NCBI GenBank assembly: GCA_964537135.1
Contig: CAZHZC010000011.1
Location: forward strand, 59,848 to 123,847
DNA from: an uncultured Rikenella sp.
GTDB taxonomy: Bacteria; Bacteroidota; Bacteroidia; Bacteroidales; VadinHA17
DNA length: 64,000 bases
Direction: 5' to 3'
Both the position numbers and the translations under genes were made by a program. Shown here piece after piece: positions 1-64,000 of the stretch. Under the pieces are notes generated by a model. That model saw nothing but the letters and a program-made list of their open reading frames with translations. It was not told the DNA's origin and did no database searches. How positions within the stretch are numbered: the stretch's first letter is position 1; the number at the start of each line of letters is the position of its first letter.

Positions 1-2165
1 AGAACCTTCACATCATCAAACTCCCTGATCACCTTCCTCTTCTCCTCCTCGCGCTTCTCATCAATCAGCTCAATGGCTCTCTCACCGGTGATACTGTAGG
101 GGTCATCAACACCTCTCTTCAGCGAGTAGAATTTGCCGGCATGCCTCACATAGGGCCCGAACCGTCCTATCCCGACGGTCATCTCCTCACCCTCATAGGT
201 GCCTGCCACCCTCGGCAGCGCAAAGAGGGCCAGCGCCTCCTCCAGGGTGATGGTCTCAAGCAGCTGGTCACGCCTGAGGGTGGCAAAGCGGGGCTTCTGC
301 TCGGCTGACGCCTCTCCCAGCTGCACCACCGGCCCATACCTGCCCATCTTCACCGAGACCGGCAGTCCGCTGTCAGGATCGGTGCCCAGCTGCCGTGCGC
401 CGCTCTGTCGTGCCTTACGTGCCAGTGAGTCGTCAACGCTCTTGCGGAACGGACCGTAGAAGGTGGTGATCATCTCCTCCCACCCCTTCTCGCCGGAAGC
501 AATATCATCAAACTCCTTCTCAACGCCGGCGGTGAAGTTATAGTCGAGTATCTCCGGAAAGTTTTCTATAAGGAAGTCATTGACAATCATCCCGATATCC
601 TTGGGGAACAGTTTGGCCTTCTCCCTCCCTGCCGTCTCGCTCTTCTCACGCCTCGTTATCTTTCCGGCGGTGAGGGTCAGCTCGGTCAGGCTCCTCCTGG
701 TTCCCGGCCTGTCTTCGCGTGCCACATAACCGCGTGACTGTATGGTTGATATGATGGGTGCATAGGTTGAGGGTCTTCCTATACCCAGCTCCTCAAGCTT
801 CTTCACCAGGCTGGCCTCAGTATATCGCGGCGGCGGTGAGGTGAAGTGCTGCAGGGCGGTGATGGTGGAGGGTGTCAGACCCATGCCACGGTCAACACGC
901 GGCAGTATGGCCTTCTCATCATCAGCTGAGGAGCGGTCATGCGACTCGGTGTAGACCTTCAGGAAGCCATCAAACAGGATCACCTCGCCGGTGGCGGTGA
1001 AGCTGATGGGTGAGCCCGACATGTCAATGGTGATGGTGGTCTTCTCCACCTGTGCGTCAGACATCTGTGAGGCGATGGCACGACGCCAGATAAGCTCATA
1101 GAGCCTCTTCTCATTGGCGCTGCCGGTAACCTCCCTCTTGTCGAAGTAGGTGGGCCTGATAGCCTCATGGGCCTCCTGTGCCCCGGGCGACTGTGCCTTG
1201 AACTGCCGCGTACGCGAATATTCGCTTCCATACTCACTGGTGATAACCTCACGGGCGGTGCTGAGAGCCAGCTTCGACAGGTTGGTGGAGTCGGTACGCA
1301 TATAGGTTATCTTACCCGCCTCATAGAGCTTCTGCGCCACTGACATGGTCTGTGCTACCGAGAAGCCCAGCTTGCGGTAGGCCTCCTGCTGAAGGGTGGA
1401 GGTGATGAAGGGTGGTGAGGGCGAGCGGGTGCCCGACCTGACACTTATATTTTCTATGGTGAAGGAGGCGGTGCTGCACCTCTCCAGGAAGGCACGCGCC
1501 TCCTCCTCAGTGGCAAACTTCTTGGGACACTCAGCCTTGAGGGTGACGGCAGCACCCTCACTGTTGGTGCCGCTGAAGAGTGCGGTGACACGGAAGGCGG
1601 AGTCAGCGGTGAAGGCGATGATCTCACGCTCACGGTCTACCAGCAGACGGACAGCCACCGACTGTACCCTGCCGGCAGAGAGCGAGGGCTGTACCTTCTT
1701 CCAGAGTACCGGCGAGAGCTCAAAGCCCACCAGACGGTCAAGGATACGGCGTGCCTGCTGCGCATTGACCAGGTTCATGTTGACCTGTCGGGGCGACTCC
1801 ACGGCACGGGTGATAGCCTCTTTGGTTATCTCATGAAACACTATACGACGTGTGGTGGCCGGGTCAAGACCCAAAACGGAGATAAGGTGCCAGGCAATAG
1901 CCTCCCCCTCACGGTCCTCATCAGAGGCGATCCAGATGGTGGCAGCTTTGGACGCGTGCTTGCGCAGCTCGGCAACAACCTTCTTCTTCTCATCAGGCAC
2001 CTCATAGAGAGGAGCAAACCCCTTATCAACCTCAACCCCCAGATTATTCCTGACAAGGTCACGTATATGACCGAAGCTTGAGACAACGGTATACTCTTTC
2101 CCGAGAAACTTCTCTATCGTTTTTGCCTTGGCAGGTGATTCAACTATTACCAGATTATCAGCCAT
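1..2165 (-). CDS. topA: DNA topoisomerase I, N-terminal ~721 codons (C-terminus runs off the window start)
   Basis: Absent from the ORF track because there is no stop in the window. The reverse-strand ATG at 2165 translates MADNLVIVESPAKAKTIEKFLGKEYTVVSSFGHIRDL...IASDEDREGEAIAWH (TOPRIM) ...AGRVQSVAVRLLVDRE. No competing long ORF lies in 1-2165. Confidence 0.9.
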   Translation of the reverse strand, partial: MADNLVIVESPAKAKTIEKFLGKEYTVVSSFGHIRDLVRNNLGVEVDKGFAPLYEVPDEKKKVVAELRKHASKAATIWIASDEDREGEAIAWHLISVLGLDPATTRRIVFHEITKEAITRAVESPRQVNMNLVNAQQARRILDRLVGFELSPVLWKKVQPSLSAGRVQSVAVRLLVDREREIIAFTADSAFRVTALFSGTNSEGAAVTLKAECPKKFATEEEARAFLERCSTASFTIENISVRSGTRSPSPPFITSTLQQEAYRKLGFSVAQTMSVAQKLYEAGKITYMRTDSTNLSKLALSTAREVITSEYGSEYSRTRQFKAQSPGAQEAHEAIRPTYFDKREVTGSANEKRLYELIWRRAIASQMSDAQVEKTTITIDMSGSPISFTATGEVILFDGFLKVYTESHDRSSADDEKAILPRVDRGMGLTPSTITALQHFTSPPPRYTEASLVKKLEELGIGRPSTYAPIISTIQSRGYVAREDRPGTRRSLTELTLTAGKITRREKSETAGREKAKLFPKDIGMIVNDFLIENFPEILDYNFTAGVEKEFDDIASGEKGWEEMITTFYGPFRKSVDDSLARKARQSGARQLGTDPDSGLPVSVKMGRYGPVVQLGEASAEQKPRFATLRRDQLLETITLEEALALFALPRVAGTYEGEEMTVGIGRFGPYVRHAGKFYSLKRGVDDPYSITGERAIELIDEKREEEKRKVIREFDDVKV

Positions 2166-2276
2166 CAAACATTTTTTAAAAACAGGGCAAAGTAAGTGAA
2201 TAAGGGCGCTATCTTCAAAATTATTGTATAAATTTCTCCTTTTATCGTAAATTAGCGGCCTTACAGTGAGGCTATC

Positions 2277-4616
2277 ATGGCGGATAAGAAATTCCGGAAA
2301 AACGTAATCTGGTTCTGGGTGATAATCTCTTCACCGGCACTGCTGCTGGCAATCCTCTTCCTTCTGATATCTACCCAGAAGCTGGGACCGATACCATCAT
2401 TTGAGGAGCTGGAGAACCCCGACAGTAATCTGGCGGCAGAGGTCTACTCAGATGATAATGTGCTGCTTGGCAAGTTCTACATACAGAACCGCACCTGGGC
2501 CGAGTATGAAGATATCTCTCCCTATGTGGTTGATGCTCTCATCGCTACCGAAGATATCAGGTTCTACCGCCACTCCGGTATCGACTTCCGCAGCCTGGCC
2601 AGGGTGCTCGTCAAGACCATCATGATGGGTAAGAGTACCGGCGGGGGCAGCACCATCACGCAGCAGCTGGCAAAGAACCTCTTCCTCCCCAGGGACCTCT
2701 CCAATGACCCGGCCATAGTACGGTCGGTGAAGCTCTCGGTGGCCAAGTTCAAGGAGTGGCAGACGGCGGTGAAGCTGGAGCGTAGCTACACCAAGGAGGA
2801 GATCATCACCATGTATCTCAACGTCTTTGACTTTATATATAATGCTGTGGGGATTAACTCGGCAGCACGTATCTACTTCAACACCACACCTGACTCACTC
2901 ACCATAGAGCAGTCGGCGATGCTGGTGGGTATGCTCAAAAACTCGGTGGCCTACAACCCGCTGCGTAATGAGGAGGGGGCACTGCGGCGGCGTAATGTGG
3001 TGATCAGCCAGATGGAGCGCTACGGCTACCTGCCGCGTGACGTGGCTGACTCGGTCAGGAAGCTGCCGATAGGTATTGACCTGCGTGAAGACAGCCACAA
3101 TACCGGTCCGGCAACCTACTTCAGGGAGTATATCAGGTCAACCATGAACAGCCGTGAGCCGCAGCGTAACTGGTTCTACTCTGACAGCCAGTACCAGGAT
3201 GCGTTGTGGCGGTGGCAGAATGACCCTCTCTACGGATGGTGCAACAAGAATACCAAGCCTGACGGCACACCATACAACCTCTACCGTGACGGACTGCGTA
3301 TCTATACCACCCTCAACTCCCGCATGCAGACCTTTGCCGAGGAGGCACTGGTAGAGCACCTCTCACAGAACCTGCAGCCGGTGTTTGACAGGAGGGCCGT
3401 CAACTACCGCAACCCGCCCTACTCGAATGATCTCAGCCAGGCACAGGTGAAACAGATTATGGAGCGGTCAGTGAGACAGAGCGACCGCTACCAGGCGATG
3501 CGGCGGGCAGGGATAGCTGAAGACTCAATAGCGCTGGCATTCAACACGCCGCTGCCGATGAAGCTCTTCTCATGGCAGGGTGAGGTGGATACCGTGATGA
3601 CCCCGTACGACTCAATCAGGTACTACAAGTTCTTTGTCAGGTCATCATTCATGGCCATGGATCCCCATACCGGCTATGTGAAGGCCTACATCGGAGGGCC
3701 CGACTTCAGGTACTTCAAGTATGATGCGGTCACACAGCAGAAGAAGCAGGTGGGGTCAACCATCAAGCCGTTCCTCTATACACTGGCGATGCAGGATGGC
3801 TACTCACCCTGTTTTGAGGTTGAGAATATTGCACGCTCGTTTGAGGTCAACGATACGGTATGGATACCCAGGAGCGCCGGGCCGGCCGAGTACCAGGGGC
3901 AGATGGTGACCCTCAGATGGGGACTGGCACAGTCGGAGAACAATATCTCGGCATGGCTGATGAAGCAGTTCTCACCCCAGGCGGTGGTGGATATCATGCA
4001 CCGGATGGGTATAAGGAGCTATATCGACCCCGTCTATGCCATCTTTCTGGGTACCGCTGACCTCTCAGTGGAGGAGATGGTAGGCGCCTACGGTACCTTT
4101 GCCAACAAAGGGGTGTATACGCGTCCGCTATATGTGACCCGCGTGGAGGATCGTAACGGTAATGTCATCTCTACCTTCACCCCATTCATCGATGAGGTGA
4201 TAAGTGAGGAGGATGCATACCTGATGACCGCCCTGCTGCAGGGGGTGGTAACCAACGGCACCGCAGTGAGGCTGAGGCTCACCTACCGGCTGCTGAACCA
4301 GATGGGTGGCAAGACAGGCACCACACAGAACCACTCCAACGGATGGTTTATGGGTGTCATGCCTGACCTGGTGGCAGGCGTATGGACAGGGTGGGAGGAT
4401 CAGGCGATCCATTTTGAGGATCTCTCAATGGGACAGGGAGCAAATATGGCGCTGCCGGTGTTCGGACTATTCCTGCAGAGGCTGCTTGCCGATCCTGATT
4501 TTGCCCCCATGGCGGAGACGGTGTTTGAGGCACCGCCGGGATTCAATGTTGAGCTTGACTGTGACAAGGTAAACCGCCAGCAGCAGAGCACCACGGTGAG
4601 ACCAAAGGAGTATTGA
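2277..4616 (+). CDS. mrcA: class A penicillin-binding protein 1A (transglycosylase/transpeptidase)
   Basis: N-terminal TM helix. GT51 motifs ATEDIRFYRHSGID and GGSTITQQLAKN. Transpeptidase motifs STIK (SxxK) and KTGT. Confidence 0.9.
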   Translation: MADKKFRKNVIWFWVIISSPALLLAILFLLISTQKLGPIPSFEELENPDSNLAAEVYSDDNVLLGKFYIQNRTWAEYEDISPYVVDALIATEDIRFYRHSGIDFRSLARVLVKTIMMGKSTGGGSTITQQLAKNLFLPRDLSNDPAIVRSVKLSVAKFKEWQTAVKLERSYTKEEIITMYLNVFDFIYNAVGINSAARIYFNTTPDSLTIEQSAMLVGMLKNSVAYNPLRNEEGALRRRNVVISQMERYGYLPRDVADSVRKLPIGIDLREDSHNTGPATYFREYIRSTMNSREPQRNWFYSDSQYQDALWRWQNDPLYGWCNKNTKPDGTPYNLYRDGLRIYTTLNSRMQTFAEEALVEHLSQNLQPVFDRRAVNYRNPPYSNDLSQAQVKQIMERSVRQSDRYQAMRRAGIAEDSIALAFNTPLPMKLFSWQGEVDTVMTPYDSIRYYKFFVRSSFMAMDPHTGYVKAYIGGPDFRYFKYDAVTQQKKQVGSTIKPFLYTLAMQDGYSPCFEVENIARSFEVNDTVWIPRSAGPAEYQGQMVTLRWGLAQSENNISAWLMKQFSPQAVVDIMHRMGIRSYIDPVYAIFLGTADLSVEEMVGAYGTFANKGVYTRPLYVTRVEDRNGNVISTFTPFIDEVISEEDAYLMTALLQGVVTNGTAVRLRLTYRLLNQMGGKTGTTQNHSNGWFMGVMPDLVAGVWTGWEDQAIHFEDLSMGQGANMALPVFGLFLQRLLADPDFAPMAETVFEAPPGFNVELDCDKVNRQQQSTTVRPKEY

Positions 4617-4723
4617 CCGTCAGACCGGCGCCGGGTAGCCTGACCATCAGGGCAATACTGCCTGGGTAGCGCCGGGCAGCGCCGGGCAGCCTTAGCGGCA
4701 TTACATCGTCGGAATGGTGCTGC

Positions 4724-6076
4724 TTACCGAAAGAGCAGCTTCACCAGCCCCTCTATCTTGTATACCTTTGTGATCTTTATGGCCGGCACCTCGCGCAGCT
4801 CACGGTGAAATCCTGATACCAATATCTCTGTGAACCCCATACGGGCAGCCTCCATGATACGCTGCTCTATGCGCGCCACCGGCCTTATCTCACCTGAGAG
4901 ACCCACCTCACCGGCGAGGGCGGTATGGTGATCAACCGGCACATCGAGGTTTGAGGAGAGCACCGCGGCCGCTACTGCCAGGTCAATGGCCGGATCACTA
5001 ACCTTTAGTCCGCCAGCTATGTTGAGGAAGACATCCTTTATCCCCAGCCTGAAGCCTGCCCTCTTCTCGAGCACCGCCAGGAGCATGTTGAGCCGTCGCG
5101 TATCAAAGCCGGTGGAGCTGCGCTGCGGCGTGCCGTAGACGGCGCTGCTGACCAGCGACTGTGTCTCTATCAGGAAGGGTCTCACCCCCTCTACGGTGGC
5201 AGCGATGGTCACGCCGCTGGCCGGCTCGCGGTCATGACGTATGAAGAGGTCGGAGGGATCGGTCACCTCACGCAGCCCGTCAGAGCGCATCTCCCAGATA
5301 CCTATCTCTGCCGTTGAGCCAAACCGGTTCTTTACCGGTCGCAGTATACGGAACATATAGTTGTTGTCACCCTCAAACTGCAGCACCACGTCGACGATAT
5401 GTTCAAGCACCTTGGGCCCGGCCAGTGACCCCTCCTTGGTGATGTGCCCTATCAGTATCACCGGCACCCCCGACTCCTTGGCATAGCGTAGCATCATGGC
5501 AGCGCTCTCCCGCACCTGTGTCACCGAGCCGGCTGACGACTCCAGCTGTGATGAGCTGAGGGTCTGTATCGAGTCTATGATGAGCAGCTCAGGCTTCAGG
5601 CTCTCAGCCTGGGTGAGGATGCTCTCCGGCTCTGTCTCGTTGTAGATGTAGCACCTCTCATTGCTGGTGCCGAGGCGCCCCGCCCTCAGCTTTATCTGCC
5701 CCTCGCTCTCTTCACCCGAGACGTAGAGCACCGTGCGCCCCTGCTGTGCCAGGGCTATCTGCAGTGCGAGGGTTGACTTCCCTATCCCCGGCTCACCACC
5801 CAGCAGTATCAGTGAGCCGCGTACCATGCCGCCACCGAGGATACGGTCAGCCTCACCTATCCCGGTGGTTATACGCTCATCCTCCCCCGCCTCGATGGCA
5901 TCAAGCAGCCCGGGGCGCCGACGGGAGCCACCCGACCCCTTCCTCGTGGCGGTGAGAGGGGCAATGATCTCTTCACGATAGCTGTTCCATTCACCACATG
6001 AGGGGCAGCGCCCTATCCACCTGGCTGACTCGGCGCCACAGCTCTGACACAGATATACTGACTTGCTTTTGGCCAT
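4724..6076 (-). CDS. radA: DNA repair protein RadA/Sms
   Basis: N-terminal zinc finger CQSCGAE...CPSCGEW, Walker A GEPGIGKST, KNRFG motif and a Lon-like C-terminal domain. Confidence 0.95.
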   Translation of the reverse strand: MAKSKSVYLCQSCGAESARWIGRCPSCGEWNSYREEIIAPLTATRKGSGGSRRRPGLLDAIEAGEDERITTGIGEADRILGGGMVRGSLILLGGEPGIGKSTLALQIALAQQGRTVLYVSGEESEGQIKLRAGRLGTSNERCYIYNETEPESILTQAESLKPELLIIDSIQTLSSSQLESSAGSVTQVRESAAMMLRYAKESGVPVILIGHITKEGSLAGPKVLEHIVDVVLQFEGDNNYMFRILRPVKNRFGSTAEIGIWEMRSDGLREVTDPSDLFIRHDREPASGVTIAATVEGVRPFLIETQSLVSSAVYGTPQRSSTGFDTRRLNMLLAVLEKRAGFRLGIKDVFLNIAGGLKVSDPAIDLAVAAAVLSSNLDVPVDHHTALAGEVGLSGEIRPVARIEQRIMEAARMGFTEILVSGFHRELREVPAIKITKVYKIEGLVKLLFR

Positions 6077-6099
6077 GGAAAAACTGGTTATGTGACAGA

Positions 6100-6107
6100 C
6101 AAATGTA
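6100..6107 (-). promoter_or_regulatory. Bacteroidota -7 promoter box TACATTTG upstream of radA
   Basis: Exact match to TAnnTTTG on the minus strand, 24 nt upstream of the radA ATG (6076). Confidence 0.45.
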
Positions 6108-6171
6108 AGAAAAGAATTGCTGGCAGAGAGCCGGCGGCAGACTCTTCACGCCCCGTCCGGCGTCAGACCCT

Positions 6172-7209
6172 TCAACCCCTTTTCTCCGTGGCCACTGATG
6201 AGAGCACCTTCCCTCCCCTTCTTCCGAAGAGGGCGAAGAGAGAGATGGCTCCTGCAACGGCAATCATGATCATCTGTGACTCATGCTCCAGGGTGGCATA
6301 GGCCAGTCCCTCCTCAAGGGGTATGGCATAGGCTACCAGCATGCCACGTGAGACGATCCAGTGGTAGGCGCCGAGGCCGCTCTGCACGGGGGCTGCCATG
6401 CCAAAGCTCCCTATGATAAGGATAAATATGGTGGGACCGATGCCCAGGTGTGAGGTGGAGCTGAGGCAGAGAAGCGGGAAGTAGGCCATAAAGAAGTAGG
6501 AGACCCAGAGGAGCAGTGTGAGCAGCAGGAACTCACCCCGCCGCCGAAGCTTCACAATGGTCTTGAGGCCCGAGTAGAGGCCGCTGGAGAAGGTGTATAT
6601 CTTTTTGAAGAAGGGGTTGACCGAGAGCCTCCGACGCAGCAGAAAGAACATGATGACCGCTGTCACTGCCAGCAATATCACGATCACCGTAAAGAAGGTG
6701 GCTGACCCGAATGAGGAGGTGAGCCTGCGCTCGGCAGGGAGAAATATGTTTTCCGAGAGGAAGCTGCCGGTGGCAGTACCTCCGGCAATAAGTGTCACCC
6801 CAAGTATCAGCAGCACGGTAAGGATATCTATGGTACGCTCAATGAGCATGGTTCCGACCAGCCTGTCGAAGGGAATATCCTCTTTCTTGCTCAGTGCCGC
6901 GCACTTGAATACCTCACCCAGCCTGGGGAAGATGATGTTGGCAAGGTAGCCGGCTGCTACGGTATGGTAGGTGTTTACCAGTGAGGGTCTGTAGCCCAGT
7001 GGACCTATGAGCAGTATCCAGCGGCGTGCCCTGATGACAAAGCTGAGCAGTGAGAAGATTATGGCTGGTATGAGCCACACGTAGCGGGCATTGCGTATGA
7101 TGCCCCACAGGTCGGAGAAGTTGATACCCCTGAATGAGAACCAGAGGAACAGGATCGCCAGGGCCAGGAAAAGTATCGCCTTCGCCGTTTGCTTGAGACC
7201 CTCTTTCAA
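6172..7209 (-). CDS. lysylphosphatidylglycerol-synthase-like transmembrane (UPF0104 / flippase-like) protein
   Basis: 345 aa polytopic membrane protein with the FRGINF...RARRW pattern typical of the UPF0104 family. Sits 3 nt from panD, as in other Bacteroidota. Confidence 0.6.
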   Translation of the reverse strand: MKEGLKQTAKAILFLALAILFLWFSFRGINFSDLWGIIRNARYVWLIPAIIFSLLSFVIRARRWILLIGPLGYRPSLVNTYHTVAAGYLANIIFPRLGEVFKCAALSKKEDIPFDRLVGTMLIERTIDILTVLLILGVTLIAGGTATGSFLSENIFLPAERRLTSSFGSATFFTVIVILLAVTAVIMFFLLRRRLSVNPFFKKIYTFSSGLYSGLKTIVKLRRRGEFLLLTLLLWVSYFFMAYFPLLCLSSTSHLGIGPTIFILIIGSFGMAAPVQSGLGAYHWIVSRGMLVAYAIPLEEGLAYATLEHESQMIMIAVAGAISLFALFGRRGGKVLSSVATEKRG

Positions 7210-7212
7210 ACC

Positions 7213-7563
7213 TCAGATTATTTTGTTGGTGGCAGTGTCGGGAAAGATTATCCGTGGAACGAATGAGCGGGCCTCCTCAGGGGTGAGACTGGCATATGAC
7301 ATGATAATTACCACGTCGCCAACGGCCACCCTCCTGGCTGCCGGACCGTTGAGGCATATCTCGCCCGAGCCCCTGCGGCCCCTGATCACATAGGTGACCA
7401 TCCTCTCGCCGTTGGTACGGTCAAGAACATGTACCTTCTCATACTCAATGAGCCCGGCAGCATCCATCAGATCTTCGTCAATGGTGACGCTGCCCACGTA
7501 GTTCAGGTCTGCACCGGTGATGGTGACATTGTGTATTTTTGATTTGAGAACCTCTATTGTCAT
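7213..7563 (-). CDS. panD: aspartate 1-decarboxylase
   Basis: [29 protein letters not shown] carries the pyruvoyl-forming G-S cleavage site. Length is 116 aa. Confidence 0.95.
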
Positions 7564-7594
7564 TTGGCAGAAACAAGATTGTTTTTTGCAGGTG

Positions 7595-7602
7595 CAAAGA
7601 TA
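7595..7602 (-). promoter_or_regulatory. -7 promoter box TATCTTTG upstream of panD
   Basis: Exact TAnnTTTG on the minus strand in the panC-panD gap, 32 nt upstream of the panD ATG. Confidence 0.45.
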
Positions 7603-7617
7603 CAGTAATCATTCTAT

Positions 7618-8475
7618 TCACCGTAATGTGATCCCGATATTGTCAATCAGCCTCACCTCACCCACCCAGAGGGCTATACAGCCGAAATAGCTGGCGCCGG
7701 GCTTCATCTCAAACTGCGAGGTGACCGGGGTGAGCGACTCACCATCAACAATCTCAAAATATTCGATGGTGAAACCGGGAATCATGTTTATACGGTCAAA
7801 GACAAAATCCCTGATCTCAGATATCTGATAGTCATTGATCATGGCTGAGGCGGCTATCAGGGTGCGGTACACCTCACCGGCCAGGGCGCGGTGCTGTGTC
7901 AGCAGCCTGCGGTTGCGGCTGCTCATGGCCAGTCCGTCATGCTCCCTGATGATGGGGCATGCAACAATCCTGACATCAGGGTAGTCACGACGAGCAAGCT
8001 CCCTGATGATGGTGAGCTGCTGCAGATCCTTCTCACCGAAGTAGGCAGATGAGGGCCTGATAATGTCGAAGAGACGTGACACAACCTGGACCACACCGTT
8101 GAAGTGGCCGGGACGGTGCAGACCCTCCATCACCTTGTCAAGGGTGCCCAAGTCAAACTGACGGGTGTCAGGCTCAGGGTAGATCTCCTCAGGGGAAGGT
8201 ACAAACACAAAGTCGCTGGTACGAAGCAGCGGCGAGAGCAGCTCAAGATCAGCATCAAGGGTGCGGGGGTACCTGGTAAGATCATCCGGATCATTGAACT
8301 GGGTCGGGTTGACAAAGATACTGACACCCACCATACGGTTCTCCTTCACAGCCTGACGTACCAGCGAGAGATGACCCTCATGCAGGGCACCCATGGTAGG
8401 CACAAAACCCGGATTACGCAGTACGGTAACCCTGTAATGATCCCTCACCTCCTTGACTGTTGTAACTACATTCAT
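7618..8475 (-). CDS. panC: pantoate--beta-alanine ligase
   Basis: PTMGALHEGHLSLV (HxGH nucleotidyltransferase motif). 285 aa and adjacent to panD. Confidence 0.95.
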   Translation of the reverse strand: MNVVTTVKEVRDHYRVTVLRNPGFVPTMGALHEGHLSLVRQAVKENRMVGVSIFVNPTQFNDPDDLTRYPRTLDADLELLSPLLRTSDFVFVPSPEEIYPEPDTRQFDLGTLDKVMEGLHRPGHFNGVVQVVSRLFDIIRPSSAYFGEKDLQQLTIIRELARRDYPDVRIVACPIIREHDGLAMSSRNRRLLTQHRALAGEVYRTLIAASAMINDYQISEIRDFVFDRINMIPGFTIEYFEIVDGESLTPVTSQFEMKPGASYFGCIALWVGEVRLIDNIGITLR

Positions 8476-8718
8476 TCTTCTGTTGATCTCATTCTTCTGC
8501 TGATCTCATTCTTCTGCTGATCTCATCCTTCCTCTGATCTCTATATACTGTGATCCGTTCCTTTTATGGCCTGTTCCTTTTATGGCCTGTTCCTTCTGTG
8601 ATCTGTTCCTTTTATGGTTTGTTCCTTTTATGGCCTGTTCCTTCTTTGATCTGTTCCTACTGTAGCCTGTTCCTTTTGTGACCCCTTCCTTCTGTTGACC
8701 TCATCCTTCTGTGACCCC
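8471..8718. repeat. about 15 tandem CT-rich units of 15-17 nt (tcattcttctgctgatc / ctgttccttttatggc types)
   Basis: Hand-parsed units U1-U15. The first four 17-nt units contain the panC start codon context. The array fills the panC / glycogen-synthase-like divergent spacer. Confidence 0.9.
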
Positions 8719-8850
8719 ATTAACGAACCCATATTCGCTACTGTCAACCACCCCTTTTCAGATGAGTAACACCACTCTCACCGGTATGGTTTAATGGTCC
8801 GGGCGCTTTTCAGCCTGTAAGCCCTTGCAAAATAAGACCATTTTTTTTAT

Positions 8851-8858
8851 TATCTTTG
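8851..8858 (+). promoter_or_regulatory. -7 promoter box TATCTTTG upstream of the glycogen-synthase-like gene
   Basis: Exact TAnnTTTG, 38 nt upstream of the ATG at 8897. Confidence 0.5.
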
Positions 8859-8896
8859 CACTTTAGTTTAATGATTTAGGTATTTTGGAGGTATTA

Positions 8897-9718
8897 ATGG
8901 AGAGCAGAAGGGTTTTGTTTGTTTCACAGGAGATCATGCCTTACCTCGGAGAGACGAAACTATCCAGGATTAGCCGTGATCTGCCACAAGGGATTCAGGA
9001 GAGAGGAAAAGAGATCAGGACGTTCATGCCGCGTTACGGACTGATCAATGAGAGGAGGAATCAGCTTCATGAGGTGATACGCCTGTCGGGGATGAATATC
9101 ATCATTGATGACAGTGACCACCCGCTCATCATTAAGGTAGCTTCAATACAGTCGGCCCGCATGCAGGTCTATTTCATCGACAATGAGGACTATTTTCACC
9201 GTAAGCACACCATGAGTGATGCCTCCGGCAAGGAGTATGAAGACAATGATGAGAGAGCCATGTTTTTTGCACGCGGGGTAATTGAGACGGTACGCAAGCT
9301 GCGCTGGAGCCCCGATATTGTCCATTGTCACGGCTGGCTCTCATCACTGGTACCGTTATATCTCAGAAGTGTCTACCATGATGATCCGCTCTTTAGCAGG
9401 TCACGGTCGGTCTATTCAGTATATAACACCGGATACAAAAAGCCACTCAACCCGGAGCTTGCTACAAAGCTGATAGCTGATGGCGTTGATGCTGATGCCG
9501 TGAAGAGTATAAATGAGAGTACCGACTACCTCAGCCTGACAACGCTGGCAGCGGAAAACTCTGATGGCATAATTTTTGGATGTGACGAGATCGACCAGAA
9601 GGTGAGAGAGAGGCTCAGCTCACTGGGCAAACCGATACTTGAACATCAGAGTGAGGAAAACTATATCGACACCTATAACGATTTTTATGACAAGCTCGTT
9701 CTCGAAACAGTCAGATAA
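8897..9718 (+). CDS. short glycogen/starch synthase-like protein (GT5 N-terminal domain only, Bacteroidota type)
   Basis: RVLFVSQEIMPY...TFMPRYG...QVYFIDNEDYFHRK matches the glycogen synthase N-domain. The track start at 8885 is a TTG. The first ATG is 8897, downstream of the -7 box. Confidence 0.8.
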   Translation: MESRRVLFVSQEIMPYLGETKLSRISRDLPQGIQERGKEIRTFMPRYGLINERRNQLHEVIRLSGMNIIIDDSDHPLIIKVASIQSARMQVYFIDNEDYFHRKHTMSDASGKEYEDNDERAMFFARGVIETVRKLRWSPDIVHCHGWLSSLVPLYLRSVYHDDPLFSRSRSVYSVYNTGYKKPLNPELATKLIADGVDADAVKSINESTDYLSLTTLAAENSDGIIFGCDEIDQKVRERLSSLGKPILEHQSEENYIDTYNDFYDKLVLETVR

Positions 9719-10994
9719 AGATCACGTCTCCCGGCCCGACGGGAGGCCGGCCATAATCATCCCCCTTCTCATACTGCTCTCCGCAGTCATCTTTTCATGC
9801 AGCAACGATCCCGCCAAAATTGGCCTGGGGCTGCTGCCCGGCAGCGACTACCTTGAGCTGTGGTCAACAGACACTATCTCTATAGCGGCCTATACGATGT
9901 ATAATGAGGAGTCGCTCACCACTGACAGCACACGTATGATCGCCGGTGAGCTCTATGATGACTATTTTGGTACCACCTACTGTGACTTTGTCACACAGCT
10001 CAGGGTGATGGGCCCCTGGCCCGGCAAGCCGTTTGAGGTTGACTCGGTGCTGCTCACCTTCCTGCCGGCCAAGGTGTCACTGGATACGTTGTCATCATAC
10101 TTCCTGCGGCTGTATGAGACCGGCACCCTCCTCACTGACACTACCGACTTCCGCTCATCACAGGACCCTGACACAATAAAGTTCCTGGGTGAGTACCCGC
10201 TGCCCGCGCTGAAGGCTGGCAGCATGGCTGCCATCAAGCTGGAGCAGTGGGTAGGTGAGTACATGCTTCGTGACACCACAAAATTCAACCCTCCTGCCGA
10301 CTTCTACAATGAGTTTTTCAAGGGGCTCTATGTGGCTGTAAGAAGCGAGGGTGAGCCGATGCTGATGGAGCTTGACGCATCACGTACCGCCAGTATCGAT
10401 CCGCTGGCAATGACCATCTTCTACCGTATCGACTCGTTAAGGTACAACTACTCGTTTGTGGCTACCCACAGGGCTGTCAACTACAACAGGTTTACCCATG
10501 ACCGTTCCACTGCCGACCCTGATAAGAAGATTGTGCATGTCAATGATATGGTTGCTGATACCTCCGTCTTCATGCAGAGCTACCAAGGGGTCTATGTAAA
10601 GCTTGACTTCCCGTCGCTGGCAGCCTTCAGGGAGGTAGAGAACCTGTCGGTCAACAAGGCGAGAATAATTGCCCCCATACTCTCTGATGGCGATGATTAT
10701 GTAGGTAAGAACATGCCGGCACAGGCATATGTCAGGTACCGCAACAGCGAGGGGAGGGAGGTACTGGTGCCTGACATACTTATCGATGTCAGCTTTATGG
10801 ATGGCACCTATTACAGTGAGAGCGGCAGCTATATCTTCAATATCACCTCATTTGCACAGAGATACCTCGACGGGAAGATAGATGAGCCGTCGGTGGAGCT
10901 CTTCCTGCCACTCTCGGCATCACATAACGTAATTTTCAGGGCCAACTCCAACAACCCCGCCTTCAGGATGGAGTTTGCCTACACCATATTTTGA
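9687..10994 (+). CDS. DUF4270-like lipoprotein
   Basis: Lipobox LLSAVIFSCS. The position immediately after the short glycogen synthase gene is the conserved Bacteroidota arrangement. The start is uncertain: the track TTG at 9639 and the ATG at 9687 both overlap the upstream gene. Confidence 0.6.
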   Translation: MTSSFSKQSDKDHVSRPDGRPAIIIPLLILLSAVIFSCSNDPAKIGLGLLPGSDYLELWSTDTISIAAYTMYNEESLTTDSTRMIAGELYDDYFGTTYCDFVTQLRVMGPWPGKPFEVDSVLLTFLPAKVSLDTLSSYFLRLYETGTLLTDTTDFRSSQDPDTIKFLGEYPLPALKAGSMAAIKLEQWVGEYMLRDTTKFNPPADFYNEFFKGLYVAVRSEGEPMLMELDASRTASIDPLAMTIFYRIDSLRYNYSFVATHRAVNYNRFTHDRSTADPDKKIVHVNDMVADTSVFMQSYQGVYVKLDFPSLAAFREVENLSVNKARIIAPILSDGDDYVGKNMPAQAYVRYRNSEGREVLVPDILIDVSFMDGTYYSESGSYIFNITSFAQRYLDGKIDEPSVELFLPLSASHNVIFRANSNNPAFRMEFAYTIF

Positions 10995-11039
10995 GAAAAG
11001 ATACGTTACCTTTTTAGTAACATCTAATTCTTTACAACC

Positions 11040-13031
11040 ATGGTTAAGGGCTACAGAAGCCTCAGCATAGGAGAGATCCGCGGGCTGGAGGCTGCAGGGT
11101 GCAGGAGCAGCTCATGGGAGAGTGTCTTCGTAAAAGAGCCTTTCAATGCCGAGAGGGTACAGAACGTATTCTTCTCCGGCCAGGTCAGGCTGGGACTCTT
11201 CGATGGGATAGCTGAGGAGAGGTGCGGACTGCCGGTGATGCATGGCATACGCAATGCACACATACATAACTGCACCATAGCTGATAATGTCACCATCACC
11301 GATATCACCGGCTTTATTGCCAACTATGATATCGAAGAGAATGTGGTGATACGCAACTGCGGCCATATCTCAACCGAGGGACAGAGCTCATTCGGCAATG
11401 GCACACGGCTGGCAGTGCTCAACGAGACGGGCGGACGCGAGGTGCCGATATGGGACCGCCTGACATCACACATGGCATACATCATAACCCTCTACCGGCA
11501 CCGGCCTGAGGCCATAGAGGCTATCGAGAGGATGATTGAGGAGTATGCTGCCAGCGTGAGCTCTGATCGTGGTGTCATAGGAGCAGGAGCATATATCGCC
11601 GGATGTGGCACCATAAAGAATGTGCGCATAGGTAACGGCGCGGTGATTGAAGATGTCTCAAGGCTGGCAGAGGGATCGGTAAACAGCACCTTCGCTGATC
11701 CGGTGGTGATAGGCAATGACGTCATTATGGATCACTTTATCATCTGCTCAGGATCAAAGGTGACCGATGCTGCCGTCATTGACAAATGCTTTATCGGGCA
11801 GGGGTGTACACTCTCAAAGCAGTACTCGGCTGAGAACTCACTCTTCTTCTCCAACTGCGGAGGGTACCACGGTGAGGCCTGCTCTATCTTTGCAGGCCCC
11901 TACACCGTCACACACCACAAGTCGACACTGCTCATCTCCGGCATCTTCTCCTTCATGAATGCCGGCAGCGGCTCTAACCAGAGCAACCATATGTACAAGC
12001 TGGGACCGATACATCAGGGTATCATGGAGAGGGGCTCAAAGACCACCTCCGACTCATACCTGCTGTGGCCCTCACGTATTGGCCCCTTCACCCTGGTGGT
12101 GGGGCGCCATTACCATAACGTCGATACCACAAGCTTCCCCTTCTCATACCTCACTGAGGCAAGCGACGAGTCACAACTCAATCCGGGAATAAACCTGCGC
12201 TCGGTGGGGACAATACGTGACGCCCAGAAGTGGCCGCGGCGTGATGTGCGAAAAGATGCTGACAAGCTGGATCAGATAAACTATAACCTGCTGAGTCCCT
12301 TTACGGTAGGAAAGATGATGACCGGGAGGGAACTGCTGAAACAACTGGTAGAAGAGAACAGGGATAAAGAGATGATCTCATATGAGCGGATGAAGATGAA
12401 GCTCACAGCCGCCGAGAGAGGTATAAACCTTTACCAGATGGGGATCAATAAGTTCATTGGCAACTCAGTGATAAACAGGCTGAAAGATCGTACGTTCACC
12501 ACCGATGAGGAGATGCGACAGAGGATGGTGCCGGAGAGTGAAGAGGGGAGGGGCGACTGGATAGACATGGCCGGACTGATAACTCCTTTCAGCGCAATAG
12601 AGAGGCTGCTGGCCTCACTCGAACAGGGGGAGCTGGGGAGCGCCGATGAGGTGAACAGACGGTTTGAAGATATACATAAGAACTACTATGTTCTGGAGTG
12701 GAGATGGGTATATGACCGGCTGCCACAGGAGACAGGCAAGCCCAATGAGGAGCTTACCGCTGCCGACCTGGCCGGCATAGTGGAGAGGTGGCAGAAGAGC
12801 GTGGTGGACCTGGACTGGATGTTGTACGAGGATGCCAGAAAAGAGTTCACCCTCTCGTCAATGACCGGCTTCGGTATTGACGGTGATGATGAGGTGAAGA
12901 AGCGCGACTTCGAGCAGGTGAGAGGTGACTTTGAAAGGAACGGCGTGGTGCTCGCCATCCTGGACCATATAAAGGTGAAAAGTGAGCTGGGCGAGAGCAT
13001 GCTAAGACACCTGGCAACGGTCAGAGGATAG
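11040..13031 (+). CDS. DUF4954-like protein with a left-handed beta-helix (hexapeptide-repeat) region
   Basis: 663 aa with repetitive hexapeptide-like segments (IGAGAYIAGCGTIKNVRIGNGAVIED...). The size and N-terminus resemble Bacteroidota DUF4954 proteins, called from memory of the family. Confidence 0.55.
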   Translation: MVKGYRSLSIGEIRGLEAAGCRSSSWESVFVKEPFNAERVQNVFFSGQVRLGLFDGIAEERCGLPVMHGIRNAHIHNCTIADNVTITDITGFIANYDIEENVVIRNCGHISTEGQSSFGNGTRLAVLNETGGREVPIWDRLTSHMAYIITLYRHRPEAIEAIERMIEEYAASVSSDRGVIGAGAYIAGCGTIKNVRIGNGAVIEDVSRLAEGSVNSTFADPVVIGNDVIMDHFIICSGSKVTDAAVIDKCFIGQGCTLSKQYSAENSLFFSNCGGYHGEACSIFAGPYTVTHHKSTLLISGIFSFMNAGSGSNQSNHMYKLGPIHQGIMERGSKTTSDSYLLWPSRIGPFTLVVGRHYHNVDTTSFPFSYLTEASDESQLNPGINLRSVGTIRDAQKWPRRDVRKDADKLDQINYNLLSPFTVGKMMTGRELLKQLVEENRDKEMISYERMKMKLTAAERGINLYQMGINKFIGNSVINRLKDRTFTTDEEMRQRMVPESEEGRGDWIDMAGLITPFSAIERLLASLEQGELGSADEVNRRFEDIHKNYYVLEWRWVYDRLPQETGKPNEELTAADLAGIVERWQKSVVDLDWMLYEDARKEFTLSSMTGFGIDGDDEVKKRDFEQVRGDFERNGVVLAILDHIKVKSELGESMLRHLATVRG

Positions 13032-13059
13032 GGGGGCGGGACCGGGCTATCCCTCTCAG

Positions 13060-14115
13060 CTACCTGTTTCCGTACATCTCTTCGTAATAGCTGGCATAGG
13101 CACCCGAGATGATGGTATCAAGCCACTTCTCATTGGCCAGGTACCAGTCGACAGTCTTAACCAGCCCCTCTTCAAAGGTGACCGACGGCCTCCACCCCAG
13201 CTCACCCTTCAGCTTGCTGCTGTCAATGGCATAGCGCAGGTCATGGCCGGCACGGTCGGTAACAAAGGTGATAAGCTTTTCAGAGCTGCCTTCACCGCGT
13301 CCCAGCTTCCCGTCCATAATACGGCAGAGCAGCCTGACCAGCTCAATATTCATCCACTCATTGTCGCCACCCACATTGTAGGTCTCACCCGCCTTCCCCT
13401 TGTGGAAGATCAGATCGATAGCCGATGCGTGATCCTCAACGAAGAGCCAGTCACGGATATTTTCACCCCTGCCATATACCGGAATAGGTTTCATGGTTTT
13501 TATGTTATTGATAGTCAGGGGTATCAGTTTTTCGGGAAACTGGTTCGGACCGTAATTGTTTGAGCAGTTGGATATCACAAAGGGTACTCCGTAGGTATTG
13601 CCAAATGCCCTTACCATATGGTCAGAGCTCGCCTTCGAGGCTGAGTAGGGGCTCCTTGGGTCGTAGGGGGTCTCTTCGGTGAAGAAGCCGCCATGGTCAA
13701 GTGAGCCATACACCTCGTCGGTGGAGACGTGGAAGAAGAGCTTGCCGGCACCGGTGGCAGGCTTAACATCACGGAAGGCTGTCAGCAGGTTGACGGTACC
13801 AATTATATTGGTATGGATAAACTCATCAGGTGAGGTGATAGACCTGTCAACATGTGACTCGGCAGCCAGGTGCAGCACCCCGTCAAACCTGAACTCATCA
13901 AAGAGGGTATTGACCGCCTCCTTGTCAACGATATCGATCTTGCGGAAGAGGTAGTTCCCTTTCCCTTCAATGTCGGTGAGGTTGCCGAGGTTGCCGGCAT
14001 AGGTGAGCTTGTCTGCATTGACAATGGTGTATCCGGGATATCTGTTGACAAAGCGTCTGACGACGTGTGACCCGATGAAGCCGGCCCCGCCGGTAATAAG
14101 TACTCTACGTTCCAT
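13060..14115 (-). CDS. rfbB: dTDP-glucose 4,6-dehydratase
   Basis: GGAGFIGSH Rossmann motif, YSASKASSD (YxxxK), and 351 aa typical of RfbB. Confidence 0.9.
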   Translation of the reverse strand: MERRVLITGGAGFIGSHVVRRFVNRYPGYTIVNADKLTYAGNLGNLTDIEGKGNYLFRKIDIVDKEAVNTLFDEFRFDGVLHLAAESHVDRSITSPDEFIHTNIIGTVNLLTAFRDVKPATGAGKLFFHVSTDEVYGSLDHGGFFTEETPYDPRSPYSASKASSDHMVRAFGNTYGVPFVISNCSNNYGPNQFPEKLIPLTINNIKTMKPIPVYGRGENIRDWLFVEDHASAIDLIFHKGKAGETYNVGGDNEWMNIELVRLLCRIMDGKLGRGEGSSEKLITFVTDRAGHDLRYAIDSSKLKGELGWRPSVTFEEGLVKTVDWYLANEKWLDTIISGAYASYYEEMYGNR

Positions 14116-14170
14116 ATCTATCTGTTTTTTCTTGTTCTCTTCTGCGGCTGCCTCATACTCTTCGGTACCC

Positions 14171-14284
14171 CTCCTGCCCTTACTCTATTCTATGCTGGCA
14201 GGGTCCTCTTGCCGGCCTGACCGTCCCGGCATTTCTCCTGCCCTGATTCTATGCTGGCCCGGCTTCTCTCTCCGGCCTGACCGT
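14171..14284. repeat. two tandem copies of a ~50-54 nt CT-rich unit (ctcctgccct..ttctatgctggc..ccggcctgaccgt)
   Basis: Copies run 14171-14224 and 14235-14284 in the galE-stop / rfbB-start spacer. Confidence 0.75.
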
Positions 14285-14331
14285 GCTGGCTGCTCAGCAG
14301 CCTCTCATGGTCTCTTCCGGCAGCACCTCTC

Positions 14332-15357
14332 TTATCTCTCCCTCAGCCGTTGCTCCCACCGCCATGCTGACTCCATAGCCTCTCCGATGGAGAGCTCGGT
14401 CTTCCACTCCAGCTCACTGTTGGCGAGCGACGGGTCGGCCCATATCTTCTCAATATCGCCGGCTCTTCGTCCGGTGACTGAATATTTCAGCTTCACCCCG
14501 GTAGAGCTCTCAAAGGCGTCAATAGCCTCCAGCACCGAGACACCTTTGCCCATCCCCAGGTTGAACACCTCATAGCGTGACCTGTTCCTGCCATCGAGCA
14601 GGCGGCGCAGTGCCTTTACGTGTGCCCTGGCCAGGTCAACCACATGGAGGTAGTCACGTATGCATGACCCGTCAGGTGTGTTGTAGTCAGTGCCAAAGAC
14701 CTTCAGCTCATCCCTGATCCCTATGGCGGTCTGGGTGATGAAGGGCACCAGGTTGTCAGGCACCCCGCGTGGCAGCTCACCTATCAGTCCGGAGGGATGC
14801 GCCCCGATAGGGTTGAAGTATCTGAGTGAGATAGCCTTATGCTTCTGGCTGGCGGCTATGGTGTCACGTATGATTATCTCACCTGCCTGCTTGGTATAGC
14901 CATAGGGTGAGGCAGCCTCCTTCACCGGCGACTGCTCGGTCACCGGCAGCGTGTCAGGCTGGCCGTAGACGGTACATGATGATGAGAATACCAGTGCCGG
15001 AGTCTCATGCCGCTCCATCATGGTGAGCAGGTTCATGAGTGATATGAGGTTGTTGCGGTAGTAGTCAAGAGGCCTGCTGACCGACTCACCCACCGCCTTA
15101 AGGGCAGCAAAGTGTATGATGGCATCAACATGACCGCCGGTAGCAAACTCCTTCTCAAGCCTGCGCATGTCACACAGGTCGGTCTTCAGAAATTCGGGTG
15201 TTATGCCGGTGATGGCACGTATACCCTCCAGCACTGAGATCTCTGAGTTGCTCAGGTTATCAACAATCACCACATCAAAACCGTCATTGATCAGTTCCAC
15301 AGCTGTGTGTGAGCCGATATATCCGGTTCCTCCGGTGACCATTACCCTTTTTCTCAT
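14332..15357 (-). CDS. galE: UDP-glucose 4-epimerase
   Basis: GGTGYIGSH, YGYTKQAGE (YxxxK), 341 aa. Confidence 0.9.
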   Translation of the reverse strand: MRKRVMVTGGTGYIGSHTAVELINDGFDVVIVDNLSNSEISVLEGIRAITGITPEFLKTDLCDMRRLEKEFATGGHVDAIIHFAALKAVGESVSRPLDYYRNNLISLMNLLTMMERHETPALVFSSSCTVYGQPDTLPVTEQSPVKEAASPYGYTKQAGEIIIRDTIAASQKHKAISLRYFNPIGAHPSGLIGELPRGVPDNLVPFITQTAIGIRDELKVFGTDYNTPDGSCIRDYLHVVDLARAHVKALRRLLDGRNRSRYEVFNLGMGKGVSVLEAIDAFESSTGVKLKYSVTGRRAGDIEKIWADPSLANSELEWKTELSIGEAMESAWRWEQRLRER

Positions 15358-15358
15358 A

Positions 15359-16654
15359 TCAGAAGCTCCAGTATGTAAGCCACTTGACCCTGTTGCGGAA
15401 GAGGCCCTTCAGATCAATCAGTATACCTTTCTCATTGAGCAGGTCAAGAAAATATTTCTCATCAAGATCGCGGTACTCCTTATGTGCCACGGTCACCACG
15501 ATAGCGTCATAGCGACCCTCGGGCTCTCTGCTGAGGGTAATGCCATACTCTCTCATCACCTCTTCGGGTGAGGCCCCCGGGTCTATCACATCGACCTCAA
15601 CCCCAAACTCACGCAGCTCACGTACCACATCAATAACCTTTGAGTTGCGTATGTCAGAGACATCCTCCTTAAAGGTCATCCCCATCACCAGCACGCGTGA
15701 CCTGTCAGGGCTCTTCTGTGCAGCTATCAGCTTCTTCACCGTCTCCTTGCCGGCATAGGCACCCATACTGTCATTGGTGAAGCGGCCCGAGTCGATCATC
15801 TGCGGGTGGTAGCCCAGTGCCTTCGCCTTGAATGAGAGGTAGTAGGGGTCAACACCTATACAGTGCCCACCCACCAGTCCCGGGAAGAATTTCAGGAAGT
15901 TCCACTTGGTGCCTGCCGCCTCAAGAACCTCATAGGTGTTGATACCCATGCGATTGAATATTATTGAGAGCTCATTCATGAATGCGATGTTTATGTCGCG
16001 CTGAGTGTTCTCAATGATCTTGGCCGCCTCGGCAACCTTGATCGATGAGGCGCGGTGTACACCAGCTTCAATTATCATCTCATAGATACGGGCTATGATC
16101 TCTGCTGACTCATTGTCGCAGCCGCTGGTCACCTTGACGATGCGGGTGAGGGTATGGTTCTTGTCTCCCGGGTTGATACGCTCGGGCGAGAATCCTATCT
16201 TGAAGTCGGCCGGGCATTTCAGTCCTGAATACCTCTCCAGGACAGGCAGACAGTCATCCTCGGTACAACCGGGGTAGACCGTCGATTCATAGACCACATA
16301 GTCACCCTTCTTGAGGATGCGTCCCACCACCTCCGACGCGTTGAGCACAGGGCCCAGGTCAGGCAGCTTGTGGCGGGTGACCGGTGTGGGGACGGCTATG
16401 ATGTGGAATGATGCCTGCCGCAGATCCTCAGGATCAGCGGTAAACACTATGTCGGTATTCTCAAAGGCTTCAGGGCCCAGCTCATTGCTGGGGTCAATAC
16501 CCCTCTTCATCAGCTCAATGCGGTCAGGCCTGATATCATAACCCACCACACTGAGCTTCCTTGCAAACTCAAGGGCAATGGGCAGACCTACATAACCGAG
16601 GCCTATCAGTGAGATTTTTGTCTCTTTCTTAAGAAGCTTGTCGTACATATTCAT
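15359..16654 (-). CDS. wbpA: UDP-N-acetyl-D-glucosamine (or -mannosamine) 6-dehydrogenase, WbpA/TviB-like
   Basis: Rossmann motif GLGYVGLP and catalytic Cys motif GGHCIGVDP. It is the first gene of a four-gene WbpA/B/D/E-type set. Exact substrate is not determinable from sequence. Confidence 0.7.
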   Translation of the reverse strand: MNMYDKLLKKETKISLIGLGYVGLPIALEFARKLSVVGYDIRPDRIELMKRGIDPSNELGPEAFENTDIVFTADPEDLRQASFHIIAVPTPVTRHKLPDLGPVLNASEVVGRILKKGDYVVYESTVYPGCTEDDCLPVLERYSGLKCPADFKIGFSPERINPGDKNHTLTRIVKVTSGCDNESAEIIARIYEMIIEAGVHRASSIKVAEAAKIIENTQRDINIAFMNELSIIFNRMGINTYEVLEAAGTKWNFLKFFPGLVGGHCIGVDPYYLSFKAKALGYHPQMIDSGRFTNDSMGAYAGKETVKKLIAAQKSPDRSRVLVMGMTFKEDVSDIRNSKVIDVVRELREFGVEVDVIDPGASPEEVMREYGITLSREPEGRYDAIVVTVAHKEYRDLDEKYFLDLLNEKGILIDLKGLFRNRVKWLTYWSF

Positions 16655-17601
16655 TTTTTTATCAACGGATGGTACTCACCTGTAAGTACAGAGAGTGCCG
16701 AATTTCTTATCTGATAAACTGTCTCTATGCTTTGCCGGGCATCCTCCAGCCCGAAACCGTTACCTGCCAGTATATCACGGTAGGTGACGGTATGGAGGTC
16801 AGTGAACCCATCGGAGAACTCCAGCTCCTCACCATCGATGGTGATATTGCGATAGGTACGTCTCCCCTGACTCTTCACCTCGTCGGGCAGATCATTCCAG
16901 TCGATACTGAGGAACCACCTCACCCTGGCATTCTGCAGCTCCAGGTAGCCCGAGGCCTTGTCACCATCGAGCAGGTGCACCCTGTTGGATACCACCGGCC
17001 CGAAGATCCATCCCAGCATATCAAAAAAGTGAACACCTATGTTGGTGGCGATGCCTCCCGACTTGTTGATGTCACCCTTCCATGAGAAGTGGTACCAGTT
17101 GCCGCGGCTGGTGATATAGGTGAGGTCAATATCGTGCTTCCTGCCGGGAGGGGTGCCGGCTATCCGGTTACGCAGATCAATGATCACCGGGTGGTGCCTC
17201 AGCTGCAGTATATTGTATATATGGTGTCCTGTCTCCTTCTCCAGCTCCTGAAGAGCATCAATGTTCCACGGGTTGAGCACAACCGGCTTCTCGCAGATAG
17301 CGTCGCTCTTGTGGCGCAGCGCGAACCTGATATGTGAGTCGTGAAGGTAGTTTGGGGAGCAGATACTGACATAGTCAAGCTTCACACCACTGCGCCTCAG
17401 CTTGTCGAGGTGCCGGTCAAACCTCTCAAACTCAACGAAGAAGTCGCTCTCGGGGAAGTAGCTGTCCAGCTTACCTACACAGTCGAACTTGTCGAGGCTG
17501 GCCAGCAGCCGGTTGCCGGTATCCTTGATGGCCCTGAGGTGACGGTCAGCTATGTAGCCTGCCACCCCTATCAGCCCGAAATTCCTGGGTATCTCATTCA
17601 T
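16651..17601 (-). CDS. wbpB: Gfo/Idh/MocA oxidoreductase, WbpB-like (UDP-GlcNAcA 3-dehydrogenase)
   Basis: N-terminal GVAGYIADRHL Rossmann motif, 316 aa, 4-nt overlap with the upstream dehydrogenase gene. The assignment comes from operon context. Confidence 0.65.
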   Translation of the reverse strand: MNEIPRNFGLIGVAGYIADRHLRAIKDTGNRLLASLDKFDCVGKLDSYFPESDFFVEFERFDRHLDKLRRSGVKLDYVSICSPNYLHDSHIRFALRHKSDAICEKPVVLNPWNIDALQELEKETGHHIYNILQLRHHPVIIDLRNRIAGTPPGRKHDIDLTYITSRGNWYHFSWKGDINKSGGIATNIGVHFFDMLGWIFGPVVSNRVHLLDGDKASGYLELQNARVRWFLSIDWNDLPDEVKSQGRRTYRNITIDGEELEFSDGFTDLHTVTYRDILAGNGFGLEDARQSIETVYQIRNSALSVLTGEYHPLIKK

Positions 17602-17630
17602 CAGCAGATCTCTTTTTCAGAAACAAATTG

Positions 17631-18209
17631 TTAACCTGACCGTGTCACCTCACCCTCTGAAAGCCTGTATTGCTGTCCGCTCTCAGGGCATATCGCCACT
17701 CCATCGTCATTGAATATGAGCTTATGCCCGTATTCAGAGACCCATCCGGTCTGGCGTCCGGGATTACCCACCACCAGGGCGTAGTTCTTCACCGGCCTGG
17801 TTATCACCGCCCCGGCACCGATAAGTGCATAGCGTCCTATCTCATTGCCACACACTATGGTAGCGTTGGCACCTATAGAGGCGCCGCGCCTTACCATGGT
17901 GGTGACATAGAGGTCACGCCTGATCACTGCACTGCGCGGATTGCTTATGTTGGTGAAGACCATTGAGGGTCCGAGAAAAACATCATCCTCACATATAACT
18001 CCGGTATATATGGAGACATTGTTCTGTACCTTCACATTTTTTCCCAGCACCACGCCGGGTGAGACCACCACATTCTGGCCCAGGTTGCACCCCTCACCTA
18101 TCACCGCATCTTTCATGACATGGGTGAAGTGCCATATCTTGGTTCCGCTGCCGATGATGCATCCCTCATCAATGACAGCGGTCTCATGGGCAAAGTAGCT
18201 TTTTTCCAT
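17631..18209 (-). CDS. wbpD: hexapeptide-repeat N-acetyltransferase, WbpD-like
   Basis: 192 aa left-handed beta-helix repeats (IGEGCNLGQNVVV, IGANATIVCGNEIG), between the WbpB-like and DegT-type genes. Confidence 0.65.
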   Translation of the reverse strand: MEKSYFAHETAVIDEGCIIGSGTKIWHFTHVMKDAVIGEGCNLGQNVVVSPGVVLGKNVKVQNNVSIYTGVICEDDVFLGPSMVFTNISNPRSAVIRRDLYVTTMVRRGASIGANATIVCGNEIGRYALIGAGAVITRPVKNYALVVGNPGRQTGWVSEYGHKLIFNDDGVAICPESGQQYRLSEGEVTRSG

Positions 18210-18216
18210 TATTGTC

Positions 18217-19344
18217 TCAATTGAATTTTGACCTTATGCAGCCGGTGATATATTCAAGCTGCTCATCATCGAGCTCACTATGCATCGGCAGCGAGAGCAC
18301 GGTGGATGAGAGGCGGCTGGTGACCGGAAAGGCGCCGGACGGGTAGCCCAGGTGAAGGTAGGCCTTCTGCATATGCAACGGTACCGGGTAGTATATCATT
18401 GAGGGGATACCTTCATCACTGAGGCACTCACGCAGCGCATCACGCCTGCCACCCTCAATGGTAAGGGTGTACTGGTGAAAGATATGTGTTGAGCGGTCAC
18501 TACGCGCCGGAATGGTGATACCCCCGAGCCCTGCCAGCTCACTGTCATAGTATGCTGCTGCCCGTCCACGGGCATGGTTGTAGCGGTCGAGGTGACGCAG
18601 CTTGACCCTCAGGATGGCGGCCTGAAGGGTGTCAAGACGTGAGTTGACCCCTATGGTGTCATGGTAATAGCGTACCCTCATGCCGTGGTTGGTGATGCTC
18701 CGTATCAGTGATGCCAGGGTATCATCATCGGTGAAGAGGGCCCCGCCGTCACCAAAGCAGCCCAGGTTCTTTGAGGGGAAGAATGAGGTGCAGCCTATGG
18801 TGCCCATCGTGCCGGCCTTTTTTACCGTGCCGTCAGAGAAGCGGTAGGCGGCGCCGGTAGCCTGGGCAGTATCTTCAATGATATAGAGGCCATGCTGTTG
18901 TGCCAGCTCAATAAGAGGCTCCATATCAGCACACTGTCCAAAGAGGTGCACAGGCACTATAGCCCTGGTACGGGGTGTGATAGCCCGCCTGACAGCATCA
19001 ATGCTTATGTTGAAGGTGTCTGGCTCAGGCTCAACAAGAACGGGTATGAGCCCCAGCAGGGCTACCACCTCCACGGTGGCAATAAAGGTGAAGTTGGTGG
19101 TTATCACCTCATCACCCGGCTTGAGACCCAGGGCCATCAGCGCAATCTGAAGGGCGTCGGTGCCGTTGGCACAGGAGATGACATGACCTGCTCCGAGGTA
19201 GTGCTGTAGCTCCTCTTCGAAGAGACACACGTCAGGTCCGCGGATGAAGGCGGAAGAGCTGATCACCTCAGCAACAGCCTTGTCAATATCAGCCTTAACC
19301 CCTTCATACTGCGTACGAAGATCAACCATCTCAATCTTTTTCAT
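18217..19344 (-). CDS. wbpE: DegT/DnrJ/EryC1/StrS family aminotransferase, WbpE-like
   Basis: PLP-lysine motif SFFPSKNLGCFGDGG, 375 aa. Confidence 0.75.
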   Translation of the reverse strand: MKKIEMVDLRTQYEGVKADIDKAVAEVISSSAFIRGPDVCLFEEELQHYLGAGHVISCANGTDALQIALMALGLKPGDEVITTNFTFIATVEVVALLGLIPVLVEPEPDTFNISIDAVRRAITPRTRAIVPVHLFGQCADMEPLIELAQQHGLYIIEDTAQATGAAYRFSDGTVKKAGTMGTIGCTSFFPSKNLGCFGDGGALFTDDDTLASLIRSITNHGMRVRYYHDTIGVNSRLDTLQAAILRVKLRHLDRYNHARGRAAAYYDSELAGLGGITIPARSDRSTHIFHQYTLTIEGGRRDALRECLSDEGIPSMIYYPVPLHMQKAYLHLGYPSGAFPVTSRLSSTVLSLPMHSELDDEQLEYITGCIRSKFN

Positions 19345-19423
19345 ACTCAGTCATATCAGTTTGAAGCGAAGATAATAGATTTTAATTAACCCCTTTTCAG
19401 GAGGGAAGATCAGCTTTCTTTTT

Positions 19424-19431
19424 TATCTTTG
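19424..19431 (+). promoter_or_regulatory. -7 promoter box TATCTTTG upstream of the SPOR protein gene
   Basis: Exact TAnnTTTG, 15 nt upstream of the ATG at 19447. It overlaps the TTG used as the start in the ORF track, which argues for the ATG start. Confidence 0.5.
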
Positions 19432-19446
19432 TTTATTATTTTTCCC

Positions 19447-20559
19447 ATGGCGAAGGATATCAGCGAACAGGTACGAGAGCTTCTTTTCAGGCATGACTGT
19501 GTCATTATCCCCGGGTTTGGTGCATTTATAGGCAACTATTTCCCGGCCACTATTGACCGCAGGGAGGGTCTTTTTGAGCCCCCCTCGCGCAAGATAACCT
19601 TCAACCGTCACCTGACCGGTAATGACGGACTGCTGATAGGTCATATCTCGGCAGTCACCGGTACCGGTTATGCCGAGGCACGTGATATTGTCGGTGAGTG
19701 GGCCGCCGAGCTGAAGAGCCGTATCATGACCGGCAGACCGGTAACCATCCCCTTCCTGGGGACCTTCTCCCTTAACTATGACAAGGTGATAGTGTTTGAC
19801 CCCGACCTGTCAGTCAACTATCTGCTCTCATCATACGGACTCAGCGCCTATCACCGCAGGCCGGTGAGCGGCTTCGATGTCAGGAAGAGGGTGCTGGAGA
19901 GACGTCACCAGCCCGTGGTGAGTCAGCCGACCGTCAGAAGCCTGCTGGCAAGGGCAGCAGTGATAATACCGGTACTGGCAGCCCTGGCACTGGTGCCATT
20001 CAATGACCATATCTTTAAAAGCAATATTGATGAGGCAAACCTCAACCCGCTGGCACACGTTGAGCTGGAGTACAACCGTGCACAGATAGAGGCTGAGAGG
20101 ATGGCTGCTGCAAAAGTGATCACCGCTGATGAGTTTAGCGGGCCTGTCGCTGCTGGCAGCTCTGCCACGACCACAGTCGCTCCTGCCAGCGCGGTCACAA
20201 GCCCTTCCCGGGCAGCTACGGTGAAGCCTGTCGCTGCTGGCTCTGCTACTGCCGCTGCCGCCTCTGACACCAGCCGCACCCCTGCTGTGGCGCCGGCCCC
20301 CTCGTTGAGGAGACCGACGGCTGAGGTGGTGGAGGACTACCGCTACCTGTTGATAATAGGCAGCTTTCAGGGTGAGGAGAATGCACTGACGCTGGTGGAG
20401 AAGCTGCGCAGGGAGGGCTATGACCCGGAGATGTCAGGCGGCCCGGACGGATACCTCAGGGTGAGCGCACAGGCGTACCGTACCCTTGAGGAGGCAAAGA
20501 GGGTGCTGGAAAAATTCAGGAAGGAGTACCCCGGCGCATGGGTACACAGGAGCCGGTAG
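19447..20559 (+). CDS. HU-CCDC81-like / SPOR domain protein
   Basis: The N-terminal LLFRHDCVIIPGFGAFIGNY pattern is HU-like. It has one TM segment, an Ala/Thr/Pro-rich linker, and a C-terminal SPOR-like YLLIIGSFQGEENALTLVEKLRREGY. Confidence 0.7.
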   Translation: MAKDISEQVRELLFRHDCVIIPGFGAFIGNYFPATIDRREGLFEPPSRKITFNRHLTGNDGLLIGHISAVTGTGYAEARDIVGEWAAELKSRIMTGRPVTIPFLGTFSLNYDKVIVFDPDLSVNYLLSSYGLSAYHRRPVSGFDVRKRVLERRHQPVVSQPTVRSLLARAAVIIPVLAALALVPFNDHIFKSNIDEANLNPLAHVELEYNRAQIEAERMAAAKVITADEFSGPVAAGSSATTTVAPASAVTSPSRAATVKPVAAGSATAAAASDTSRTPAVAPAPSLRRPTAEVVEDYRYLLIIGSFQGEENALTLVEKLRREGYDPEMSGGPDGYLRVSAQAYRTLEEAKRVLEKFRKEYPGAWVHRSR

Positions 20560-20582
20560 CCATACTGTTCGTTCCCCGGTGG

Positions 20583-22616
20583 TCACTTAACCACACTCCC
20601 GTTCTTTATCTCCTCCTCGGGGGTGACAAATACCAGTCTCCCCTGCTCATCCTCAGCCAGCAGTATCATTCCCTTCGACTCGATCCCCTTTATGGTGCGG
20701 GGCGCCAGGTTGACGATCACCGAGACCCGCTTGCCGGGCAGCTCCTCAGTGGTGAACTGTCCCGCTATGCCGGAGACGATGGTGCGGATATCAATACCGG
20801 TATCTACCTTTAGCCTGAGCAGCTTATTCGTTTTGGGAACCTTCTCCGCCTCGAGGATGGTTGCCGTACGAATATCCATACGGCTGAACTCATCGAAGGT
20901 GACATCACCCTTTTGCGGTATGGTGGTGCCATTCTCCTCCTCATTGCGGCGGCGGGTATCGTGCAGCTTCCTGAGCTGCTGTTCGATATCTGCATCCTCT
21001 ATCTTACTGAAGAGCAGTCCGCCGGAAGTGATAGTGTGGCCGGGAGCCAGCAGATCGGTGCGTCCGGCAGCATCCCACTGCAGGTCAGTGATACCCAGCC
21101 AGCCCCTCAGGCGGCTCATCGAGAAGGGGAGGAACGGCTCAAGAAGGATGGAGAGGTTGGCAGTGATCTGCAGCGCAACGAAGATGATCGTCCTGACCCT
21201 CTCAGGGTCGCTGCCGGCAATCTTCCACGGCTCGGTATCAGCAAGGTACTTGTTACCCAGCCTGGCCAGGTTCATCGCTTCGGTGAGCGCCTGACGGAAC
21301 CTGAATGCCTCCAGGCTGCTGTCAACACTTCTTCGCAGGGCATCAATTGCGTTGAGGGTGTCGTGATCATGCCGGTTCATCGTGCCGGGAGCAGGCACCA
21401 CACCCTGATAGTAGTTGGTGGTGAGCACCAGCGCACGGTTGACGAAGTTGCCCAGTATAGCTACCAGCTCATTGTTGTTACGTGCCTGGAACTCTTTCCA
21501 GGTGAAGTCATTATCTTTTGTCTCAGGCATATTTGCACAGAGGGTATAACGAAGGGAGTCCTGCCGGCCGGGAAAATCGTCGAGGTACTCATGCAGCCAT
21601 ACCGCCCAGTTCTTGGAGGTAGAGATCTTGTCATTCTCCAGGTTGAGGAACTCATTGGCAGGCACGTTGTCAGGGAGGATATAGCTGCCCTCTGCCTTCA
21701 GCATGGCGGGGAAGATGATACAGTGGAACACTATGTTATCCTTACCGATGAAGTGTATCATGCGTGTCTCAGGATCTTTCCAGTACTTCTCCCAGTCGGG
21801 GGTCAGCTCCCTGGTGGCTGAGATGTATCCTATCGGTGCATCAAACCATACGTAGAGCACCTTACCCACGGCACCCTCAACAGGCACCGGCACCCCCCAG
21901 CTGAGGTCACGGCTCACCGCCCTGGGCTGTAGTCCCTGGTCAAGCCACGACTTGCACTGACCGTAAACGTTGGCTTTCCACTCGGTATGCTCTTCAAGTA
22001 TCCACTTCCTGATCCACGGCTCATACCTGTCCAGCGGCAGGTACCAGTGCAGGGTGTCACGCATGACCGGCTTGCTGCCGCTGATGGTGGAACGCGGATT
22101 GATCAGTTCGGTGGGGCTGAGTGAGCTGCCGCACTTCTCACACTGGTCACCATAGGCGTTCTCATGGCTGCAGTTGGGACAGGTACCGGTTATGTAGCGG
22201 TCGGCAAGGAAGCAGGCGGCCTCCTCATCATAGTACTGGCTGGTGCTCTTCTCAATGAACTCACCCTTCTCATAGAGGGTACGGAAGAAGGCGGAGGCGG
22301 TCTCATAGTGTATCTTGTTGGTGGTGCGTGAGTAGATATCGAATGAGATACCGAAGTCGCTGAACGCCTTCTTGATAAGCGCATGGTAATGGTCAACCAC
22401 CTGCTGTGGTGTCTTACCCTCGTTACGTGCCTTGAGGGTGATGGGAACACCATGCTCGTCTGAGCCGCAGATAAAGAGTGTCTCCTCACCACGCATGCGT
22501 AGCCACCGTACGTAGATGTCTGATGGTACGTAGACCCCCGCCAGATGCCCTATATGGATAGGACCGTTGGCATAGGGAAGGGCTGAGGTGATGAGATGAC
22601 GCTTAAACTTCTTCAT
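20583..22616 (-). CDS. metG: methionine--tRNA ligase
   Basis: HIGH motif (PIHIGHLAG), zinc knuckle [23 protein letters not shown]-like KISTSKN, and a C-terminal tRNA-binding domain. Start is set at MKKFKRH (22616) because a -7 box lies inside the longer track ORF. Confidence 0.95.
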
Positions 22617-22645
22617 ATTGATTCGGCTGCTGGTGGTTAACCGCG

Positions 22646-22653
22646 CAAAGATA
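22646..22653 (-). promoter_or_regulatory. -7 promoter box TATCTTTG upstream of metG
   Basis: Exact TAnnTTTG on the minus strand, 30 nt upstream of the ATG at 22616. Confidence 0.5.
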
Positions 22654-22695
22654 AACAATTTCAAAAAGTGTGATTATGACGGGAAAACTCTGTTT

Positions 22696-23547
22696 TTACT
22701 CAACATGTCCGAAGGCGGCCAGCACCTCGTGCATGTAGGTACGTGATACCGGCACCGATGCCGGCGGGCTGCTGTCAAGCTCCAGCATCAGCCCCTCCTT
22801 GTCCCTGCGTATCAGCTTAACCTTTTTGATGTTGACCAGCCATGACCGGTGGCATCTTATGACCGACTCCTCCTTCAGCTCCGCCTCCATCACCCTGAGC
22901 GTATTACGAAGCAGGAGCCTCATAAGCTTATCAGGAACCTGGTAGAAGACAGTAACATAGTTGTCACTTCCCTGTATATATAGAAGGTCAGAGTGTTTGA
23001 GTGACATCTGCAGCACCCCCTTCTCATCGCGCAGATGAATCATCGGGTGCTGGGCGCCGGCTGACGGCTGCTCCATAATGCCGGAAAGCTTTTTCTTGCT
23101 GTCACGCCATGCCAGCCACAACCAGAGGAAGGTGTAGGGCAGAAGCAGTGTCAGAGACGTGTTCTGTGCCGACCTTCCCAGGAGCTCGGTAAACTGACGC
23201 CGGTCGTGAAGAACGGTGATCTCAAAAATTGTGAAGAAGAGAGCCATGGCAAAGATCTCTGCCGCCACCCATACGAGGTAGTGCCACACCAGAAGCCGTT
23301 TGCCACGCCTGACAGAGTGATACATTATGATACGGCTGAGAGCCACCACCAGCACACCGGCCAGGATTACACCACTTGTATATAGCAGCAGGGTAGGCTT
23401 TGATACTTCAAACCAGATTGATACACCAAAGGGGGTGTAGAGGTTGAGGAAGAGCAGTGCAAAGCCTGCAGTGAAGAGTATCGTGGTAACGATATTTCCC
23501 TTCTCTGTCAGGTAGGAGGGCAGCTTCTTGCTCAGGTCAATATTCAT
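22696..23547 (-). CDS. membrane-anchored LytTR-family DNA-binding protein
   Basis: About 4-5 N-terminal TM helices followed by a C-terminal LytTR-like segment (YIQGSDNYVTVFY...RCHRSWLVNIKKV). No receiver domain. Confidence 0.75.
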   Translation of the reverse strand: MNIDLSKKLPSYLTEKGNIVTTILFTAGFALLFLNLYTPFGVSIWFEVSKPTLLLYTSGVILAGVLVVALSRIIMYHSVRRGKRLLVWHYLVWVAAEIFAMALFFTIFEITVLHDRRQFTELLGRSAQNTSLTLLLPYTFLWLWLAWRDSKKKLSGIMEQPSAGAQHPMIHLRDEKGVLQMSLKHSDLLYIQGSDNYVTVFYQVPDKLMRLLLRNTLRVMEAELKEESVIRCHRSWLVNIKKVKLIRRDKEGLMLELDSSPPASVPVSRTYMHEVLAAFGHVE

Positions 23548-23564
23548 CTGATCAATAATCTATG

Positions 23565-23572
23565 CAAATTTA
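23565..23572 (-). promoter_or_regulatory. -7 promoter box TAAATTTG upstream of the LytTR gene
   Basis: Exact TAnnTTTG on the minus strand, 18 nt upstream of the ATG at 23547. Confidence 0.45.
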
Positions 23573-23618
23573 ACACTTTTGGCGGTCTGCCGGTTTCAGC
23601 TCACTGTGAGAGCAAAAA

Positions 23619-23669
23619 TTTCACCCCGCATTTGAACATTTCACCCCGCTACGTAAGGTTTCGTCCCGT
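23619..23669. promoter_or_regulatory. three direct repeats TTTCACCCCGC / TTTCACCCCGC / TTTCGTCCCGT at exact 20-nt spacing (candidate LytTR operator)
   Basis: Repeats at 23619-23629, 23639-23649 and 23659-23669, in the divergent spacer between the LytTR gene and the hydrolase gene. Confidence 0.5.
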
Positions 23670-23738
23670 CGCGGAGACGGCGCCACCTCTTTTTTGGACG
23701 CCTCTTCAACCTTTTTTTTGTTTGCTGCAAAAAAGGTG

Positions 23739-24956
23739 ATGAGTTATACGGTATGTGAGAGGGAGATTGCCGCACACTTCAGGGGTGGTATGACCGTAGG
23801 GGTGATACCCGGCACCGGGGTGGCCCTCTCTGAAGAGCGGTTCCGGTCAGTGGCAGAGAGACCGTTACCTGAAGGAGAGGAGGTGCCGCGCCTCTTCCGG
23901 CCACTCTTCCGGTCACGAAGCATGGAGGAGGGCAACAGGGAGTTCAGTTACTACATAATGAGACCCGCCGGCTACTGCAATGGTAACGACGGTGCCAGTG
24001 ACAGTATCAGGGACAGCAACGGCAGGGGCAGTAGCAAAAACACCAGCCGCGGTGCCATTATCCTTCTTCACGGCCTTAATGAGCGCAGCTGGGGCAAGTA
24101 TATACAGTGGGGTACCAGGCTGGCAGCCGGCACAGGACGGCCGGTGATACTGTTCCCGCTGGCATGGCACATGAACCGTTCACCGCGCAGCTGGGTAGAC
24201 AGGCACCTGATGATGCCCCTGGTGACAGCCCGTACAGCGCTTGTTCCTGATGCACGGCCCTCTACCTTTGTCAATGTGGCACTGAGCATACGTATGAGCC
24301 TCTCGCCGCAGCTCTTCATGCTGTCAGGGTACCAGTCCGCTGCTGACCTCACCCGGCTGATAGCTATGCTGAGGCAGGGCTCCATACCGGGTATTGGCGC
24401 CGGTGGTGCGCCCGACATCTTTGCCTACTCCATCGGAGCCCTCATGACACAGGTGATGATGCTCTCTGACCCCTCACCGCTGCCTGATGAGAGTCGTGTA
24501 ATGCTCTTCTGCGGAGGGTGTGCCTTCAGCCTGATGCAGGGCACCTCCAAACTGATCATGGACAGCCGTGCCTTTGAGATACTCAACCGGTTTTACCTTG
24601 GCTGGCCTGACGGTGGCACGGGCAGAGGCGGCAAGGAGCTCACCAGGCTGATGAAGGAGACCCCTGAGGGAGAGGCTTTCTATGCGATGACCTCACTGAA
24701 ACGCCTGAAGGAGCTTCGCAACAGTCCGTTCAGCCACTATGGAGAGCGGCTCAAGGTGATAACCTTTGCCGGTGACCGCGTGATACCGCCGGAAGCGGTG
24801 AGGGAGACCCTCAGCGGATGCGACATCGCCACATGGGAGCCCGGCTACCAAGCAACACATGAGATGCCTTTCCCAAACCTTACCGGAGAGAGGGCAGAGG
24901 CGGTAGACCGTTCCTTCGGGAAACTCTTTGATACTGCGGATCGTTTTTTTTCATAA
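23739..24956 (+). CDS. alpha/beta-hydrolase-fold protein of unknown function
   Basis: ILLHGLNERSW (HG oxyanion motif), nucleophile-elbow-like FAYSIGAL, candidate Asp (FAGDRVIP) and His (QATHEMPF). The track start 23694 is a TTG and the first ATG is 23739. Confidence 0.55.
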   Translation: MSYTVCEREIAAHFRGGMTVGVIPGTGVALSEERFRSVAERPLPEGEEVPRLFRPLFRSRSMEEGNREFSYYIMRPAGYCNGNDGASDSIRDSNGRGSSKNTSRGAIILLHGLNERSWGKYIQWGTRLAAGTGRPVILFPLAWHMNRSPRSWVDRHLMMPLVTARTALVPDARPSTFVNVALSIRMSLSPQLFMLSGYQSAADLTRLIAMLRQGSIPGIGAGGAPDIFAYSIGALMTQVMMLSDPSPLPDESRVMLFCGGCAFSLMQGTSKLIMDSRAFEILNRFYLGWPDGGTGRGGKELTRLMKETPEGEAFYAMTSLKRLKELRNSPFSHYGERLKVITFAGDRVIPPEAVRETLSGCDIATWEPGYQATHEMPFPNLTGERAEAVDRSFGKLFDTADRFFS

Positions 24957-25217
24957 TATTGCGGCCTGAACACCCCCTCCCGCTACCCGGAACCCTGGTA
25001 GCCGGGAAATGATCAGGTGGCTGCCGGTAGAGTTTTTGATACTATTAAAACTCTACATAAAGAGTATCCCCTGATAACGCCTTCAAAAATACCTCTACAA
25101 TAAATTTTGCAAGAGACAAGGAATAACGTGTTTACGATTAATTGATAACACTACATTTAAAAATAATCTGAAATTACGCTGTTTCATGGCTCTACATTGC
25201 CCGTTGATTAATAAGCG

Positions 25218-25225
25218 TACCTTTG
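25218..25225 (+). promoter_or_regulatory. -7 promoter box TACCTTTG upstream of the phosphate locus
   Basis: Exact TAnnTTTG inside a ~340-nt AT-rich spacer, 74 nt upstream of the DUF47 ATG (25300). Confidence 0.4.
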
Positions 25226-25299
25226 TAGAGCATATTTTGCAGTGTGATTTAATAAACAGTGTTATTAGATAAACGGCGTAAATATACAAATTCACTATT

Positions 25300-25947
25300 A
25301 TGGCACTTTTCAAACGGGGCGTACAATCAATCGAATACCTTGATCAGTTTATGAATTCCATTGATGAAGGGATGCTGATCTTCAAAGAGGGACTGAAAAA
25401 TTATCTCTTTGGCAATCGCAACAATTTTCTCGACAACCTGCGTACCTTATCTAATCTGGAGACAGAGGCTGACAATATCAAGAGGAAGGTGGAGCAGTTG
25501 CTCTACACCCAGTCGCTGATGCCGCAGCTCCGGGGTGACATTCTGAGGCTGCTCGAAGATCTGGATGATATTATTGACCTGGCCAAGACCAACCTCTTTC
25601 AGTTTGATGTGGAGATTCCTACCATTCCTGCTGAGCTTCACCAGGATTTTATCAAGCTCTCTGAGCTCTCATGCAGTGCGGTAGAGTCGGTTATCCCGGC
25701 AGCAAGGGCCTATTTCCGTGATCCGGAGGCTGTCAATGAGATGATACACCGTGTCTATCTCTACGAAAAGGAGGCAGACAAACTGGCTGATGCCATTAAG
25801 CGCAGGGTATTCCATGAGATGTCAGGCCTGTCGCTGAGCGAGAAATTCCACCTCCGCTATTTCACCCTTCATATCGAGACTCTTTCCGATGCTGCTGAGC
25901 GGGTAGCTGACCTGCTGGCAATCATGGCAGTAAAACGAACTGTTTGA
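25300..25947 (+). CDS. DUF47 / PhoU-like PiT accessory protein
   Basis: 215 aa helical protein directly (14 nt) upstream of a PiT gene. This is the standard DUF47-PiT pairing. Confidence 0.8.
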   Translation: MALFKRGVQSIEYLDQFMNSIDEGMLIFKEGLKNYLFGNRNNFLDNLRTLSNLETEADNIKRKVEQLLYTQSLMPQLRGDILRLLEDLDDIIDLAKTNLFQFDVEIPTIPAELHQDFIKLSELSCSAVESVIPAARAYFRDPEAVNEMIHRVYLYEKEADKLADAIKRRVFHEMSGLSLSEKFHLRYFTLHIETLSDAAERVADLLAIMAVKRTV

Positions 25948-25961
25948 ATCGGGCCTGATCA

Positions 25962-27707
25962 ATGCTGTTTGCTATTTTCATATCGAGTGGTTTGTTTATG
26001 GGCTGGTCCCTCGGGGCCAATGATGCTGCCAGTATCTTCGGTACGGCGGTGGGCTCAAAGATGATCCGCTTCAGAACGGCAGCAATAATAGCCAGCATCT
26101 TTGTCATTATAGGGGCAGTGTTTCAGGGGAAGGGAACATCTGAGACATTGTCAAACCTCAGCTCCATCGATGCCCTTGCCGGTGCATTCACAGTATCTCT
26201 CTGTGCTGCTGCCACCGTATATGCCATGGTCAGCAACGGACTGCCGGTATCAACCACACAGGCCATCGTGGGGGCCATTATCGGGTGGAGTGCATTCAGC
26301 GGGGTAGGGGTAGACTATAACCTCCTCACCAAGATCGTGGTGTCATGGGTTACCAGCCCTCTTCTGGGGGTAATATTTGCTGCCATCCTCTTCATATTGA
26401 TGAGAAAGCTGCTGCGCAGACTGAAGATGCATGTCATTATTCTTGACTCATATATCCGGGTAGGGCTCATCATTGTAGGAGCGTTTGGAGCATATAGCCT
26501 GGGAGCCAATAATATAGCAAACGTGATGGGTGTCTTTTTACCCTCAGCCCCTGACCTGCTTATTGACTTTGGCATCTTTACCCTCGACGGCCAACAGTGG
26601 CTGTTTCTGCTTGGGGGTATGGCCATCTCACTGGGGATCATAACCTACAGCCATAAGGTGATGAACACCGTGGGCAACGGTATATTGTCACTCACACCGG
26701 AGACAGCCATAGTGGTTGTGCTGTCACAGTCAACCGTACTCTTCCTTTTCTCATCAACCGCCTTTGCCGAGATGCTGAGCTCTGTCGGACTGCCCCCACT
26801 GCCGCTGGTCCCTGTCTCAAGCACACAGGTGGTCATCGGCTCACTCCTGGGAATAGGCCTGGTGAAAGGGGTGAGAGAGGTGAACTTCCGTACCCTGGGC
26901 GGAATAGGGCTCGGCTGGATCATCACACCTTTAATATCCGGACTGCTTACCTATCTCGCTCTCTTCTTTGTACAGAATGTTTTCAACCTGCAGGTTACCA
27001 GCACCACACCAATAGGATACCCGGGTCCTGACTTTGTGCTGCCGGAGAAGAGTGCCGTCAATGTCAATGTGGTCCTTCCATTTTTACTCACAGTGGCAGT
27101 GTTGATAATAGCAACGTTGACAGTGCTGCTGGTCAGACAGATGCGGTTAAGACAAAAGGAGATAGACAATCTGCAGATCCATCAGGATAAGATATTCAAT
27201 TTCGAGAAGACATTGAATGACCTGGAGATAAGTACAATACAAAAGGAGAATGAGCTGCTGAACACCAAACTGGAGATAAAGCGCCGTGAGTTTGTTCAGG
27301 TGGCACAGACAATCTCACGTGAAAAGGAGTTTCTGGAGAGCCTGGCAGTGAAGATTGAGAATATGCTGCTCGATGAGAAGGGCAGCGCAGAGGTCAGGGA
27401 GAGCCTGCGGGAGCTGGCTGCCTCCATCAGACAGAAGATGAGCTTCTCAGGTGACCTGGAACAGTTCTATGGACAGATAGAGGAGACCCATGCAGAGTTC
27501 AGGTCAAAACTGACCATGGCCTACCCCGACCTGACACCCCGTGAGATGAAACTGGCAGTGCTCCTTTACCTGGGGTTCTCTACAAAGGAGATCTCCTCGC
27601 TGATAAATATCTCTGCCAAAAGCGTTGAGATAGCTCGCTACCGGCTGAGAAAAAAACTGGACCTCAAAAGAGGTGATAACCTGACAGATATTATTAAATC
27701 CTTATAA
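25962..27707 (+). CDS. PiT-family inorganic phosphate transporter fused to a coiled-coil segment and a C-terminal LuxR/GerE-type HTH
   Basis: Duplicated PiT signature GANDAASIFGTAVGS and GANNIANVMGVF. An extra TM helix is followed by RQMRLRQK, then ~120 aa of heptad-like sequence. The C-terminus LTPREMKLAVLLYLGFSTKEISSLINISAKSVEIARYRLRKKL is a LuxR-type HTH. Confidence 0.8.
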   Translation: MLFAIFISSGLFMGWSLGANDAASIFGTAVGSKMIRFRTAAIIASIFVIIGAVFQGKGTSETLSNLSSIDALAGAFTVSLCAAATVYAMVSNGLPVSTTQAIVGAIIGWSAFSGVGVDYNLLTKIVVSWVTSPLLGVIFAAILFILMRKLLRRLKMHVIILDSYIRVGLIIVGAFGAYSLGANNIANVMGVFLPSAPDLLIDFGIFTLDGQQWLFLLGGMAISLGIITYSHKVMNTVGNGILSLTPETAIVVVLSQSTVLFLFSSTAFAEMLSSVGLPPLPLVPVSSTQVVIGSLLGIGLVKGVREVNFRTLGGIGLGWIITPLISGLLTYLALFFVQNVFNLQVTSTTPIGYPGPDFVLPEKSAVNVNVVLPFLLTVAVLIIATLTVLLVRQMRLRQKEIDNLQIHQDKIFNFEKTLNDLEISTIQKENELLNTKLEIKRREFVQVAQTISREKEFLESLAVKIENMLLDEKGSAEVRESLRELAASIRQKMSFSGDLEQFYGQIEETHAEFRSKLTMAYPDLTPREMKLAVLLYLGFSTKEISSLINISAKSVEIARYRLRKKLDLKRGDNLTDIIKSL

Positions 27708-27731
27708 ATTGTTAAACCAATACTATTCAAA

Positions 27732-29312
27732 ATGAGAAATAATCGTAGAATTCTAATGATGAGCCTTCTAATGGTTATTGCAGGCATATTGCACGCTCAA
27801 ACCAGAAATGTATCAGGGGTAATTACATCTGATGCTGACGGTAAACCTGTTGCAGGAGTTACAGTGAGGCTTAAAGGTGCCCTCACCGCTTCACTCTCTG
27901 ATGCCCAGGGTCTCTATTCGGTGGCTGTGGATGAGAGGTCAACCGAGACACTCATCTTCTCACATCCTGATTATGATGAGATGGAGGTGGTTGTGATCGG
28001 GAAGTCAAAGCTTGACATAGCACTCTCCAGTAATATCAGATATAATCAATATGGTCAGAAGGTTGAACGCACCTCCCTGGCCTCGGAAAGCAGAAACGGC
28101 GTTCTGACCCATGAGGCTGGTGACAAGTCGTTCAAGTTCTGGACCGATATGAGGGTGAATATTGACTATACAAAGCACTTTGACAACTATGACAACAGGC
28201 TGTCACCAACCGGTAATGCACCTGATGCCATACAGCTCTCCGACGGAGCCAGCGTACGACGGGCAAGGGTAGGCTTTAAGGCACAGATAGACAAATGGTA
28301 CGGTGAGGTTGACTTCGACTTCAGAAACCTGGAGGTGGATATTAATGACGCATACCTCCAGTACAGCTTCAGTGACCGGTTTGAGATCAAGGCAGGGCAG
28401 TTCCGTGAGCCTGTCGGACTGATGACCAATACCACCTCACGTTATGTATCATTTATGGAGCGCCCCCTCAGCTCCGAATTGGACCCGAGCAGGCATGTCG
28501 GACTGGGTATTAAGTATATGCATCCCAGGTTCACCAGCGCTATAGGGATCTTCTCGGATGAGGCCTATGGTATTGAAGGAAAGGATACCAGGCGGAAGAA
28601 GAGGGACGGCGTGGAGTCGAGCTGGGCTGCCTCAGGACGCGTGATGGGGTATGCACTCAATCAGGATAACCTCACCCTGGGGATAGGTGTCAGTGGTTCA
28701 TACCGTACACCTACCATAACCGACGAGGGGTATAATACTGTGAGAGTAAGGGTATATGATGAGAACCGTACCTCGCAGAAAAGATTCCTCGATACCGATG
28801 CGGTTAAGAATGTAAAGAGAATCATTCTTGCCAATGGCGAGCTGGCATTTGCTTCCAACTCATTCAGGCTGATGGGTGAATATAAGGTGATGGTACTTGA
28901 CAGGGGCCGCATATATGATGATATCAACTATACAGGGCAGAACCTCGAAGATGTCTACTATAGCGGCTACTACGTCGAGGCAGGCTACCTGCTCTTCGGT
29001 GACAAGGTCAACTTCAACTACAATGACGGAGAGTTTACCCGGGTGGCACCAAAGTCGAAGAGAGGGACTCTTGAAATTGCAGCCCGCTACAGTACCCTGG
29101 AGCTCAATGATGAGAAGGCCCTGGTCTATGGCGGTGCCGCAAAGATCTCATCCCTTTCGCTCACCTACTGGGCTCAGAAGAATGTGAGAGTGACCCTTAA
29201 CGGAGCCTATGTTGATCATGACCAGCACGCCTCAACCAAATACAACTGGCCGGTACCTGCTGACGGATATGACTATTACTGGGTGGGAACCAGGCTGGAG
29301 ATAGATTTTTAG
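27732..29312 (+). CDS. phosphate-selective porin O/P family protein with an N-terminal CarboxypepD_reg-like domain
   Basis: Signal peptide, then VSGVITSDADGKPVAGVTVRLKG...GLYSV (carboxypeptidase-regulatory-like fold). This is followed by Porin_O_P-like SVRRARVGFKAQIDKWYGEVDFDF...DAYLQYSF...IKAGQFREPVGL and a C-terminal aromatic residue. Confidence 0.75.
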   Translation: MRNNRRILMMSLLMVIAGILHAQTRNVSGVITSDADGKPVAGVTVRLKGALTASLSDAQGLYSVAVDERSTETLIFSHPDYDEMEVVVIGKSKLDIALSSNIRYNQYGQKVERTSLASESRNGVLTHEAGDKSFKFWTDMRVNIDYTKHFDNYDNRLSPTGNAPDAIQLSDGASVRRARVGFKAQIDKWYGEVDFDFRNLEVDINDAYLQYSFSDRFEIKAGQFREPVGLMTNTTSRYVSFMERPLSSELDPSRHVGLGIKYMHPRFTSAIGIFSDEAYGIEGKDTRRKKRDGVESSWAASGRVMGYALNQDNLTLGIGVSGSYRTPTITDEGYNTVRVRVYDENRTSQKRFLDTDAVKNVKRIILANGELAFASNSFRLMGEYKVMVLDRGRIYDDINYTGQNLEDVYYSGYYVEAGYLLFGDKVNFNYNDGEFTRVAPKSKRGTLEIAARYSTLELNDEKALVYGGAAKISSLSLTYWAQKNVRVTLNGAYVDHDQHASTKYNWPVPADGYDYYWVGTRLEIDF

Positions 29313-29355
29313 AGAGAGTATAACAGTTTTGTGTAACCATTAAAAACAATTGATA

Positions 29356-30240
29356 ATGAAACGGAATTTATTTTTGATCATAAGCATGGTGCTGATAAGC
29401 ACAGCATTCATTCTGGTGTCATGTGAGGAAGAGAGAAAAGATCCTCCTCTGATTCAGAATGTGAAGTACTCCGGCAAGAATCAGGGCCCCTTTACCGTTG
29501 AGGCCAGGATTCTGGATGATAACGGACCGCTTAAGAGCGCCGAGGTGATGTACAGAAACAGCAGTGAGACAACTTTCCACTCGGTGCAGATGACCAGGGG
29601 CAGTGATGATGAATATTCAGGTGTTATCCCGTCTCAGCCCGCAAATGAGAAGGTTTTCTACTACATCAAGGCAGTCAATTCAGCTGACCTGGTCTCTGTG
29701 GAGCCCAAAGATGCACCCACGGTAACCCTGCAGTTTGAGATTGGTGGCGTTGATTATACCGGACTGGTACTGAATGAGATATGGGCTGGCGGACCGTCTG
29801 ATAACCATAAGTTTATCGAACTGTTCAATACCACCAATGCGCCCATCGACATATCAGGTGTATACTTTGAGCGTAATGCTGAGGGGGTGATCGGAACTGT
29901 CCCGGCAAATACTATCCTGGCTGCCGGTGGCTATTATATTCTCGGAACAAAGAACAATACTTCCAATCCTGAGAATGACGCTGCTCCCTATGATAATTCA
30001 GTCTCAAAAGGCTTCTCAGCCAAAAAGTCGATCCTGTTCCTGGTGATGTCACCCCTGGGGAATGAGATTGACAGGTTCCTGCGTGGTGATGCGGAGAATC
30101 TGGATGTCAACATCAGTGATGTGGCTCCTAAATCTTACTGCAGAATCCCGAACGGAACAGGTGCATGGAAGGCGGTTGACAATGCCACACTGAGGGCAGC
30201 CAATGATGCAACCGGCGCCAGCGACATACCAAATGACTGA
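29356..30240 (+). CDS. lamin-tail-domain (LTD) lipoprotein
   Basis: Lipobox FILVSCEEE. LTD-like LVLNEIWAGGPSDNHKFIELFNTTNAPIDISGVYF. The track start 29350 is a TTG and the ATG is at 29356. Confidence 0.65.
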   Translation: MKRNLFLIISMVLISTAFILVSCEEERKDPPLIQNVKYSGKNQGPFTVEARILDDNGPLKSAEVMYRNSSETTFHSVQMTRGSDDEYSGVIPSQPANEKVFYYIKAVNSADLVSVEPKDAPTVTLQFEIGGVDYTGLVLNEIWAGGPSDNHKFIELFNTTNAPIDISGVYFERNAEGVIGTVPANTILAAGGYYILGTKNNTSNPENDAAPYDNSVSKGFSAKKSILFLVMSPLGNEIDRFLRGDAENLDVNISDVAPKSYCRIPNGTGAWKAVDNATLRAANDATGASDIPND

Positions 30241-30296
30241 GACGACTGATGAGTAGCCGGACAGTCAACCGGCATAATGACATATAGTTATAATCA

Positions 30297-30322
30297 GGCC
30301 GGCAACCACCCGGTTGCCGGCC
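30297..30322. other. perfect 11-bp stem / 4-nt loop hairpin (ggccggcaacc-accc-ggttgccggcc)
   Basis: Read directly. It lies in the 101-nt gap between the LTD gene and the CYTH-like gene and has no U-tract. Confidence 0.7.
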
Positions 30323-30341
30323 ACATAAAACCTTATTACAT

Positions 30342-30983
30342 ATGAGTAAAGAGGAATTGAAGATAGGCGAGATCTCAAAACCGAGATTTGAGTTCCGCTC
30401 GTTCGGGCAGAACTTCGACAATGCAGCCATACGTATGGCACGCCTCTCCGTGCCCGTACCCGAGAAGGTGTGGGAGCGGTTTTCAGACGAGATATATATT
30501 CTCTCCCGTACCAATGATATCAATAATACCAAGATCAGGGACGGCAAGATGGATATAAAAACCTATGTGGGTACCGTAGATGGATTTGAGCAGTGGAACC
30601 CTCTGATGAAGGGTAGCTTTCCGATAAGGAGAGAGGTGCTTGTCAATGAGGTTTTCCCCGCTTTCCAGGTGAAGATGCCTGATATGACCAGCGAGGAGTA
30701 CAGCTACGAGGAATTTATGGAGATAATTTATGCTCACCCCGACCTGCAGGCCGTAAGGGTACATAAGCAACGCTTTGGCTACATGGTCAATAATACCATA
30801 TGTGAATATGGTGAGGTGCTGATCAATGGTGCAAGGGTGGTTACCATAAATTCCGAGTCAACCGAAACGGACGATATCAGGAAGACGGTGAATGACCTTC
30901 AGCTTGAAGGGGTAGAAAACATAAACTACCTGCAGGCTATCAAAAGGGTGATAGGGATGATCAATAAGCCTTTGGCCAATTGA
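30342..30983 (+). CDS. hypothetical protein, possibly a highly divergent CYTH-like (triphosphate tunnel) fold
   Basis: 213 aa. Alternating beta-strand-like charged motifs (RFEFRSF, KIRDGKMDIKTY, RVHKQRFGY, ICEYGEV, TINSES) loosely parallel CYTH strands, but the ExExK signature is degenerate. Sits directly upstream of a canonical CYTH gene. Confidence 0.35.
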   Translation: MSKEELKIGEISKPRFEFRSFGQNFDNAAIRMARLSVPVPEKVWERFSDEIYILSRTNDINNTKIRDGKMDIKTYVGTVDGFEQWNPLMKGSFPIRREVLVNEVFPAFQVKMPDMTSEEYSYEEFMEIIYAHPDLQAVRVHKQRFGYMVNNTICEYGEVLINGARVVTINSESTETDDIRKTVNDLQLEGVENINYLQAIKRVIGMINKPLAN

Positions 30984-31019
30984 TTGTTGTCAGATTGAAA
31001 ATAATTAATTCAAGTAATT

Positions 31020-31487
31020 ATGGCACAGGAGATTGAAAAGAAATTCCTGGTAAAGGGAGATTTCAGGAATGAGGCCGTGAAGGCTATCCGTATAACACAA
31101 GGCTACCTCTCATCTGTTCCTGAACGTACGGTCAGGGTAAGGATAAAGGGGGAGAAGGGTTTTATCACCATCAAAGGAATCGGTGGAGCCTCCGGTGCAA
31201 GCCGGTATGAGTGGGAGAAGGAGATACCCGTGACAGAGGTGGAGGAGCTGCTGAAGATCTGTGAACCGGGTGTCATTGACAAGGTGCGTTACCTGGTACC
31301 ACAGGGAGAGCACACCTTTGAGATTGATGAGTTCCATGGTGAGAATTCAGGCCTGATCGTGGCTGAGGTGGAACTCAGCAGTGAGGATGAGGAATTTAAC
31401 AGACCGGCCTGGCTTGGTGAAGAGGTGACAGGTGACACCAGGTACTATAACTCAATGCTGATGAAGACCCCGTTTACCAAATGGTAA
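31020..31487 (+). CDS. CYTH domain protein (triphosphate tunnel metalloenzyme)
   Basis: N-terminal MAQEIEKKFLV (ExExK), RVRIKGEKGFITIKG, YEWEKEI, KVRY, FEIDEF, VAEVEL. 155 aa. Confidence 0.85.
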   Translation: MAQEIEKKFLVKGDFRNEAVKAIRITQGYLSSVPERTVRVRIKGEKGFITIKGIGGASGASRYEWEKEIPVTEVEELLKICEPGVIDKVRYLVPQGEHTFEIDEFHGENSGLIVAEVELSSEDEEFNRPAWLGEEVTGDTRYYNSMLMKTPFTKW

Positions 31488-31505
31488 CCGCTGAGAGAGC
31501 CTGAC

Positions 31506-33137
31506 ATGTCAGAATCACCAGAAAAGAGTCCTCAGCTCGTGTCAGGGGAGTATGATCCCCTTGACATGAGCAACTACCGGATCGAAAGGCTTGCCAAACG
31601 GGAGAAGGGCAAGGTAGAGAAATGGCTTGCCATAGCAGGGATTCCCCTCGCTTTGGCAGCCTTTATCCTGCTTGGTTTTGTTATTGAGATTCCGTTCCTG
31701 AGACATATTGAGCCGGCACAGCTGGTATCAAAAACCGCCAGAGGAATGTATGAGACACTAGGTGAGACAGGGTTTATAAGAACCAATGCCATAATGCTGG
31801 CTGTATTCGCCGCTGCCCTCATACTCTGGATAACAGAAGCGATACCCAATTATCTCACATCACTGATCATAATTATCAGCCTGGTGCTGACCGGGGTGCT
31901 GCCTGAGAATGAGGCATATGCACAGCTGGGGCACCCCGTCATGTGGCTGAACATTATGTCATTTGTACTTGCCAGCATGCTGGTGTCAACCGGGGTGGCC
32001 AAACGGTTTGCCCTGTGGTTTATCGTCACCTTCGGCAAGAATGCCGGATCAATCTTTATAAGCTTCTTAATTATCAACCTGATCCTCTCGATCTTTATAT
32101 CAGCAACAACTGCCAAGGCGGCCATACTGTTACCCGTCTTTATGGTTATTGCTGCAATTTATGGCTCCAGGCCCGGTACTGACAGGAACAATTTTGGCAG
32201 AAGCCTGGTGCTTCAGAACCTGTTGAATATCAATGTGGGGGCAGGACTCCTGCTGACGGGGTCGGGTGCCAACCTGCTGGCTGCTGCCCTGATAGGGGGA
32301 GCTATAGGAAGCAGGGTCTATTTCTCAGACTGGATGTACTCACAGGTGCCGGTAACCATTGCCATCATGTTTATCGGATACTGGCTGGCTATGAAGGTTT
32401 TCTTTCCGCTGAAGCCGGAAGAGCGGACACCACGCATTGAAGGGGGTATGGAGCGTCTGCAGGGCGAGTTGCAGAAGCTGGGCAGGATGAGTATGCAGGA
32501 GAAGAAGGCAATAGTGATATTTGTGCTTATACTGGCCTTCTGGGCAACCGACCGCCTGCACGGTGTCAGCGCCACCGCGGTGGCCTTCGTGGGGGGTATT
32601 GTGGCCCTGATGCCCAAAATTGGCATCGTCAGGTGGAAGGATGTGGATATACCATGGCACCTGATGCTCTTCTCAGCAGGTGCCTATACACTGGGGGCCG
32701 GGTTTGACTATACTGACCTGCCGTCACTGAGTGTCAATGCACTCTTTGACCACCTCGGACTGGGCAGCGGAACACCATTCTGGGTGCTCTATCTGATGCT
32801 GACCGGATTTATGATGTTCAGCTCCCTGATCTTTCAGTCAAAGACAATGAGGGCAATGGTATTCATCCCCATAGCAATCGGCGTGGCAAACCGGTTTGGA
32901 TTCAGCGTCATCAGCCTGGCAATGCCGGTGGCATTCATGATAAACCATGTATATGTGCTGCCCTTTAACAGCAAACCGGCAGTGCTGCTCTATGAGACAG
33001 ATCAGTACTCATTGTCTGACACATTTAAATATGGTATTACTGTTATGACAATTGCGTGGATTCTCAATATCATAGCAGGAGAGACCTGGTATAAGCTGCT
33101 GGGGATCACACCCGACGGTGTGTTCGGACTGTTCTGA
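31506..33137 (+). CDS. SLC13/DASS-family anion permease
   Basis: 543 aa polytopic protein. WITEAIPNYLTSL and a second-half repeat FVGGIVALMP...SAGAYTLG fit the divalent-anion:Na+ symporter architecture. Confidence 0.7.
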   Translation: MSESPEKSPQLVSGEYDPLDMSNYRIERLAKREKGKVEKWLAIAGIPLALAAFILLGFVIEIPFLRHIEPAQLVSKTARGMYETLGETGFIRTNAIMLAVFAAALILWITEAIPNYLTSLIIIISLVLTGVLPENEAYAQLGHPVMWLNIMSFVLASMLVSTGVAKRFALWFIVTFGKNAGSIFISFLIINLILSIFISATTAKAAILLPVFMVIAAIYGSRPGTDRNNFGRSLVLQNLLNINVGAGLLLTGSGANLLAAALIGGAIGSRVYFSDWMYSQVPVTIAIMFIGYWLAMKVFFPLKPEERTPRIEGGMERLQGELQKLGRMSMQEKKAIVIFVLILAFWATDRLHGVSATAVAFVGGIVALMPKIGIVRWKDVDIPWHLMLFSAGAYTLGAGFDYTDLPSLSVNALFDHLGLGSGTPFWVLYLMLTGFMMFSSLIFQSKTMRAMVFIPIAIGVANRFGFSVISLAMPVAFMINHVYVLPFNSKPAVLLYETDQYSLSDTFKYGITVMTIAWILNIIAGETWYKLLGITPDGVFGLF

Positions 33138-33151
33138 CAATGCCGTCCGCC

Positions 33152-33178
33152 ATCCGCCAGCTGGCGGATTCTCTTCTT
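33152..33178 (+). terminator. candidate intrinsic terminator after the SLC13 gene
   Basis: 7-bp stem atccgcc-agct-ggcggat followed by the pyrimidine/T-rich tctcttctt, 15 nt after the stop codon. Confidence 0.5.
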
Positions 33179-33185
33179 AAATGAG

Positions 33186-33193
33186 TACTTTTG
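33186..33193 (+). promoter_or_regulatory. -7 promoter box TACTTTTG upstream of the LD-carboxypeptidase gene
   Basis: Exact TAnnTTTG, 21 nt upstream of the ATG at 33215. Confidence 0.45.
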
Positions 33194-33214
33194 GGAGTGT
33201 CACCAAACCAATGA

Positions 33215-34129
33215 ATGATGAGCAGCCTTGTCATACCACCCTATCTCACTGAGGGAGATCGTATTGAGATAATCTCGCCGGCAAGTCATATCGATGAGGA
33301 GCTTGTCAATCAGGCCTCTGCCATGCTTGAGCGGTCAGGATTCCGGGTCACCTACGGGAAGCACCTCTTCTCACGTAGCGGTCCGTTTGCCGGCAGTGAT
33401 GAGGAGCGGCTGAGTGATATACAGCGTGCCACTGATGACCCGGATGTGAAGGCGGTGCTCTGCTCGCGCGGCGGGTATGGCATGACACGGATCGTTGACC
33501 GTATCGACTTCACCGCGCTGGAGCGTAAGCCCAAGTGGTATGTGGGATACAGTGATATCACCTCACTGCACATGTGGCTCAGCAATGTATGCGGCATCGC
33601 CTCACTGCATGCCGAGATGCCGCTGAACTATCCTGACCCGGCCTGCCTGCCGCCATCATACGACACCATGGTAGAGGCACTGCGTGGCGAGGCGGCGCCG
33701 GTGAGATGGAGCCCGGGGAGCGAAGGGTCATACACCCTCTCGGGGCGCTTTACCGGGGGAAATATCTCGCTGCTCTACAGCCTGCACGGTACGGTGGCAC
33801 AGCCCGATACCGACGGGGCAATACTCTTCATCGAGGATATAGGGGAGAAGTACTACCATCTTGACCGCATGCTGGTCTCAATGCGGCTGGCCGGACTGCT
33901 CAGCAACCTGTCGGCACTGGTGGTGGGAGGGATGGAGAAGGTCACCGAGGGTGAACATGTCTTCAACCAGACGGTGGAGGAGGTGGTGATGAACGTGGTG
34001 GGGAGGTATGACTACCCGGTGCTGTTCAACTTCCCGGCAGGGCATATACCTGACAACAGGGCGCTCTACCTGGGACGTCAGGCATCACTCACACATGACG
34101 GTGCCACGGCACGGCTCACCTGGCTCTGA
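33215..34129 (+). CDS. ldcA: LD-carboxypeptidase (peptidase S66)
   Basis: GYSDITSLH nucleophile motif, C-terminal FPAGH. 304 aa. Confidence 0.85.
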   Translation: MMSSLVIPPYLTEGDRIEIISPASHIDEELVNQASAMLERSGFRVTYGKHLFSRSGPFAGSDEERLSDIQRATDDPDVKAVLCSRGGYGMTRIVDRIDFTALERKPKWYVGYSDITSLHMWLSNVCGIASLHAEMPLNYPDPACLPPSYDTMVEALRGEAAPVRWSPGSEGSYTLSGRFTGGNISLLYSLHGTVAQPDTDGAILFIEDIGEKYYHLDRMLVSMRLAGLLSNLSALVVGGMEKVTEGEHVFNQTVEEVVMNVVGRYDYPVLFNFPAGHIPDNRALYLGRQASLTHDGATARLTWL

Positions 34130-34196
34130 GGCGACGGGTGAGCGCCACTCTCAATAGGGCAGCAACCGGCGGGCATGCCGGTAAAGAGATCTCCTC

Positions 34197-34290
34197 TATG
34201 ATCTCAGAAGGCTGCCGGTAGCAGGTTGATATCCTTTGACAGTTATGATCTCAGAAGGCTGCCAGCAGCAGGTTGATATCCTTTGACAGT
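34197..34290. repeat. 47-bp perfect-phase tandem duplication (2 mismatches) of the 3' end of the alanine-dehydrogenase-like gene, including its stop codon
   Basis: Copy 34244-34290 holds the last 13 codons plus the TGA. Copy 34197-34243 lies immediately downstream. Confidence 0.95.
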
Positions 34291-35447
34291 ATCCCGAACC
34301 GCTGTCCGAGCGACTCATTGGTGAGGATACCGTTGTAGATATAGATACCGCTCCGTAGTCCGGTATTGAACTTGATCATGGGTGTTATACCGCCGGCATC
34401 GGCTATCTCCTGCAGCAGTGGCCTGAAGACGTTGCTCAGTGCTATCGAGGCTGTCTTGGGCACCCGTGATGGCAGGTTCCATGCCGAGTAGTGTATTACG
34501 CCGTGCTTCTGGTAGAGCGGGTCCTTGATAGCTCTCAGCTCGGTTGTCTCCACACAGCCGCCGGTGTTGACGCTCAGGTCGATGATCACTGATCCCCTCT
34601 TCATCCCCTGCACCATCTCTTCGGTGACGTAGAACCAGGGCAGGTGGGTGTCGGTGGCGAGGGCGCCTATCAGCACGTCGGCTGTCCGCAGCGCCTTCTG
34701 CAGCACCTGCGGGTGGAAGGTTGAGGTGTAGAGACGCTGTCCCACCAGGTACTGGAAGTTACGCAGCCGGTGTACCGAGGGGTCAAACACCCTCACTATG
34801 GCACCCAGCCCCAGGGCAGCCCGCGCAGCATATTCACCGGCCGTGTTGGCTCCTATGATGATCACCTCGGTGGGGGTCACCCCGGTGACACCTCCCAGCA
34901 TCACCCCCTTGCCCCCGTCGGCGCTGCTCAGGAAGTCAGAGGCCAACAGGACGGAGGTGACACCGCTGATCTCACTCATCGACTCCACCACCGGGTAGAT
35001 ACCGTCTTCATCCCTGATATTCTCGCTGGCGACGGCAGTCACACGCTTACGCATCAGTACTGAGAGGGTCTCCTCATCCATCGTTGCCACATTCATGAAT
35101 GAGATGAGTGTCTGGCCGCCCCTCAGCAGCTGGGCCTCACCGGAGGTGACAGGTGCCACACGTATGACGATGTCACACTGATAGACCCTCTCAGTGGTCT
35201 CAGCCACCATGGCGCCGTTGTCACTGTACTCCCTGTCGGTAAAGCCGGCCTGCTCACCGGCACCCCGCTCAATATAGATCTCATTGCCCGCATCGGTAAG
35301 TATCCTGACCGCCTCAGGGGTGAGAGCTATCCGCTTCTCATCGTCATGAGTGTCACGCGGCATACCTATGGTCATCTGCCTCTTCCCGACAGCCTTTTCG
35401 ATCAGCTCTTCCCGGGGCAGGAAGAGGCTTCTGCCTGAATCATTCAT
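34251..35447 (-). CDS. ald: alanine dehydrogenase / PNT-family NAD(H)-binding protein
   Basis: AlaDH/PNT N- and C-domains, with dinucleotide motif VIIIGANTAGEYAA. 398 aa. Confidence 0.75.
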   Translation of the reverse strand: MNDSGRSLFLPREELIEKAVGKRQMTIGMPRDTHDDEKRIALTPEAVRILTDAGNEIYIERGAGEQAGFTDREYSDNGAMVAETTERVYQCDIVIRVAPVTSGEAQLLRGGQTLISFMNVATMDEETLSVLMRKRVTAVASENIRDEDGIYPVVESMSEISGVTSVLLASDFLSSADGGKGVMLGGVTGVTPTEVIIIGANTAGEYAARAALGLGAIVRVFDPSVHRLRNFQYLVGQRLYTSTFHPQVLQKALRTADVLIGALATDTHLPWFYVTEEMVQGMKRGSVIIDLSVNTGGCVETTELRAIKDPLYQKHGVIHYSAWNLPSRVPKTASIALSNVFRPLLQEIADAGGITPMIKFNTGLRSGIYIYNGILTNESLGQRFGILSKDINLLLAAF

Positions 35448-35491
35448 CTGGCTAATTTTTGTGTTTGGACGGAAGAAAATCTCCGGCAGAC

Positions 35492-35499
35492 CAAAAATA
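35492..35499 (-). promoter_or_regulatory. -7 promoter box TATTTTTG upstream of ald
   Basis: Exact TAnnTTTG on the minus strand, 45 nt upstream of the ATG at 35447. Confidence 0.45.
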
Positions 35500-35561
35500 T
35501 GATTTTAATGGCAGAGATAAAAGCAGTTAGACCATTATTAGAGTGTTGTACCCGGAAAGCG

Positions 35562-35699
35562 GGCCGGTCTTCTGTTAAAAAGGTGCAGCGGATGGCGGCC
35601 CGGTCTTCTGCCAGAAAGGTGCAGCGGGAGCCGGCGCATGGCTTCTATTGGAGAGTGCGCCTGACAGTTGGCCGGTCTTCTGTTAAAAAGGTGCAGCGG
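35562..35699. repeat. three copies of a 30-nt element (ggccggtcttctgttaaaaaggtgcagcgg) derived from the tsaE 3' end
   Basis: Copies at 35562-35591 and 35670-35699 are identical. 35597-35627 is a degenerate copy. The 35670 copy contains the last 5 codons and the TAA of tsaE. Confidence 0.9.
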
Positions 35700-36135
35700 A
35701 AACGGACTCTTCGGGCGGACCGGTGACCGACTCCACTATCCTGCTGCCATCGGCAGCCACGGTGATCAGCACTCTCACCGTGCCGGGGGGGAGCAGCGGC
35801 TCCAGCAGGCCGGGCCACTCGATGAGGCAGCGGAGGCCCGACTCAAGGTACTCATCTATACCGAAGTCAAGCGCCTCAGCGACGCTGTTGACCCTGTACA
35901 TATCAAGGTGGTAGAGAGGCTCGCCGTCAGGCAGGGCATACTCATTCACCAGGGTGAAGGTGGGGCTGGTGACGCTGCTGCTGACACCCATCTCATGGCA
36001 TAGTGCACTGATAAAGGTGGTCTTGCCCGACCCCATCCTGCCATAGAAGGCAAAAACGGTGCTCCCGTCGGTGGCCTTCAGGAACTGTCTGGCAGCATCA
36101 CCCAGGCTGCTCATGTCAGGGATAGTGATCTTCAC
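35683..36135 (-). CDS. tsaE: tRNA t6A37 biosynthesis ATPase TsaE
   Basis: Walker A GRMGSGKTT followed by SPTFTLVNEY. 150 aa. Confidence 0.9.
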   Translation of the reverse strand: MKITIPDMSSLGDAARQFLKATDGSTVFAFYGRMGSGKTTFISALCHEMGVSSSVTSPTFTLVNEYALPDGEPLYHLDMYRVNSVAEALDFGIDEYLESGLRCLIEWPGLLEPLLPPGTVRVLITVAADGSRIVESVTGPPEESVSAAPF

Positions 36136-36152
36136 ACGGTAAAAGTAACAAA

Positions 36153-37706
36153 TCAGACCGGTTCAAGGTACACCAGGGGGAGCAGCATCTCCTGCAGCGA
36201 GATGCCTCCGTGCTGAAAGGAGTCGCGGTAATAGGTGACCACCTGGTTGTAGTTGTTGGGGTAGACCAGGAAGTCACTGGCGCAGGCAAAGATATAGCGT
36301 GAGGTGATGTTGACGGCCGGCAGCCCGGCATCAGAGGGGTTGGTTATCTCAAACACCTCACGTGGGTTGTAGTCGAGGTTCCTGCCGCTCTTGTAACGCA
36401 GGTTCATGGAGGTGTGCCGGTCTCCTACCACCCTGACAGGCTTCTGTACCCGTACCGACCCGTGGTCGGTGGTGATCACCACCCGTGCGCCGCGGGCTGA
36501 GACCAGACGCAGCAGCTCCATCAGCGGTGAGTGAATAAACCAGGTGTGGGTGAGGGTGAGCCATGAGGCCTCATCACCGGTCATGTCACGTAACAGACCT
36601 ATCTCGGTGCGGGCATGGCTGAGCAGGTCGACGAAGTTGTAGACCAGCACGTTGAGATCATTGGCCATCAGCTGTGGCAGCCGCTCATTGAGTGTCCGCC
36701 CCTCACTGTCAGAGCTGATCTTGTGGTAGCTCCAGCGGCAGTCGACACCTGCCCGCAGCATGTTCTTGCCCATCAGCTTCTCCTCATTGAGGTTCTTACC
36801 CTCATCTTCATGCTCATCAACCCAGTACTCAGGCATCAGCTCACCGATGGCTGCCGGCATCAGTCCGGCAAAGAGCGCATTGCGCGAGTATTGTGTGGTG
36901 GTGGGCAGTATGCTCAGGTAGAGCTCCTCATCGACGGTGCGCATCACCTGTCTCAGGTCACCGGCGATGGTCTGCCACTGGTCGAGCCTCATGTTGTCAA
37001 TGAGGATAAAGAAGAGGGGTGACTCACGGCTTATCATGGGGAAGATACGCCTGGTCAGCAGTGCCGGTGACATGAGTGGTCGCTCATCTGCCCCGGAGGC
37101 TAACCATCTGAGGTAGCTGGAGGAGATATATCTGGCAAAGGCCCTGTTGGCGTCAGCCTCCTGTGAGCGCAGCACCTCACGCATGCCGGTGTCTGATGAT
37201 CTGATCAGCTCACCCTGCCAGAAGGTGAGGCGCCGGTAGAGGTCACACCACTCCTCAAAGGATGAGGCGGAGGAGATCATATCGGTGATCTGGCTGAACT
37301 CCTCCCTGAAGATGGTGGTGGTCTGGCGGGTGACGATCTCCTCCAGGTTGAGGATACGCTTCAGTGTAAGCAGTATCTGTCCCGGCTTGACCGGCTTGAT
37401 GAGATAGTCAGCTATCTGTGACCCTATGGCAGCATCCATGATATCCTCCTCTTCGCTCTTGGTGATCATGACCACCGGGATGGAGGGTCTGAGCGCCTTG
37501 ATACGGCGCAGTGTCTCAATACCGCTCAGGCCGGGCATATGCTCATCAAGGAAGATAATGTCATAGGGCCGCTCTCTCACCATGACAATGGCGTCATTGC
37601 CTGAGTGGCAGGTCTCGGTCACAAACCCTTTCTCGGTAAGGAAGAGGATATAGGGTTTGAGCACCCCGATCTCATCATCAACCCATAAGATTCGTATCTC
37701 CCTCAT
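36153..37706 (-). CDS. porX: response regulator with a PglZ/alkaline-phosphatase-like output domain (PorX-type, T9SS-associated)
   Basis: CheY receiver (ILWVDDE...IIFLDEHMPGLSG...K) plus a ~390 aa PglZ-like C-domain. 517 aa with tsaE downstream, as in other Bacteroidota. Confidence 0.8.
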   Translation of the reverse strand: MREIRILWVDDEIGVLKPYILFLTEKGFVTETCHSGNDAIVMVRERPYDIIFLDEHMPGLSGIETLRRIKALRPSIPVVMITKSEEEDIMDAAIGSQIADYLIKPVKPGQILLTLKRILNLEEIVTRQTTTIFREEFSQITDMISSASSFEEWCDLYRRLTFWQGELIRSSDTGMREVLRSQEADANRAFARYISSSYLRWLASGADERPLMSPALLTRRIFPMISRESPLFFILIDNMRLDQWQTIAGDLRQVMRTVDEELYLSILPTTTQYSRNALFAGLMPAAIGELMPEYWVDEHEDEGKNLNEEKLMGKNMLRAGVDCRWSYHKISSDSEGRTLNERLPQLMANDLNVLVYNFVDLLSHARTEIGLLRDMTGDEASWLTLTHTWFIHSPLMELLRLVSARGARVVITTDHGSVRVQKPVRVVGDRHTSMNLRYKSGRNLDYNPREVFEITNPSDAGLPAVNITSRYIFACASDFLVYPNNYNQVVTYYRDSFQHGGISLQEMLLPLVYLEPV

Positions 37707-37723
37707 TTACTGTTTAAATAATG

Positions 37724-40411
37724 CTACTGGCCTGAATAGACCTTTGTATGAAAGATAATATATCTCTCCGGATTTTTATCTTCCCTCAATGTTTTAAGGT
37801 TATCACTGCTTATCAGCATGACGGCGGGTGCTCCCTTTTCGGCCTCCCTGATGGTGGCTGCCACGTTGAACTGTGCCATCCACGCTGCCGCCTCTGCAGC
37901 CCCGGCGAAGGGACCGGTGGCTATGAGCAGTCGCCCCGGCAGGAGGCTCTCACCTTCGGTGTTGTAGCTCTCCTGCGGGTGGTGGTCAAGGTTGTAGCTG
38001 ATAACGTCAAACACCGCCTGGTTGAGGTAGGCGGCATCACCCGACAGCACGATGATCACATAGTGTGTCTGCATGGTGTCGGCATTGTATATCTCTTCTG
38101 CTATGCGGCTCTCCTCTGCCACCCTTATCTCAGGCTTTTCACGTCTCAGGAACTCGATTATGCCGGCTGCCCTCTTCCCCTCATCAGTGTCGGGGTACCG
38201 GGCCAGCAGTGTGTCAAGCTTCGCCTTGTAGATCATCTCACCCTCCAGTGCGCCGCTGGCCAGGGCATTGAGCAGCATAAAGCGGGGGGTCAGCTCATCA
38301 TCGGGCATCTGGCTGGTCACCTCATCACATATAGCTATCACCTCGTCATACCTCTCTTCGGTGAAGGCCTGATAGGCAGCGTCATACCTGCGTGCCGCCC
38401 GGGCAGAGAGATCCCTGTGACGGTTGACATAGTCGGGGTCAGAGAGTATCAGCGCATACTCGGTGGCCGGATAGCGCATGAGCAGCTCAGCACGGTCTCT
38501 CTCTGCCGCAGCGGGGTCACGGTGTCTCTGCAGGCGGTAGAGCTCATAGAGCGCCTCAGCCCTGACACCCGCCTCTCCCTCGCTGCGGGCTGCCTCGCGT
38601 AGTGAGTGGAGCGCCGCAACAGTATCATTGAGGCGTGAGGCCAGCACCTGCCCCTCACCCAGTAGTGCACCGGTACTACGCCTGACGGAGGCCTCCATCA
38701 GTGAGTCGGTCAGCGGCAGGTTACGGAGGTAGTACTCTTTGGAGCGCTCCGGCGCCACACCGGCACTGTCACTCTCCCTGCTCTCTGCCGTAGCATCATA
38801 CATGGTTCCGGGGGTAAAGGCTGACCGGGTCTTGTTGGCCCTCCGCCAGTTATCCTCCAGCCGCCGCTCGCCCCAGCGGCGCCTGAACTCGGTACGTCCG
38901 AAGGTGAGGGCTGCCTGGTTGTAGAAGTACCACCCACCCTCAGCAGCTATCGCCCCGCGGTAGCGCTGCTCATTCTCATAGTAGAGGCCCATATTGTAAC
39001 GGTCACTGCCATCACCCGCCCTCTCACGCGCCTGCTCCTCCTCATGGCTCCGTATCAGTCCGGCAATAAAGGCATCACGGTCGGCACTGCTCATTGATGC
39101 TATACGGCGCAGGCTGTCTTCGGTGACCACCACGGTGTGGTACCCTGCATACTCACCCAGGGCATCGGCACGGCGACTGATATTGTCATAGTCGGCAAGG
39201 GTATTGTCTATCAGGTAGGAGGCACTGTCATAGTAGTGCCATGACCTCATATAGTCAGGCAGGCTGTAGTAGTGCTGTGCCATGGCGAGGTAGGCACGTG
39301 CCTTCTGGCGGCTGTTGAGGGTGCTGCTGGCGGCTGACTGTGACCATAGCCTAAGGGCCTCATCAATATTGCCGGTACGGTGTGCCAGCTCACCCAGTGC
39401 ATAATAGATCTGATCAAGGTAATCTTTGTTACGGGGGTCACGAAGCATCTTGTTGAGTGCCCTGGTGAGCTCACCCACGTCGCCGTGTGACAGGTCGGCA
39501 ACCCCCGCCAGGTTGATGCTGGCATTGAACTCAAGGTCATAGGGTGGATTCATTCTGCGTACCTGCCTGAAGTAGCGGGTAGAGAGCTCATTGTCACCGG
39601 CAGCCCTGCATGTCTGTGCCAGCAGGTAGGTGAGGCGCACCTTCACCTTATTGCCGCTGCTGTTGCCTATCGCCTCTATGAGGGGCTCCACAGCCTCCCC
39701 ATACCTCTTCTGTCTGAGCAGCACGTCGGCCCTGGTAGAGTGATACATAGCTGCCAGGCTGCTGCTGCCGGGCAGGCTGATCTCATTTAGCTGACGGAGT
39801 GCCTCACTGTAGTTGCCCTCTTCGGTCTGTATGCGCGCCAGCCATATGGCAGCCTCAGTGGCCAGTCCGCTCTCGGTGGTGATGCTGATGGCGAAGGAGA
39901 GTGATGAACGGGCTGCCATAAAATTCTTCTGATAGAACTGCGCCTTGCCCAGCAGCAGCCATGAGTCATCAACCCACTCATTGTATTCACGCCGGTTATA
40001 AAACCTGTCATCACGGCTGGCTGTCCTGCGACGATCCTTCTCTTCGGGCTTGGCAGTGATGGAGTAGAGTGATATAACCTTGGAGGCTTTCTGTGCTGCA
40101 CGCTCCATATCTGAGGAGGCGGCACGTGCCGACCCGGCCACTGAGTACTCAAAGAGGGGGAGCAGCTCACTGTAGTCATCACGGTGTGATGAGATGATCT
40201 TCTTCACCCCCGCCTTATAGGCCTCATTGCCATTGAACCAGATATTGTATTTTGAGATGAGTGAATGATAGAAACGGCTCGCCGCGGTGTTCTTCTCGGC
40301 AGAACACCCGGCAAGGAGCATGGCAGCGATGATGATCACCACTACGCTATTTACACAATGCCGTAATCTCAACAGGTATGGTTTATACTCTATATAACTG
40401 ATGAGCCGCAA
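37724..40411 (-). CDS. large TPR-repeat lipoprotein, possibly SprE/PorW-like
   Basis: Lipobox MLLAGCSAEKN followed by FYHSLISKYNIWFNGNEAY and multiple TPR-like repeats. The track start is a TTG. An in-frame TTG at 40372 gives a cleaner signal peptide (MRLRHCVNSVVVIIIAAMLLAGC). The SprE/PorW assignment is from memory of the family, not a search. Confidence 0.5.
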   Translation of the reverse strand: MRLISYIEYKPYLLRLRHCVNSVVVIIIAAMLLAGCSAEKNTAASRFYHSLISKYNIWFNGNEAYKAGVKKIISSHRDDYSELLPLFEYSVAGSARAASSDMERAAQKASKVISLYSITAKPEEKDRRRTASRDDRFYNRREYNEWVDDSWLLLGKAQFYQKNFMAARSSLSFAISITTESGLATEAAIWLARIQTEEGNYSEALRQLNEISLPGSSSLAAMYHSTRADVLLRQKRYGEAVEPLIEAIGNSSGNKVKVRLTYLLAQTCRAAGDNELSTRYFRQVRRMNPPYDLEFNASINLAGVADLSHGDVGELTRALNKMLRDPRNKDYLDQIYYALGELAHRTGNIDEALRLWSQSAASSTLNSRQKARAYLAMAQHYYSLPDYMRSWHYYDSASYLIDNTLADYDNISRRADALGEYAGYHTVVVTEDSLRRIASMSSADRDAFIAGLIRSHEEEQARERAGDGSDRYNMGLYYENEQRYRGAIAAEGGWYFYNQAALTFGRTEFRRRWGERRLEDNWRRANKTRSAFTPGTMYDATAESRESDSAGVAPERSKEYYLRNLPLTDSLMEASVRRSTGALLGEGQVLASRLNDTVAALHSLREAARSEGEAGVRAEALYELYRLQRHRDPAAAERDRAELLMRYPATEYALILSDPDYVNRHRDLSARAARRYDAAYQAFTEERYDEVIAICDEVTSQMPDDELTPRFMLLNALASGALEGEMIYKAKLDTLLARYPDTDEGKRAAGIIEFLRREKPEIRVAEESRIAEEIYNADTMQTHYVIIVLSGDAAYLNQAVFDVISYNLDHHPQESYNTEGESLLPGRLLIATGPFAGAAEAAAWMAQFNVAATIREAEKGAPAVMLISSDNLKTLREDKNPERYIIFHTKVYSGQ

Positions 40412-40438
40412 TAAAAGTATCCGGCTGCATTATGACTA

Positions 40439-41551
40439 TCATTTCACCTCAACCCTCTTTGTAGGTGCCATCTCGCGGTTACGCCTCTCCACCTGTTCCA
40501 CCACCTTCTCTGCCAGCCTCCTGAACGCATCGCCGGTGATGCTCTTCTCCAGTGCTACCGGCCTGCCGCTGTCGCCCCCGTCGCAGATCGCCTCCACAAT
40601 AGGTATCTGTCCGAGCAGCTCGGTGCCGCTCTCTCTGGCCAGCCTGCTACCGCCCTCTTTTCCGAATATATAGTACTTTTTGCCGGGCAGCTCAGGCGCC
40701 TCAAAGTGTGACATATTCTCTACCAGTCCCAGCACAGGCACGTTTACCGACTCGCTGCGGAACATGGCTATCCCCTTACGCGCGTCGGCCAGCGCCACCT
40801 CCTGCGGTGTTGTCACCACTATCGCTCCTGTCACCGGCACCTCCTGCACCAGGGTAAGGTGTATGTCGCTTGTTCCGGGAGGCAGGTCGAAGATGAGGTA
40901 GTCAAGCTCACCCCAGTCGCCCTGTCCTATCAGCTGCTTCAGGAAGCTGCTGGCCATCGGTCCGCGCCATATGACCGCATCGGAGTCTTTGACAAAAAAC
41001 CCTATTGAGAGTATCCTGACGCCATACTTCTCCATCGGTATGATCATGTCGGTGCCCCCCTCGCTCTTCACCCGGGGCTGGTAGCCGCCGGCATCAAACA
41101 TACGTGGTACCGAGGGACCAAATATGTCAGCATCAAGCAGCCCGGTGGCATAGCCCATTTTTGCCAGTGACACCGCCAGGTTGACCGCTACGGTCGATTT
41201 GCCCACGCCGCCCTTGCCTGACGAGACAGCTACGATGTTCTTCACCCCCGGCAGTACCTCACGCTTAGGCTGCGCCATCTTCTCAACCTCAATGCGGGGT
41301 TTCACCTCGATGGATGATACGACGGTGTCAGCTCCGAGCGACTCCTTTATCTCCCGCACACAGCTGCTCCTGATAGAGTTGAGGAAGGGGTCATTTGACC
41401 TCTCCGGTATAAGCACTATGGAGATCCCGTCACTGTCAGCAGTTATCTCACCTACCATTCCCAGGGTGACGATGTCACTACCCTTTTCCGGGTGTATCAC
41501 CTTTCTCAGTGCGCTGAGAACCTGTTCTTTTATACTCATTTCCTTTTTCAT
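40439..41551 (-). CDS. Mrp/NBP35 (ApbC) family Fe-S cluster carrier ATPase
   Basis: N-terminal DUF59-like domain and deviant Walker A SGKGGVGKST. 370 aa. Confidence 0.9.
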   Translation of the reverse strand: MKKEMSIKEQVLSALRKVIHPEKGSDIVTLGMVGEITADSDGISIVLIPERSNDPFLNSIRSSCVREIKESLGADTVVSSIEVKPRIEVEKMAQPKREVLPGVKNIVAVSSGKGGVGKSTVAVNLAVSLAKMGYATGLLDADIFGPSVPRMFDAGGYQPRVKSEGGTDMIIPMEKYGVRILSIGFFVKDSDAVIWRGPMASSFLKQLIGQGDWGELDYLIFDLPPGTSDIHLTLVQEVPVTGAIVVTTPQEVALADARKGIAMFRSESVNVPVLGLVENMSHFEAPELPGKKYYIFGKEGGSRLARESGTELLGQIPIVEAICDGGDSGRPVALEKSITGDAFRRLAEKVVEQVERRNREMAPTKRVEVK

Positions 41552-41595
41552 TATGATTGTTTTTTGCCGCCTGCTCGTGTAACATAGCCGGCAGC

Positions 41596-42006
41596 CTATA
41601 GTTCAACAGACGGGTCCCAGAAGAGCTCCGCGAAGTGAGCCACCCGGTCACCCTCAATGGTTATCCCTTCGTTCTCAAGCAGCTGCTGCATGGTGTTGGA
41701 GGTGCCGAAGTGGCGCTTGCCGGTGAGCATGCCGTTGCGGTTTACCACGCGGTGTGCCGGCACAAAGCCGCGGCTGTGGTCTGAGGTGTTGAGTGCCCAT
41801 CCCACCATGCGGGCCGAGCGTCCCGTACCGAGGTAACGTGCTATGGCGCCGTAGGAGGTCACCCTCCCATACGGTATCAGCCTGGTCACCTCATAGACGC
41901 GGCTGAAGAAGCTGCTGACACCCTGGCTCTCATGCTCTTCCCCGGGTGAGGGCGCCCTGCCCTGCCGCCGCCCCTCACTCTTCCGGGCTGATGATCTCCC
42001 TGTCAT
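41596..42006 (-). CDS. MGMT-family DNA-binding protein lacking the acceptor cysteine (alkyltransferase-like, ATL type)
   Basis: YGRVTSYGAIARYLG...VPAHRVVNRNG has Ala where MGMT has Cys in PCHRV. The only in-frame starts (42006, 42042) overlap the trmB 3' end. Confidence 0.7.
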   Translation of the reverse strand: MTGRSSARKSEGRRQGRAPSPGEEHESQGVSSFFSRVYEVTRLIPYGRVTSYGAIARYLGTGRSARMVGWALNTSDHSRGFVPAHRVVNRNGMLTGKRHFGTSNTMQQLLENEGITIEGDRVAHFAELFWDPSVEL

Positions 42007-42673
42007 GGGGCAGTCTGAATGAGAGGTAGGTAATAGGAACACTCCTGTTCAGGAAGAGCTCCTCATAGTAGGTTCTGATGGAGAGCATCGGGTCATCGGG
42101 CATCTCACGGTAGAGATCGGTCACTGAGGTGATTATCTCCAGCCCGTTGCGCTCTGCCACAGCAAGCGTATAGTCATACAGCTCACGACAGTCGCTCTTG
42201 AGGTGTATGATGCCGTTATGTCTGAGGTATTGCCGGTAGAGGTTGAGGAAGGCGGGGCCTGAGAGCCTCTTCTTCTCCCTCTTTCTCTTTAGCTGCGGGT
42301 CAGGGAAGGTGAGCCATATCTCCTCTATCTCATCCCTGACAAAGAAGGAGCCGGTAAATTCAATACGGGTACGCAGGAAGGCAGCATTGGTGAGACCCAG
42401 CAGATGGGCCTCGCGGGCACCACGCCACATACGGGCACCCTTGATGTCGATCCCGATGATATTCCTGTCGGGGTAGCGACGTGCCAGCGCGACAGTATAC
42501 TCACCCTTGCCGCACCCCAGCTCAAGGGTGATAGGGTTGGCGTTGCCAAACCACTGGCTGTGCCACCTCCCCTTCAGCCTGTGGTCAAGCCTGAACACCT
42601 CACTGAAGGAGGGCTCGATAACATTGTCGAGCTCCTTCATCTCAGCCCACCGTGCATGTTTCTTTTTGACCAA
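41975..42673 (-). CDS. trmB: tRNA (guanine46-N7)-methyltransferase
   Basis: SAM motif LELGCGKGEY and FPDPQLKRKREKKRL. 232 aa. Confidence 0.9.
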   Translation of the reverse strand: MVKKKHARWAEMKELDNVIEPSFSEVFRLDHRLKGRWHSQWFGNANPITLELGCGKGEYTVALARRYPDRNIIGIDIKGARMWRGAREAHLLGLTNAAFLRTRIEFTGSFFVRDEIEEIWLTFPDPQLKRKREKKRLSGPAFLNLYRQYLRHNGIIHLKSDCRELYDYTLAVAERNGLEIITSVTDLYREMPDDPMLSIRTYYEELFLNRSVPITYLSFRLPHDREIISPEE

Positions 42674-42682
42674 GAGCAGATA

Positions 42683-43174
42683 CTATTTTGCCTTCTCCCT
42701 TACCCGGGTGATCTTTATACCCAGATCATTGACGCCCCTCAGCAGGGTGTCTCTCATACCGTGTACCACTGTGAGATGGTACTCACCCCCCTCAGGAAAC
42801 CACACATTTGACTTGTAAGGTATTGTGAGCTCACGAAGGTCACCCGCCCCTCTGCCGAGCCACCTCCCCTTCTCATCGGCCACCCTGGCATGAAGCGTAT
42901 CAGTGATGGTGTAGCCTGAGGGGAAGTCGGTCACCAGGAAGAGGTATATGTTACGGTAAGGATAGTCTGAGGTGGTGCGCAGTGACAGGCCCACATTCCA
43001 TGTCTGCAGCGTATCTTCAATGGTAAAGGTGAACTGTGCCGGGTCATACATGCTCCAACGACCCCTGTCGGGCGCAAAGTTACCCGCATACTGTATGTTG
43101 CGGTCACATGACGTGAGAATGACGGCAGCCATCAGCCACAGCAGCAGTGCCGGTCTATCTTGTTCTCCTTTCAT
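42683..43174 (-). CDS. gldH: gliding-motility/T9SS lipoprotein GldH
   Basis: The internal start MKGEQ... gives the lipobox VILTSCD and a ~163 aa product typical of GldH. The longer track ORF overlaps the upstream PSP1 gene by 212 nt. The holB-PSP1-gldH order is conserved in Bacteroidota. Confidence 0.7.
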   Translation of the reverse strand: MKGEQDRPALLLWLMAAVILTSCDRNIQYAGNFAPDRGRWSMYDPAQFTFTIEDTLQTWNVGLSLRTTSDYPYRNIYLFLVTDFPSGYTITDTLHARVADEKGRWLGRGAGDLRELTIPYKSNVWFPEGGEYHLTVVHGMRDTLLRGVNDLGIKITRVREKAK

Positions 43175-44303
43175 TTCTCTTATGGTATGTGCGGCGTCGT
43201 CCTCTGTTCTCGCGTCCCTTCGGCTGGCTCCTGCTGTCAAACCGTGCCAGTCCGCTGTTTTGTAGCAGCAGGTCACTGCTCTTCTCGGTGCGGCCTCCCT
43301 CCCTGGTATCCAGCAGGCTCTCAGGCTTGACACCCTTGCGGTTGAGGCGTATGATCTCCCAGACACGTGCTACCGGCACCGGGGTGAGGTTGACCGCCAG
43401 CCGCGGGTCGGATGAGTACCAGAAGAGGCCTGAGTGTACCTCGCTCTTGATGCAATAGGCGGTGCCGTCAGCCAGCTCAAGAGGGAGCTCCTTGGGCGGA
43501 AACTCTCTCTGTAGATCGATATAGCAGTCAAGCTCATAGTTGAGGCAGCACTTCAGCTTGCCACACTGGCCCGCCAGCTTCTGCGGGTTGAGCGACAGAT
43601 CCTGGTAGCGGGCGTGTGTGGTGGTGACCGATACAAAATTGGTGATATGTGTTGAGCAGCATAGCTCCCTGCCGCAGGTACCTATCCCTCCTATACGGCC
43701 AGCCTCCTGCCGGGCTCCTATCTGCCTCATCTCTATGCGTATACGAAACTCATCGGCCAGCTCCCTGATCAGCTGCCTGAAGTCAACCCTCTCATCAGCC
43801 AGGTAGTAGAAGATAGCCTTGGTCTTGTCACCCTGGTACTCCACATCACCTATCTTCATTGAGAGGCCCAGGCTCTCTGCTATCTTCCTTGAGCGCAGCA
43901 TGGTTGACTCCTCAAGGCTCTTCGCCTCTTCCCACTTCTCTATGTCTACCGTCCGTGCCTTACGGTACACCTTCTTCAGCTCATCGATGACGGGCCTTAT
44001 CTTCAGCTTGCCCAGCTGCTGGTTGACCAGGTAGCCGGTCATTGATACATAGCCGATGTCATGCCCCGGAGAGGCCTCCACGGCCACCAGGTCATCAACC
44101 TCCAGATGGAGCCGGTTTATATTGCGGTAGAACCCTTTGCGGGTATTCTTGAAGCGTACCTCAATGACCTCATTGTGTCGTTCATCAAAGGGGATATCTG
44201 CAAGCCAGTTGAACTCATTCAGCTTGTGTGCCCCTATTTTGTATTTTATTTCAGGTCTGGCCGGTTCATTACCCGGTACAACCTCTGTATCTTCGTTTAT
44301 CAT
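43155..44303 (-). CDS. PSP1 domain protein (RicT/YaaT-like)
   Basis: Cys cluster GTCGRELCCSTH...CGKLKCCLNYE of the PSP1 C-terminal domain, with an Arg-rich tail. Sits downstream of holB. Confidence 0.85.
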   Translation of the reverse strand: MINEDTEVVPGNEPARPEIKYKIGAHKLNEFNWLADIPFDERHNEVIEVRFKNTRKGFYRNINRLHLEVDDLVAVEASPGHDIGYVSMTGYLVNQQLGKLKIRPVIDELKKVYRKARTVDIEKWEEAKSLEESTMLRSRKIAESLGLSMKIGDVEYQGDKTKAIFYYLADERVDFRQLIRELADEFRIRIEMRQIGARQEAGRIGGIGTCGRELCCSTHITNFVSVTTTHARYQDLSLNPQKLAGQCGKLKCCLNYELDCYIDLQREFPPKELPLELADGTAYCIKSEVHSGLFWYSSDPRLAVNLTPVPVARVWEIIRLNRKGVKPESLLDTREGGRTEKSSDLLLQNSGLARFDSRSQPKGRENRGRRRTYHKRNERRTR

Positions 44304-44364
44304 TATTACACAGTTGCACCTGTCAGCGTAGCGGGTGAATTCCTCACTGCTGTCAGGCTGAGTG

Positions 44365-44372
44365 CAAAATTA
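44365..44372 (-). promoter_or_regulatory. -7 promoter box TAATTTTG upstream of the PSP1 gene
   Basis: Exact TAnnTTTG on the minus strand, 62 nt upstream of the ATG at 44303. Confidence 0.4.
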
Positions 44373-44427
44373 GGAATAAAAGAGCCATTGTCAAGAGGCT
44401 TTTTGGAGTTATCTGATTAGCCGTATG

Positions 44428-44526
44428 CTCTTCAGGGCAGGAATGGTTGCTTTCTCTTCAGGGCAGGAATGGTTTCTTTCTCATCGGGGTATGATCAGCC
44501 GCATGGTCTTCAGGGCAAGGTCAAGG
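44428..44526. repeat. 26-nt periodic repeat (ctcttcagggcaggaatggtt) spanning the holB stop codon
   Basis: Identical 21-mers at 44428-44448 and 44454-44474. A degenerate copy sits across the stop at ~44480-44500, and a related copy (gtcttcagggcaaggtcaagg) lies at 44506-44526 inside holB. Confidence 0.75.
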
Positions 44527-45698
44527 AATATTATTTTTGTGTTTCCGTTGCTCTCCACATGTGCATATGCAAGGTTATACTCACGGTCAAGCCGGTCAAT
44601 GTTACGCTGGTTTATGAAAGGATGAAAATTTACCGAGAACTGATCTTCAGCCTTTGTCATGCTGACCAGTCCGTTATTTTTCCCGTTATAGTTAAGGATA
44701 AAGTTTTCGCGTATCATTCTCAGGGCGTAGGTGAGGAAGCTCTTCTGCCTCTCCCTGCCTGTGGCTGCCAGCTCCTCTGACCAGGCTATCAGTTCCGGCA
44801 GGTCACGCCGGTAAGCTGTTCTCATCAGCCTGATAAAGCGGTCAAGGTGTGGGGTGCCCTCATCATCTTCACTCAGCAGCTTCATAGCCCTGACCATATT
44901 ACCGCCCGCTATGGCTGCTGCCTCTGAGGCTTTCCCGCGGTCAATACCCGGTAATGTGTAAAGGTATCTCTCCATCTCACCGGGCTCTATGGCGGGGATA
45001 CGTATATGCTGACACCTTGAGGTGATGGTTGGCAGCAGTCGCTCCTCCTCTTCGGAGATCAGTATAAAGAGGGTCTTTGCCGGTGGCTCTTCAATTATCT
45101 TCAGCAGCTTGTTGGCCGTCTCATTGTTCATCTTCTCAGGCAGCCATATGATCATTATCTTGAAGTCAGACTCAAACGACTTGAGGCTCAGCTTACGTAT
45201 GATCTCGGCAGCTTCAGCCACCGGTATGAGGGGCTGCTCATTGACCACCCCCATCGCCTCGTTCCAGGTGTCCAGTGAGAACCATGGTGAGCGTAAGACC
45301 ATCTCACGCCACTCAGGCAGGTAGGTGTCACTGACAGCTACCCCCTTCGCTCTCCTGTCACCCTCACGTACCGTGCCACTGCGTGCCTCGTCTGCCGCCT
45401 CACCCTTTTTGGTGCCCCGCTGCCCTGAGTCGCTCTTCTTCCGTATCACCGGAAAGACAAAGTGAAGATCGGGGTGTATCAGCTTCTCATACTTGACACA
45501 TGAGGCGCATCGGCCGCAGGCATCGTCACTGGTGCGGCTCTCACAGCTGATATAGCGTGCAAAGGCCATCGCCAGTGCAAACTTACCGCTACCCTCGGGG
45601 CCATAAAACAGCAGTGCATGACTGACCCGGTTACCTGCCACTGAGCTGCGTAGCCGGTCAATCACTGCACCCTGTCCCGGTATGTCTGAAAAGTTCAT
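44481..45698 (-). CDS. holB: DNA polymerase III subunit delta'
   Basis: Walker A GPEGSGKF, zinc module CGRCASC, sensor motif TSRCQ. 405 aa. Confidence 0.85.
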   Translation of the reverse strand: MNFSDIPGQGAVIDRLRSSVAGNRVSHALLFYGPEGSGKFALAMAFARYISCESRTSDDACGRCASCVKYEKLIHPDLHFVFPVIRKKSDSGQRGTKKGEAADEARSGTVREGDRRAKGVAVSDTYLPEWREMVLRSPWFSLDTWNEAMGVVNEQPLIPVAEAAEIIRKLSLKSFESDFKIMIIWLPEKMNNETANKLLKIIEEPPAKTLFILISEEEERLLPTITSRCQHIRIPAIEPGEMERYLYTLPGIDRGKASEAAAIAGGNMVRAMKLLSEDDEGTPHLDRFIRLMRTAYRRDLPELIAWSEELAATGRERQKSFLTYALRMIRENFILNYNGKNNGLVSMTKAEDQFSVNFHPFINQRNIDRLDREYNLAYAHVESNGNTKIIFLDLALKTMRLIIPR

Positions 45699-45720
45699 GT
45701 AGCCCTTCGCGTACGAAAGG

Positions 45721-45728
45721 CAAATTTA
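45721..45728 (-). promoter_or_regulatory. -7 promoter box TAAATTTG upstream of holB
   Basis: Exact TAnnTTTG on the minus strand, 23 nt upstream of the ATG at 45698. Confidence 0.45.
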
Positions 45729-45750
45729 ATAAAAAAGGGGAGAAATGTTC

Positions 45751-46251
45751 TCAGCTGATCGCAGCAAGAGCCTTGTCATAATCAGGCTCATGCACTATCT
45801 CAGGCACCAGCTCGGTATAGAGAACCTTGCCCTGCTCATCAGCAACCACCACGCTACGGGCGTAGAGGCCGGCCATCGGACCGTCAACAATATCAATACC
45901 GTATGATTTTCCAAACTGGCTGTCGCGGAAGCCGGAGAGGGTAACCACATTGTTGATACCCTCCGTGGAGCAGAAACGGCCATGAGCAAAGGGAAGGTCT
46001 TTTGAGACTGCCAGAACCACCGTGTTGTCACGGTCGGCAGCCAGCTGGTTGAACTTGCGCACCGAGGCGGCGCACACATCTGTGTCAAGGCTGGGGAAGA
46101 TGTTGAGTATAACCTTCTTGCCTGTAAGATCTTTCAGTGAGAGATGACTGAGGTCAGACTTGACCAGTGTAAAATCAGGTGCCTTGCTACCCTTGGCCGG
46201 CAGAGTGCCGGAGGTGTTAACAGGGTTACCTTTAAGTGTAATCTGTGCCAT
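45751..46251 (-). CDS. tpx: thiol peroxidase
   Basis: PSLDTDVCAAS peroxidatic Cys motif. 166 aa. Confidence 0.9.
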   Translation of the reverse strand: MAQITLKGNPVNTSGTLPAKGSKAPDFTLVKSDLSHLSLKDLTGKKVILNIFPSLDTDVCAASVRKFNQLAADRDNTVVLAVSKDLPFAHGRFCSTEGINNVVTLSGFRDSQFGKSYGIDIVDGPMAGLYARSVVVADEQGKVLYTELVPEIVHEPDYDKALAAIS

Positions 46252-46325
46252 GGTTTTTATTTTTTGTTAATTTATCACTTTTGACTTATGAACAATCAGA
46301 TGCTGATAAGGTTTTCAGGAATGGT

Positions 46326-46333
46326 TAACTTTG
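46326..46333 (+). promoter_or_regulatory. -7 promoter box TAACTTTG upstream of pgk
   Basis: Exact TAnnTTTG, 38 nt upstream of the ATG at 46372. Confidence 0.5.
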
Positions 46334-46371
46334 TGGTCGTTTATTAATCGGAAATTAAACAAATCAGCATA

Positions 46372-47637
46372 ATGAAGAGTATTGACAGCTTCAACTTCAA
46401 GGGTCTCACCGCTATCGTCAGGGTAGATTTCAATGTGCCGCTAGACAAGGAGAGTGGTGTGGTGAGTGATGACACCCGTATACGGGGGGCACTGAAGACA
46501 ATCAGGAAGATAACGGGCGACGGCGGGGCGGTGATACTGATGTCACACCTGGGCAGGCCCTCAGGGGTGATGCAGAAATATTCACTGCGGCCGGTGCTGC
46601 CGGTACTCTCTGAGCTGCTGGGGATGCCCGTATCGTTTGCCCCCGATGCGCTGGGCAGTGAGGCTGCCGCCATGGCCGAAGCACTGAAGCCCGGTGAGGT
46701 GATGATGCTTGAGAATGTGAGGTTCTATCCGGAAGAGGAGGGGAAGCCGGTAGTGCCGGAGGGGGCTGCCGATGAGGAGAGAGCCGCAGCCAGGGCGGAG
46801 ATGAAGGTGAAGCAGGAGGAGATGGCACGCAGGCTGGCGTCATATGCTGACGTCTATGTCAATGACGCGTTCGGAACGGCACACAGGGCACATGCATCAA
46901 CCACAGTCATTGCACGGTTCTTTAGTGAGGAGAGAAGGATGTTCGGGTACCTTATCAACAGTGAGCTGGCAGCCATGGATAAGGTGCTGCATCATGCCGC
47001 CAGACCATTCACGGCAGTGATGGGCGGAGCAAAGGTGTCAGATAAGATAATGATAATAGAGAACCTGCTCGACAAGGCCGATAACCTGATAATTGGCGGC
47101 GGGATGACCTACACCTTCATAAAGGCCATGGGAGGAGAGATAGGTAACTCACTGTGTGAAGATGATAAGCTGGAGGTGGCCCGGAGGGTGATAGTCAGGG
47201 CAGAGGAGAACGGGGTGAGGCTGCTGTTGCCGTCAGACAGCCTCAACGCTGACCGGTTTGCAGCTGATGCGGAGACCACAGTGACTGACATCGATAAGGT
47301 GGCTGAGGGATGGATGGGCCTTGACATAGGTCCGGAGTCGGTCAGGGAGTTTGAGAAGGTGATAATGGCGTCGGGAACAATACTGTGGAACGGACCGATG
47401 GGGGTGTTTGAGATGGAGAAGTTTGCGGCAGGAACCACCGCCATAGCACGTGCGGTGGCAGCAGCCACAGCAAAAGGAGCCTACTCACTGATCGGCGGGG
47501 GTGACTCGGTGGCAGCAATAAACCGCAACGGACTGGCTGACAAGGTGAGCTACCTCTCTACCGGAGGAGGGGCAATGCTTGAGTATATGGAGGGCAGGAA
47601 GCTGCCCGGGATCACTGCCATAACCGGTGAGAAGTGA
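46372..47637 (+). CDS. pgk: phosphoglycerate kinase
   Basis: VRVDFNVPL, MSHLGRP, GGGDS and STGGGAMLE motifs. 421 aa. Confidence 0.95.
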   Translation: MKSIDSFNFKGLTAIVRVDFNVPLDKESGVVSDDTRIRGALKTIRKITGDGGAVILMSHLGRPSGVMQKYSLRPVLPVLSELLGMPVSFAPDALGSEAAAMAEALKPGEVMMLENVRFYPEEEGKPVVPEGAADEERAAARAEMKVKQEEMARRLASYADVYVNDAFGTAHRAHASTTVIARFFSEERRMFGYLINSELAAMDKVLHHAARPFTAVMGGAKVSDKIMIIENLLDKADNLIIGGGMTYTFIKAMGGEIGNSLCEDDKLEVARRVIVRAEENGVRLLLPSDSLNADRFAADAETTVTDIDKVAEGWMGLDIGPESVREFEKVIMASGTILWNGPMGVFEMEKFAAGTTAIARAVAAATAKGAYSLIGGGDSVAAINRNGLADKVSYLSTGGGAMLEYMEGRKLPGITAITGEK

Positions 47638-48167
47638 TGAGACAGACTGTACTGTTATTGATATTTATTATACTTATCCCTGCCGGCTGCAGTAAGGATG
47701 ACCGCAGGGTGTCAGGCACCATAACCCTGACCAGTGAGCTCTATGAACGCGATGACTACTACTATGCGCTGGGGCTCTCCTTTGAGGAGGGGAAGGCGGT
47801 GCCCACCCTCCCTGACCAGAACAGGGCTGACATAACCGTAGGGGCCGGACCGGTGGGGGGTGGTGAGGTGGTGGCCTACCTGGGTGCCAACACCTTCAAG
47901 CCGCCATTTGCCCTGGCAGGCAGCTATGATAATGCCGGCGAGGCAGCCACAGCCTTCAAGGAGCTGAAGAGCGTAGGCAGCTACAGCTGGCTCGACCTGG
48001 CAGCCCCGCTGGCCGCCAACCAGGTGTGGGTGATGAAGAGACGTGACGGCAGCTATGCCAAGCTGAGGATAATAGCTGTCACCCTCGATACCAGCGGCGG
48101 CGAACACTATGCGTCGTGTGAGCTGCAGTGGGTGTGGCAGCCCGACGGCTCACCTACCTTCCCGTAG
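47634..48167 (+). CDS. hypothetical lipoprotein
   Basis: Lipobox LIPAGCSKDD. The GTG/ATG start overlaps the pgk stop (GTGATGA). No family recognised. Confidence 0.5.
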   Translation: MMRQTVLLLIFIILIPAGCSKDDRRVSGTITLTSELYERDDYYYALGLSFEEGKAVPTLPDQNRADITVGAGPVGGGEVVAYLGANTFKPPFALAGSYDNAGEAATAFKELKSVGSYSWLDLAAPLAANQVWVMKRRDGSYAKLRIIAVTLDTSGGEHYASCELQWVWQPDGSPTFP

Positions 48168-48184
48168 AGCAGAGGTGAGTCACC

Positions 48185-48314
48185 GTGTCTGTGCGAGCTG
48201 CTGAGTGTGGCTGAGTCGCAGTGTCTGTGAGAGCTGCTTAGTGTGAGAGGGTTGTCGTGTCTGGGAGAGCTGCAAAGTATGAGCGGGACGCAGAATGTTA
48301 GTGAGTCGGACGGG
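48185..48314. repeat. 36-nt tandem repeat x3.6 (gtgtctgtg.gagctgct.agtgtg...)
   Basis: Units 48185-48220, 48221-48256, 48257-48292 and a partial 48293-48314. The array lies between the lipoprotein stop and the LuxE-like gene start. Confidence 0.85.
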
Positions 48315-48353
48315 TATCCGGGAGGGATATTGCATATATAAGTTTCTGATATT

Positions 48354-49343
48354 ATGAGAGAGCCGCTGAGAGAGGAGATATTTGCTGTCACCGGGGAAGA
48401 TAGCTTCGAGCGGCTGGCACTGGAGATCTTTCGTTTTCAGGCAGACCACTCTCCCCTCTACCGTCGCTGGATATCACTGCTCGGTATAGACCCCGGCGTG
48501 GTCAGGTCGCTGCTCGCTATCCCCTTCATGCCTGTCACCTTCTTCAGAGACCACCGGGTGATGACCGGCACGGGTGAGGCAGAGAGGCTCTTCCTCAGCA
48601 GCGGCACCACCGGTATGCAACGTAGCCGCCACTATGTCAAGGAGATCGCTATCTATGACGAGAGCCTCGAGCGCACCTTCAGACACTTCTATGGCGACCC
48701 GTCACAATATGCCATCATGGCACTGCTGCCATCATACCTTGAGAGCGGTGAGTCATCACTCATCTATATGGTCAACAGGCTTATACATCTCTCCGGCAAC
48801 GGGTATGGCGGCTTCCTTGCCACCGACCGCGATCTTCTGCTGCGCACCATCGAGAGGGCGCGGGGGGCAGGAAAGAAGGTGCTGCTGATAGGGGTGACCT
48901 ATGCACTGCTTGACCTGGCCGAAGGGCCTTTGTGTGACCTCTCCGATATCATAGTGATGGAGACCGGAGGCATGAAGGGCAGACGACGGGAGATGATCAG
49001 GGAGGAGGTGCACAGGATCATTATGGAGGCTTTTGGTGTGCCGGCGGTACACTCTGAATATGGTATGACAGAGCTGCTGAGCCAGGCCTACTCACCGGGG
49101 AGAGGCCTCTTTGCCACACCGCCCTGGATGAAGGTGGTGATACGTGACAGCCATGACCCTATGTCACACAGCCTCAGCGAGGGAGCGGCAGGCGGTATCA
49201 GCATCATTGACCTGGCCAACCTGTGGTCATGCTCGTTCATTGCCACCTCCGACCTGGGACGTCTCCACCAGGATGGCCGGTTTGAGGTGCAGGGCCGGTT
49301 TGACAATGCCGACCTCAGGGGGTGTAACCTGCTGGTAGATTGA
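48354..49343 (+). CDS. LuxE/PaaK-like adenylate-forming enzyme (acyl-protein synthetase family)
   Basis: FLSSGTTG (AMP-binding-type P-loop), ETGGMKGRR, YGMTEL. 329 aa. The family assignment is by motif only. Confidence 0.6.
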   Translation: MREPLREEIFAVTGEDSFERLALEIFRFQADHSPLYRRWISLLGIDPGVVRSLLAIPFMPVTFFRDHRVMTGTGEAERLFLSSGTTGMQRSRHYVKEIAIYDESLERTFRHFYGDPSQYAIMALLPSYLESGESSLIYMVNRLIHLSGNGYGGFLATDRDLLLRTIERARGAGKKVLLIGVTYALLDLAEGPLCDLSDIIVMETGGMKGRRREMIREEVHRIIMEAFGVPAVHSEYGMTELLSQAYSPGRGLFATPPWMKVVIRDSHDPMSHSLSEGAAGGISIIDLANLWSCSFIATSDLGRLHQDGRFEVQGRFDNADLRGCNLLVD

Positions 49344-49380
49344 GGGGCTCATGCCCCGCCTCTATCAGGAGTCATACCGG

Positions 49381-49530
49381 TTGCCACTCTGCCACTCTGC
49401 CGGTCATGCCACCTGCCGCTCTGCCGGTCTGCCGGCCATGCCACCTGCCGCTCTGTCGGTCATGCCACCTGCCACCTGCCGGTCTGCCGGTCATGCCACC
49501 TGCCGCTCTGCCGGTCATCCCACCAGCCAG
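49381..49530. repeat. tandem 23-32 nt units (ctgccggtcatgccacctgccgct and a variant with an extra ctgccggt)
   Basis: Five units at 49397-49420, 49421-49452, 49453-49475, 49476-49507 and 49508-49530, in a convergent spacer. The flanking cagattcatccc (49528-49539) resembles gagattcatacc (49568-49579), which contains the Stealth gene stop codon. Confidence 0.85.
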
Positions 49531-49572
49531 ATTCATCCCTTAGCCGGCAGTGCAAAAGACCTCAGATGAGAT

Positions 49573-50586
49573 TCATACCAGCCCTATCACCTCATCGAGC
49601 CATCCAAACAGCCTCTCGCGGGCTGTGGGGCTGCAGCGGTCAAGGCTCTGTGTACAGACAAAGCGTATCGAATGGTCATTCTCAAACCTCCTGATCTTCT
49701 TGCTGACATACCCCTCTTCACGATTCTCAGGCTTGAGGTAGAGCAGTCCGGGCAGAGCAATGTTCCTGTTGCCGGCCAGCAGCTGCAGGTGGTTGGAGAG
49801 GGCGATAACGGTGAACTGCCGGTTGTCGCGAAAGCGGTATGAGATATTCTCCTCCAGCAGCTGCTGCCGGGTGCTGAAAAACTGTGCCAGCAGCTTGCGG
49901 TTGACAACGTGGGGTGTATGGCTGTTGGTGAAGTACCTCATGCGGTAACCCAGCAGGCGGGCTGCACGCCACTGGCCGGTATGGAATGATGGTCGCGGCT
50001 GGTAGTCTCTCCTGCCGCTGAAGAGCCTGACAGCCCATGGTGCCATGGCATGATAGAGGCTTCTGGGCAGCGGGGCAGGAACCCATCGTCCCCTGAGTAC
50101 CGGCAGCTCATCCACAAACCAGTCGCCCGGAGTGGTGGGCCTGACAAGGAACATATCATCATTGAGGTAGATAAAGCGGTCGGCCAGCTCACCGATACGC
50201 CACATCATCGTCTCAATACTCCGGCTGTTGAAGGTGGGGAGCCACCTCTCATACCCGTTGAAGATCTCGGTATGATCAACAATCTTTACTGAGGAGGCCC
50301 TGCCGGGAAAAAACCTCTCCACCTCATCACTGAGGCACGGATCCTGACCGTCGGTGATGATAAAAACATTCCTGACAAAGGGGGCAAAGCGGAAGAGGGA
50401 GAGCAGGCAGTAGCGTATCTCATTGAGTGATGCAAAGCGGGTAGGGTGGGCGCCTGACGAGAGAGAGGGTATACCGCTGCCGGCATAGCGGCTCCTCTTC
50501 GCTGCCAGAAGAGGGTCGCTGCCGTCAACCCATGTTATGACAGCATCAATCGGACAGTCCGGTGCGGCGCTTCTTCTTCCAGGCAT
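49573..50586 (-). CDS. Stealth-family hexose-1-phosphoryltransferase
   Basis: Stealth CR1 IDAVITWVDGSDP, CR2 NEIRYCLLSL...IITDGQDP, CR3 IYLNDDMFL, CR4 region NSHTPHVV. Confidence 0.85.
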   Translation of the reverse strand: MPGRRSAAPDCPIDAVITWVDGSDPLLAAKRSRYAGSGIPSLSSGAHPTRFASLNEIRYCLLSLFRFAPFVRNVFIITDGQDPCLSDEVERFFPGRASSVKIVDHTEIFNGYERWLPTFNSRSIETMMWRIGELADRFIYLNDDMFLVRPTTPGDWFVDELPVLRGRWVPAPLPRSLYHAMAPWAVRLFSGRRDYQPRPSFHTGQWRAARLLGYRMRYFTNSHTPHVVNRKLLAQFFSTRQQLLEENISYRFRDNRQFTVIALSNHLQLLAGNRNIALPGLLYLKPENREEGYVSKKIRRFENDHSIRFVCTQSLDRCSPTARERLFGWLDEVIGLV

Positions 50587-50596
50587 GATGATGGTT

Positions 50597-50604
50597 CAAA
50601 CTTA
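50597..50604 (-). promoter_or_regulatory. -7 promoter box TAAGTTTG upstream of the Stealth gene
   Basis: Exact TAnnTTTG on the minus strand only 11 nt upstream of the ATG at 50586. This would imply a nearly leaderless mRNA. Confidence 0.3.
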
Positions 50605-50725
50605 CGTAAAATGATTGTATCACCGGCGGGTAGGATTAACGCTGCAGTGACCTTTTGCCCAAATTGAAGGTACTAATTGCTTTATTGTTTTATTTTTTCT
50701 CACTTTTGTGTGAAATTATGATGAG

Positions 50726-51574
50726 ATGGCTGCGGAGGACAAGAGAAGGATAGCGGTGATCTCCATGGCAAGGAATGACCAGCTCTTCATCGCCAGGTGG
50801 ATCAGCTACTACGGCAGTCAGCTGGGTCATGAGAACCTCTTCCTGATACTCGACGGCCATGACCAGCCACTCCCCGGCTCCCACCCGCCCGTCAATGTAC
50901 TGAGGGTGCCTGCCGGGAGGTATGGCAGGGCTGTGGGCGACAGGAATCGTGCAGCCATCGTCACCTCACTGGCAAGGGCCCTCTTCCGCAGGTATGATAT
51001 TGTCATAGCACATGATATCGATGAGATCCTGGTGGCTGACCCGGCCGTTTCACCCGGACTGGCCCACTATCTGCAGGATCGTGGCGGTCACGCGTCGCTC
51101 TCAGCCCTCGGCCTTGATGTGGGGCAACATCTCGACAATGAGCAGCCTGTCGATATATCGAGGCCCCTCCTTCAGCAACGCAGCTATGCACATGTCTCTG
51201 CCCGGTATACCAAGGCGGTGGTAGCTCTCAGGCCCGTGACATGGGGCTCAGGCTTTCACCGGGTGCGCAACCGCAACTTCCGTATTGACCCCAACCTCTA
51301 CCTCTTCCACTTTGGCATGGCTGACTATGCCACCTCACAGGCGAAGGAGGCGAGCAGTGAGCTGATCGAGGCTGGCTGGAAGGGACACCTTGACCGCAGG
51401 TATGAGCTGTTGGACCTTATCAGGACGAAGGAGGCGATGGATGGCGATACCTTCTTCAGGGAGGCAAGGAGGAGGCAGACCCTCTTCCGGCCGATATATG
51501 CACCCAACAAGCCGGGCATGCTGCGCGAAAAGCCGGTGATACGTATCCCGGAACGGTTCAGGGATATAGTCTGA
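50726..51574 (+). CDS. GT-A-fold glycosyltransferase-like protein (family 2-like)
   Basis: IAVISMARNDQLFIARWISYYGSQLGHENLFLILDGHDQ and an acidic motif HDIDE. 282 aa. Family not resolved. Confidence 0.5.
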   Translation: MAAEDKRRIAVISMARNDQLFIARWISYYGSQLGHENLFLILDGHDQPLPGSHPPVNVLRVPAGRYGRAVGDRNRAAIVTSLARALFRRYDIVIAHDIDEILVADPAVSPGLAHYLQDRGGHASLSALGLDVGQHLDNEQPVDISRPLLQQRSYAHVSARYTKAVVALRPVTWGSGFHRVRNRNFRIDPNLYLFHFGMADYATSQAKEASSELIEAGWKGHLDRRYELLDLIRTKEAMDGDTFFREARRRQTLFRPIYAPNKPGMLREKPVIRIPERFRDIV

Positions 51575-51661
51575 ATAGAACATAAGGGATATAGTATGTA
51601 TAGAACATCAGAGAAATAGCCTGAATAGAGCATCAGGGGATATAGTCTGAATAGAACATAA
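51561..51661. repeat. 25-nt tandem repeat x4 (gggatatagtctgaatagaacataa) starting inside the glycosyltransferase 3' end
   Basis: Copies at 51561-51585 (contains the last 4 codons plus the TGA at 51572-51574), 51586-51610, 51611-51635 and 51636-51661. Confidence 0.9.
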
Positions 51662-51681
51662 ATCTGGAAACAGCTGACACA

Positions 51682-52476
51682 GTGAGATTGAAATATCGTT
51701 TAATGAAGGCCTACAGGGAGTTTATCTTCCGGCTGAGCGCATCTGAAAACCCACTCTTCCTCGCCTACTGCAGATATATTTACAAGCCTGAGCCACATTC
51801 CATCAGAGAGTATATTGACCGCTATTCACGTTCACGCAAAGAGGTGACATTCATCCAGGTGGGCGCCAATGACGGCTTCCTGCATGACCCGCTGCACTAC
51901 TTCATAAAGAGGGATAACTGGCGCGGAGTGCAGCTGGAGCCACAGCCTGACGTATACAGAAACTACCTGGTCAGGCTCCATGCCGCAAGGCCGGCGATTG
52001 AGGCTATCAATGCAGCCCTCGACCGGTATGACGGAACGAGAACTTTCTACAGGCTGGCCATCAGCAATGAGCGGTGGGCGAACGGACTGTCGGGTTTCCG
52101 GAGAGAGGTGCTGGAGAAGAAGATCGAAGAGGGCACCATGATGAAGCATATACGCCGGCAGGGTGTTGAGCTGCCGGAAAACAGGGATGACTATATTGTA
52201 TCTGAGGAGGTGGCTACGATAAGCCCCGGGACTCTTCTCAGCAGGTTTGAAGGAAAGACACCTGACCTGCTGGCCATAGACACCGAAGGGTATGACTATG
52301 AGATACTGAAGATAATTGACCTTGACAGGATTACGCCTGAGGTGATAATCTATGAGGAGGCACTCTTTGATGAGGAGACAGCCCGGGAGTGCCGGGAGTA
52401 CGTTGAAGCCCACGGATATAATTACCGCTCTTACGGAAGGGATGCCCTGGCGGTGAAGAGATCGATGGTCTGCTGA
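51682..52476 (+). CDS. FkbM-family methyltransferase
   Basis: VTFIQVGANDG...LLAIDTEGYDYEILK motifs. The track start is a GTG at 51682, with an alternative ATG at 51703. Confidence 0.8.
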   Translation: MRLKYRLMKAYREFIFRLSASENPLFLAYCRYIYKPEPHSIREYIDRYSRSRKEVTFIQVGANDGFLHDPLHYFIKRDNWRGVQLEPQPDVYRNYLVRLHAARPAIEAINAALDRYDGTRTFYRLAISNERWANGLSGFRREVLEKKIEEGTMMKHIRRQGVELPENRDDYIVSEEVATISPGTLLSRFEGKTPDLLAIDTEGYDYEILKIIDLDRITPEVIIYEEALFDEETARECREYVEAHGYNYRSYGRDALAVKRSMVC

Positions 52477-52554
52477 CCGGCCCGCAGAAGTAAATCGTCG
52501 CCTGCAGGACGGCCGGCAGAAGCAACCCACGGTGATCAGGCCGGCCCGCAGAAA
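52474..52554. repeat. three copies of ccgg(cc)cgcagaa at ~32-nt spacing, the first overlapping the FkbM stop codon
   Basis: tgaccggcccgcagaag at 52474-52490, gacggccggcagaag at 52508-52522, ccggcccgcagaa at 52541-52553. Confidence 0.7.
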
Positions 52555-52603
52555 TTTCCTCCCTGGCTTAACCTGCCGGGAGTATTGACTTGATAAACAA
52601 CAG

Positions 52604-54184
52604 ATGGAAGGCACCACAGACATAGTGCAGAGACCGCTACACCGTACCCTCTATCTTGCATCACTGGTACTGATTGTTGTCTCACTGCCGCTCTCAAGAT
52701 TCCTGCTTACCGTCGGTGAGCTGCTGCTGGTGGTAAACTGGCTGGCTGAGGGTAATCTGCGGGTCAGGTGTTCACGTCTGAGGAGTGACCGGGCCGCTCT
52801 CTTCCTCATGCTTATCTATGTGCTCAATATCATTGCTCTGCTCTGGTCTCATGACCGCCACTACGGGCTGATGAATGATCTGCTTCACAAGTTGCCTACC
52901 CTCTTCCTCCCACTGGTGGTGGCCACCACGCCGCCGCCCGACAGGAGGGAGGTGCGGCAGCTGATAATACTCTTTATCGGGTCGGTGCTGGCGGCCACCC
53001 TGGCGGGCCTCTCTCTCAGAATAGCCAATGCTAACCTCTTTTACCGTGAAGCCTCCCCCTTTATCCCGGGTATCTACCTGGGTATGATGCTGATCATTGC
53101 TGCCTCACTGCTCCTTGGCGGGGTCGTGCACCCTGCTGCCAGGGGGTGGCGCCGGTGGAGCGCCATCATCCTCTCGGCCTGGTTTATCTTCTTCATCTTC
53201 TACCTGAGAGCTCTCTCGGCAATAGCCTCGCTGGCGGTGGTGGTGCTGCTGCTGGTGATACGCCTGGCCGTCAGGTCACGAAGCATCACCCTGAAGATAG
53301 CTCTTCCCACCGTGACGGCCGCTATCCTGCTCACTCTCGCACTGATGGTGACAGGCCTCTGGAGCGAGGTAAACACCGTGAATGAGGTCCGTTTCGGCTC
53401 ATTACCACAGCAGACCCTGCGGGGGAATGAGTACTACCATGATACACTCAGCATTCTTACCGAGAATGGTAACTATGTCTACCTCTGCATAGCTGAGGGT
53501 GAGCTGAGGGAGGCATGGAATGAGAGGAGCAGCCTCGACTACGACGGTGAGGACCTTATGGGACAGGAGCTTAAGGGTATTCTTATCAGGTACCTGGCAT
53601 CGAAGGGACTGAAGAAGGAGAGGGAGGGTGTGGCGATGCTCGATGATGATGATATCAGAGCTATTGAACGTGGCATTGCCAACTGGCGCAATGTGAGACG
53701 GCCGGGCATAGTGGTGAGGCTACATGAGGAGCTGACAGGACTCTCCTACTGGCACCGCTCATCGGGTAGGGAGACCTCATGGGGCTCACTCTCCAAACGC
53801 CTCGACCTGTGGAGGGCGGCAGTGCACGCCTTCAAAAGGTATCCCCTCACAGGCTGGGGCACCGGAGGGGTGATGAGGGCGATGGAGTACGGCAAGGAGG
53901 GTACAGGGTCATCACTGTCTGACCTGAAGATGAACCCCCACAGCCAGTACCTCTACCTGCTGCTCAGCCAGGGGGTGGCCGGCATGATTATAACGATACT
54001 GCTCTATGTGGCCTTTGTAAGACGAAAGGAGCTGCACCGGTCGCTCCTCTTCACACTGTTCATAGTGACTTTCCTTGTCAATTTTGTGGGAAACAACTCC
54101 TTCGAGTCGCAGCCGGGACAGGAGCTCTTTATAGTGGTTACGGTGGCCATGGCTTACTTCCGCTCCTCAGCCAGTGAAGAGTGA
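52604..54184 (+). CDS. O-antigen ligase / polymerase family (Wzy_C) membrane protein
   Basis: 526 aa with ~10 TM helices, a large loop, and NPHSQYLYLLLSQGVAG typical of the O-antigen ligase domain. Confidence 0.7.
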   Translation: MEGTTDIVQRPLHRTLYLASLVLIVVSLPLSRFLLTVGELLLVVNWLAEGNLRVRCSRLRSDRAALFLMLIYVLNIIALLWSHDRHYGLMNDLLHKLPTLFLPLVVATTPPPDRREVRQLIILFIGSVLAATLAGLSLRIANANLFYREASPFIPGIYLGMMLIIAASLLLGGVVHPAARGWRRWSAIILSAWFIFFIFYLRALSAIASLAVVVLLLVIRLAVRSRSITLKIALPTVTAAILLTLALMVTGLWSEVNTVNEVRFGSLPQQTLRGNEYYHDTLSILTENGNYVYLCIAEGELREAWNERSSLDYDGEDLMGQELKGILIRYLASKGLKKEREGVAMLDDDDIRAIERGIANWRNVRRPGIVVRLHEELTGLSYWHRSSGRETSWGSLSKRLDLWRAAVHAFKRYPLTGWGTGGVMRAMEYGKEGTGSSLSDLKMNPHSQYLYLLLSQGVAGMIITILLYVAFVRRKELHRSLLFTLFIVTFLVNFVGNNSFESQPGQELFIVVTVAMAYFRSSASEE

Positions 54185-54296
54185 CTCCCAGGCTGACCAC
54201 TTGCCGTTGCCTACTGATACTACCCCTTACCTCACGCTATCCTCCCTGACGCTGCCCCCCCCCTCACACCTGACGGTGGTGATGACCTATAGTAAG

Positions 54297-54324
54297 GGCC
54301 GGGGTGCTCCCAGCATCCCCGGCC
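54297..54324. other. 8-bp GC hairpin (ggccgggg-N12-ccccggcc) in a convergent spacer
   Basis: Read directly. No U-tract on either strand. Confidence 0.5.
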
Positions 54325-54362
54325 CCTGAACCATTATGTGAGCAGAAAATTACTGCACTGCT

Positions 54363-54438
54363 CCGGCAGTTGCCACGACCGGCAGCTCTGTCACGACCGG
54401 CAGCTCTGTCACGACCGGCAGCTGTCACGACCGATAGC
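54363..54438. repeat. 16-18 nt tandem repeat x4 (ccggcagctctgtcacga)
   Basis: Units 54363-54378, 54379-54396, 54397-54414 and 54415-54430, plus a partial unit. Confidence 0.9.
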
Positions 54439-54457
54439 GGCTCCTTCTCTGCTCTTT

Positions 54458-54497
54458 TCTACTCTACTCTACTCTACTCTGTTCTGTTCTACTCTAA
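54458..54497. repeat. pentanucleotide repeat (tctac/tctgt) x8, ending on the pepC stop codon
   Basis: Units begin at 54458. The last unit, tctaa, contains the cta (TAG stop) at 54494-54496. Confidence 0.9.
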
Positions 54498-55693
54498 ATT
54501 CCCAGCTTGGACCTGATATCTGCCGGTACTGCATCTTTGTGTACCATGAAGAACAGTGTCTTGGCCTTTACATAGCTCTCTGACATGTTGAGGTATCCGC
54601 CATGCGGATTTCTGTCTGTACCCCATGAGTTCTTGGTTATGTAGTAGTTGGTACCGTTCTGGTCTTTCACTATACCCGTCAGGTGCATCAGGTGGTCATC
54701 AGTGGTGGTGAAGGTCTGGAAGCCCTCCTGGCGAAGCTCCTGTGTCACATTCAGCTCCTTGCCCGGCTTGTCAAACAGTCCGGGTATCGGTGCAGGCATG
54801 CCCTGCATCCCCTCAAAGCGTGCCCTGTCAGTTGTGGCCGCTGCGGGGTAGGTGGTGAGGTCAGGATTGATAGCCACACCGTTGGCATGAGAGAAGCCCC
54901 TCTCACTCACATCACCGTCCCATGCAACTGTGTATCCGGTGTTGAGCGCATTGTCTATGATACGCATGAACTCATCCAGCGGTACGTTATGGAACCGGCT
55001 GTACTCCCAGTTGTCAGGCACCTCAATCAGCCCCTCGGTGTAGAAGGGGAAGTGGGTGAAGGAGGTGATGGCAACATAGTCATCCATGTTGAGACCGAGG
55101 CTCGCAGCAAATGACTTGGGGGTATAGGTCTGACCTTTGTAGGTAAAGCTCTGTGGTACAGGACCAAGATAGATATCAAGAAGGGCATCAAGCACCTCTT
55201 CGGTCTCCTTGCTCCAGCGCCTCATCTTGACAGGTACGGTGGCAATGGCATCTATGTATGACTGCAGCTCACGGTGGTTATGTCCGGGTGAGTCGTAGTT
55301 GATACCTGAGTAGACCTCCTGAGGAACCATTCCTGACTCCCTGAAGACCCTCAGCCATGAGGGGGAGAGGCCTCCTTCACCAAGGTTACCCTTACCCTGA
55401 CGCAGGAAATTGTCAAAGAACCTGTTCTTGTATACGTTCCTTACGATAAACATCTCAGCAAGATCATACTCACCCTTACCCAGCCTGAGCAGCTCCGACT
55501 CAAAGAAAGAGGTGGTGGCAAAACACCAGCAGGTGCCGGTTGATGCCTGATTCTTCACCGGCGTGGCCGGAATTGATACTACAGTGGTAAATTTAAATCC
55601 TTCTGGCTCATCAGCAGCCTTCTTTGCCTTTTGGGCATTTAGAGGCATTGCAACAATGACCATCGCAGCCAGAAACAACATTGTCTTCTTCAT
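54494..55693 (-). CDS. pepC: C1-family cysteine peptidase (aminopeptidase C / bleomycin hydrolase-like) with a signal peptide
   Basis: NQASTGTCWCFA active-site Cys motif and an N-terminal signal MKKTMLFLAAMVIVAMPLNAQ. 399 aa. Confidence 0.85.
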   Translation of the reverse strand: MKKTMLFLAAMVIVAMPLNAQKAKKAADEPEGFKFTTVVSIPATPVKNQASTGTCWCFATTSFFESELLRLGKGEYDLAEMFIVRNVYKNRFFDNFLRQGKGNLGEGGLSPSWLRVFRESGMVPQEVYSGINYDSPGHNHRELQSYIDAIATVPVKMRRWSKETEEVLDALLDIYLGPVPQSFTYKGQTYTPKSFAASLGLNMDDYVAITSFTHFPFYTEGLIEVPDNWEYSRFHNVPLDEFMRIIDNALNTGYTVAWDGDVSERGFSHANGVAINPDLTTYPAAATTDRARFEGMQGMPAPIPGLFDKPGKELNVTQELRQEGFQTFTTTDDHLMHLTGIVKDQNGTNYYITKNSWGTDRNPHGGYLNMSESYVKAKTLFFMVHKDAVPADIRSKLGI

Positions 55694-55728
55694 AAGCTCT
55701 ATATTTTAAAGTGTTAATTCAGCAGAAC

Positions 55729-55736
55729 CAAAATTA
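55729..55736 (-). promoter_or_regulatory. -7 promoter box TAATTTTG upstream of pepC
   Basis: Exact TAnnTTTG on the minus strand, 36 nt upstream of the ATG at 55693. Confidence 0.45.
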
Positions 55737-55791
55737 TTTAAATATTTTGAATATGGAAATGTTTTTTAGCAGCGACAACTGATGGTGGTGG

Positions 55792-55973
55792 CAGGAACAG
55801 AAGCAGAAGGGGTGACAGGAACAGAAACAGAGTCAGGAACAGAAGCGGAGTCAGGAACAGAAGTTGAGGCTGAGACGCAGGCGGAAACAGCGGTAGAGGC
55901 ATGAACAGAAACAGAGGCAGAGACGTAGGCAGAAACAGAGGCAGAGACGTAGGCTGAAACAGAGGCAGAGGGG
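55792..55973. repeat. purine-rich compound tandem repeats (18-nt tcaggaacagaagnngag x2; 24-nt cagaaacagaggcagagacgtagg x2.8)
   Basis: 18-mers at 55833-55850 and 55851-55868. Identical 24-mers at 55906-55929 and 55930-55953, plus a partial unit abutting the yraN stop (55977). Confidence 0.85.
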
Positions 55974-55976
55974 CAC

Positions 55977-56339
55977 TCATAAGGTAGGATACCACGCACC
56001 CTCAATATGCTCTATCTCATAGTCGGCTCCGTCACATATAACGGTGATGATATCGAATCTCGCCTCCTTATCAATCCGGAAGGCACGCAGGTAGCTGGAG
56101 GCGGTATTGGTTATTGTGCGCTGCTTGGGTACGTTAACGGCCTCAGCGGGATGTACCGTATAGTCGGCTGAGCGTGTCTTGACCTCTATGAAGAGTATGT
56201 GACGGCTATCTTCTGCAATGATATCTATCTCGGTGCGTCCTGACCTCCAGTTGCGGTGCCTGACACTGTATCCCTTACGCCGGAGATAGCCGGCTGCAAG
56301 CTCCTCGCCCCTGCGGCCCACTGATCCGCTATCACTCAT
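55977..56339 (-). CDS. yraN: YraN-family (UPF0102) endonuclease-like protein
   Basis: GRRGEELAAGYLRRKGYSV...EIDIIA...FIEVKTR motifs. 120 aa. Confidence 0.85.
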   Translation of the reverse strand: MSDSGSVGRRGEELAAGYLRRKGYSVRHRNWRSGRTEIDIIAEDSRHILFIEVKTRSADYTVHPAEAVNVPKQRTITNTASSYLRAFRIDKEARFDIITVICDGADYEIEHIEGAWYPTL

Positions 56340-56340
56340 C

Positions 56341-56982
56341 CTACACCTCTATGATACGGTTTTTGATAGCATAGAGTATCAGGCTGGCAGTGTTCTTTGA
56401 CCCGGTCTTTGCCAGCAGGTTGGCACGGTGCTTATCTACTGTGCGCTTGCTGATGAACAGCTCATCAGCGATCTCATGGTTTGAGAGCCCCTCACAGATC
56501 TTAAGCAGTATCTCCTTCTCACGCTTTGAGAGGCTGGAGCTCTTCTCCTCCTGCTCACGGCCCTTCAGGCGCCTGATGACATGGTAGAGCAGCTCCTGTG
56601 AGAAGTAGTTGCCGCCACGGTGAACAGCCACAATGGCATCATGGACCTCAGTGATGTCGGAGTCTTTGAGCACAAATCCCGCCGCACCGGCATCGACCAT
56701 ACGGTAATAGTACTCCTCCTCACCATACATCGAGAGGGCAATAACCCTGGTTGACGGAAAGAGACAGGTGATTTGTGAGGTGGCCTCAACACCATCCATC
56801 CCCGGCATGCTGATATCCATCAGTACTATGTCGGCCGGACACGCCTCCAGCACCCTCAGAAGCTCATCCCCGTTGGAGGCCTCAGCCACCACGTCAAACC
56901 CGCTGTAGGCACTGAGAAGGATCTTCAGACCGTTACGGAACAGCTGGTGGTCATCAGCAATGGCTATTCTGATCTTTTCCAT
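56341..56982 (-). CDS. NarL/FixJ-type response regulator (receiver + LuxR HTH)
   Basis: Receiver VLMDISMPGMDG. HTH LSKREKEILLKICEGLSNHEIADELFISKRTVDKHRANLLAKTG. Confidence 0.9.
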   Translation of the reverse strand: MEKIRIAIADDHQLFRNGLKILLSAYSGFDVVAEASNGDELLRVLEACPADIVLMDISMPGMDGVEATSQITCLFPSTRVIALSMYGEEEYYYRMVDAGAAGFVLKDSDITEVHDAIVAVHRGGNYFSQELLYHVIRRLKGREQEEKSSSLSKREKEILLKICEGLSNHEIADELFISKRTVDKHRANLLAKTGSKNTASLILYAIKNRIIEV

Positions 56983-57040
56983 ATCTGAATGTAGTTATTA
57001 TCTTCATCGTCCTGCCGTTCAGCCTTCGCTCCGCCCCATT

Positions 57041-57209
57041 CACTTACTTACTCACTCACACACACTCTCTCTCTCTCCCTCCCTCCCTCTCTTGCTCCCC
57101 TCCCGTTCTCTCCCTCCCTCCCTCTCTTGCTCCCTCCCGTTCTCTCCCTCCCTCTCGTTCTCTCCCTCCCGTTCTCTCCCTCCCTCTCGTTCTGTCCCTC
57201 CCGTTCTCC
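57041..57209. repeat. CT-rich tandem repeats (tccctccc-gttctc / tccctccc-tctcgttctc) giving G3-tract arrays on the minus (sense) strand
   Basis: 18 C3+ tracts lie between 57077 and 57202. Canonical C3-N1-C3-N7-C3-N1-C3 blocks occur at 57097-57122, 57132-57152 and 57164-57184. Confidence 0.9.
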
Positions 57210-57220
57210 TGCGGCATCCG

Positions 57221-58174
57221 TTACCCTTCATGGGTCACCCTGAGCAGTGCGCTGGTACCCTTTCCGCGTGCACTCTCAATAACAAATACCCCGTCAACCG
57301 AGCGTACCCTGGTCTCCATATTGGGTATGCCCATCCCCTTGGCCTCCTCCGAGGAGAGGCTCTCCATGTCAAACCCGCGACCATTATCGAGGTACTGCAA
57401 TGTAATGAATTTTTGATGCCTTCGCAGCTCTATCTCTATACGTGATGCCCCGGAGTGCTTCATGCCATTGTTTATCAGCTCGCACGCAGCCCTGTAGATC
57501 ACCACCTCCTTATCGGTCTCAAACCGCTCACCCTCCATATTGGTACGGAACTCTATCAGTATGGTGCGCATCAGGTTCACCTTGGCAGTAAAGGCGCTGA
57601 TGGCACTGGCCACACCATGGTTGGTAAGCACATGGGGGCTCATGTTGTTGGAGAGCTCCTTGATAGTGTTGAGAGCCTCATTGACAACATGGTTGGTGTT
57701 ATGAAGTACCTCGCGGCCGGCGGCGTCGGTGACACTGCTGTTGAGTGCCGATAGTGACATCTTCACTGTTGAGAGGAGGGGACCGAGACCATCATGCAGA
57801 TCTTTGGCAAAACGCTTTTTCTCCGTCTCCTCGGTGTTGATGACAGCATTCAGCAGACGGCGCTCTGACCGGATACGGTCTGTCTCGGCACGCTTGAGCG
57901 AATAGAAGAGCTCCCTGATAAGAATCACACCGGTGATAATCATCACTGAGATGAGAACATTCATCCATTCGTCAACCATCATCAGCTCAAATGAGGGCTT
58001 GCCCTGAAAGAACTCAATAATCTGGATCAGGGTGCGTAATGCCATCAGAACAAAGGCGACAGAGAGCAGGATCCATGAGAGACGGTAACGGGTGATCTTC
58101 ATGAACCGGATAGCGATGCCGGCAGCAACTATCTGCAGCACAACTGATATAAACAGGGCTACAAGACGTACCAT
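57221..58174 (-). CDS. HisKA_3-type sensor histidine kinase (membrane, no large periplasmic domain)
   Basis: Three N-terminal TM helices. AKDLHDGLGPLLS phospho-His box. HATPase_c motifs NNGMKHSGA, DNGRGF, GMGIPNM. Confidence 0.9.
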   Translation of the reverse strand: MVRLVALFISVVLQIVAAGIAIRFMKITRYRLSWILLSVAFVLMALRTLIQIIEFFQGKPSFELMMVDEWMNVLISVMIITGVILIRELFYSLKRAETDRIRSERRLLNAVINTEETEKKRFAKDLHDGLGPLLSTVKMSLSALNSSVTDAAGREVLHNTNHVVNEALNTIKELSNNMSPHVLTNHGVASAISAFTAKVNLMRTILIEFRTNMEGERFETDKEVVIYRAACELINNGMKHSGASRIEIELRRHQKFITLQYLDNGRGFDMESLSSEEAKGMGIPNMETRVRSVDGVFVIESARGKGTSALLRVTHEG

Positions 58175-58198
58175 AAGGAATGATTAAATTGGTTTATA

Positions 58199-58206
58199 CA
58201 AATGTA
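58199..58206 (-). promoter_or_regulatory. -7 promoter box TACATTTG upstream of the histidine kinase gene
   Basis: Exact TAnnTTTG on the minus strand, 25 nt upstream of the ATG at 58174. Confidence 0.45.
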
Positions 58207-58215
58207 GGAGTTTAT

Positions 58216-58223
58216 TAACTTTG
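58216..58223 (+). promoter_or_regulatory. -7 promoter box TAACTTTG, divergent from the kinase promoter
   Basis: Exact TAnnTTTG, 18 nt upstream of the ATG at 58242 and 442 nt upstream of the TonB-dependent receptor ATG. Confidence 0.4.
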
Positions 58224-58241
58224 CCGCGAAAGAAGTGCCCT

Positions 58242-58493
58242 ATGAAAACAGTCTGTCATGATCAACCAGGCTTCTCCGGCTACCTGCCGGAGAGAGAGAG
58301 ATCACCCCTCTCTGTGAGCAGCAGACTCAATGACCCGGAGGTGAGAGAGGGTGTTGTTGATAAACCTCTCACCCGAAACTCTTATTATATGGAAGCTGTA
58401 ATACCCGACGAGCAACATGCCCTGAATATCTGTGTAATATCTGAATATCTGCAACAGCGCCATGAACTGTCGCAGCTGATGAAAATATCTTAA
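58242..58493 (+). CDS. hypothetical 83-aa ORF (may instead be part of a long structured leader)
   Basis: ATG downstream of a consensus -7 box. No recognisable domain or TM segment, and mixed third-position composition. The region also contains strong hairpins. Confidence 0.25.
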   Translation: MKTVCHDQPGFSGYLPERERSPLSVSSRLNDPEVREGVVDKPLTRNSYYMEAVIPDEQHALNICVISEYLQQRHELSQLMKIS

Positions 58494-58665
58494 GAACGGG
58501 TTCAAAAAATGTTGATAATTAGAAAATGAGAGTACCGGCTATTTGGCTCCATAAATGTAATTTTAACGTCCTGTCTGCGGACAGTGACCAGTACTTTTAA
58601 ACTATTTGAAACTGAGCGTGTTTTAAATGAATATTAACCAATACTTATTTTAATTAACTCAAACC

Positions 58666-61600
58666 ATGCGAAAATTAAAATTTACTTCCATCCTGTTATC
58701 CCTCCTTCTGGGGTCGGCTACCTTGTTGGGGCAGGTAACAACATCTTCTCTCGCCGGAAAGGTGACTGACAACAGCGGTGACGTTCTTGCGGGTGCTACT
58801 GTCCTTGCCGTTCATGTTCCCTCCGGTACGAGATATGGTGCTCTGGCCAATGCCCAGGGGCTCTTCTCTATCCAGGGGATGAGAACCGGTGGACCATATA
58901 CCGTCAGCGTGAGTTTTGTCGGCTACAAGACCATATCTTTTACAGACATCACTCTCTACCTGGGTGAGACATTCACCCTTAACCCATCCCTGGAGTCGAG
59001 CCTCACCGAGGTGACAGAGATTGTGGTGATAGGTGAGAAGCCGTCTAAGTTCAGCACCACAAAGACAGGTGCTACCACCAATATTTCCGGAGACCTGATG
59101 GTCAAGATGCCAACCATCAACCGCAGTATCAATGATATCTCACGTATCTCACCATACGGTACCGGTATGAGCTTTGCCGGCGGTGACGGACGCTCATCCA
59201 ACTTCACCGTTGACGGCTCAAACCTCAATAACAACTTCGGTCTTGCTGCCAACCTGCCCGGTGGCGGTAACCCTATCTCCCTCGATGCCATTGAGGAGGT
59301 ACAGGTTGTCATCGCACCGTTCGACGTGAGGCAGTCAAACTTTATCGGTGGCGGTATCAACGCCATCACCAAGTCGGGAACCAACACCCTGAAGGGTACT
59401 GCCTACACCTACCTTACCAACCAGAATATGCGCGGCAACAAGATAGGTGAGCATGACTTCGGCGATCGCGCCAAGGAGTCAAACCAGATCTACGGCTTCT
59501 CACTGGGCGGACCCATCATCAAGGATAAACTCTACTTCTTCGGTAACCTGGAGTATGAGAAGACCCCGAAGCAGGTGGTACGCTGGCGTGCATCAACAAA
59601 TGGTATTACTGACGGGCAGACCATCTCCCGTACTACCGAGGCTGACCTGAAGGCTGTATCCGATCACCTCAAGAATCAGTATGGCTATGAAACTGGCTCA
59701 TACTCAGACTTCCCTGCTGATGAGTCAAACCTGAAGTACCTGCTGCGCCTCGACTGGAACATCAATGAGGCCAATAAGCTGAGCGTACGCTTCAACCACA
59801 CCAAGAATGCCGCATGGAACGCTCCTAACGGCAACTCAACCGATGGCGGATACCGTGACCAGAGCAAGAACCGTGTATCACAGTGGTCAATGTCATACGC
59901 CAACTCGATGTACTCAATGGATAACGTCGTAAACTCAGGGTCAATTGAACTGAACAGCCGTATCAGCAAGGCGATGTCAAACCAGCTGCTTGGTACATAC
60001 TCCGATCTGCAGGACGTACGTGGTTCAACCTCATCACCCTTCCCGTTTATAGATATCATGAGCGGTGATATTGCCACCGGCGCCGATGCCCTTGCTCCCT
60101 ATATCTCGGCAGGGTATGAGCTCTTCACCTGGAACAATGGGGTGAAAAACAAGATTATCACCATCACTGACAACTTCACCTATTATGTTGATCAGCATAA
60201 ACTGACTGCCGGAGCCAGCTTCGAGTACCAGATGGCTGACAACAACTATATGCGCAGCGGCACAGGCTATTACCGCTATGCCAGCGTTAGCGACTTCCTG
60301 AGCGGCGCTGCTCCGGTTGACTTCGCACTTACCTACGGTACCAACGGTGAACTGGTACCTTCCAATGCTGTCGCATTCAACCAGATAGGTGCATATATAC
60401 AGGATGAGTGGAGCCCCACCAGGGATTTCAAGCTGACGGTGGGTATACGTGCTGACAACCTCACCTTTGTCAACGATATCATGACCAACAACGCCATCCT
60501 GAACCTCGACTTCGGAGGTCGCCATATCAATACCGGCAATTGGCCAACACCAAAGATGAACTACTCGCCGAGGGTAGGCTTCAGCTGGGATATTCATGGT
60601 GACAAGTCGCTGGTGCTTCGTGGTGGCACAGGGCTCTTTACCGGCAGGCTGCCACTGGTATTCTTCACCAACATGCCTTCCAATGCCGGTATGAACCAGA
60701 TTCTGATGAAGATTACCACCACCTTTGAGTCTGACGGTACGATAAGATCACGTGATGACAGGCTCGATCAGCTGGCCGGCGATATGATCACCGACGTTAA
60801 TCAGATGATAGAGAGGATGGGCTTCCAGACAGTGGTAACCCCCGCTGACGGCAGCGTGCCAAGCTCAATAGCAGGTGTAGACCCCTCATTCAGGATGCCG
60901 CAGGTATGGAAGAGCTCAGCAGCTGTTGACTATAAGGTGACTGCCGTTGAATTCCCGTTCAACCTGACTGCAGAGGGTATCTTCACGAAAAATATAAATG
61001 CCGTAAGGCTTGAGAACTATGCAGTGAAGAATCCGGGTGTGGGCTGGGAGCACTTCTCCGGTCCCGATAACCGCTACATCTTCCCGTCAGACTACCTCTA
61101 TACCTCGGTCAAGGATGCTGCCGTACTGGTGAATACCAACAAGGGGTATGGCTATACATTCAACCTGACAGCCAACCTGGAGCCGGTAAAGAATCTTGAT
61201 ATAATGGCTGCATATACCCATACCGAGATGAAAGAGCTGTCAGGTATGCCGGGCAGCAACGCCAACTCAGCATGGGTAGGCCTGATCACTGTTAACGGTC
61301 CGAACAACGCCACAGTACAGCGCTCACAGTATGTGGTGCCTGACAAGGTGATCGCATCGGTCTTCTATCGTATACCATATATGAACAATCATATGGCCAC
61401 CTCATTCGGTATATTCTATTCGGGTGCCACACCCTACGGAAATACCTTCCGCTACGCCAATGACATGAATGGTGACGGTGTGAACAATGACCTTATCTAC
61501 ATACCCAAGGGGAGAGGTGATATCAGCTTCGTAAGCCAGGCTGATGAGGATGCCTTCTTCAAGTTTGTGGAGCAGGATAACTATCTGAAAAAGCACAAGG

Positions 61601-61950
61601 GTGAGTATGCTGAGGCCTATTCAGCACGTGCACCCTGGGTCAACAGGTTTGACGTAAGGCTGGTTCAGGATTTTGCCGTCAAGGCAGGCAACTCTGTCAA
61701 CACCCTTCAGTTCTCAATTGACATTATCAATGCAGGGAATATGATCAACTCTAACTGGGGTGTCAACAAGAATATGGCTGACAGCAACAACGGTGCTATC
61801 CTGAGGTATGAGGGACGTGATGCAAGCAACGTTCCCAGCTTCTCAATGGTGAAGGTGAAGGATGCATATCCGACATCAACCTATACATATTATAACCATA
61901 TTTCACAGGTCTGGAGAGTGCAGCTCGGACTGCGCTATATCTTCAACTAG
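58666..61950 (+). CDS. TonB-dependent outer-membrane receptor, Oar-like (CarboxypepD_reg + plug + barrel)
   Basis: Signal peptide, then [28 protein letters not shown]...GLFSIQGM (CarboxypepD_reg), a plug region, a 1094 aa barrel, and a C-terminal LGLRYIFN ending in an aromatic-type motif. No adjacent susD-like gene. Confidence 0.85.
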   Translation: [1094 protein letters not shown]

Positions 61951-61981
61951 AGTGTAACGATAGCTATAGGAATTATTGAGG

Positions 61982-62010
61982 GGGAGGCCGGCATCGGCCT
62001 CCCTTTTTTT
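61982..62010 (+). terminator. rho-independent terminator after the TonB-dependent receptor gene
   Basis: 9-bp GC stem gggaggccg-gcat-cggcctccc followed by T7. Confidence 0.85.
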
Positions 62011-62214
62011 GGTGCACCCTCAGCCTGAGCTGGTAAGGAGGGGAGGTGACCGGAGAAGTCGTCAATCGTTAAAAACGTTGATATGTCTGTTGATAAAAGA
62101 GCATCTATAAACTTGCCTCCTCTGAACCGCTTGCCTATTTTAGCGAAACCCGTTCGACTTCACGGAAGGTAGATTAAATAGCTTAGTTTCAAACTTTAAT
62201 ATTTTTTGTATTCA

Positions 62215-64000
62215 ATGGGAGATTCATTTGTCCATTCGGCCACTGTCGCCCCTACTGAAAAGGAGCTGAAGAAAACAGAGGAGAAAAAAGAGAAGAGAGA
62301 AGAGGTTGTGACCGGGGGAAAAGATCTCCCTGAGAGCCGTGGCGAAGTGAATATTTACACTTACGATGAGGTCATTGAAGCTACCCGTGAATATTTTTCA
62401 GGTGACGATCTGGCGGCTAAAGTGTGGGCCAGCAAGTATGCCCTCAAAGATTCGTTTGGCAACCTATATGAGAAGTCTCCCGATGATATGCACCGCCGCC
62501 TGGCTGACGAGATCCACCGTATAGAGAAGAAGTATCCCAATCCGGTTGCTGCTGAGGCCATTTTTGAGGTCCTGAGAAATTTCACCTATATCATACCACA
62601 GGGAGGCCCGATGACCGGTATCGGCAATGAGTACCAGATAGCTTCCCTCTCAAACTGCTTTGTGATAGGCAACAGGGGCGACTCTGACTCCTATGGTGGT
62701 ATCATGAAGACAGACCAGGAGCAGGTGCAGCTCATGAAACGCCGTGGCGGAGTGGGGCATGACCTTTCACATATCAGACCCAAAGGGTCACCGGTGCTCA
62801 ACAGTGCGCTCACCTCAACAGGGGTGGTCCCCTTCATGGAGCGCTACTCCAACTCTACGCGTGAGGTGGCACAGGATGGCCGTCGCGGAGCGCTGATGCT
62901 CTCTATCTCAATAAAGCATCCCGACTCTGAGGGGTTTATTGATGCCAAGCTGGAGGCGGGGAAGGTGACAGGGGCCAACGTCTCTGTCAAGGTCACCGAT
63001 GAGTTTATGCAGGCGGTGGCCGATGGAAAGAAATTCCGGCAGCAGTATCCTATTAACTCTGACAATCCTAAATACGAAAAGGAGATTGATGCCCGCCGGT
63101 TGTGGAACAAGATTGTACATAACGCCTGGAGGTCGGCCGAGCCGGGTGTGCTCTTCTGGGATACCATTCGGAGGGAGAGCGTGGCTGACTGCTACGCTGA
63201 CCTGGGATATGAGACCGTCTCAACCAATCCGTGCGGCGAAATACCCCTCTGCCCCTATGACAGCTGCCGCCTTCTGGCTATCAACCTCTTCAGCTATGTC
63301 AATAACCCGTTTACTCCGGAGGCGAGCTTTGACTTCGGGCTCTTCACAAGGCATGTGCACCTCTCACAACGCATAATGGATGATATTATCGATCTGGAGC
63401 AGGAGAAGATAGATGCCATTATTGCCAAGATAGATGCCGACCCCGAGGATGAGGAGCTGAAGCTGGTAGAGCGAAATATGTGGATAAACATACGTCATAA
63501 AACCGGTGAGGGCCGACGTACCGGTATAGGTATCACTGCTGAGGGTGATATGCTCGCTGCTATGGGACTGCGGTATGGGTCAGATGAGGCTACCGACTTC
63601 TCTGTCAGTGTACACCGTACGCTGGCAGTAGAGGCCTACAGGGCCTCGGCAATGCTGGCTGCTGAGCGCGGTGCCTTCCCCATCTACAGCGCTGAGAGAG
63701 AGAAGGAGAATCCGTTCATAAACCGGCTGCGTGAGGCTGACCCCAAGATGGTGGAGATGATGGAGCAGACAGGCAGACGCAACATCGCGCTGCTCACAAT
63801 AGCACCTACCGGCTCTACCAGCCTGATGAGCCAGACAACATCAGGTATTGAACCGGTCTTTATGCCCTTCTATAAGCGACGCAGAAAGGTCAACCCCAAT
63901 GACAAGGATGTGAAGGTCTCATTCATTGATGAGGTGGGTGACCACTGGGAGGAGTTCACCGTATTTCACCACAAATTTATTGACTGGATGAAGGTGAACG
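62215..64000 (+). CDS. nrdJ: adenosylcobalamin-dependent (class II) ribonucleotide reductase, N-terminal part (runs off the window end)
   Basis: Not in the track because there is no stop. The ATG at 62215 translates ...YSGDDLAAKVWASKYALKD...IASLSNCFV...STNPCGEIPLCPYDSCRLLAINL... The frame is open to 64000. Confidence 0.85.
   Translation, partial: MGDSFVHSATVAPTEKELKKTEEKKEKREEVVTGGKDLPESRGEVNIYTYDEVIEATREYFSGDDLAAKVWASKYALKDSFGNLYEKSPDDMHRRLADEIHRIEKKYPNPVAAEAIFEVLRNFTYIIPQGGPMTGIGNEYQIASLSNCFVIGNRGDSDSYGGIMKTDQEQVQLMKRRGGVGHDLSHIRPKGSPVLNSALTSTGVVPFMERYSNSTREVAQDGRRGALMLSISIKHPDSEGFIDAKLEAGKVTGANVSVKVTDEFMQAVADGKKFRQQYPINSDNPKYEKEIDARRLWNKIVHNAWRSAEPGVLFWDTIRRESVADCYADLGYETVSTNPCGEIPLCPYDSCRLLAINLFSYVNNPFTPEASFDFGLFTRHVHLSQRIMDDIIDLEQEKIDAIIAKIDADPEDEELKLVERNMWINIRHKTGEGRRTGIGITAEGDMLAAMGLRYGSDEATDFSVSVHRTLAVEAYRASAMLAAERGAFPIYSAEREKENPFINRLREADPKMVEMMEQTGRRNIALLTIAPTGSTSLMSQTTSGIEPVFMPFYKRRRKVNPNDKDVKVSFIDEVGDHWEEFTVFHHKFIDWMKVN

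Follow-up and report, generated by a model that had tools for sequence, protein, structure and literature searches.

Minisatellites, or VNTR loci, are known from bacterial genomes, for example as the ETR/QUB loci of M. tuberculosis and the non-PU minisatellites of E. coli. Small variable segments of E. coli genomes have short-homology replication slippage as their accepted source (PMC2884548). MIRUs (Supply et al. 1997), as far as they are described in PMC3184786, are tandem units of 40–100 nt located in intra-operon spacers, with ends overlapping gene termini. In the DetectRepeats survey of 5374 prokaryotic genomes, tandem repeats were enriched 3' of stop codons and 5' of start codons and were rare in coding sequences (PMC12418385). 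Microhomology-mediated tandem duplications were described in S. pombe, with related events in E. coli (PMC8639346), and long simple sequence repeats with TAACTGA heptamers in Beggiatoaceae, Cyanobacteria, and a few Bacteroidetes (PMC4679880; compare the cyanobacterial STRR).

The analysis covered one window, the whole 64-kb stretch of DNA from an uncultured Bacteroidales bacterium, short Logan contigs, and loci of relatives. The arrays of the window represent minisatellite formation of the ordinary type, although their density is unusually high, and no new kind of element.

Tandem-repeat arrays in the window

The initial annotation had reported at least 14 arrays with mutually unrelated units, and all 14 were recovered, 11 of them as strong TRF calls and three as degenerate arrays. 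TRF scores of the strong arrays are 103–238, except for the 5-nt array at 54447–54496 (51–58). Dinucleotide shuffles of the window (n = 20) gave no array with a score of 80 or more, and their top score was 57. Arrays 3 and 10 are too degenerate for TRF and were found by a separate repeat search of the window. The units showed no relatedness to one another, and no dispersed copies were present within the 64 kb. Arrays account for about 30% of the intergenic DNA of the window.

For arrays 1, 2, 3, 8, 11, 13, and 14, about half of the total, no template was detectable in adjacent gene ends. Array 1 (4628–4692), in the convergent PBP1A/radA spacer, is weak and has three 10–14-nt GCGCCGGGCAGC copies spaced by 41 and 10 nt; the TRF call there is also weak (10 nt × 2.7 at 4664–4690). 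Array 2 (whole TRF span 8472–8718) lies in the divergent panC/glgA-like spacer and consists of 2a (8471–8545), with a 17-nt unit in 4.1 copies of 92% identity, and 2b (8546–8718), with a 16-nt motif within 32- and 48-nt higher-order units of 74–85% identity. Array 3 (14171–14290), in the galE–rmlB spacer, is a degenerate repeat of about 60 nt in two copies with 80–86% identity. Array 8 (49381–49530, TRF 49382–49529) occupies a convergent spacer whose length in relatives is about 15 nt; its 7–8-nt TGCCnnTC motif is nested within 24-, 31-, and 55-nt units, with 90% identity at period 55. Array 11 (54363–54438, TRF 54363–54433), in the convergent spacer between wzy and pepC, is an 18-nt unit in 4.2 copies of 91% identity. 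Array 13 (55792–55973, TRF 55804–55971), with 78% purine on the plus strand, begins 3 nt past the yraN stop, upstream of a conserved pepC promoter-like block, and has a 6-nt purine motif within 12-, 18-, 24-, and 48-nt units. Array 14 (57041–57209, TRF 57040–57208), in the histidine kinase–response regulator spacer, carries a CTCC/CTCT motif within 14-, 18-, and 32-nt units and is 90% pyrimidine on the plus strand. The nesting of periods, together with TRF unit identities that span 74% to 95% across arrays, indicates a continuing multi-step process.

Units copied from gene ends

A real stop codon is located inside six arrays, and in at least five of the six the adjoining 4–37 nt of coding sequence are duplicated as well. 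Array 4 (34197–34290, minus strand; 47 nt × 2.0, 95% identity) is at the terminus of ald, and its unit comprises the last 37 nt of the coding sequence, TGA, and 7 nt of spacer. When compared with orthologous ald ends, the coding copy (34244–34290) is 92% identical and the spacer copy (34197–34243) 87%; the coding copy is conserved and the spacer copy has drifted. Flanking microhomology was not found at this array, the youngest one, and a simple microhomology-slippage origin is thus not demonstrated there. Array 5 (35562–35699, TRF 35559–35627, minus strand) has three copies of about 30 nt of the tsaE terminus (CCGCTGCACCTTTTTAACAGAAGACCGGCC, TAA included), that is, about 17 nt of coding sequence, TAA, and 10 nt, the second and third copies lying downstream. 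The terminus matches in 24 of 24 positions 90 nt downstream, and copies 1 and 2 are parted by an unrelated 42-nt stretch containing a hairpin.

In array 6 (44409–44526, TRF 44428–44489, minus strand), the 3' end of holB is duplicated; the array contains a 26-nt unit in 2.4 copies of 91% identity, and the ancestral terminus IRLIR* is kept as a spacer relic (44409–44438). HolB now ends in IIPR*, and its relatives in IR*. The first unit of array 9 (51560–51661, plus strand; 25 nt × 4.0, 76% identity) consists of the last 11 nt of the glycosyltransferase gene (50726–51574), TGA, and 11 nt, repeated four times. Array 10 (52470–52557, plus strand) is a degenerate array of three 32-nt units with 67–79% identity, opened by 4 nt of FkbM coding sequence and its TGA (52474–52476). 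The unit of array 7 (48179–48314, TRF 48179–48291; 36 nt × 3.1, 75% identity) is similar to a coding segment of the upstream 176-aa gene that lies about 45 nt before its stop.

Seven arrays had been described as including or abutting a codon boundary. For ald, tsaE, holB, the glycosyltransferase, and FkbM, the terminus is indeed duplicated; the other two have less in common with their genes. Array 12 (54447–54497, minus strand) is a TAGAG repeat (CTCTA on the plus strand) in ten copies, and only the TAG stop of pepC (54494–54496), its first TAG, is shared with the unit. Array 2a merely abuts the panC ATG (8475, minus strand), with ATGA as the only common sequence.

Duplications spanning a stop codon were also searched for as a stop-centred 24-mer recurring downstream, with a control rate of 0.02% in shuffled pairs. 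They were found in 4 of 51 genes of the window and 20 of 829 of the close clade, and in 0 of 392 and 1 of 575 genes of more distant genomes, which supports their specificity to this clade.

Density, spacer expansion, and placement

The window has 1.7 strong arrays per 10 kb, the closest clade 0.35, and other Bacteroidota 0.09–0.29, so that the excess in this genome is about 5- to 20-fold. Among syntenic junctions, arrays are present in 7 of 20 in the window and in 26 of 713 in relatives (p = 1e-5). The density called atypical earlier therefore holds against both related and unrelated Bacteroidota. Arrays are clustered at 44–58 kb, with 8 of 13 junctions there and 5 of 38 elsewhere (p = 0.0015); such clustering is not predicted by a uniform genome-wide process and counts against the explanation preferred below.

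The arrays have lengthened spacers that relatives keep short, and this expansion is lineage-specific. In the window and as the close-clade median, respectively, the spacer lengths are 283 and 99 nt for yraN–pepC, 309 and 13.5 nt for pepC–wzy, 127 and 19 nt for wzy–fkbM, 107 and 41 nt for fkbM–glycosyltransferase, 229 and 15.5 nt for Stealth–luxE-like, 186 and 5 nt for luxE-like–176-aa gene, 177 and 104 nt for holB–ricT, and 235 and 134 nt for tsaE–ald. The junction of array 7 has 5 nt in most relatives. In relatives, the orthologous spacers have conserved none of the array sequences, and matches are confined to the portions that stem from gene ends. Some junctions expanded in the window have strictly 5 nt, or an overlap of the genes, in dozens of relatives; their expansion seems costly for translational coupling, which also counts against the preferred explanation.

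In alignments with relatives, pepC, ricT, and ald are preceded by conserved putative promoter-like blocks, which are intact beside the arrays; these blocks adjoin the downstream start codons, and the arrays sit stop-proximal. The wzy/pepC spacer also has arrays beside a GC-rich terminator-like hairpin (54296–54326), which is conserved in one relative (L002). The putative promoter and terminator blocks are thus spared, and the arrays do not stand in their place, as had been proposed. The scarcity of classic terminators noted at the same time agrees with the counts of terminator-like sites, which show no enrichment over shuffles (8 vs. 11.4, 10 vs. 12.9, and 8 vs. 13.2).

Placement was evaluated with 57 classified spacer arrays of the window and clade, with uniform placement in short spacers as the expectation, using crude ORF calls and estimated ancestral spacer lengths. 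Since pre-expansion spacers were short and units are 25–55 nt, uniform placement predicts 14.4 stop-spanning arrays; 18 of 57 were observed. Start-spanning arrays were depleted (3 observed, 7.3 expected). Coding DNA contained 13 arrays in 839 kb and intergenic DNA 57 classified arrays (60 non-CDS in all) in 140 kb, and arrays per base are about 26-fold rarer in coding DNA. There is a trend for CDS arrays to have periods divisible by three (7 of 13, vs. 17 of 60 intergenic arrays). The stop-spanning count is near expectation, and therefore the contact of about half of the arrays with a codon boundary reflects mostly geometry plus selection.

A mutational process itself focused at gene 3' ends, through stalling of forks or transcription (R-loops, hairpins) and template switching at stops, is an unlikely origin. 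The more 3' ends a spacer has, the more often it contains an array (convergent 21%, co-directional 8%, divergent 3.4%), and in co-directional spacers the array is closer to the stop in 20 cases and to the start in nine. Arrays recur at the same junctions across species, but their units differ: array periods at the tsaE stop are 35, 36, 43, and 102 nt, and 11 of 15 loci examined have an array at the histidine kinase stop. However, the excess above the geometric expectation is small, the gradient among spacer types is equally predicted by selection guarding promoter regions, and arrays also occur in the divergent panC/glgA-like spacer and far from stops. There is also no enrichment of terminator-like hairpins and no consistent structure among the arrays. 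Duplication focused at gene boundaries, as suggested in the initial annotation, thus finds no evidence in these counts.

Origin of the arrays and comparison with known systems

The arrays are quite probably locus-specific bacterial minisatellites, formed by repeated local tandem duplication of 5–60 nt and kept only where harmless. Their units, mutually unrelated, without dispersed copies in the window and matching relatives in gene-end parts only, are local in origin. Duplication probably proceeded by slippage, with purifying selection as the filter; the candidate molecular routes are replication slippage, template switching, and unequal sister-strand exchange. A duplication spanning a stop would keep both reading frame and stop, and surplus copies would land in the spacer. 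Ancestral spacers would have been about 5–100 nt long, and with units of 25–55 nt many tolerated events would therefore include a gene 3' end. Duplications within genes or across promoter and start regions would be purged by selection. A seeded array could then duplicate further on more than one scale, which would produce its nested periods, and later decay by point mutation. Such arrays would be nearly neutral, and their high load here may reflect more frequent events or weaker selection on spacer length.

It is quite unlikely that the arrays are selected spacer elements serving insulation, uncoupling in the polysaccharide locus, mRNA 3'-end stability, or as binding platforms. They are concentrated in the Stealth, glycosyltransferase, FkbM, and Wzy polysaccharide genes and their neighbours, where tight junctions are expanded 10- to 40-fold, they fill a large share of the intergenic DNA, and several are strongly polypurine or polypyrimidine. 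Against this, they have no common sequence, length, strand composition, or structure, none of their sequences is kept in orthologous spacers of relatives, units decay to 74–80% identity, the ald spacer copy drifts faster than the coding copy, and an Rfam search of the window gave no matches. Selection for repetitive spacer elements, raised earlier as an option, thus gained no positive support.

Insertion of small mobile or foreign elements with internal repeats (MITE-, REP-, or MIRU-like) would fit the half of the arrays without a recognisable local template and their look of clean insertions in comparison with relatives' spacers, but it is very unlikely, as dispersed copies were found neither in the 64 kb nor in related loci totalling about 2 Mb, a family consensus is absent, and for at least five arrays copying from the neighbouring gene end is demonstrable.

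Assembly artefacts, for which speak only short-read Logan contigs stopping within arrays 5, 8, and 11 (L001 and L082 in array 11) and one unit fewer in array 14 of one contig, are hardly conceivable and effectively already refuted, because six arrays (2, 4, 7, 9, 10, and 13) were reproduced at 100% identity, subject for array 13 to the mismatch given below, in independent de Bruijn Logan assemblies from three runs (SRR8925752, SRR8925753, and SRR31012035), and because arrays of the same kind occur in relatives whose assemblies came from other groups and methods. Contigs L164 and L165 are 100% identical to the window at array 2, L166 and L167 are identical at array 4, L168 at array 7, and L001 at array 9; L082 matches across array 13, with one mismatch somewhere in that 2783-nt alignment, and is shorter by exactly one 32-nt unit in array 14. 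Apart from this ambiguous unit, no copy-number variation was seen among the three runs.

Considered as minisatellites, the arrays resemble VNTR loci in their head-to-tail units of 10–100 nt, which are locus-specific, mostly intergenic, and attributed to replication slippage or unequal exchange. They differ in a far higher density, and the variability that gives VNTR its "V" was not observed here, array 14 aside. By the criteria of PMC2884548 (unit of at least 20 nt, at least two copies, at least 90% identity), three loci are present in the 64-kb window, and that work gives 18 variable non-PU minisatellite loci for whole E. coli genomes. With MIRUs, as described in the source cited above, the arrays share spacer tandem units that overlap adjacent gene termini, but MIRUs are one dispersed family of related and possibly mobile elements at about 40–50 loci, whereas each array of the window has its own locally copied unit.

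The S. pombe duplications (PMC8639346) are similarly spontaneous, tens of nt long, arise everywhere, are purged from essential coding sequences, and can be fixed in tolerant DNA; they come from a different organism with other replication and repair machinery, and junction microhomology is not demonstrated in the window. Likeness to the heptamer arrays of PMC4679880 belongs to the relatives, in whose intergenic DNA arrays with periods of 7, 14, 21, or 35 nt are numerous and the heptamer AAATCGC was found at two junctions; the window has no period-7 arrays, and its units are longer and all different. The survey of PMC12418385 describes enrichment of tandem repeats outside coding sequences as a tendency of the average genome, and the window is an extreme case, with 30% of its intergenic bases in arrays and with explicit stop-codon-containing units.

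Repeat arrays of the window and their authenticity

All 14 tandem-repeat arrays proposed in the initial annotation were recovered in the window. TRF detected strong arrays at 11 of the proposed positions, namely 8472-8718, 34197-34290, 35559-35627, 44428-44489, 48179-48291, 49382-49529, 51560-51661, 54363-54433, 54447-54496, 55804-55971, and 57040-57208, which are arrays 2, 4-9, and 11-14 when numbered along the window. TRF also located a weak 10-nt array at 4664-4690. Array 3 (about 60 nt in two copies, 14171-14290) and array 10 (32 nt in three copies, 52470-52557) are too diverged for TRF and were recognized by a more sensitive repeat search. In the TRF calls, periods range from 16 to 55 nt, copy numbers from 2 to 8, and unit identities from 74 to 95%, and no array with a score of 80 or more appeared in 20 dinucleotide-preserving shuffles of the window. 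The units had been described as unrelated to each other, and sensitive blastn agrees: no cross-matches were found between arrays, with the rest of the window, or with related loci totalling about 2 Mb, the sole exception being a 23-nt stretch common to both sub-arrays at 8471-8718. According to the gene map and family scans, every array is in or across an intergenic spacer. About 30% of the intergenic DNA, itself 8.8% of the window, consists of arrays.

Nested periods were recognized in array 2 (16 nt within 32 and 48 nt), array 8 (8 nt within 24, 31, and 55 nt), array 13 (6 nt within 12, 24, and 48 nt), and array 14 (4 nt within 14, 18, and 32 nt). Together with the range of unit identities, these suggest that the arrays would have grown by successive rounds of duplication and decay rather than in a single burst.

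Several further features were seen in the arrays. The 17-nt units upstream of panC (8472-8541, minus strand) each read ATG AGA TCA GCA GAA GAA TGA, and the closing TGA overlaps the ATG of the next unit, so that overlapping six-codon mini-ORFs (MRSAEE*) are linked in a chain up to the panC ATG, perhaps by coincidence. In the arrays at 8471-8718, 54447-54497, 55792-55973, and 57041-57209, one strand is 77-90% polypurine and its complement polypyrimidine. Triplex DNA could form in such tracts, which might be a cause of replication stalling in their own right. An 80-codon ORF not present in relatives runs through array 13 (55738-55980, minus strand) and overlaps the yraN stop, and the Logan gene caller placed a 40-aa gene in the same region. 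Most likely, this ORF is open only because the repeat lacks stops.

Logan contigs from runs SRR8925752, SRR8925753, and SRR31012035, found via exact-protein look-ups, match the window at 100% identity in arrays 2, 4, 7, 9, 10, and 13. With six arrays identical in independent assemblies of three runs, an assembly artefact is ruled out and the arrays are real. Logan contigs terminate inside arrays 5, 8, and 11, as expected of short-read graphs, and short-read assemblies of the host organism are fragmented by its arrays in this way. In one Logan contig (L082), array 14 is shorter by exactly one 32-nt unit, and the two units involved do not differ at any of 32 nt; the contig may reflect either true polymorphism or a collapse of the k = 31 graph. 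The arrays are otherwise identical between the three sequencing runs. No sister strain for copy-number comparison was found among GTDB species representatives (HolB identity of at most 75%) or JGI metagenome contigs (best PepC identity only 78%), and the glycosyltransferase has no homologue above 73% identity in a search of 5.8 billion database proteins. The host is apparently very rare in public data, with exact proteins in three sequencing runs only.

Array density in relation to syntenic loci

When one genome per GTDB species was scanned with HolB, 80 syntenic loci were found, all in MAGs of uncultured Bacteroidales; the closest match is 75% identical, and the host species itself is not among them. 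The array density, which had been considered atypical, is indeed so: the window has 1.72 strong arrays (TRF score of at least 80, with identical settings for all sequence sets) per 10 kb, compared to 0.35 in the close clade (HolB 67-75% identical), 0.09 in the distant clade, and 0.29 in 726 kb of other Bacteroidota metagenome contigs. Due to the conserved gene order, 20 orthologous junctions were compared directly. Arrays are present at 7 of the 20 junctions in the window versus 26 of 713 in the close clade (odds ratio 14, p = 1e-5), and at 7 of 322 in the distant clade. Window spacers of 186, 229, 309, 127, 107, and 283 nt correspond to close-clade medians of 5, 15.5, 13.5, 19, 41, and 99 nt, respectively. 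A lineage-specific excess of arrays exists. With 7 of 20 conserved junctions expanded and about 30% of intergenic bases in arrays, the lineage could be used to study the birth, hierarchical growth, and decay of minisatellites. Whole E. coli genomes are reported to have 18 non-PU minisatellite variable loci (PMC2884548); by the criteria of that study (unit of at least 20 nt, at least 90% identity), there are three loci in the 64 kb of the window.

The junction between a histidine kinase and a response regulator (window 56983-57220) is a recurrent hot spot across loci. In 11 of 15 loci, window included, an array with differing units begins 3-43 nt past the stop of the kinase gene; in the distant clade, each of the 13 loci has a gap of 13-128 nt and lacks an array there.

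Arrays at gene ends and their possible origin

Seven arrays had been assigned to codon boundaries, with the gene terminus itself as the first unit. This holds for six stop codons, which lie inside the first unit, while panC is merely abutted: its 17-nt array adjoins the ATG and shares just ATGA with it. The 47-nt unit at ald (array 4) occurs twice and consists of the last 37 nt of the gene, TGA, and 7 nt. The tsaE terminus including its TAA (array 5) has two further copies downstream, one of them perfect (24/24), and the last 11 nt of the glycosyltransferase gene (50726-51574) with TGA and 11 nt are present in four copies (array 9). The FkbM stop is within the first of three degenerate 32-nt units (array 10), and the pepC stop supplies the first TAG in an array of TAGAG x10 (array 12). 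HolB proteins of relatives end with ...MRLIR*, and a relic of that terminus (IRLIR*) is in the window spacer at 44409-44438, but HolB of the window now ends with ...MRLIIPR*; the duplication has thus rewritten its C-terminus. Array events alter gene ends, as in HolB, and also break translational coupling.

HolB, the DNA polymerase III delta' subunit, also has a charged low-complexity insertion of about 31 residues (residues ~89-121; 45336-45434, minus strand), common only to the window and its nearest relative, L002. It was rejected as the cause of the array load because L002 has the insertion but no strong array in 21 kb.

Templating by gene ends was confirmed as a clade-specific feature. The 24-mer centred on the stop has a further copy in the next 200 nt, matching at 18 or more of 24 positions, in 4 of 51 window genes and 20 of 829 close-clade genes, compared to 0 of 392 and 1 of 575 in more distant genomes and 0.02% of shuffled gene-spacer pairs. 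At the tsaE stop, arrays with periods of 35, 36, 43, and 102 nt are found in different species, and several relatives have 45-53-nt arrays at the stop of a 166-aa gene upstream of holB. For about half of all arrays, no template was detectable in the flanking gene ends. Among these remaining arrays, the sole significant match is that of array 7 (48179-48314), the unit of which is similar to coding sequence located about 45 nt ahead of the stop of the upstream gene, a score reached in 0 of 400 null comparisons.

The gene-end templating needs no boundary-directed process. When units of 57 spacer arrays from the window and close clade were placed at random with estimated ancestral spacer lengths, 14.4 stop-spanning arrays were expected and 18 observed, which does not support the proposed focusing of duplication at gene boundaries; 7.3 start-spanning arrays were expected and only 3 observed. 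The 140 kb of intergenic DNA contain 57 classified spacer arrays (60 non-CDS arrays in total) and the 839 kb of ORFs only 13, so arrays are about 26-fold rarer per base inside ORFs. Among convergent spacers 21% contain an array, compared to 8% of the co-directional and 3.4% of the divergent ones, and in co-directional spacers they are closer to the upstream stop in 20 cases and to the downstream start in nine. In alignment with relatives, pepC, ricT, and ald retain conserved promoter-like blocks on their upstream side that are undisturbed by the neighbouring arrays, and a conserved GC-rich hairpin at 54296-54326 is likewise intact next to arrays. In comparison with orthologous ald ends, the ald unit has 92% identity in its coding copy and 87% in its spacer copy. 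Periods divisible by three tend to be more frequent in ORF arrays (7 of 13) than in intergenic ones (17 of 60; p = 0.10). Purifying selection on randomly placed duplications predicts the start depletion, the rarity in ORFs, the spacer gradient, the intact blocks, the drift at ald, and the trend in periods. The window is a cautionary case, as repeats seemingly nucleated on stop codons can come from geometry and purifying selection alone. A tandem duplication of about 38 nt across the start codon of a LuxE-like gene (L002:7496-7543) indicates that start-spanning events also happen in the clade.

A selected role for the arrays is unlikely; what speaks for it is mainly their regional clustering. 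Between 44 and 58 kb, where Stealth, glycosyltransferase, FkbM, and Wzy polysaccharide genes and their neighbours are located, 8 of 13 junctions have arrays versus 5 of 38 elsewhere (p = 0.0015), and there are none at the junctions of the sugar-nucleotide and phosphate-transport operons at 15-33 kb. Selection for repetitive spacer elements, as formerly suggested, is nevertheless unsupported, as the arrays have no common sequence, composition, or structure, and no array sequence is conserved in relatives except for parts copied from genes. A role as terminators or structured RNAs was rejected: terminator-like sites in the window are at or below shuffle expectation, with two weak matches of 5 base pairs each touching arrays (51620-51637 in array 9 and 54436-54453 between arrays 11 and 12), folding z-scores range inconsistently from -2.7 to +3.3, and neither Rfam families nor tRNAs (ARAGORN) were found in the window. 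C-rich Rho-loading sites were dismissed, as the arrays, when read in the direction of the upstream gene, vary in composition between C/T-rich (array 13) and G/A-rich (array 14).

In the same region, most relatives have a second Stealth-family paralogue between the glycosyltransferase and Stealth genes (e.g., L005:4149-5123), in a gap of about 1.1 kb; the window (50587-50725) and L002 have a single Stealth copy.

Randomly placed duplications, filtered by purifying selection, would probably arise by replication slippage or template switching, or by unequal sister-strand exchange. Replication slippage is accepted as the origin of short variable segments in bacterial genomes (PMC2884548), and the putative slippage route would be analogous to microhomology-mediated tandem duplication (PMC8639346); no junction microhomology is visible at the ald array, the youngest one. 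It is rather unlikely that the lineage is in a heritable hyper-duplication state, in which a change in the replisome, an ssDNA-exonuclease, or repair greatly raises the rate of 5-60-nt duplications, remodelling spacers, uncoupling operon junctions, rewriting C-termini such as that of HolB, and creating a hot zone at the polysaccharide locus. If true, such a state would provide a naturally occurring model, in bacteria, of how minisatellites are born.

Comparison with known repeat classes

MIRUs have unit ends that overlap stop or start codons in operons (PMC3184786), and six of the arrays likewise include a gene stop in their first unit, but MIRUs are one related family dispersed at many intergenic loci, whereas the window units are all unrelated. 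Heptamer repeats (LSSR/STRR/TAACTGA) are tandem 7-nt units with one heptamer shared by several loci, and the window has no strong period-7 array. The close-clade arrays, on the other hand, resemble the heptamer LSSR/STRR repeats of other phyla: their periods are multiples of seven (7, 14, 21, 28, 35) in 27 of 58, at loci L003 (3848-3893), L005 (14027-14071), L013, L015, L019, L024, L026, L029, L036, L037, L042, L051, and L087, and the heptamer AAATCGC is at two different junctions in six species. Contingency loci for phase variation have near-perfect 1-8-nt repeats in promoters or 5' coding sequence; the sole short-unit array of the window (TAGAG x10, 82% identity) sits after the pepC stop, and the others are long, imperfect, and mostly 3' of genes. 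MITE, REP, and BIME elements were rejected, with no dispersed copies in sensitive blastn, no consistent fold, and no Rfam match. CRISPR was also rejected, as the units are contiguous without unique spacers and no cas genes are among the annotated window proteins.

In structure, the arrays are bacterial minisatellites of the kind found at VNTR loci, with contiguous head-to-tail copies, periods inside the range of about 10-100 nt that is typical of the class, and a locus-specific unit without a dispersed family. Prokaryotic tandem repeats tend to lie just outside coding regions, according to a survey of 5374 genomes (PMC12418385). The arrays of the window are an extreme member of this already known class.

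Follow-up and report, generated by a model that had tools for sequence, protein, structure and literature searches.

A conserved seven-gene locus that looks like an undescribed system for tri-/polyphosphate uptake and breakdown

Gene content and layout of the locus

Seven open reading frames (g1 to g7) lie in a row within the window, the 64-kb stretch of DNA that was analyzed (Table 1). An earlier sequence-only reading had described seven co-directional genes separated by 14, 24, 43, 101, 36, and 18 nt and followed at 33152 by a hairpin and a T-rich tract. The ORF coordinates matched these gaps exactly, with the g4 start taken as the ATG at 29356, and the hairpin was borne out. The lowest-GC bin of the window was 25001-26000 (0.435 vs. 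about 0.54). Folding of the g4-g5 spacer, which contains a second hairpin, gave a minimum free energy (MFE) of -39.7 kcal/mol (z -6.2); an MFE < -25 was found in the 100 nt preceding g5 in 25 of 81 related loci. This hairpin may be an internal attenuator, or an element of mRNA stability or processing.

Table 1. Coordinates of genes and sequence features at the locus.
Feature	Position	Strand	Description
Upstream spacer	24957-25299		343 nt
Heptamer array	25051-25196	+	Four copies: CTCTACA 25051, CTCTACA 25093, CACTACA 25149, CTCTACA 25190
TAnnTTTG match	25218-25225	+	TACCTTTG; 82 nt before g1 ATG
Tandem direct repeats	25240-25273	+	Two of 17 nt, CAGTGTGATTTAATAAA / CAGTGTTATTAGATAAA; between box and g1 start
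Seven ORFs	25300-33137	+	Co-directional
g1	25300-25947	+	215 aa; PhoU_div
g2	25962-27707	+	581 aa; PiT aa 1-345, extra TM helix about aa 368-392, predicted helical linker, LuxR/GerE HTH aa 524-569 (nt 27531-27668)
g3	27732-29312	+	526 aa; predicted outer-membrane anion porin
g4	29350/29356-30240	+	296/294 aa by start chosen; LTD lipoprotein
g4-g5 spacer hairpin	30297-30322	+	GGCCGGCAACC-ACCC-GGTTGCCGGCC; perfect, 11 bp, GC-rich
g5	30342-30983	+	213 aa; predicted cytoplasmic tunnel-fold protein
g6	31020-31487	+	155 aa; CYTH/TTM
g7	31506-33137	+	543 aa; predicted DASS/SLC13 inner-membrane anion carrier
Terminator-like hairpin and tail	33152-33179	+	ATCCGCCAGCTGGCGGAT (33152-33169; 7-bp stem, 4-nt loop, five G-C pairs), then TCTCTTCTTA; 15 nt past g7 stop

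Pfam searches confirmed six of the domain assignments proposed earlier: PhoU_div/DUF47 in g1 (PF01865, E 2.7e-21), PHO4 (E 4.5e-64) with GerE (E 7.3e-8) in g2, Porin_O_P in g3 (E 5.5e-33), LTD in g4 (E 1.8e-13), CYTH in g6 (E 9e-16), and the DASS domain in g7 (Na_sulph_symp, E 8.5e-56). The seventh, a CYTH-type assignment for g5, was borne out only in part: profile and sequence searches with g5 returned no Pfam, NCBIfam, or PDB sequence match, and its predicted structure alone is TTM-like.

PhoU_div/DUF47 proteins are the usual partners of PiT carriers. The g1 protein scored under the TIGR00153 cutoff, was about 65% identical in relatives, and was always followed directly by PiT. The PiT portion of g2 matched TmPiT (6l85; E 3e-28), and its best NCBIfam match was the CysP sulfate-permease model, far under cutoff. 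In 43 of 44 locus-linked PiTs the second PiT signature has Asn in place of Asp (GANNIAN).

In g3 a signal peptide and a SusC-type CarboxypepD_reg domain (CarbopepD_reg_2, E 1.1e-8) precede the porin domain. A signal peptide and lipobox (...LVSC, then EEERKD) were read from the translation of g4, the acidic stretch after the lipobox resembling the Bacteroidota surface-export signal; the lamin-tail domain is C-terminal. The g4 protein was only about 30% identical in relatives and was always positioned behind the porin. The g7 protein, extended by about 90 aa at its N terminus, passed the TIGR00785 cutoff (201.1 vs. 198.6 bits); no close PDB relative was found.

Conservation and control of the gene set

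The seven-gene set recurred in the best 80 of more than 556 species genomes, with unrelated flanks and, in nearly all relatives with the full set, identical gene order. The set spans Bacteroidota and related phyla. An arrangement shared by dozens of species is not a product of chance, and the seven genes are a real conserved functional unit; the conserved synteny on which the sequence-only reading had staked this claim was found. Ignavibacteria, Balneolales, and one further lineage kept the set in the order g5-g6-g7-g1-PiT-porin-LTD, the first two also differing in regulator, and some relatives lacked g1-g2 altogether. The most conserved genes of the unit were those of the two tunnel proteins, g5 and g6, which stayed attached to the DASS gene when the order was reshuffled.

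Related loci also contained an extra lipoprotein matching SdiA-regulated/Phytase-like beta-propeller models (31 loci), single or tandem adenylate kinases (about 19 loci), T9SS-secreted LTD proteins (some loci), and two membrane-protein families of no known kind. Neither the beta-propeller lipoprotein nor adenylate kinases occurred within the window itself. Several of the genomes with the set are MAGs that seem, from record name or context, to come from sludge, digesters, or sediment. No published description of this locus was found. As a group, these loci would form a nutrient-acquisition unit of the FCB group.

The spacer upstream of g1 holds the only cluster of three or more heptamers in the window, and 23 of the 27 heptamer clusters in 1.41 Mb of related loci were upstream of g1. 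Among 53 distinct upstream regions the motif C[TA][CAT]TACA occurred 125 times in forward and 27 times in reverse orientation (shuffles, 13.4 +/- 3.5), and favored sites around -200, -157, and -102 relative to the g1 ATG; at least two heptamers were present in 46 of the 53 loci. The array is a candidate operator of the locus regulator. Across related loci it co-occurred with the PiT-LuxR fusion, while lineages with a PiT without the LuxR tail carried a three-component sensor system instead, comprising a divergent PhnD-like binding protein, a histidine kinase, and a sigma54 regulator, with a sigma54-type promoter in eight of eight. The two arrangements were never found together in one locus. 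This pattern fits the regulatory role earlier proposed for PiT-LuxR, here a putative membrane-tethered one-component regulator, and suggests that the locus has its own dedicated sensing rather than PhoBR only.

The earlier reading had also placed a TAnnTTTG box at 25218; this is the Bacteroidota -7 promoter consensus. The match is perfect and is the sole one on the + strand of the spacer, with 31 matches in the window vs. 15.9 expected. Its position is not conserved: 26 of 53 relatives have their box roughly 30 to 37 nt before the g1 ATG, so its use as a promoter is only putative.

Specificity residues and the two tunnel proteins

The earlier reading had called the g3 porin OprO/P-type. The OprO type was ruled out: g3 scored better against OprP (2o4v, E 5e-7) than against OprO (E 2e-4), and at positions 62 and 114, which we take to be those distinguishing OprP (Tyr/Tyr) from OprO (Phe/Asp), it has Arg (R179) and Lys/Arg (K/R225), unlike either and each in 64 of 65 orthologs. 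Aligned residues R34, R59/R60, S125, and R133 of OprP are kept and K126 is replaced by Arg; these presumably make up the OprP constriction, and the constriction residues of g3 were conserved in 65 orthologs. Where VcINDY has its SNT motifs, g7 reads SATTAK and SKTMR, and four basic residues at the SNT/PPN positions (K/R204, K446, R449, and K490) were invariant in 66 orthologs. Both the g3-OprP and the g7-VcINDY residue inferences come from alignments at about 20% identity. The binding-site motifs of g7 contain Lys/Arg at positions occupied by Asn in Na+-coupled relatives, so that its transport may be Na+-independent uniport or Pi exchange.

The g6 protein is a canonical CYTH/TTM enzyme with the ExExK (EIEKKF), RxR, K, and ExE motifs; its identity in relatives is about 77%. 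It matched NE1496 (PDB 3typ/2fbl), which we take to be the inorganic triphosphatase NeuTTM, over its full length at E 1e-21.

The g5 protein belongs to a family without a Pfam or NCBIfam model, and membership in CYTH by sequence was ruled out, the ExExK motif being missing and the g5 profile giving no alignment with the g6 CYTH profile. Its AF2 model (pLDDT 95.7) has a predicted eight-stranded triphosphate-tunnel fold, and the top Foldseek matches were all TTM/CYTH (E about 5e-6, TM about 0.5, about 10% identity); predicted structure thus suggests a TTM/CYTH-like fold. Basic and acidic invariant residues occupy alternate positions on all eight strands, and E17, R19, Y52, K73, P94, and K142 are among the invariant residues. 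Since each canonical metal-binding ExE pair lacks one Glu (ExExK reads RxExR, and strand 8 has A/C/S/N-x-E), g5 may not be a hydrolase. Identity was about 80% across Bacteroidota classes with saturated synonymous sites, and codon-position identities of 0.85/0.89/0.39 point to ancient divergence under very strong constraint. Relatives of g5 elsewhere overlap a CYTH gene, sit 13 nt ahead of a Ppx-GppA exopolyphosphatase or, in other lineages, are fused to Ppx-GppA; JGI labels many of them exopolyphosphatase. Together with the g6 match to NE1496, this association strengthened the condensed-phosphate theme proposed earlier.

Proposed function and comparison with known systems

The routes of exogenous polyP use, including direct uptake of short chains, are still unresolved (PMC9303572, PMC13318637). 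With a probability of about one half, the seven genes form a self-regulated unit for inorganic phosphate anions, most likely condensed phosphates of short length (tripolyphosphate, perhaps pyrophosphate or short polyP). Capture or presentation of the polyanion would fall to the surface LTD lipoprotein g4, and many relatives also have a phytase-like beta-propeller lipoprotein; the OprO/OprP-family porin g3, with two extra basic residues in its constriction, would pass it over the outer membrane and the DASS protein g7 across the inner membrane. In the cytoplasm g6 would cleave it as a NeuTTM-type triphosphatase, with g5, its divergent and extremely conserved partner, as a second hydrolase or a subunit. 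PiT g2 and PhoU_div g1 would carry or sense orthophosphate or a related anion, the presence of two different inner-membrane carriers suggesting more than one transported species, and the cytoplasmic LuxR domain fused to PiT would probably activate the operon from CTCTACA-type heptamers. Substrate, transport direction, enzyme activities, heptamer binder, and co-transcription are what we infer here. Several points weigh against this reading: every transporter family of the locus also has orthophosphate- or sulfate-carrying members, OprP-type channels are narrow and OprP is the better match of g3, g1-g2 are missing from some relatives, and the scheme gives no role to the adenylate kinases and the two membrane-protein families of related loci. 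Basic residues occupy specificity positions in both g3 and g7, and the evidence favors uptake of highly charged condensed phosphate. Overall, the conserved unit, the condensed-phosphate theme, and the PiT-LuxR regulator of the sequence-only reading were retained; an OprO type for g3, CYTH membership of g5 by sequence, and a conserved position of the box were not supported.

A clearly less probable explanation is uptake and homeostasis of orthophosphate only, with Pi as the cargo of the porin, of PiT, and of a Pho87/90/91-like DASS and with the tunnel proteins serving as cytoplasmic housekeeping proteins that clear stray triphosphate, as phosphate-status sensors, or as carrier regulators. Three of the Pfam families, PHO4, PhoU_div, and Porin_O_P, are classically tied to Pi, g3 is nearer to Pi-selective OprP than to OprO, the yeast DASS proteins Pho87/90/91 carry Pi, and the loss of half of its canonical metal ligands fits g5 as a binding or regulatory protein. 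Left unexplained, however, are the tunnel proteins as the most conserved members, bound to the DASS gene under reshuffling, the pairing and fusion of g5 relatives with Ppx-GppA, the more basic character of the porin and DASS sites compared with Pi and dicarboxylate relatives, and the locus's own ligand-sensing regulators.

Organic or inositol polyphosphates (extracellular NTPs, thiamine triphosphate, or phytate) are an unlikely target, from which surface hydrolases would release a small product for import. The Phytase-like lipoproteins and adenylate kinases of related loci suit this, TTM enzymes include NTP- and thiamine-triphosphate-specific members, which were among the g5 fold matches, and LTD domains are often found with secreted nucleases and phosphatases. 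However, the window contains no such accessory genes, nucleoside or inositol catabolic genes are not linked, OprP-type channels are too narrow for nucleotides or phytate, and NeuTTM, the closest characterized relative of g6, is presumably specific for inorganic triphosphate. Most improbable is efflux or turnover, with the carriers releasing Pi, PPi, or short polyP made by the tunnel enzymes from internal polyP and the porin as outer-membrane exit, as in anaerobic P release by polyphosphate-accumulating organisms: PiT mediates Pi efflux in those organisms, several carriers of the set are MAGs suggestive of sludge, digester, or sediment, and PPX, with which g5 relatives associate, acts on polyP inside the cell, but the surface lipoproteins, T9SS-secreted LTD proteins, and periplasmic binding-protein sensor point to an external ligand that is sensed and captured, and no ppk gene is linked.

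Several known systems resemble parts of the unit of condensed-phosphate uptake proposed here. With Thermotoga maritima PiT (PDB 6l85) and DUF47-PiT pairs it shares the g1-g2 adjacency, the PHO4 domain, and the first GANDxxN signature; it differs in the Asp to Asn change in the second signature throughout the locus-linked subfamily and, in its Bacteroidota version, in the added TM helix, helical linker, and LuxR HTH. With OprP/OprO (PDB 2o4v, 4rjw), the Pseudomonas aeruginosa porins selective for phosphate and pyrophosphate, g3 shares the Porin_O_P domain, a whole-barrel alignment, and the constriction set. It is only about 20% identical to them, adds the SusC-type domain, has Arg and Lys/Arg rather than Tyr/Tyr or Phe/Asp at positions 62/114, and is encoded beside its own carriers and enzymes, whereas OprP/OprO is a lone Pho-regulon gene. 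The g7 protein aligns with DASS/SLC13 carriers (VcINDY, plant DiT1) across the whole transport domain and is over the TIGR00785 cutoff, but both VcINDY SNT motifs are swapped and four invariant basic residues are present. Unlike the yeast SPX-DASS Pi carriers Pho87/90/91, its functional analogues, g7 has no SPX domain.

Compared with NeuTTM (Nitrosomonas europaea NE1496) and CthTTM, g6 is alike in length, full-length alignment, and the four motifs. The g5 protein shares their predicted eight-stranded tunnel fold but has no sequence-profile similarity to CYTH, RxExR for ExExK, and one Glu in strand 8, and g5 and g6 form a conserved pair; we know of no two-TTM pair of this kind described before.

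Type B loci (Ignavibacteria, Balneolales, and others) share with AioX-AioS-AioR, the precedent for three-component oxyanion sensing (PMC7565993), a divergently placed PhnD-like protein, histidine kinase, and sigma54 regulator, with a sigma54-type promoter ahead of g5. The window lacks that system and has the PiT-LuxR fusion instead, and arsenic genes are not linked. The locus also follows the logic of Bacteroidota nutrient utilization loci, such as the SusCD-type PULs and PusCD, a Flavobacterium “phosphate utilisation system” (PMC8115612): a single operon combines a lipoprotein at the surface, a channel in the outer membrane, carriers in the inner membrane, enzymes in the cytoplasm, and a dedicated regulator that spans the membrane. 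A SusC-type N-terminal domain is likewise present on g3. Here, however, the outer-membrane part is a diffusion porin rather than a TonB-dependent SusC, with no SusD, and the proposed target is an inorganic anion, neither a glycan nor an organophosphate.

Layout and conservation of the locus

The seven genes of the locus (numbered g1 to g7 in order of position) were encoded on one strand with gaps of at most 101 nt, and the one terminator-like site followed g7, which is indirect evidence for a single putative operon. The gap lengths proposed in the sequence-only reading (14, 24, 43, 101, 36 and 18 nt) were reproduced from the ORFs. Its other structural features were also recovered: an AT-rich spacer upstream of g1, measuring 343 nt and lying within the lowest-GC kilobase of the window; a TAnnTTTG box, the single perfect plus-strand match in that spacer; and a hairpin with a T-rich tail 3' of g7. 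A strong hairpin was present in the g4-g5 gap, and very stable structure directly before g5 was also found in about one third of related loci. This hairpin may set envelope-gene expression apart from cytoplasmic-gene expression. Two tandem direct repeats lay downstream of the TAnnTTTG box, ahead of the g1 start codon. Rfam detected neither a riboswitch nor any other RNA family in 24800-33400, and matches to a sigma70-type promoter model, which is ill-suited to Bacteroidota, were no commoner than in shuffled sequences.

Positions of features in the window and in related loci of other species' genomes (L-prefixed, with positions there); identity is that of related proteins to the window protein
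Feature	Position	Strand	Size or description	Identity
Heptamers, four	25051, 25093, 25149, 25190
TAnnTTTG box	25218	+	TACCTTTG
Tandem direct repeats	25240-25273		two of 17 nt, CAGTGTGATTTAATAAA / CAGTGTTATTAGATAAA
g1, PhoU_div	25300-25947	+	215 aa	~65%
g2, PiT-LuxR	25962-27707	+	581 aa	44-68%
g3, porin	27732-29312	+	526 aa	~33%
g4, LTD lipoprotein	29356-30240	+	294 aa	~30%
g4-g5 spacer hairpin	30297-30322		perfect 11 bp, GC-rich; spacer MFE -39.7, z -6.2
g5, predicted tunnel-fold protein	30342-30983	+	213 aa	~80%
g6, CYTH	31020-31487	+	155 aa	~77%
g7, DASS	31506-33137	+	543 aa	57-77%
3' hairpin of g7	33152		7-bp stem, then T-rich tail
Response regulator with PglZ domain	36153-37706	-	517 aa
Membrane protein after DASS gene	L010:12785-14248, L006:9746-11020		~485 aa
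Small heptamer cluster before ~485-aa protein gene	L039, L043, L053, near 12650
Alternative membrane protein after DASS gene	L001:13214-15979, L002:13100-15862		~920 aa
Beta-propeller lipoprotein	L002:9196-9990, L024:11196-11945, L089:17186-17956		~250 aa
Adenylate kinase, single	L006:11181-11759
Adenylate kinase, tandem fusion	L022:12916-14082, L034:11392-12561		~388 aa
Type B regions upstream of g5	L089:9755-10000, L093:9700-10000, L058, L063, L079, L078

The genes flanking the locus in the window had no phosphate relation and varied among related loci. Upstream were LytTR and DUF6051 genes; downstream were LD-carboxypeptidase, alanine-dehydrogenase-like and TsaE genes and the gene of a PglZ-domain response regulator. 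The last of these lay 3 kb downstream, an adjacency not kept in relatives, and its product has the architecture of PorX, the type IX secretion regulator.

A scan of 185,579 species (one genome each) found a g5 relative in at least 556. The best 80 of these were from Bacteroidales, Chitinophagaceae, Saprospiraceae, Flavobacteriales (e.g., Cloacibacterium rupense), Balneolales and others. Conserved synteny had been proposed as a test in the sequence-only reading; in tblastn searches with the seven window proteins, the g1-g7 order was kept in nearly all related loci long enough, which excludes chance juxtaposition. The gradient of identity to the window proteins indicates that the proteins of the cytoplasm and inner membrane are under far stronger constraint than those exposed in the envelope. 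Identity of g5 at codon positions 1, 2 and 3 was 0.85, 0.89 and 0.39, respectively. As synonymous sites were saturated, the high identity of g5 is, on this codon evidence, the product of ancient divergence and very strong purifying selection; recent horizontal transfer was ruled out by the third-position value.

Outside Bacteroidota, the gene order in Ignavibacterium was g5-like, CYTH, DASS, PhoU_div, PiT (497 aa, without LuxR), Porin_O_P, LTD, phytase-like beta-propeller and T9SS-tagged LTD protein. A second lineage had the order g5-like, CYTH, DASS, unknown gene, PhoU_div, PiT, unknown gene and second DASS. Among more distant relatives, a g5-like gene shared a 16-nt overlap with a CYTH gene encoding 154 aa, a Ppx-GppA gene lay 13 nt after the g5-like gene in another, and the g5-like protein was fused to a Ppx-GppA domain in a third (P0270). 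Many distant g5-like proteins were named exopolyphosphatase by JGI. Gene content kept through shuffled order, together with the Ppx-GppA fusion, is a classical sign of functional coupling, and this context links g5 with the hydrolysis of polyphosphate or triphosphate.

Several accessory genes accompanied related loci. In 41 of 83 loci the DASS gene was directly followed by the gene of a ~485-aa membrane protein; this protein had no Pfam or NCBIfam match and no homologue in the window (tblastn), and in three loci its gene was preceded by a small heptamer cluster. In 11 loci this position was taken instead by an alternative, ~920-aa membrane protein, with no family match and no relation to the 485-aa family by BLASTP. 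A lipoprotein with SdiA-regulated and Phytase-like beta-propeller matches was found in 31 loci, inserted between g4 and g5 or g6 and g7; it also occurred in Ignavibacteria and was absent from the window. Adenylate kinase genes lay inside or beside the locus in about 19 species, about half as head-to-tail doubles, a putative link to nucleotide metabolism.

PhoU_div-PiT module and two putative regulatory architectures

Pfam and NCBIfam searches agreed with the earlier domain calls for six of the seven proteins (g1, g2, g3, g4, g6 and g7). The g1 protein was PhoU_div/DUF47 (PF01865 at 76.4 bits, cutoff 24.4; TIGR00153 under its cutoff), and g1 adjoined PiT in every locus possessing it. The g2 protein combined PHO4 (217 bits) with a C-terminal GerE/LuxR helix-turn-helix (Pfam; aa 524-569, 32.4 bits, cutoff 23.5). 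Of the two GANDVAN-type PiT signatures, signature 1 in g2 was GANDAAS, with the Asp retained, and signature 2 was GANNIAN (Asp to Asn) in 43 of 44 locus-linked PiTs. After the PiT core came a poorly conserved linker and one extra hydrophobic helix. Directly behind this helix stood RQMRLRQKE, and then came a helical segment and the helix-turn-helix, which was the most conserved section of the tail. Because RQMRLRQKE follows the extra helix, the helix-turn-helix would be cytoplasmic by the positive-inside rule. The C-terminal tail of g2 (aa 378-573) showed a weak match, over its own C-terminal 190 residues, to the NCBIfam 'BT3442 family protein' model (E 4e-7, far below cutoff), which suggests that the module of transmembrane helix, helical linker and LuxR domain is common to other Bacteroides membrane regulators.

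Counts of k-mers in the sequences preceding g1 (53 distinct regions) yielded the heptamer C[TA][CAT]TACA (CTCTACA, CACTACA, CTATACA). It occurred 125 times in forward and 27 times in reverse orientation (shuffles 13.4 +/- 3.5), preferred positions about -200, -157 and -102 from the ATG, and sometimes formed pairs spaced 11 bp. The four window copies formed the only cluster of at least three in the 64 kb, and 23 of the 27 such clusters in 1.41 Mb of related loci lay upstream of g1. A general Pho box was considered for the heptamers and is unlikely: clusters occurred almost only upstream of g1, and none were found in loci without g1-g2 or in sigma54-type loci. The window TAnnTTTG box followed the last heptamer by 28 nt; in relatives, the conserved box came about 70 nt after the proximal heptamer, at a distance of about 33 nt from the ATG.

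Related loci fell into two architectures that never mixed. In type A, which includes the window, g1 came first, PiT was fused to LuxR, at least two heptamers were present in 46 of 53 loci, and there were no linked sensor genes and no sigma54-type promoter. In type B (Ignavibacteria, Balneolales and others), g5 came first, PiT had no LuxR tail, and heptamers were absent. Type B loci carried divergent sensor genes for a PhnD-like binding protein, a histidine kinase and a sigma54 regulator, and a sigma54-type promoter, GGCAC-N5-TTGC, was found in 8 of 8. In six upstream regions, the interval from the divergent sensor genes to g5 contained two to four copies of GGCGAnATATCGCC-like palindromes, which are probably enhancer sites of the sigma54 regulator. 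The sensor genes have the same architecture as the AioXSR oxyanion sensor, a described three-component precedent (PMC7565993).

This split, with a LuxR tail and heptamers on one side and sensor genes on the other, leads us to infer that the g2 LuxR tail is the dedicated type A regulator, predicted to bind the heptamers. Alternative regulators were sought upstream of g3 in loci without g1-g2; unrelated peptidases or an ATPase were found instead.

Tunnel proteins, porin and carrier

The sequence-only reading had named two CYTH-type proteins. This held for g6, a canonical CYTH protein; g5 was not CYTH by sequence, and only its predicted fold is of the tunnel type. The g6 protein scored 58.6 bits against CYTH PF01928 (cutoff 23.2) and aligned end to end (E 1e-21) with the Nitrosomonas protein NE1496 (PDB 2fbl/3typ), the characterised specific inorganic triphosphatase NeuTTM. 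Its ExExK motif (E4-I-E6-K-K8) and tunnel residues R39/R41, K52, K88/R90 and E116/E118 were invariant in a 6-sequence alignment and aligned with NE1496.

Neither the g5 sequence alone nor a profile of 101 family members matched anything in Pfam, NCBIfam or the PDB, and none of the 101 members had a Pfam match. Profile-profile comparison (hhalign) of the g5 and g6 families gave a probability of 0.2%, i.e., no similarity. The g5 family comprised 1051 representatives at E <=0.001 from 1.84 billion cluster representatives. An AlphaFold2 model built with 101 diverse members had eight strands (pLDDT 95.7, pTM 0.90). The top PDB matches of this model (Foldseek) were triphosphate tunnel metalloenzyme (TTM)/CYTH structures at probability 1.00, E from 5e-6, TM 0.4-0.55 and about 10% identity: BH2851, HpAC1, thiamine triphosphatase, AtTTM3, SaTTM, class IV adenylate cyclase and RNA triphosphatases.

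Invariant or near-invariant g5 residues occupied alternate positions across the eight strands: R15, E17 and R19 (strand 1), K64 and R66 (strand 3), K73 (strand 4), E83 (strand 5), K142 and R144 (strand 6), E155 (strand 7) and E172 (strand 8). Their order was that of the NeuTTM-type tunnel residues of g6. Strand 1 carried RxExR (R15 in 94, E17 and R19 in all of 101 sequences) where canonical TTM/CYTH proteins have ExExK, and strand 8 carried one Glu (E172; position 170 was A, C, S or N) as opposed to the canonical ExE. On the predicted model, g5 is a new sequence family inside the tunnel fold. It appears to retain the triphosphate-binding basic residues with the canonical metal ligands halved, and could be a hydrolase, another enzyme or a binding subunit.

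The g3 protein consisted of CarbopepD_reg_2 and Porin_O_P (PF07396 at 115.2 bits, cutoff 20.9). Its earlier assignment to OprO needs correction: of the two Pseudomonas aeruginosa porins, OprP aligned better (E 5e-7). Residues aligned to R34, R59/R60, S125, K126 (as Arg) and R133, the OprP constriction set, were near-invariant in 65 orthologs otherwise about 33% identical. The two porins are separated by Tyr62/Tyr114 in OprP and Phe62/Asp114 in OprO. At these positions g3 had R179 and K/R225 in 64 of 65 orthologs (low-identity alignment, anchored in conserved blocks), unlike the specificity residues of either porin. The envelope lipoprotein g4 was an LTD protein with a signal peptide and lipobox LVSC (Pfam; translation), followed by EEERKD; acidic residues in this position, next to the lipid-modified Cys, are similar to the Bacteroidota lipoprotein surface-export signal.

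The g7 protein was a DASS carrier (TIGR00785 at 201.1 bits, cutoff 198.6; PF00939, Na_sulph_symp, at 190.3, cutoff 27). In VcINDY, a Na+-coupled relative, two Ser-Asn-Thr hairpin-tip motifs bind Na+ and substrate. In g7 their places were taken by SATTAK and SKTMR, which did not vary among 66 orthologs, and a third motif was NSKP. Residues K/R204, K446, R449 and K490 were also invariant in the 66 orthologs, type B loci included; the chloroplast exchanger DiT1 has Arg where g7 has K204.

Proposed function and comparison with known systems

The residue patterns of the porin, DASS and PiT proteins, as read from low-identity alignments anchored in conserved blocks, suggest tuning to an anion more highly charged than Pi or dicarboxylates, and Na+ coupling is possibly absent. 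The best-supported reading, at a probability of about 0.5, is that the locus regulates itself and serves to acquire inorganic phosphate anions, which would most likely be short condensed phosphates. Substrate would be captured at the surface by g4, and in many relatives by the phytase-like propeller, pass through g3, be imported by g7 and be cleaved by g6 and g5; g1 and g2 would transport or sense Pi, and the g2 LuxR domain would control transcription. The conserved unit and the condensed-phosphate theme of the sequence-only reading, which is partly supported, are retained, and its OprO assignment and 'two CYTH' wording are not.

A possible but doubtful alternative is a system for Pi only, with the tunnel proteins acting as regulators or housekeeping enzymes. 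A narrower form of the condensed-phosphate reading, rather unlikely as a joint proposal, would make g5 and g6 a heteromeric two-tunnel enzyme working directly with g7, the latter being a DASS exchanger lined by Lys/Arg and independent of Na+. After import, tri- or short polyphosphate would undergo more than plain hydrolysis: the energy of its phosphoanhydride bonds might be captured, e.g., through transfer of phosphoryl groups to AMP or ADP, or it might be exchanged against Pi, with PiT-LuxR as a bacterial 'transceptor' reading carrier flux. Such transfer would account for the adenylate kinases, both single and tandem, of related loci and, if this form were true, environmental condensed phosphate would supply bacteria of the FCB group with phosphorus as well as energy. 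Use of organic or inositol polyphosphates is improbable, and an efflux or turnover system is more improbable still.

Returning to the acquisition of condensed phosphates, full-text literature searches found no published description of the locus or the g5 family, nor of any PiT-LuxR fusion. Polyphosphate metabolism has been considered limited to intracellular cycling (PMC13318637) and direct uptake of short-chain polyphosphate only a possibility (PMC9303572); recent papers treat routes of exogenous polyphosphate uptake as unresolved. Other Pho-regulon loci have been described in Flavobacterium, with no Pho box given (PMC8115612). Tri- and polyphosphates also serve as fertilisers and food additives. 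Bacterial use of external condensed phosphates is poorly understood, and the locus, present in at least 556 FCB-group species genomes, is a concrete, genetically tractable candidate. It offers a porin and a carrier whose predicted basic binding sites are unusual, and a pair of predicted tunnel enzymes, of which one (g5) represents a protein family that has no Pfam or NCBIfam model and is about 80% identical across classes. If confirmed, it would provide a new phosphorus-cycle route and functions for several unnamed families. Compared with described systems, the nutrient-acquisition operon type and the transporter families are known; the tunnel-fold family, the carrier-transcription factor fusion and the two interchangeable sensing modules appear to be new.

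Follow-up and report, generated by a model that had tools for sequence, protein, structure and literature searches.

A phosphate transporter of the PiT family joined to a LuxR-type DNA-binding domain is encoded in the 64-kb stretch of DNA analyzed here (the window), and the fusion is a real, widely conserved gene of Bacteroidota. We propose, with a probability of roughly 0.6, that the protein is a transporter-derived, membrane-anchored one-component regulator that uses its PiT domain as the sensor and activates its own operon. It most likely switches on the phosphate-related operon in which it lies and probably works with the PhoU_div protein of that operon, as related systems suggest. The preliminary description of this DNA had read the gene as a membrane-tethered regulator with a transporter as input; conservation, topology, an upstream repeat array and an output module of the BguR type support that interpretation, in which we infer the coupling between the two parts.

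Domain architecture and conservation of the fusion

The open reading frame (25962..27707, + strand) starts with ATG and encodes 581 amino acids. The protein consists, in this order, of a full PiT/PHO4 domain, an extra transmembrane (TM) helix, a helix of about 100 residues and a LuxR/GerE helix-turn-helix (HTH), and was divided as follows:

25962..26981, + strand: PiT/PHO4 transporter domain (aa 1-340), assigned by Pfam, by 6L85 in sequence and fold, and by signature residues
26982..27077, + strand: variable linker (aa 341-372), predicted periplasmic, with low pLDDT at aa 348-363
27078..27152, + strand: extra TM helix (aa 373-397) with RQMRLRQK after it, assigned by the hydropathy peak and 6L85 topology
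27153..27521, + strand: helical stalk (aa 398-470) followed by a three-helix segment (aa 471-520), both cytoplasmic, assigned by AlphaFold2, periodicity and homology to the linker of Y_Y_Y/TPR/PAS-TM-GerE proteins
27522..27707, + strand: C-terminal GerE/LuxR HTH part, assigned by Pfam GerE, by EsrB in sequence and by the VraR CTD, EL222 and StyR in fold

Both halves of the PiT signature, as first noticed in the preliminary description, were confirmed: Pfam PHO4/PiT (PF01384, TC 2.A.20) matched aa 18-329 over profile positions 2-349 of 350 (E=4.5e-64; 217 bits, cut-off 33.7), with GANDAAS at aa 18-24 and GANNIAN at aa 181-187. Thermotoga PiT (structure 6L85) was matched by the domain sequence (E 3e-28) and, in Foldseek, by the N-terminal part of the model (E 1e-11). 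Judged by its sequence, the domain is a member of the PiT/PHO4 family; the CysP sulfate permease model of NCBIfam gave only a weak match (72.9 bits, far under its cut-off of 400). The additional hydrophobic helix described earlier was recovered at aa ~373-397 as the hydropathy maximum of the whole protein (KD 2.7), with RQMRLRQK immediately following. An AlphaFold2 model of the monomer (mean pLDDT 73.7, moderate confidence) contained one unbroken helix at aa 371-470, three short helices at aa 476-520 and the HTH at aa 526-565. The heptad-like spacing reported for this region was partly borne out by a top hydrophobic periodicity peak of 3.5-3.6 in aa 398-470, while the coiled coil itself stays a candidate.

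The C-terminal HTH was upheld by Pfam score and by fold. GerE/LuxR (PF00196) matched aa 524-569 at 32.4 bits (cut-off 23.5), EsrB in the PDB was matched by sequence, and Foldseek returned the VraR DNA-binding domain 7ve4 (TM 0.74, rmsd 1.4 A) as well as EL222 and StyR. K542, E543, K553, S554, E556, R559, Y560 and R561 in this region were invariant among the homologues. A profile search found no HisKA, HATPase or REC domain in the protein. It is very unlikely that the C-terminal domain is instead a sigma-factor region-4-like protein-interaction module that sequesters or recruits RNA polymerase. Sigma70_r4_2 matched weakly (23.6 bits, cut-off 25.7), as did ECF sigma models, and some homologues are labelled 'sigma24 family' by JGI, but GerE exceeded its cut-off while the sigma models stayed under theirs, the best fold matches were DNA-binding domains of the NarL/FixJ type, and the BguR-type module described below is an activator with a predicted DNA motif.

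TmPiT is a dimer in which the N- and C-terminus are both extracellular (PMC7413737). With the PiT C-terminus extracellular in 6L85, the extra helix and its positive patch would bring the HTH into the cytoplasm, so the placement suggested in the preliminary description agrees with the topology of TmPiT, and a periplasmic C-terminus is, by analogy, unlikely.

The search for the same architecture in other genomes, suggested earlier, found it widely across Bacteroidota. Proteins of the same ~581-aa architecture formed >120 protein clusters with 56-73% identity in independent assemblies (NCBI, JGI, ENA and Logan), and the full-length fusion was present in ~45 species-representative genomes across the phylum, including that of the cultured Lutibacter litoralis. 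That a PiT gene and an independent regulator gene were merged by a frameshift or assembly error therefore has a negligible probability: versions ending before the HTH in two genomes (L028 and L041) show that such disruptions do happen, but clusters of the same length recur across the four sources, conservation spans the entire length with the junction included, and the extra helix is required by the topology. The linker between PiT and the extra helix, predicted to be disordered, differs among homologues in sequence and in length (~30 to ~130 aa). Current annotations call the fusion proteins simply 'inorganic phosphate transporter' or 'hypothetical protein'.

Gene cluster and candidate operator

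The fusion gene sits in a conserved 7-gene cluster, second in order; the other six genes are:

25300..25947, + strand: PhoU_div (DUF47, PitR-like) accessory protein, cluster gene 1 (Pfam PF01865, E 2.7e-21)
27732..29312, + strand: outer-membrane phosphate-selective porin (CarboxypepD_reg and Porin_O_P; Pfam PF07396, E 5.5e-33), conserved directly downstream of the fusion
29350..30240, + strand: lamin-tail-domain (LTD) protein (Pfam PF00932), conserved in the cluster, 207 to 828 aa
30342..30983, + strand: 213-aa protein, with the strongest conservation among the cluster genes (orthologues at E 1e-100 to 1e-120)
31020..31487, + strand: CYTH (triphosphate-tunnel) domain protein (Pfam PF01928, E 9e-16), conserved in the cluster
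31506..33137, + strand: DASS/SLC13-type anion:sodium symporter (Na_sulph_symp; Pfam PF00939, E 8.5e-56), the last conserved gene

Whether fused or unfused, every PiT locus had the PhoU_div gene directly 5' of PiT. Profile searches gave the 213-aa protein no Pfam, NCBIfam or PDB match, and hhalign detected no relationship to the neighboring CYTH family; its single-sequence structure model (pLDDT 34) was unusable. No pst, phoBR or phosphatase genes were found within the 64-kb window.

The spacer upstream of the cluster (24957-25299), to which the preliminary description had drawn attention, contains CTCTACA-like direct repeats (motif [AC]C[TAC][CA]TACA) in a conserved array at fixed spacing from a -7 promoter box:

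25051..25057, + strand: distal repeat copy D, CTCTACA, motif match, 42 bp upstream of M
25093..25099, + strand: middle repeat copy M, CTCTACA, motif match, 56 bp upstream of P
25149..25155, + strand: proximal repeat copy P, CACTACA, starting 69 bp upstream of the -7 box
25190..25196, + strand: extra repeat copy CTCTACA outside the D-M-P layout, 28 bp upstream of the -7 box
25218..25225, + strand: predicted Bacteroidetes-type -7 promoter box, TACCTTTG (TAnnTTTG), by pattern match

An inverted copy, TGTAGAG (25224-25230), overlaps the predicted -7 box. Across the family, D and M were 42-43 bp apart, M and P were 53-56 bp apart, and the distance from P to the -7 box had a mode of 68 bp (main range 65-71). 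The 7-mers CTCTACA, CTATACA and CACTACA each occurred in 16-18 of 40 upstream regions, compared to 0.4-0.7 expected, and copies were strand-specific (2.3 per region on the + strand vs. 0.3 on the - strand). Repeats were phased at multiples of ~11 bp, with occasional pairs 11 bp apart. In one subgroup a second repeat pair was located 5' of the porin gene.

At least two repeat copies were present at 30 of the 40 fused loci, compared to 2 of the 31 loci classed as unfused, and both exceptions proved to be artefacts: L056 is a contig-truncated fused gene, and the matches in L057 are weak and lie within a coding region. Five apparently unfused loci with the motif in the metagenome set (L089, L099, L100, L116 and L127) were likewise rejected, each being cut by a contig end. 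The array was absent from 13/13 clusters with similar neighbors and an unfused PiT, and also from ~30 unfused phoU_div-pit operons. One of the 13 clusters (L156) is adjoined by genes for a histidine kinase and a sigma-54 response regulator. The co-occurrence of array and HTH is a correlation, and the fused genes may be one clade that inherited both features.

The data point to the repeats as the candidate target site of the fused HTH. That this HTH binds DNA is suggested by its co-occurrence with the array, by decayed orthologues that keep it (see below) and by the BguR-type output module. With the repeats placed 68 to ~166 bp before the predicted -7 box, the layout suits an activator. Inverted repeats are the usual binding target of LuxR-type dimers. 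No palindrome or longer operator was recognizable around the repeat, and information content was limited to ~8 bp; a single ~8-bp repeat without a palindromic partner counts against the proposed binding by the LuxR-type HTH. 

It is rather unlikely that the CTCTACA repeats are bound by another regulator, for example of the PhoB/PhoP type, and form a Bacteroidota Pho box, with the fused HTH acting elsewhere or without sequence specificity. The repeat of Bacillus PhoP is TT(A/T/C)ACA, which the repeat core T(A/C)TACA resembles, and the direct orientation, the ~11-bp phasing and the pairs 11 bp apart would fit a regulator of the PhoB/OmpR type, as would the phosphate-related content of the cluster. 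However, the array is missing where PiT is unfused, it is present in the orthologues with a decayed PiT and an HTH, and it occurred only once in the window. The literature searched yielded no usable Pho box of Bacteroidetes.

The PiT domain as a putative sensor

In TmPiT, Asp22 and Asp258 bind Pi and Na, and the hairpin tips carry the triads S105/T106/T107 and S345/T346/T347. Signature residues did not vary among fused PiT domains and matched those of unfused relatives, and the Pi-binding triads S97-T98-T99 and S286-S287-T288 were likewise invariant in both groups. Repeat 1 (GANDAAS) keeps D21, and in repeat 2 (GANNIAN) an Asp that is essential in TmPiT and human PiT is replaced by N184; the G-x-N-D signature is thus complete in the first repeat and ends in Asn in the second. 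Alignment to TmPiT placed Asn184 at Asp258 and Val253 at Asp327 (Na-fore), and two of the three Na-coordinating Asp residues of TmPiT are therefore missing. In human PiT2 the equivalent change, D506N, abolishes uptake, which together with Asn184 and Val253 makes the transport competence and ion coupling of the clade uncertain. Both substitutions are common to the whole PiT clade, fused and unfused, and count against a TmPiT-like coupling to 2-3 Na, not against family membership. N184 as a fusion-specific loss of transport was rejected, since all unfused relatives have the same residue. With all signature residues of a transporter kept, the protein of the window may, on this evidence, both transport and signal.

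Orthologues at the same cluster position in rumen and gut Bacteroidales lack the transporter signatures and keep the HTH and the repeats, with the same gene cluster around them. Their decayed N-terminal domains aligned to PiT in hhalign with 99.7% probability (E 2e-26), and the full PiT-like membrane domain was retained, with D/E21, S97, N183 and S286 conserved. These sequences suggest that the same protein turned into a pure receptor in other lineages. If so, the PiT domains at this one operon position, from intact through partly to fully decayed, form a series in Bacteroidota that records a transition from transporter to receptor.

In the mechanism that we propose, PiT domains would dimerize as in TmPiT, and the paired stalks would carry two HTH domains on the cytoplasmic side. 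Whether PiT is occupied, or where it stands in its conformational cycle, would be read out jointly with the PhoU_div/PitR-like protein, in parallel to PitA-PitR and to Pst-PhoU acting on PhoR, and the state of PiT would alter the ability of the HTH to bind the repeats. The bound repeats, ~68, ~123 and ~166 bp 5' of the -7 box, would share one face of the DNA, and binding would turn on transcription of the operon, the regulator's own gene included. The coupling of PiT state to the HTH is put forward by analogy. In its most specific form, a one-component transceptor in which the PiT cycle or occupancy together with PhoU_div directly gates the HTH, bypassing PhoR-PhoB and with phosphate flux as the signal, the proposal is tentative and has somewhat less than even odds.

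Alternatively, the HTH could regulate the operon while the transporter works without gating it, as a tether or for co-expression, or PhoU_div or cytoplasmic phosphate could act on the cytoplasmic helices. The variable, disordered periplasmic linker argues against mechanical coupling along the chain, and the well-conserved aa 471-520 also occur in regulators whose sensors are unrelated. We nevertheless consider such an arrangement unlikely: elsewhere the same output module always follows a genuine sensor (Y_Y_Y/propeller, TPR or PAS), and the full PiT-like membrane domain retained by the decayed orthologues is hard to reconcile with the role of a mere anchor, for which a single helix would suffice.

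If PiT does act as the sensor, transporter and gene control would be wired directly to each other, an arrangement not described in bacteria; a literature search of incomplete coverage found no description of a PiT-LuxR or transporter-DNA-binding fusion. How bacteria sense phosphate via transporters, what PhoU-type proteins read, and whether it is flux or occupancy, is a long-standing question. Here the chain comprises two proteins and one promoter, namely a PiT that has a structurally solved homologue and carries the HTH itself, a PhoU_div partner and a candidate operator, so that transport and signaling could be separated by point mutants, and nature has supplied a series of orthologues with decayed transport signatures. 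Because these proteins are annotated as transporters or hypothetical proteins, the phosphate-regulatory capacity of Bacteroidota from gut, rumen, sludge and sediment would have been missed.

Comparison with known systems

ToxR and CadC begin with an OmpR-type winged helix, cross the membrane once and end in a periplasmic sensor. The preliminary description had likened the fusion to them, and the analogy holds in logic, as a DNA-binding domain kept at the membrane is controlled by a membrane or periplasmic sensor. It does not extend to domain order or HTH type: the fusion has a C-terminal LuxR-type HTH, an N-terminal polytopic sensor and no Pfam match to Trans_reg_C. In the LysP-CadC 'trigger transporter' pair a transporter serves as co-sensor, whereas in the fusion transporter and regulator are one polypeptide.

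Its closer relatives are BguR-type systems and the PitA-PitR pair. BguR of Formosa agariphila is an experimentally shown membrane-spanning one-component activator, and SusR is cited as comparable to it (bioRxiv 10.64898/2026.01.10.698779). The fusion has the same layout of TM helix, helical linker and C-terminal GerE, and its cytoplasmic part matched Y_Y_Y/propeller-TM-GerE proteins of ~750-980 aa (E ~1e-20); the same output module is found behind Y_Y_Y/propeller, TPR and PAS sensors. Each of the two regulators adjoins genes that it presumably controls, and a conserved upstream motif is present in both. The sensor of BguR is a periplasmic tandem beta-propeller with Y_Y_Y on a single TM helix, whereas that of the fusion is a polytopic PiT domain; its N-terminal 340 aa gave no Pfam match to Reg_prop or Y_Y_Y. 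With PiT in place of Y_Y_Y/propeller, the fusion would combine the shared output module with another class of sensor, and the newly described BguR-type regulators, so far with periplasmic glycan sensors, would gain a member that senses through a transporter. The role of BguR is genetically proven, while that of the fusion is predicted. The BT3442 family (NCBIfam NF053779) was rejected as a PiT-derived relative, as it matched at 29 bits (cut-off 940) through the C-terminal module alone (aa 378-573, profile 362-552); BT_3442 is described as a TPR-containing protein.

In S. aureus, PitR of the PhoU_div family and PitA form a signaling pair; in PitA-PitR, as in PstSCAB-PhoU, an importer and a PhoU-like partner report phosphate supply to transcription (PMC13170248), and here too PhoU_div is encoded directly 5' of PiT. 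The output of those systems runs through a separate histidine kinase and response regulator (PhoR/PhoB(PhoP)), whereas in the fusion transporter and DNA-binding domain are covalently linked and would need no phosphorelay.

TmPiT (6L85) and human SLC20 PiT1/2 share with the fusion the fold and the two-repeat signature, of which the Pi-binding D/S/T/T of repeat 1 and S/S/T of repeat 2 are kept, but they are without its extra TM helix, stalk and HTH.

A transporter fold used as a receptor is also known from the eukaryotic transceptors Pho84, Mep2, Gap1 and NRT1.1, and from bacterial transporter-like sensor kinases with the 5TMR/S-component fold; transceptors are considered rare and essentially eukaryotic (PMC11109136). 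Both groups signal via kinases or other proteins, and in none of them does the transporter polypeptide itself include a DNA-binding domain, as it does in the fusion. The orthologues with a decayed PiT mirror the transitions from transporter to receptor that are discussed for transceptors.

Domain organisation and membrane topology of the fusion protein

As the preliminary description had claimed, the ORF at 25962-27707 (+) encodes a PiT transporter joined to a LuxR-type DNA-binding domain, 581 aa in all. Pfam assigned a complete PHO4/PiT domain to aa 18-329 (E 4.5e-64), with both signature halves present (GANDAAS and GANNIAN), and a LuxR/GerE helix-turn-helix (HTH) to aa 524-569 at the C-terminus, with a score above the curated cut-off. 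The additional helix was located at aa ~373-397, strongly hydrophobic and followed directly by RQMRLRQK. The heptad-like spacing proposed for the stalk was partly borne out in aa 398-470, where a hydrophobic periodicity of 3.5-3.6 was strongest; a coiled coil would fit, as would an amphipathic helix. In the AlphaFold2 model (input alignment of 38 sequences; mean pLDDT 73.7), aa 371-470 formed one helix and aa 476-520 three shorter helices, followed by the HTH. Foldseek matched the N-terminal part to the Thermotoga maritima PiT (TmPiT, PDB 6L85) and the C-terminus to the NarL/FixJ-type DNA-binding domains of VraR, EL222 and StyR.

TmPiT crystallised as a dimer with both termini extracellular (PMC7413737), and since the PiT part of the fusion aligns with it end to end, the PiT domain alone would end in the periplasm. 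Given that position, the extra helix and positive patch would bring the chain back inside, in agreement with the predicted cytoplasmic HTH. The linker between the PiT domain and this helix was predicted to be disordered, so the path of any signal from one to the other is hard to see. Of the three Asp residues that coordinate Na in TmPiT, two are replaced (N184 and V253), a feature common to the whole clade, fused and unfused. In human PiT2 the D506N change abolishes uptake, so that for the fusion protein both ion coupling and transport itself are putative.

Some unfused PiT relatives of ~399-416 aa, from many Rikenellaceae/Bacteroidales (loci L047, L048, L058, L061-L063, L067, L070 and L072-L075), carry a periplasmic linker and an extra C-terminal transmembrane (TM) helix followed by a short basic tail, without stalk or HTH. 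They are plausible evolutionary intermediates, or possibly remnants of fusions. PiT proteins of L060 (Calditrichia), L078 (Acidobacteria) and L079 (Ignavibacteria) have a ~150-aa hydrophilic C-terminal extension and no extra TM helix; this seemingly distinct and uncharacterised appendage would be extracellular.

Spread of the fusion and its conserved gene cluster

A search of 5.8 billion proteins yielded more than 120 clusters with 56-73% identity to the fusion protein, nearly all of 575-585 aa, from independent NCBI, JGI, ENA and Logan assemblies and labelled merely "inorganic phosphate transporter". In GTDB (one genome per species), ~45 species carried the full-length fusion, including Lentimicrobium, many Bacteroidales, Paludibacter, Petrimonas, Chitinophagaceae, Saprospiraceae and the cultured Lutibacter litoralis. 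These clusters and species rule out an assembly or frameshift artefact. The junction and HTH were conserved in the alignment, and the sole variable part was ~30 aa after the PiT domain. In two genomes the protein ends between stalk and HTH (L028:7001-8500, 499 aa; L041:785-2269, 494 aa), these versions being either pseudogenes/frameshifts or natural truncations.

The fusion gene lies within a conserved seven-gene cluster, whose start was set at phoU_div because the genes 5' of it vary between genomes.

Genes of the cluster
25300-25947, PhoU_div (gene 1)
25962-27707 (+), PiT-HTH fusion (gene 2)
27732-29312, Porin_O_P (gene 3)
29350-30240, LTD protein (gene 4)
30342-30983 (+), 213-aa protein (gene 5)
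31020-31487 (+), CYTH (gene 6)
31506-33137 (+), DASS transporter (gene 7)

The 213-aa protein is conserved more strongly than any other in the cluster (E 1e-100 to 1e-120 across orders; mean column identity 70%) and had no match in Pfam, NCBIfam or PDB. Its invariant charged residues (R15, E17, R19, K64, R66, D71, K73, E83, K142, R144, E155 and E172) alternate along predicted strands; the CYTH gene always follows it on the 3' side, and some lineages have two paralogues. CYTH, a triphosphate-tunnel enzyme, and the DASS/SLC13 transporter complete the cluster (31020-33137, +); some unfused clusters (L110, L125, L160) have TctABC-type tripartite transporters beside the CYTH gene in place of DASS. 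Together with the phosphate/pyrophosphate-type porin, these genes suggest a condensed phosphate or another anion as a possible substrate.

Other genes nearby encode a DUF6051 protein (23694-24956, +; E 8e-77), directly 5' of the upstream repeats and not kept there in other genomes; a 283-aa protein (22696-23547, -), two genes upstream of the cluster, which begins with several hydrophobic helices and ends in a LytTR DNA-binding domain, another membrane-anchored one-component-type regulator; and a PorX-like fusion of receiver and PglZ domains (36153-37706, -), adjoining a large TPR protein gene (37724-40411).

The cytoplasmic part (aa 398-581), used in an exhaustive search, retrieved 3,559 proteins at E<=1e-10. 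The closest were proteins of 510-585 aa, followed by TPR-TM-GerE and propeller/Y_Y_Y-TM-GerE proteins, and in many matches of 520-565 aa the PHO4 score was weak or nil. These decayed orthologues (L161-L165; P0180-P0292, P0325-P0443), of ~520-565 aa, are abundant in rumen/gut Bacteroidales MAGs and labelled hypothetical. Profile-profile comparison nevertheless aligned the first 325 aa of these proteins with the PiT domain (99.7% probability, E 2e-26, 322 columns). Most signature residues are lost (N20, V96, T98, T99, Q100, N184, N187, S287, T288 and Q289), and an acidic residue at 21, S97, H157, N183 and S286 are kept. The TM-stalk-LuxR module is retained, in the same slot of the same seven-gene cluster with CTCTACA copies upstream, which argues that selection preserved the regulator as the machinery for transport decayed. 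Among the comparative arguments for the architecture as a signalling device, this is the strongest. The window protein itself belongs to the intact class, its signature residues being identical to those of unfused PiTs.

A candidate operator upstream of phoU_div

By k-mer counting, CTCTACA, CTATACA and CACTACA each occurred in 16-18 of 40 upstream regions, compared with 0.4-0.7 expected. The repeat consensus, [AC]C[TAC][CA]TACA (~8 informative bases), showed no palindromic partner in these regions, and copies lay nearly all on the coding strand (2.3 vs 0.3 per region). The layout was fixed across loci: distal and middle copies 42-43 bp apart, middle and proximal copies 53-56 bp apart, and the proximal copy starting 65-71 bp (mode 68) upstream of the Bacteroidetes -7 box TAnnTTTG. 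Spacings of ~4 and ~5 helical turns place the sites on one DNA face. The window matches this layout exactly, and no second such repeat cluster was found elsewhere in its 64 kb.

Elements upstream of the window cluster
25051, distal repeat
25093, middle repeat
25149, proximal repeat
25190-25196 (+), extra repeat, 28 bp upstream of the -7 box
25218, -7 box TACCTTTG
25224-25230 (-), extra repeat, inverted, overlapping the -7 box

The two extra copies lie outside the conserved layout and might mediate autorepression. A second pair of repeats, spaced by 11 bp, precedes the porin gene by ~90 bp in a longer-linker subgroup. The Lutibacter group (L026, L034, L045) carries one or two copies of a perfect palindrome, TGATATATATCA, between the CTCTACA-type copies and the phoU_div start codon. 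Two readings fit this palindrome, a second operator or a change particular to the lineage; the recognition helix in this group reads VEVNRHRLRKK in place of VEIARYRLRKK.

At least two repeat copies were present at 30 of 40 fused loci and 2 of 31 "unfused" loci in the genome set (Fisher p 3e-9, with related loci counted as independent); both exceptions were artefacts. A metagenome scan seeded with unfused PiT found 13 clusters in which it stood beside genes of the porin, LTD, 213-aa protein, CYTH and DASS kinds, one of them (L096) in the same gene order as the fused cluster. The array was absent from all 13, and every array-bearing "unfused" metagenome gene was cut by a contig end. Present with the fused HTH and absent from unfused clusters of like content, the array thus tracks the HTH and not operon content; the association is a correlation, to which common descent among the fused genes could add. 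The same contrast makes it unlikely that a PhoB-type regulator binds the array in place of the fused HTH, although the ~11-bp phasing would suit such a regulator and far-apart single direct repeats are unusual for LuxR-type dimers. A candidate for conventional control of this gene set adjoins the unfused cluster L156: a divergent unit (L156:858-4730, -) encoding a phosphonate-binding-like periplasmic protein together with a HAMP histidine kinase and a sigma-54 response regulator.

Comparison with known regulatory systems

The analogy to CadC/ToxR drawn in the preliminary description holds in logic and not otherwise, and LysP-CadC is likewise an analogue in logic only. The output module shares its architecture (TM helix, helical linker, GerE domain) with BguR of Formosa agariphila, a membrane-spanning one-component activator by deletion and RNA-seq (bioRxiv 10.64898/2026.01.10.698779); the sensor of BguR is a periplasmic propeller/Y_Y_Y, whereas the putative sensor of the fusion is a PiT domain. 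The PhoU_div partner is a member of the PitR family. PitR itself works with its cognate PitA to control PhoPR in S. aureus, and that study did not find PhoPR in many Bacteroidota (PMC13170248). By analogy, the most economical model would have PiT and the PitR-like PhoU_div act as a sensing pair, with a covalently attached BguR-type HTH as output, replacing the kinase. No published description of a PiT-HTH fusion was found in a literature search of partial coverage. The comparisons support a putative new sensor variant within the recently recognised membrane one-component regulators, one for which a candidate operator is defined and the decayed orthologues form a natural series.
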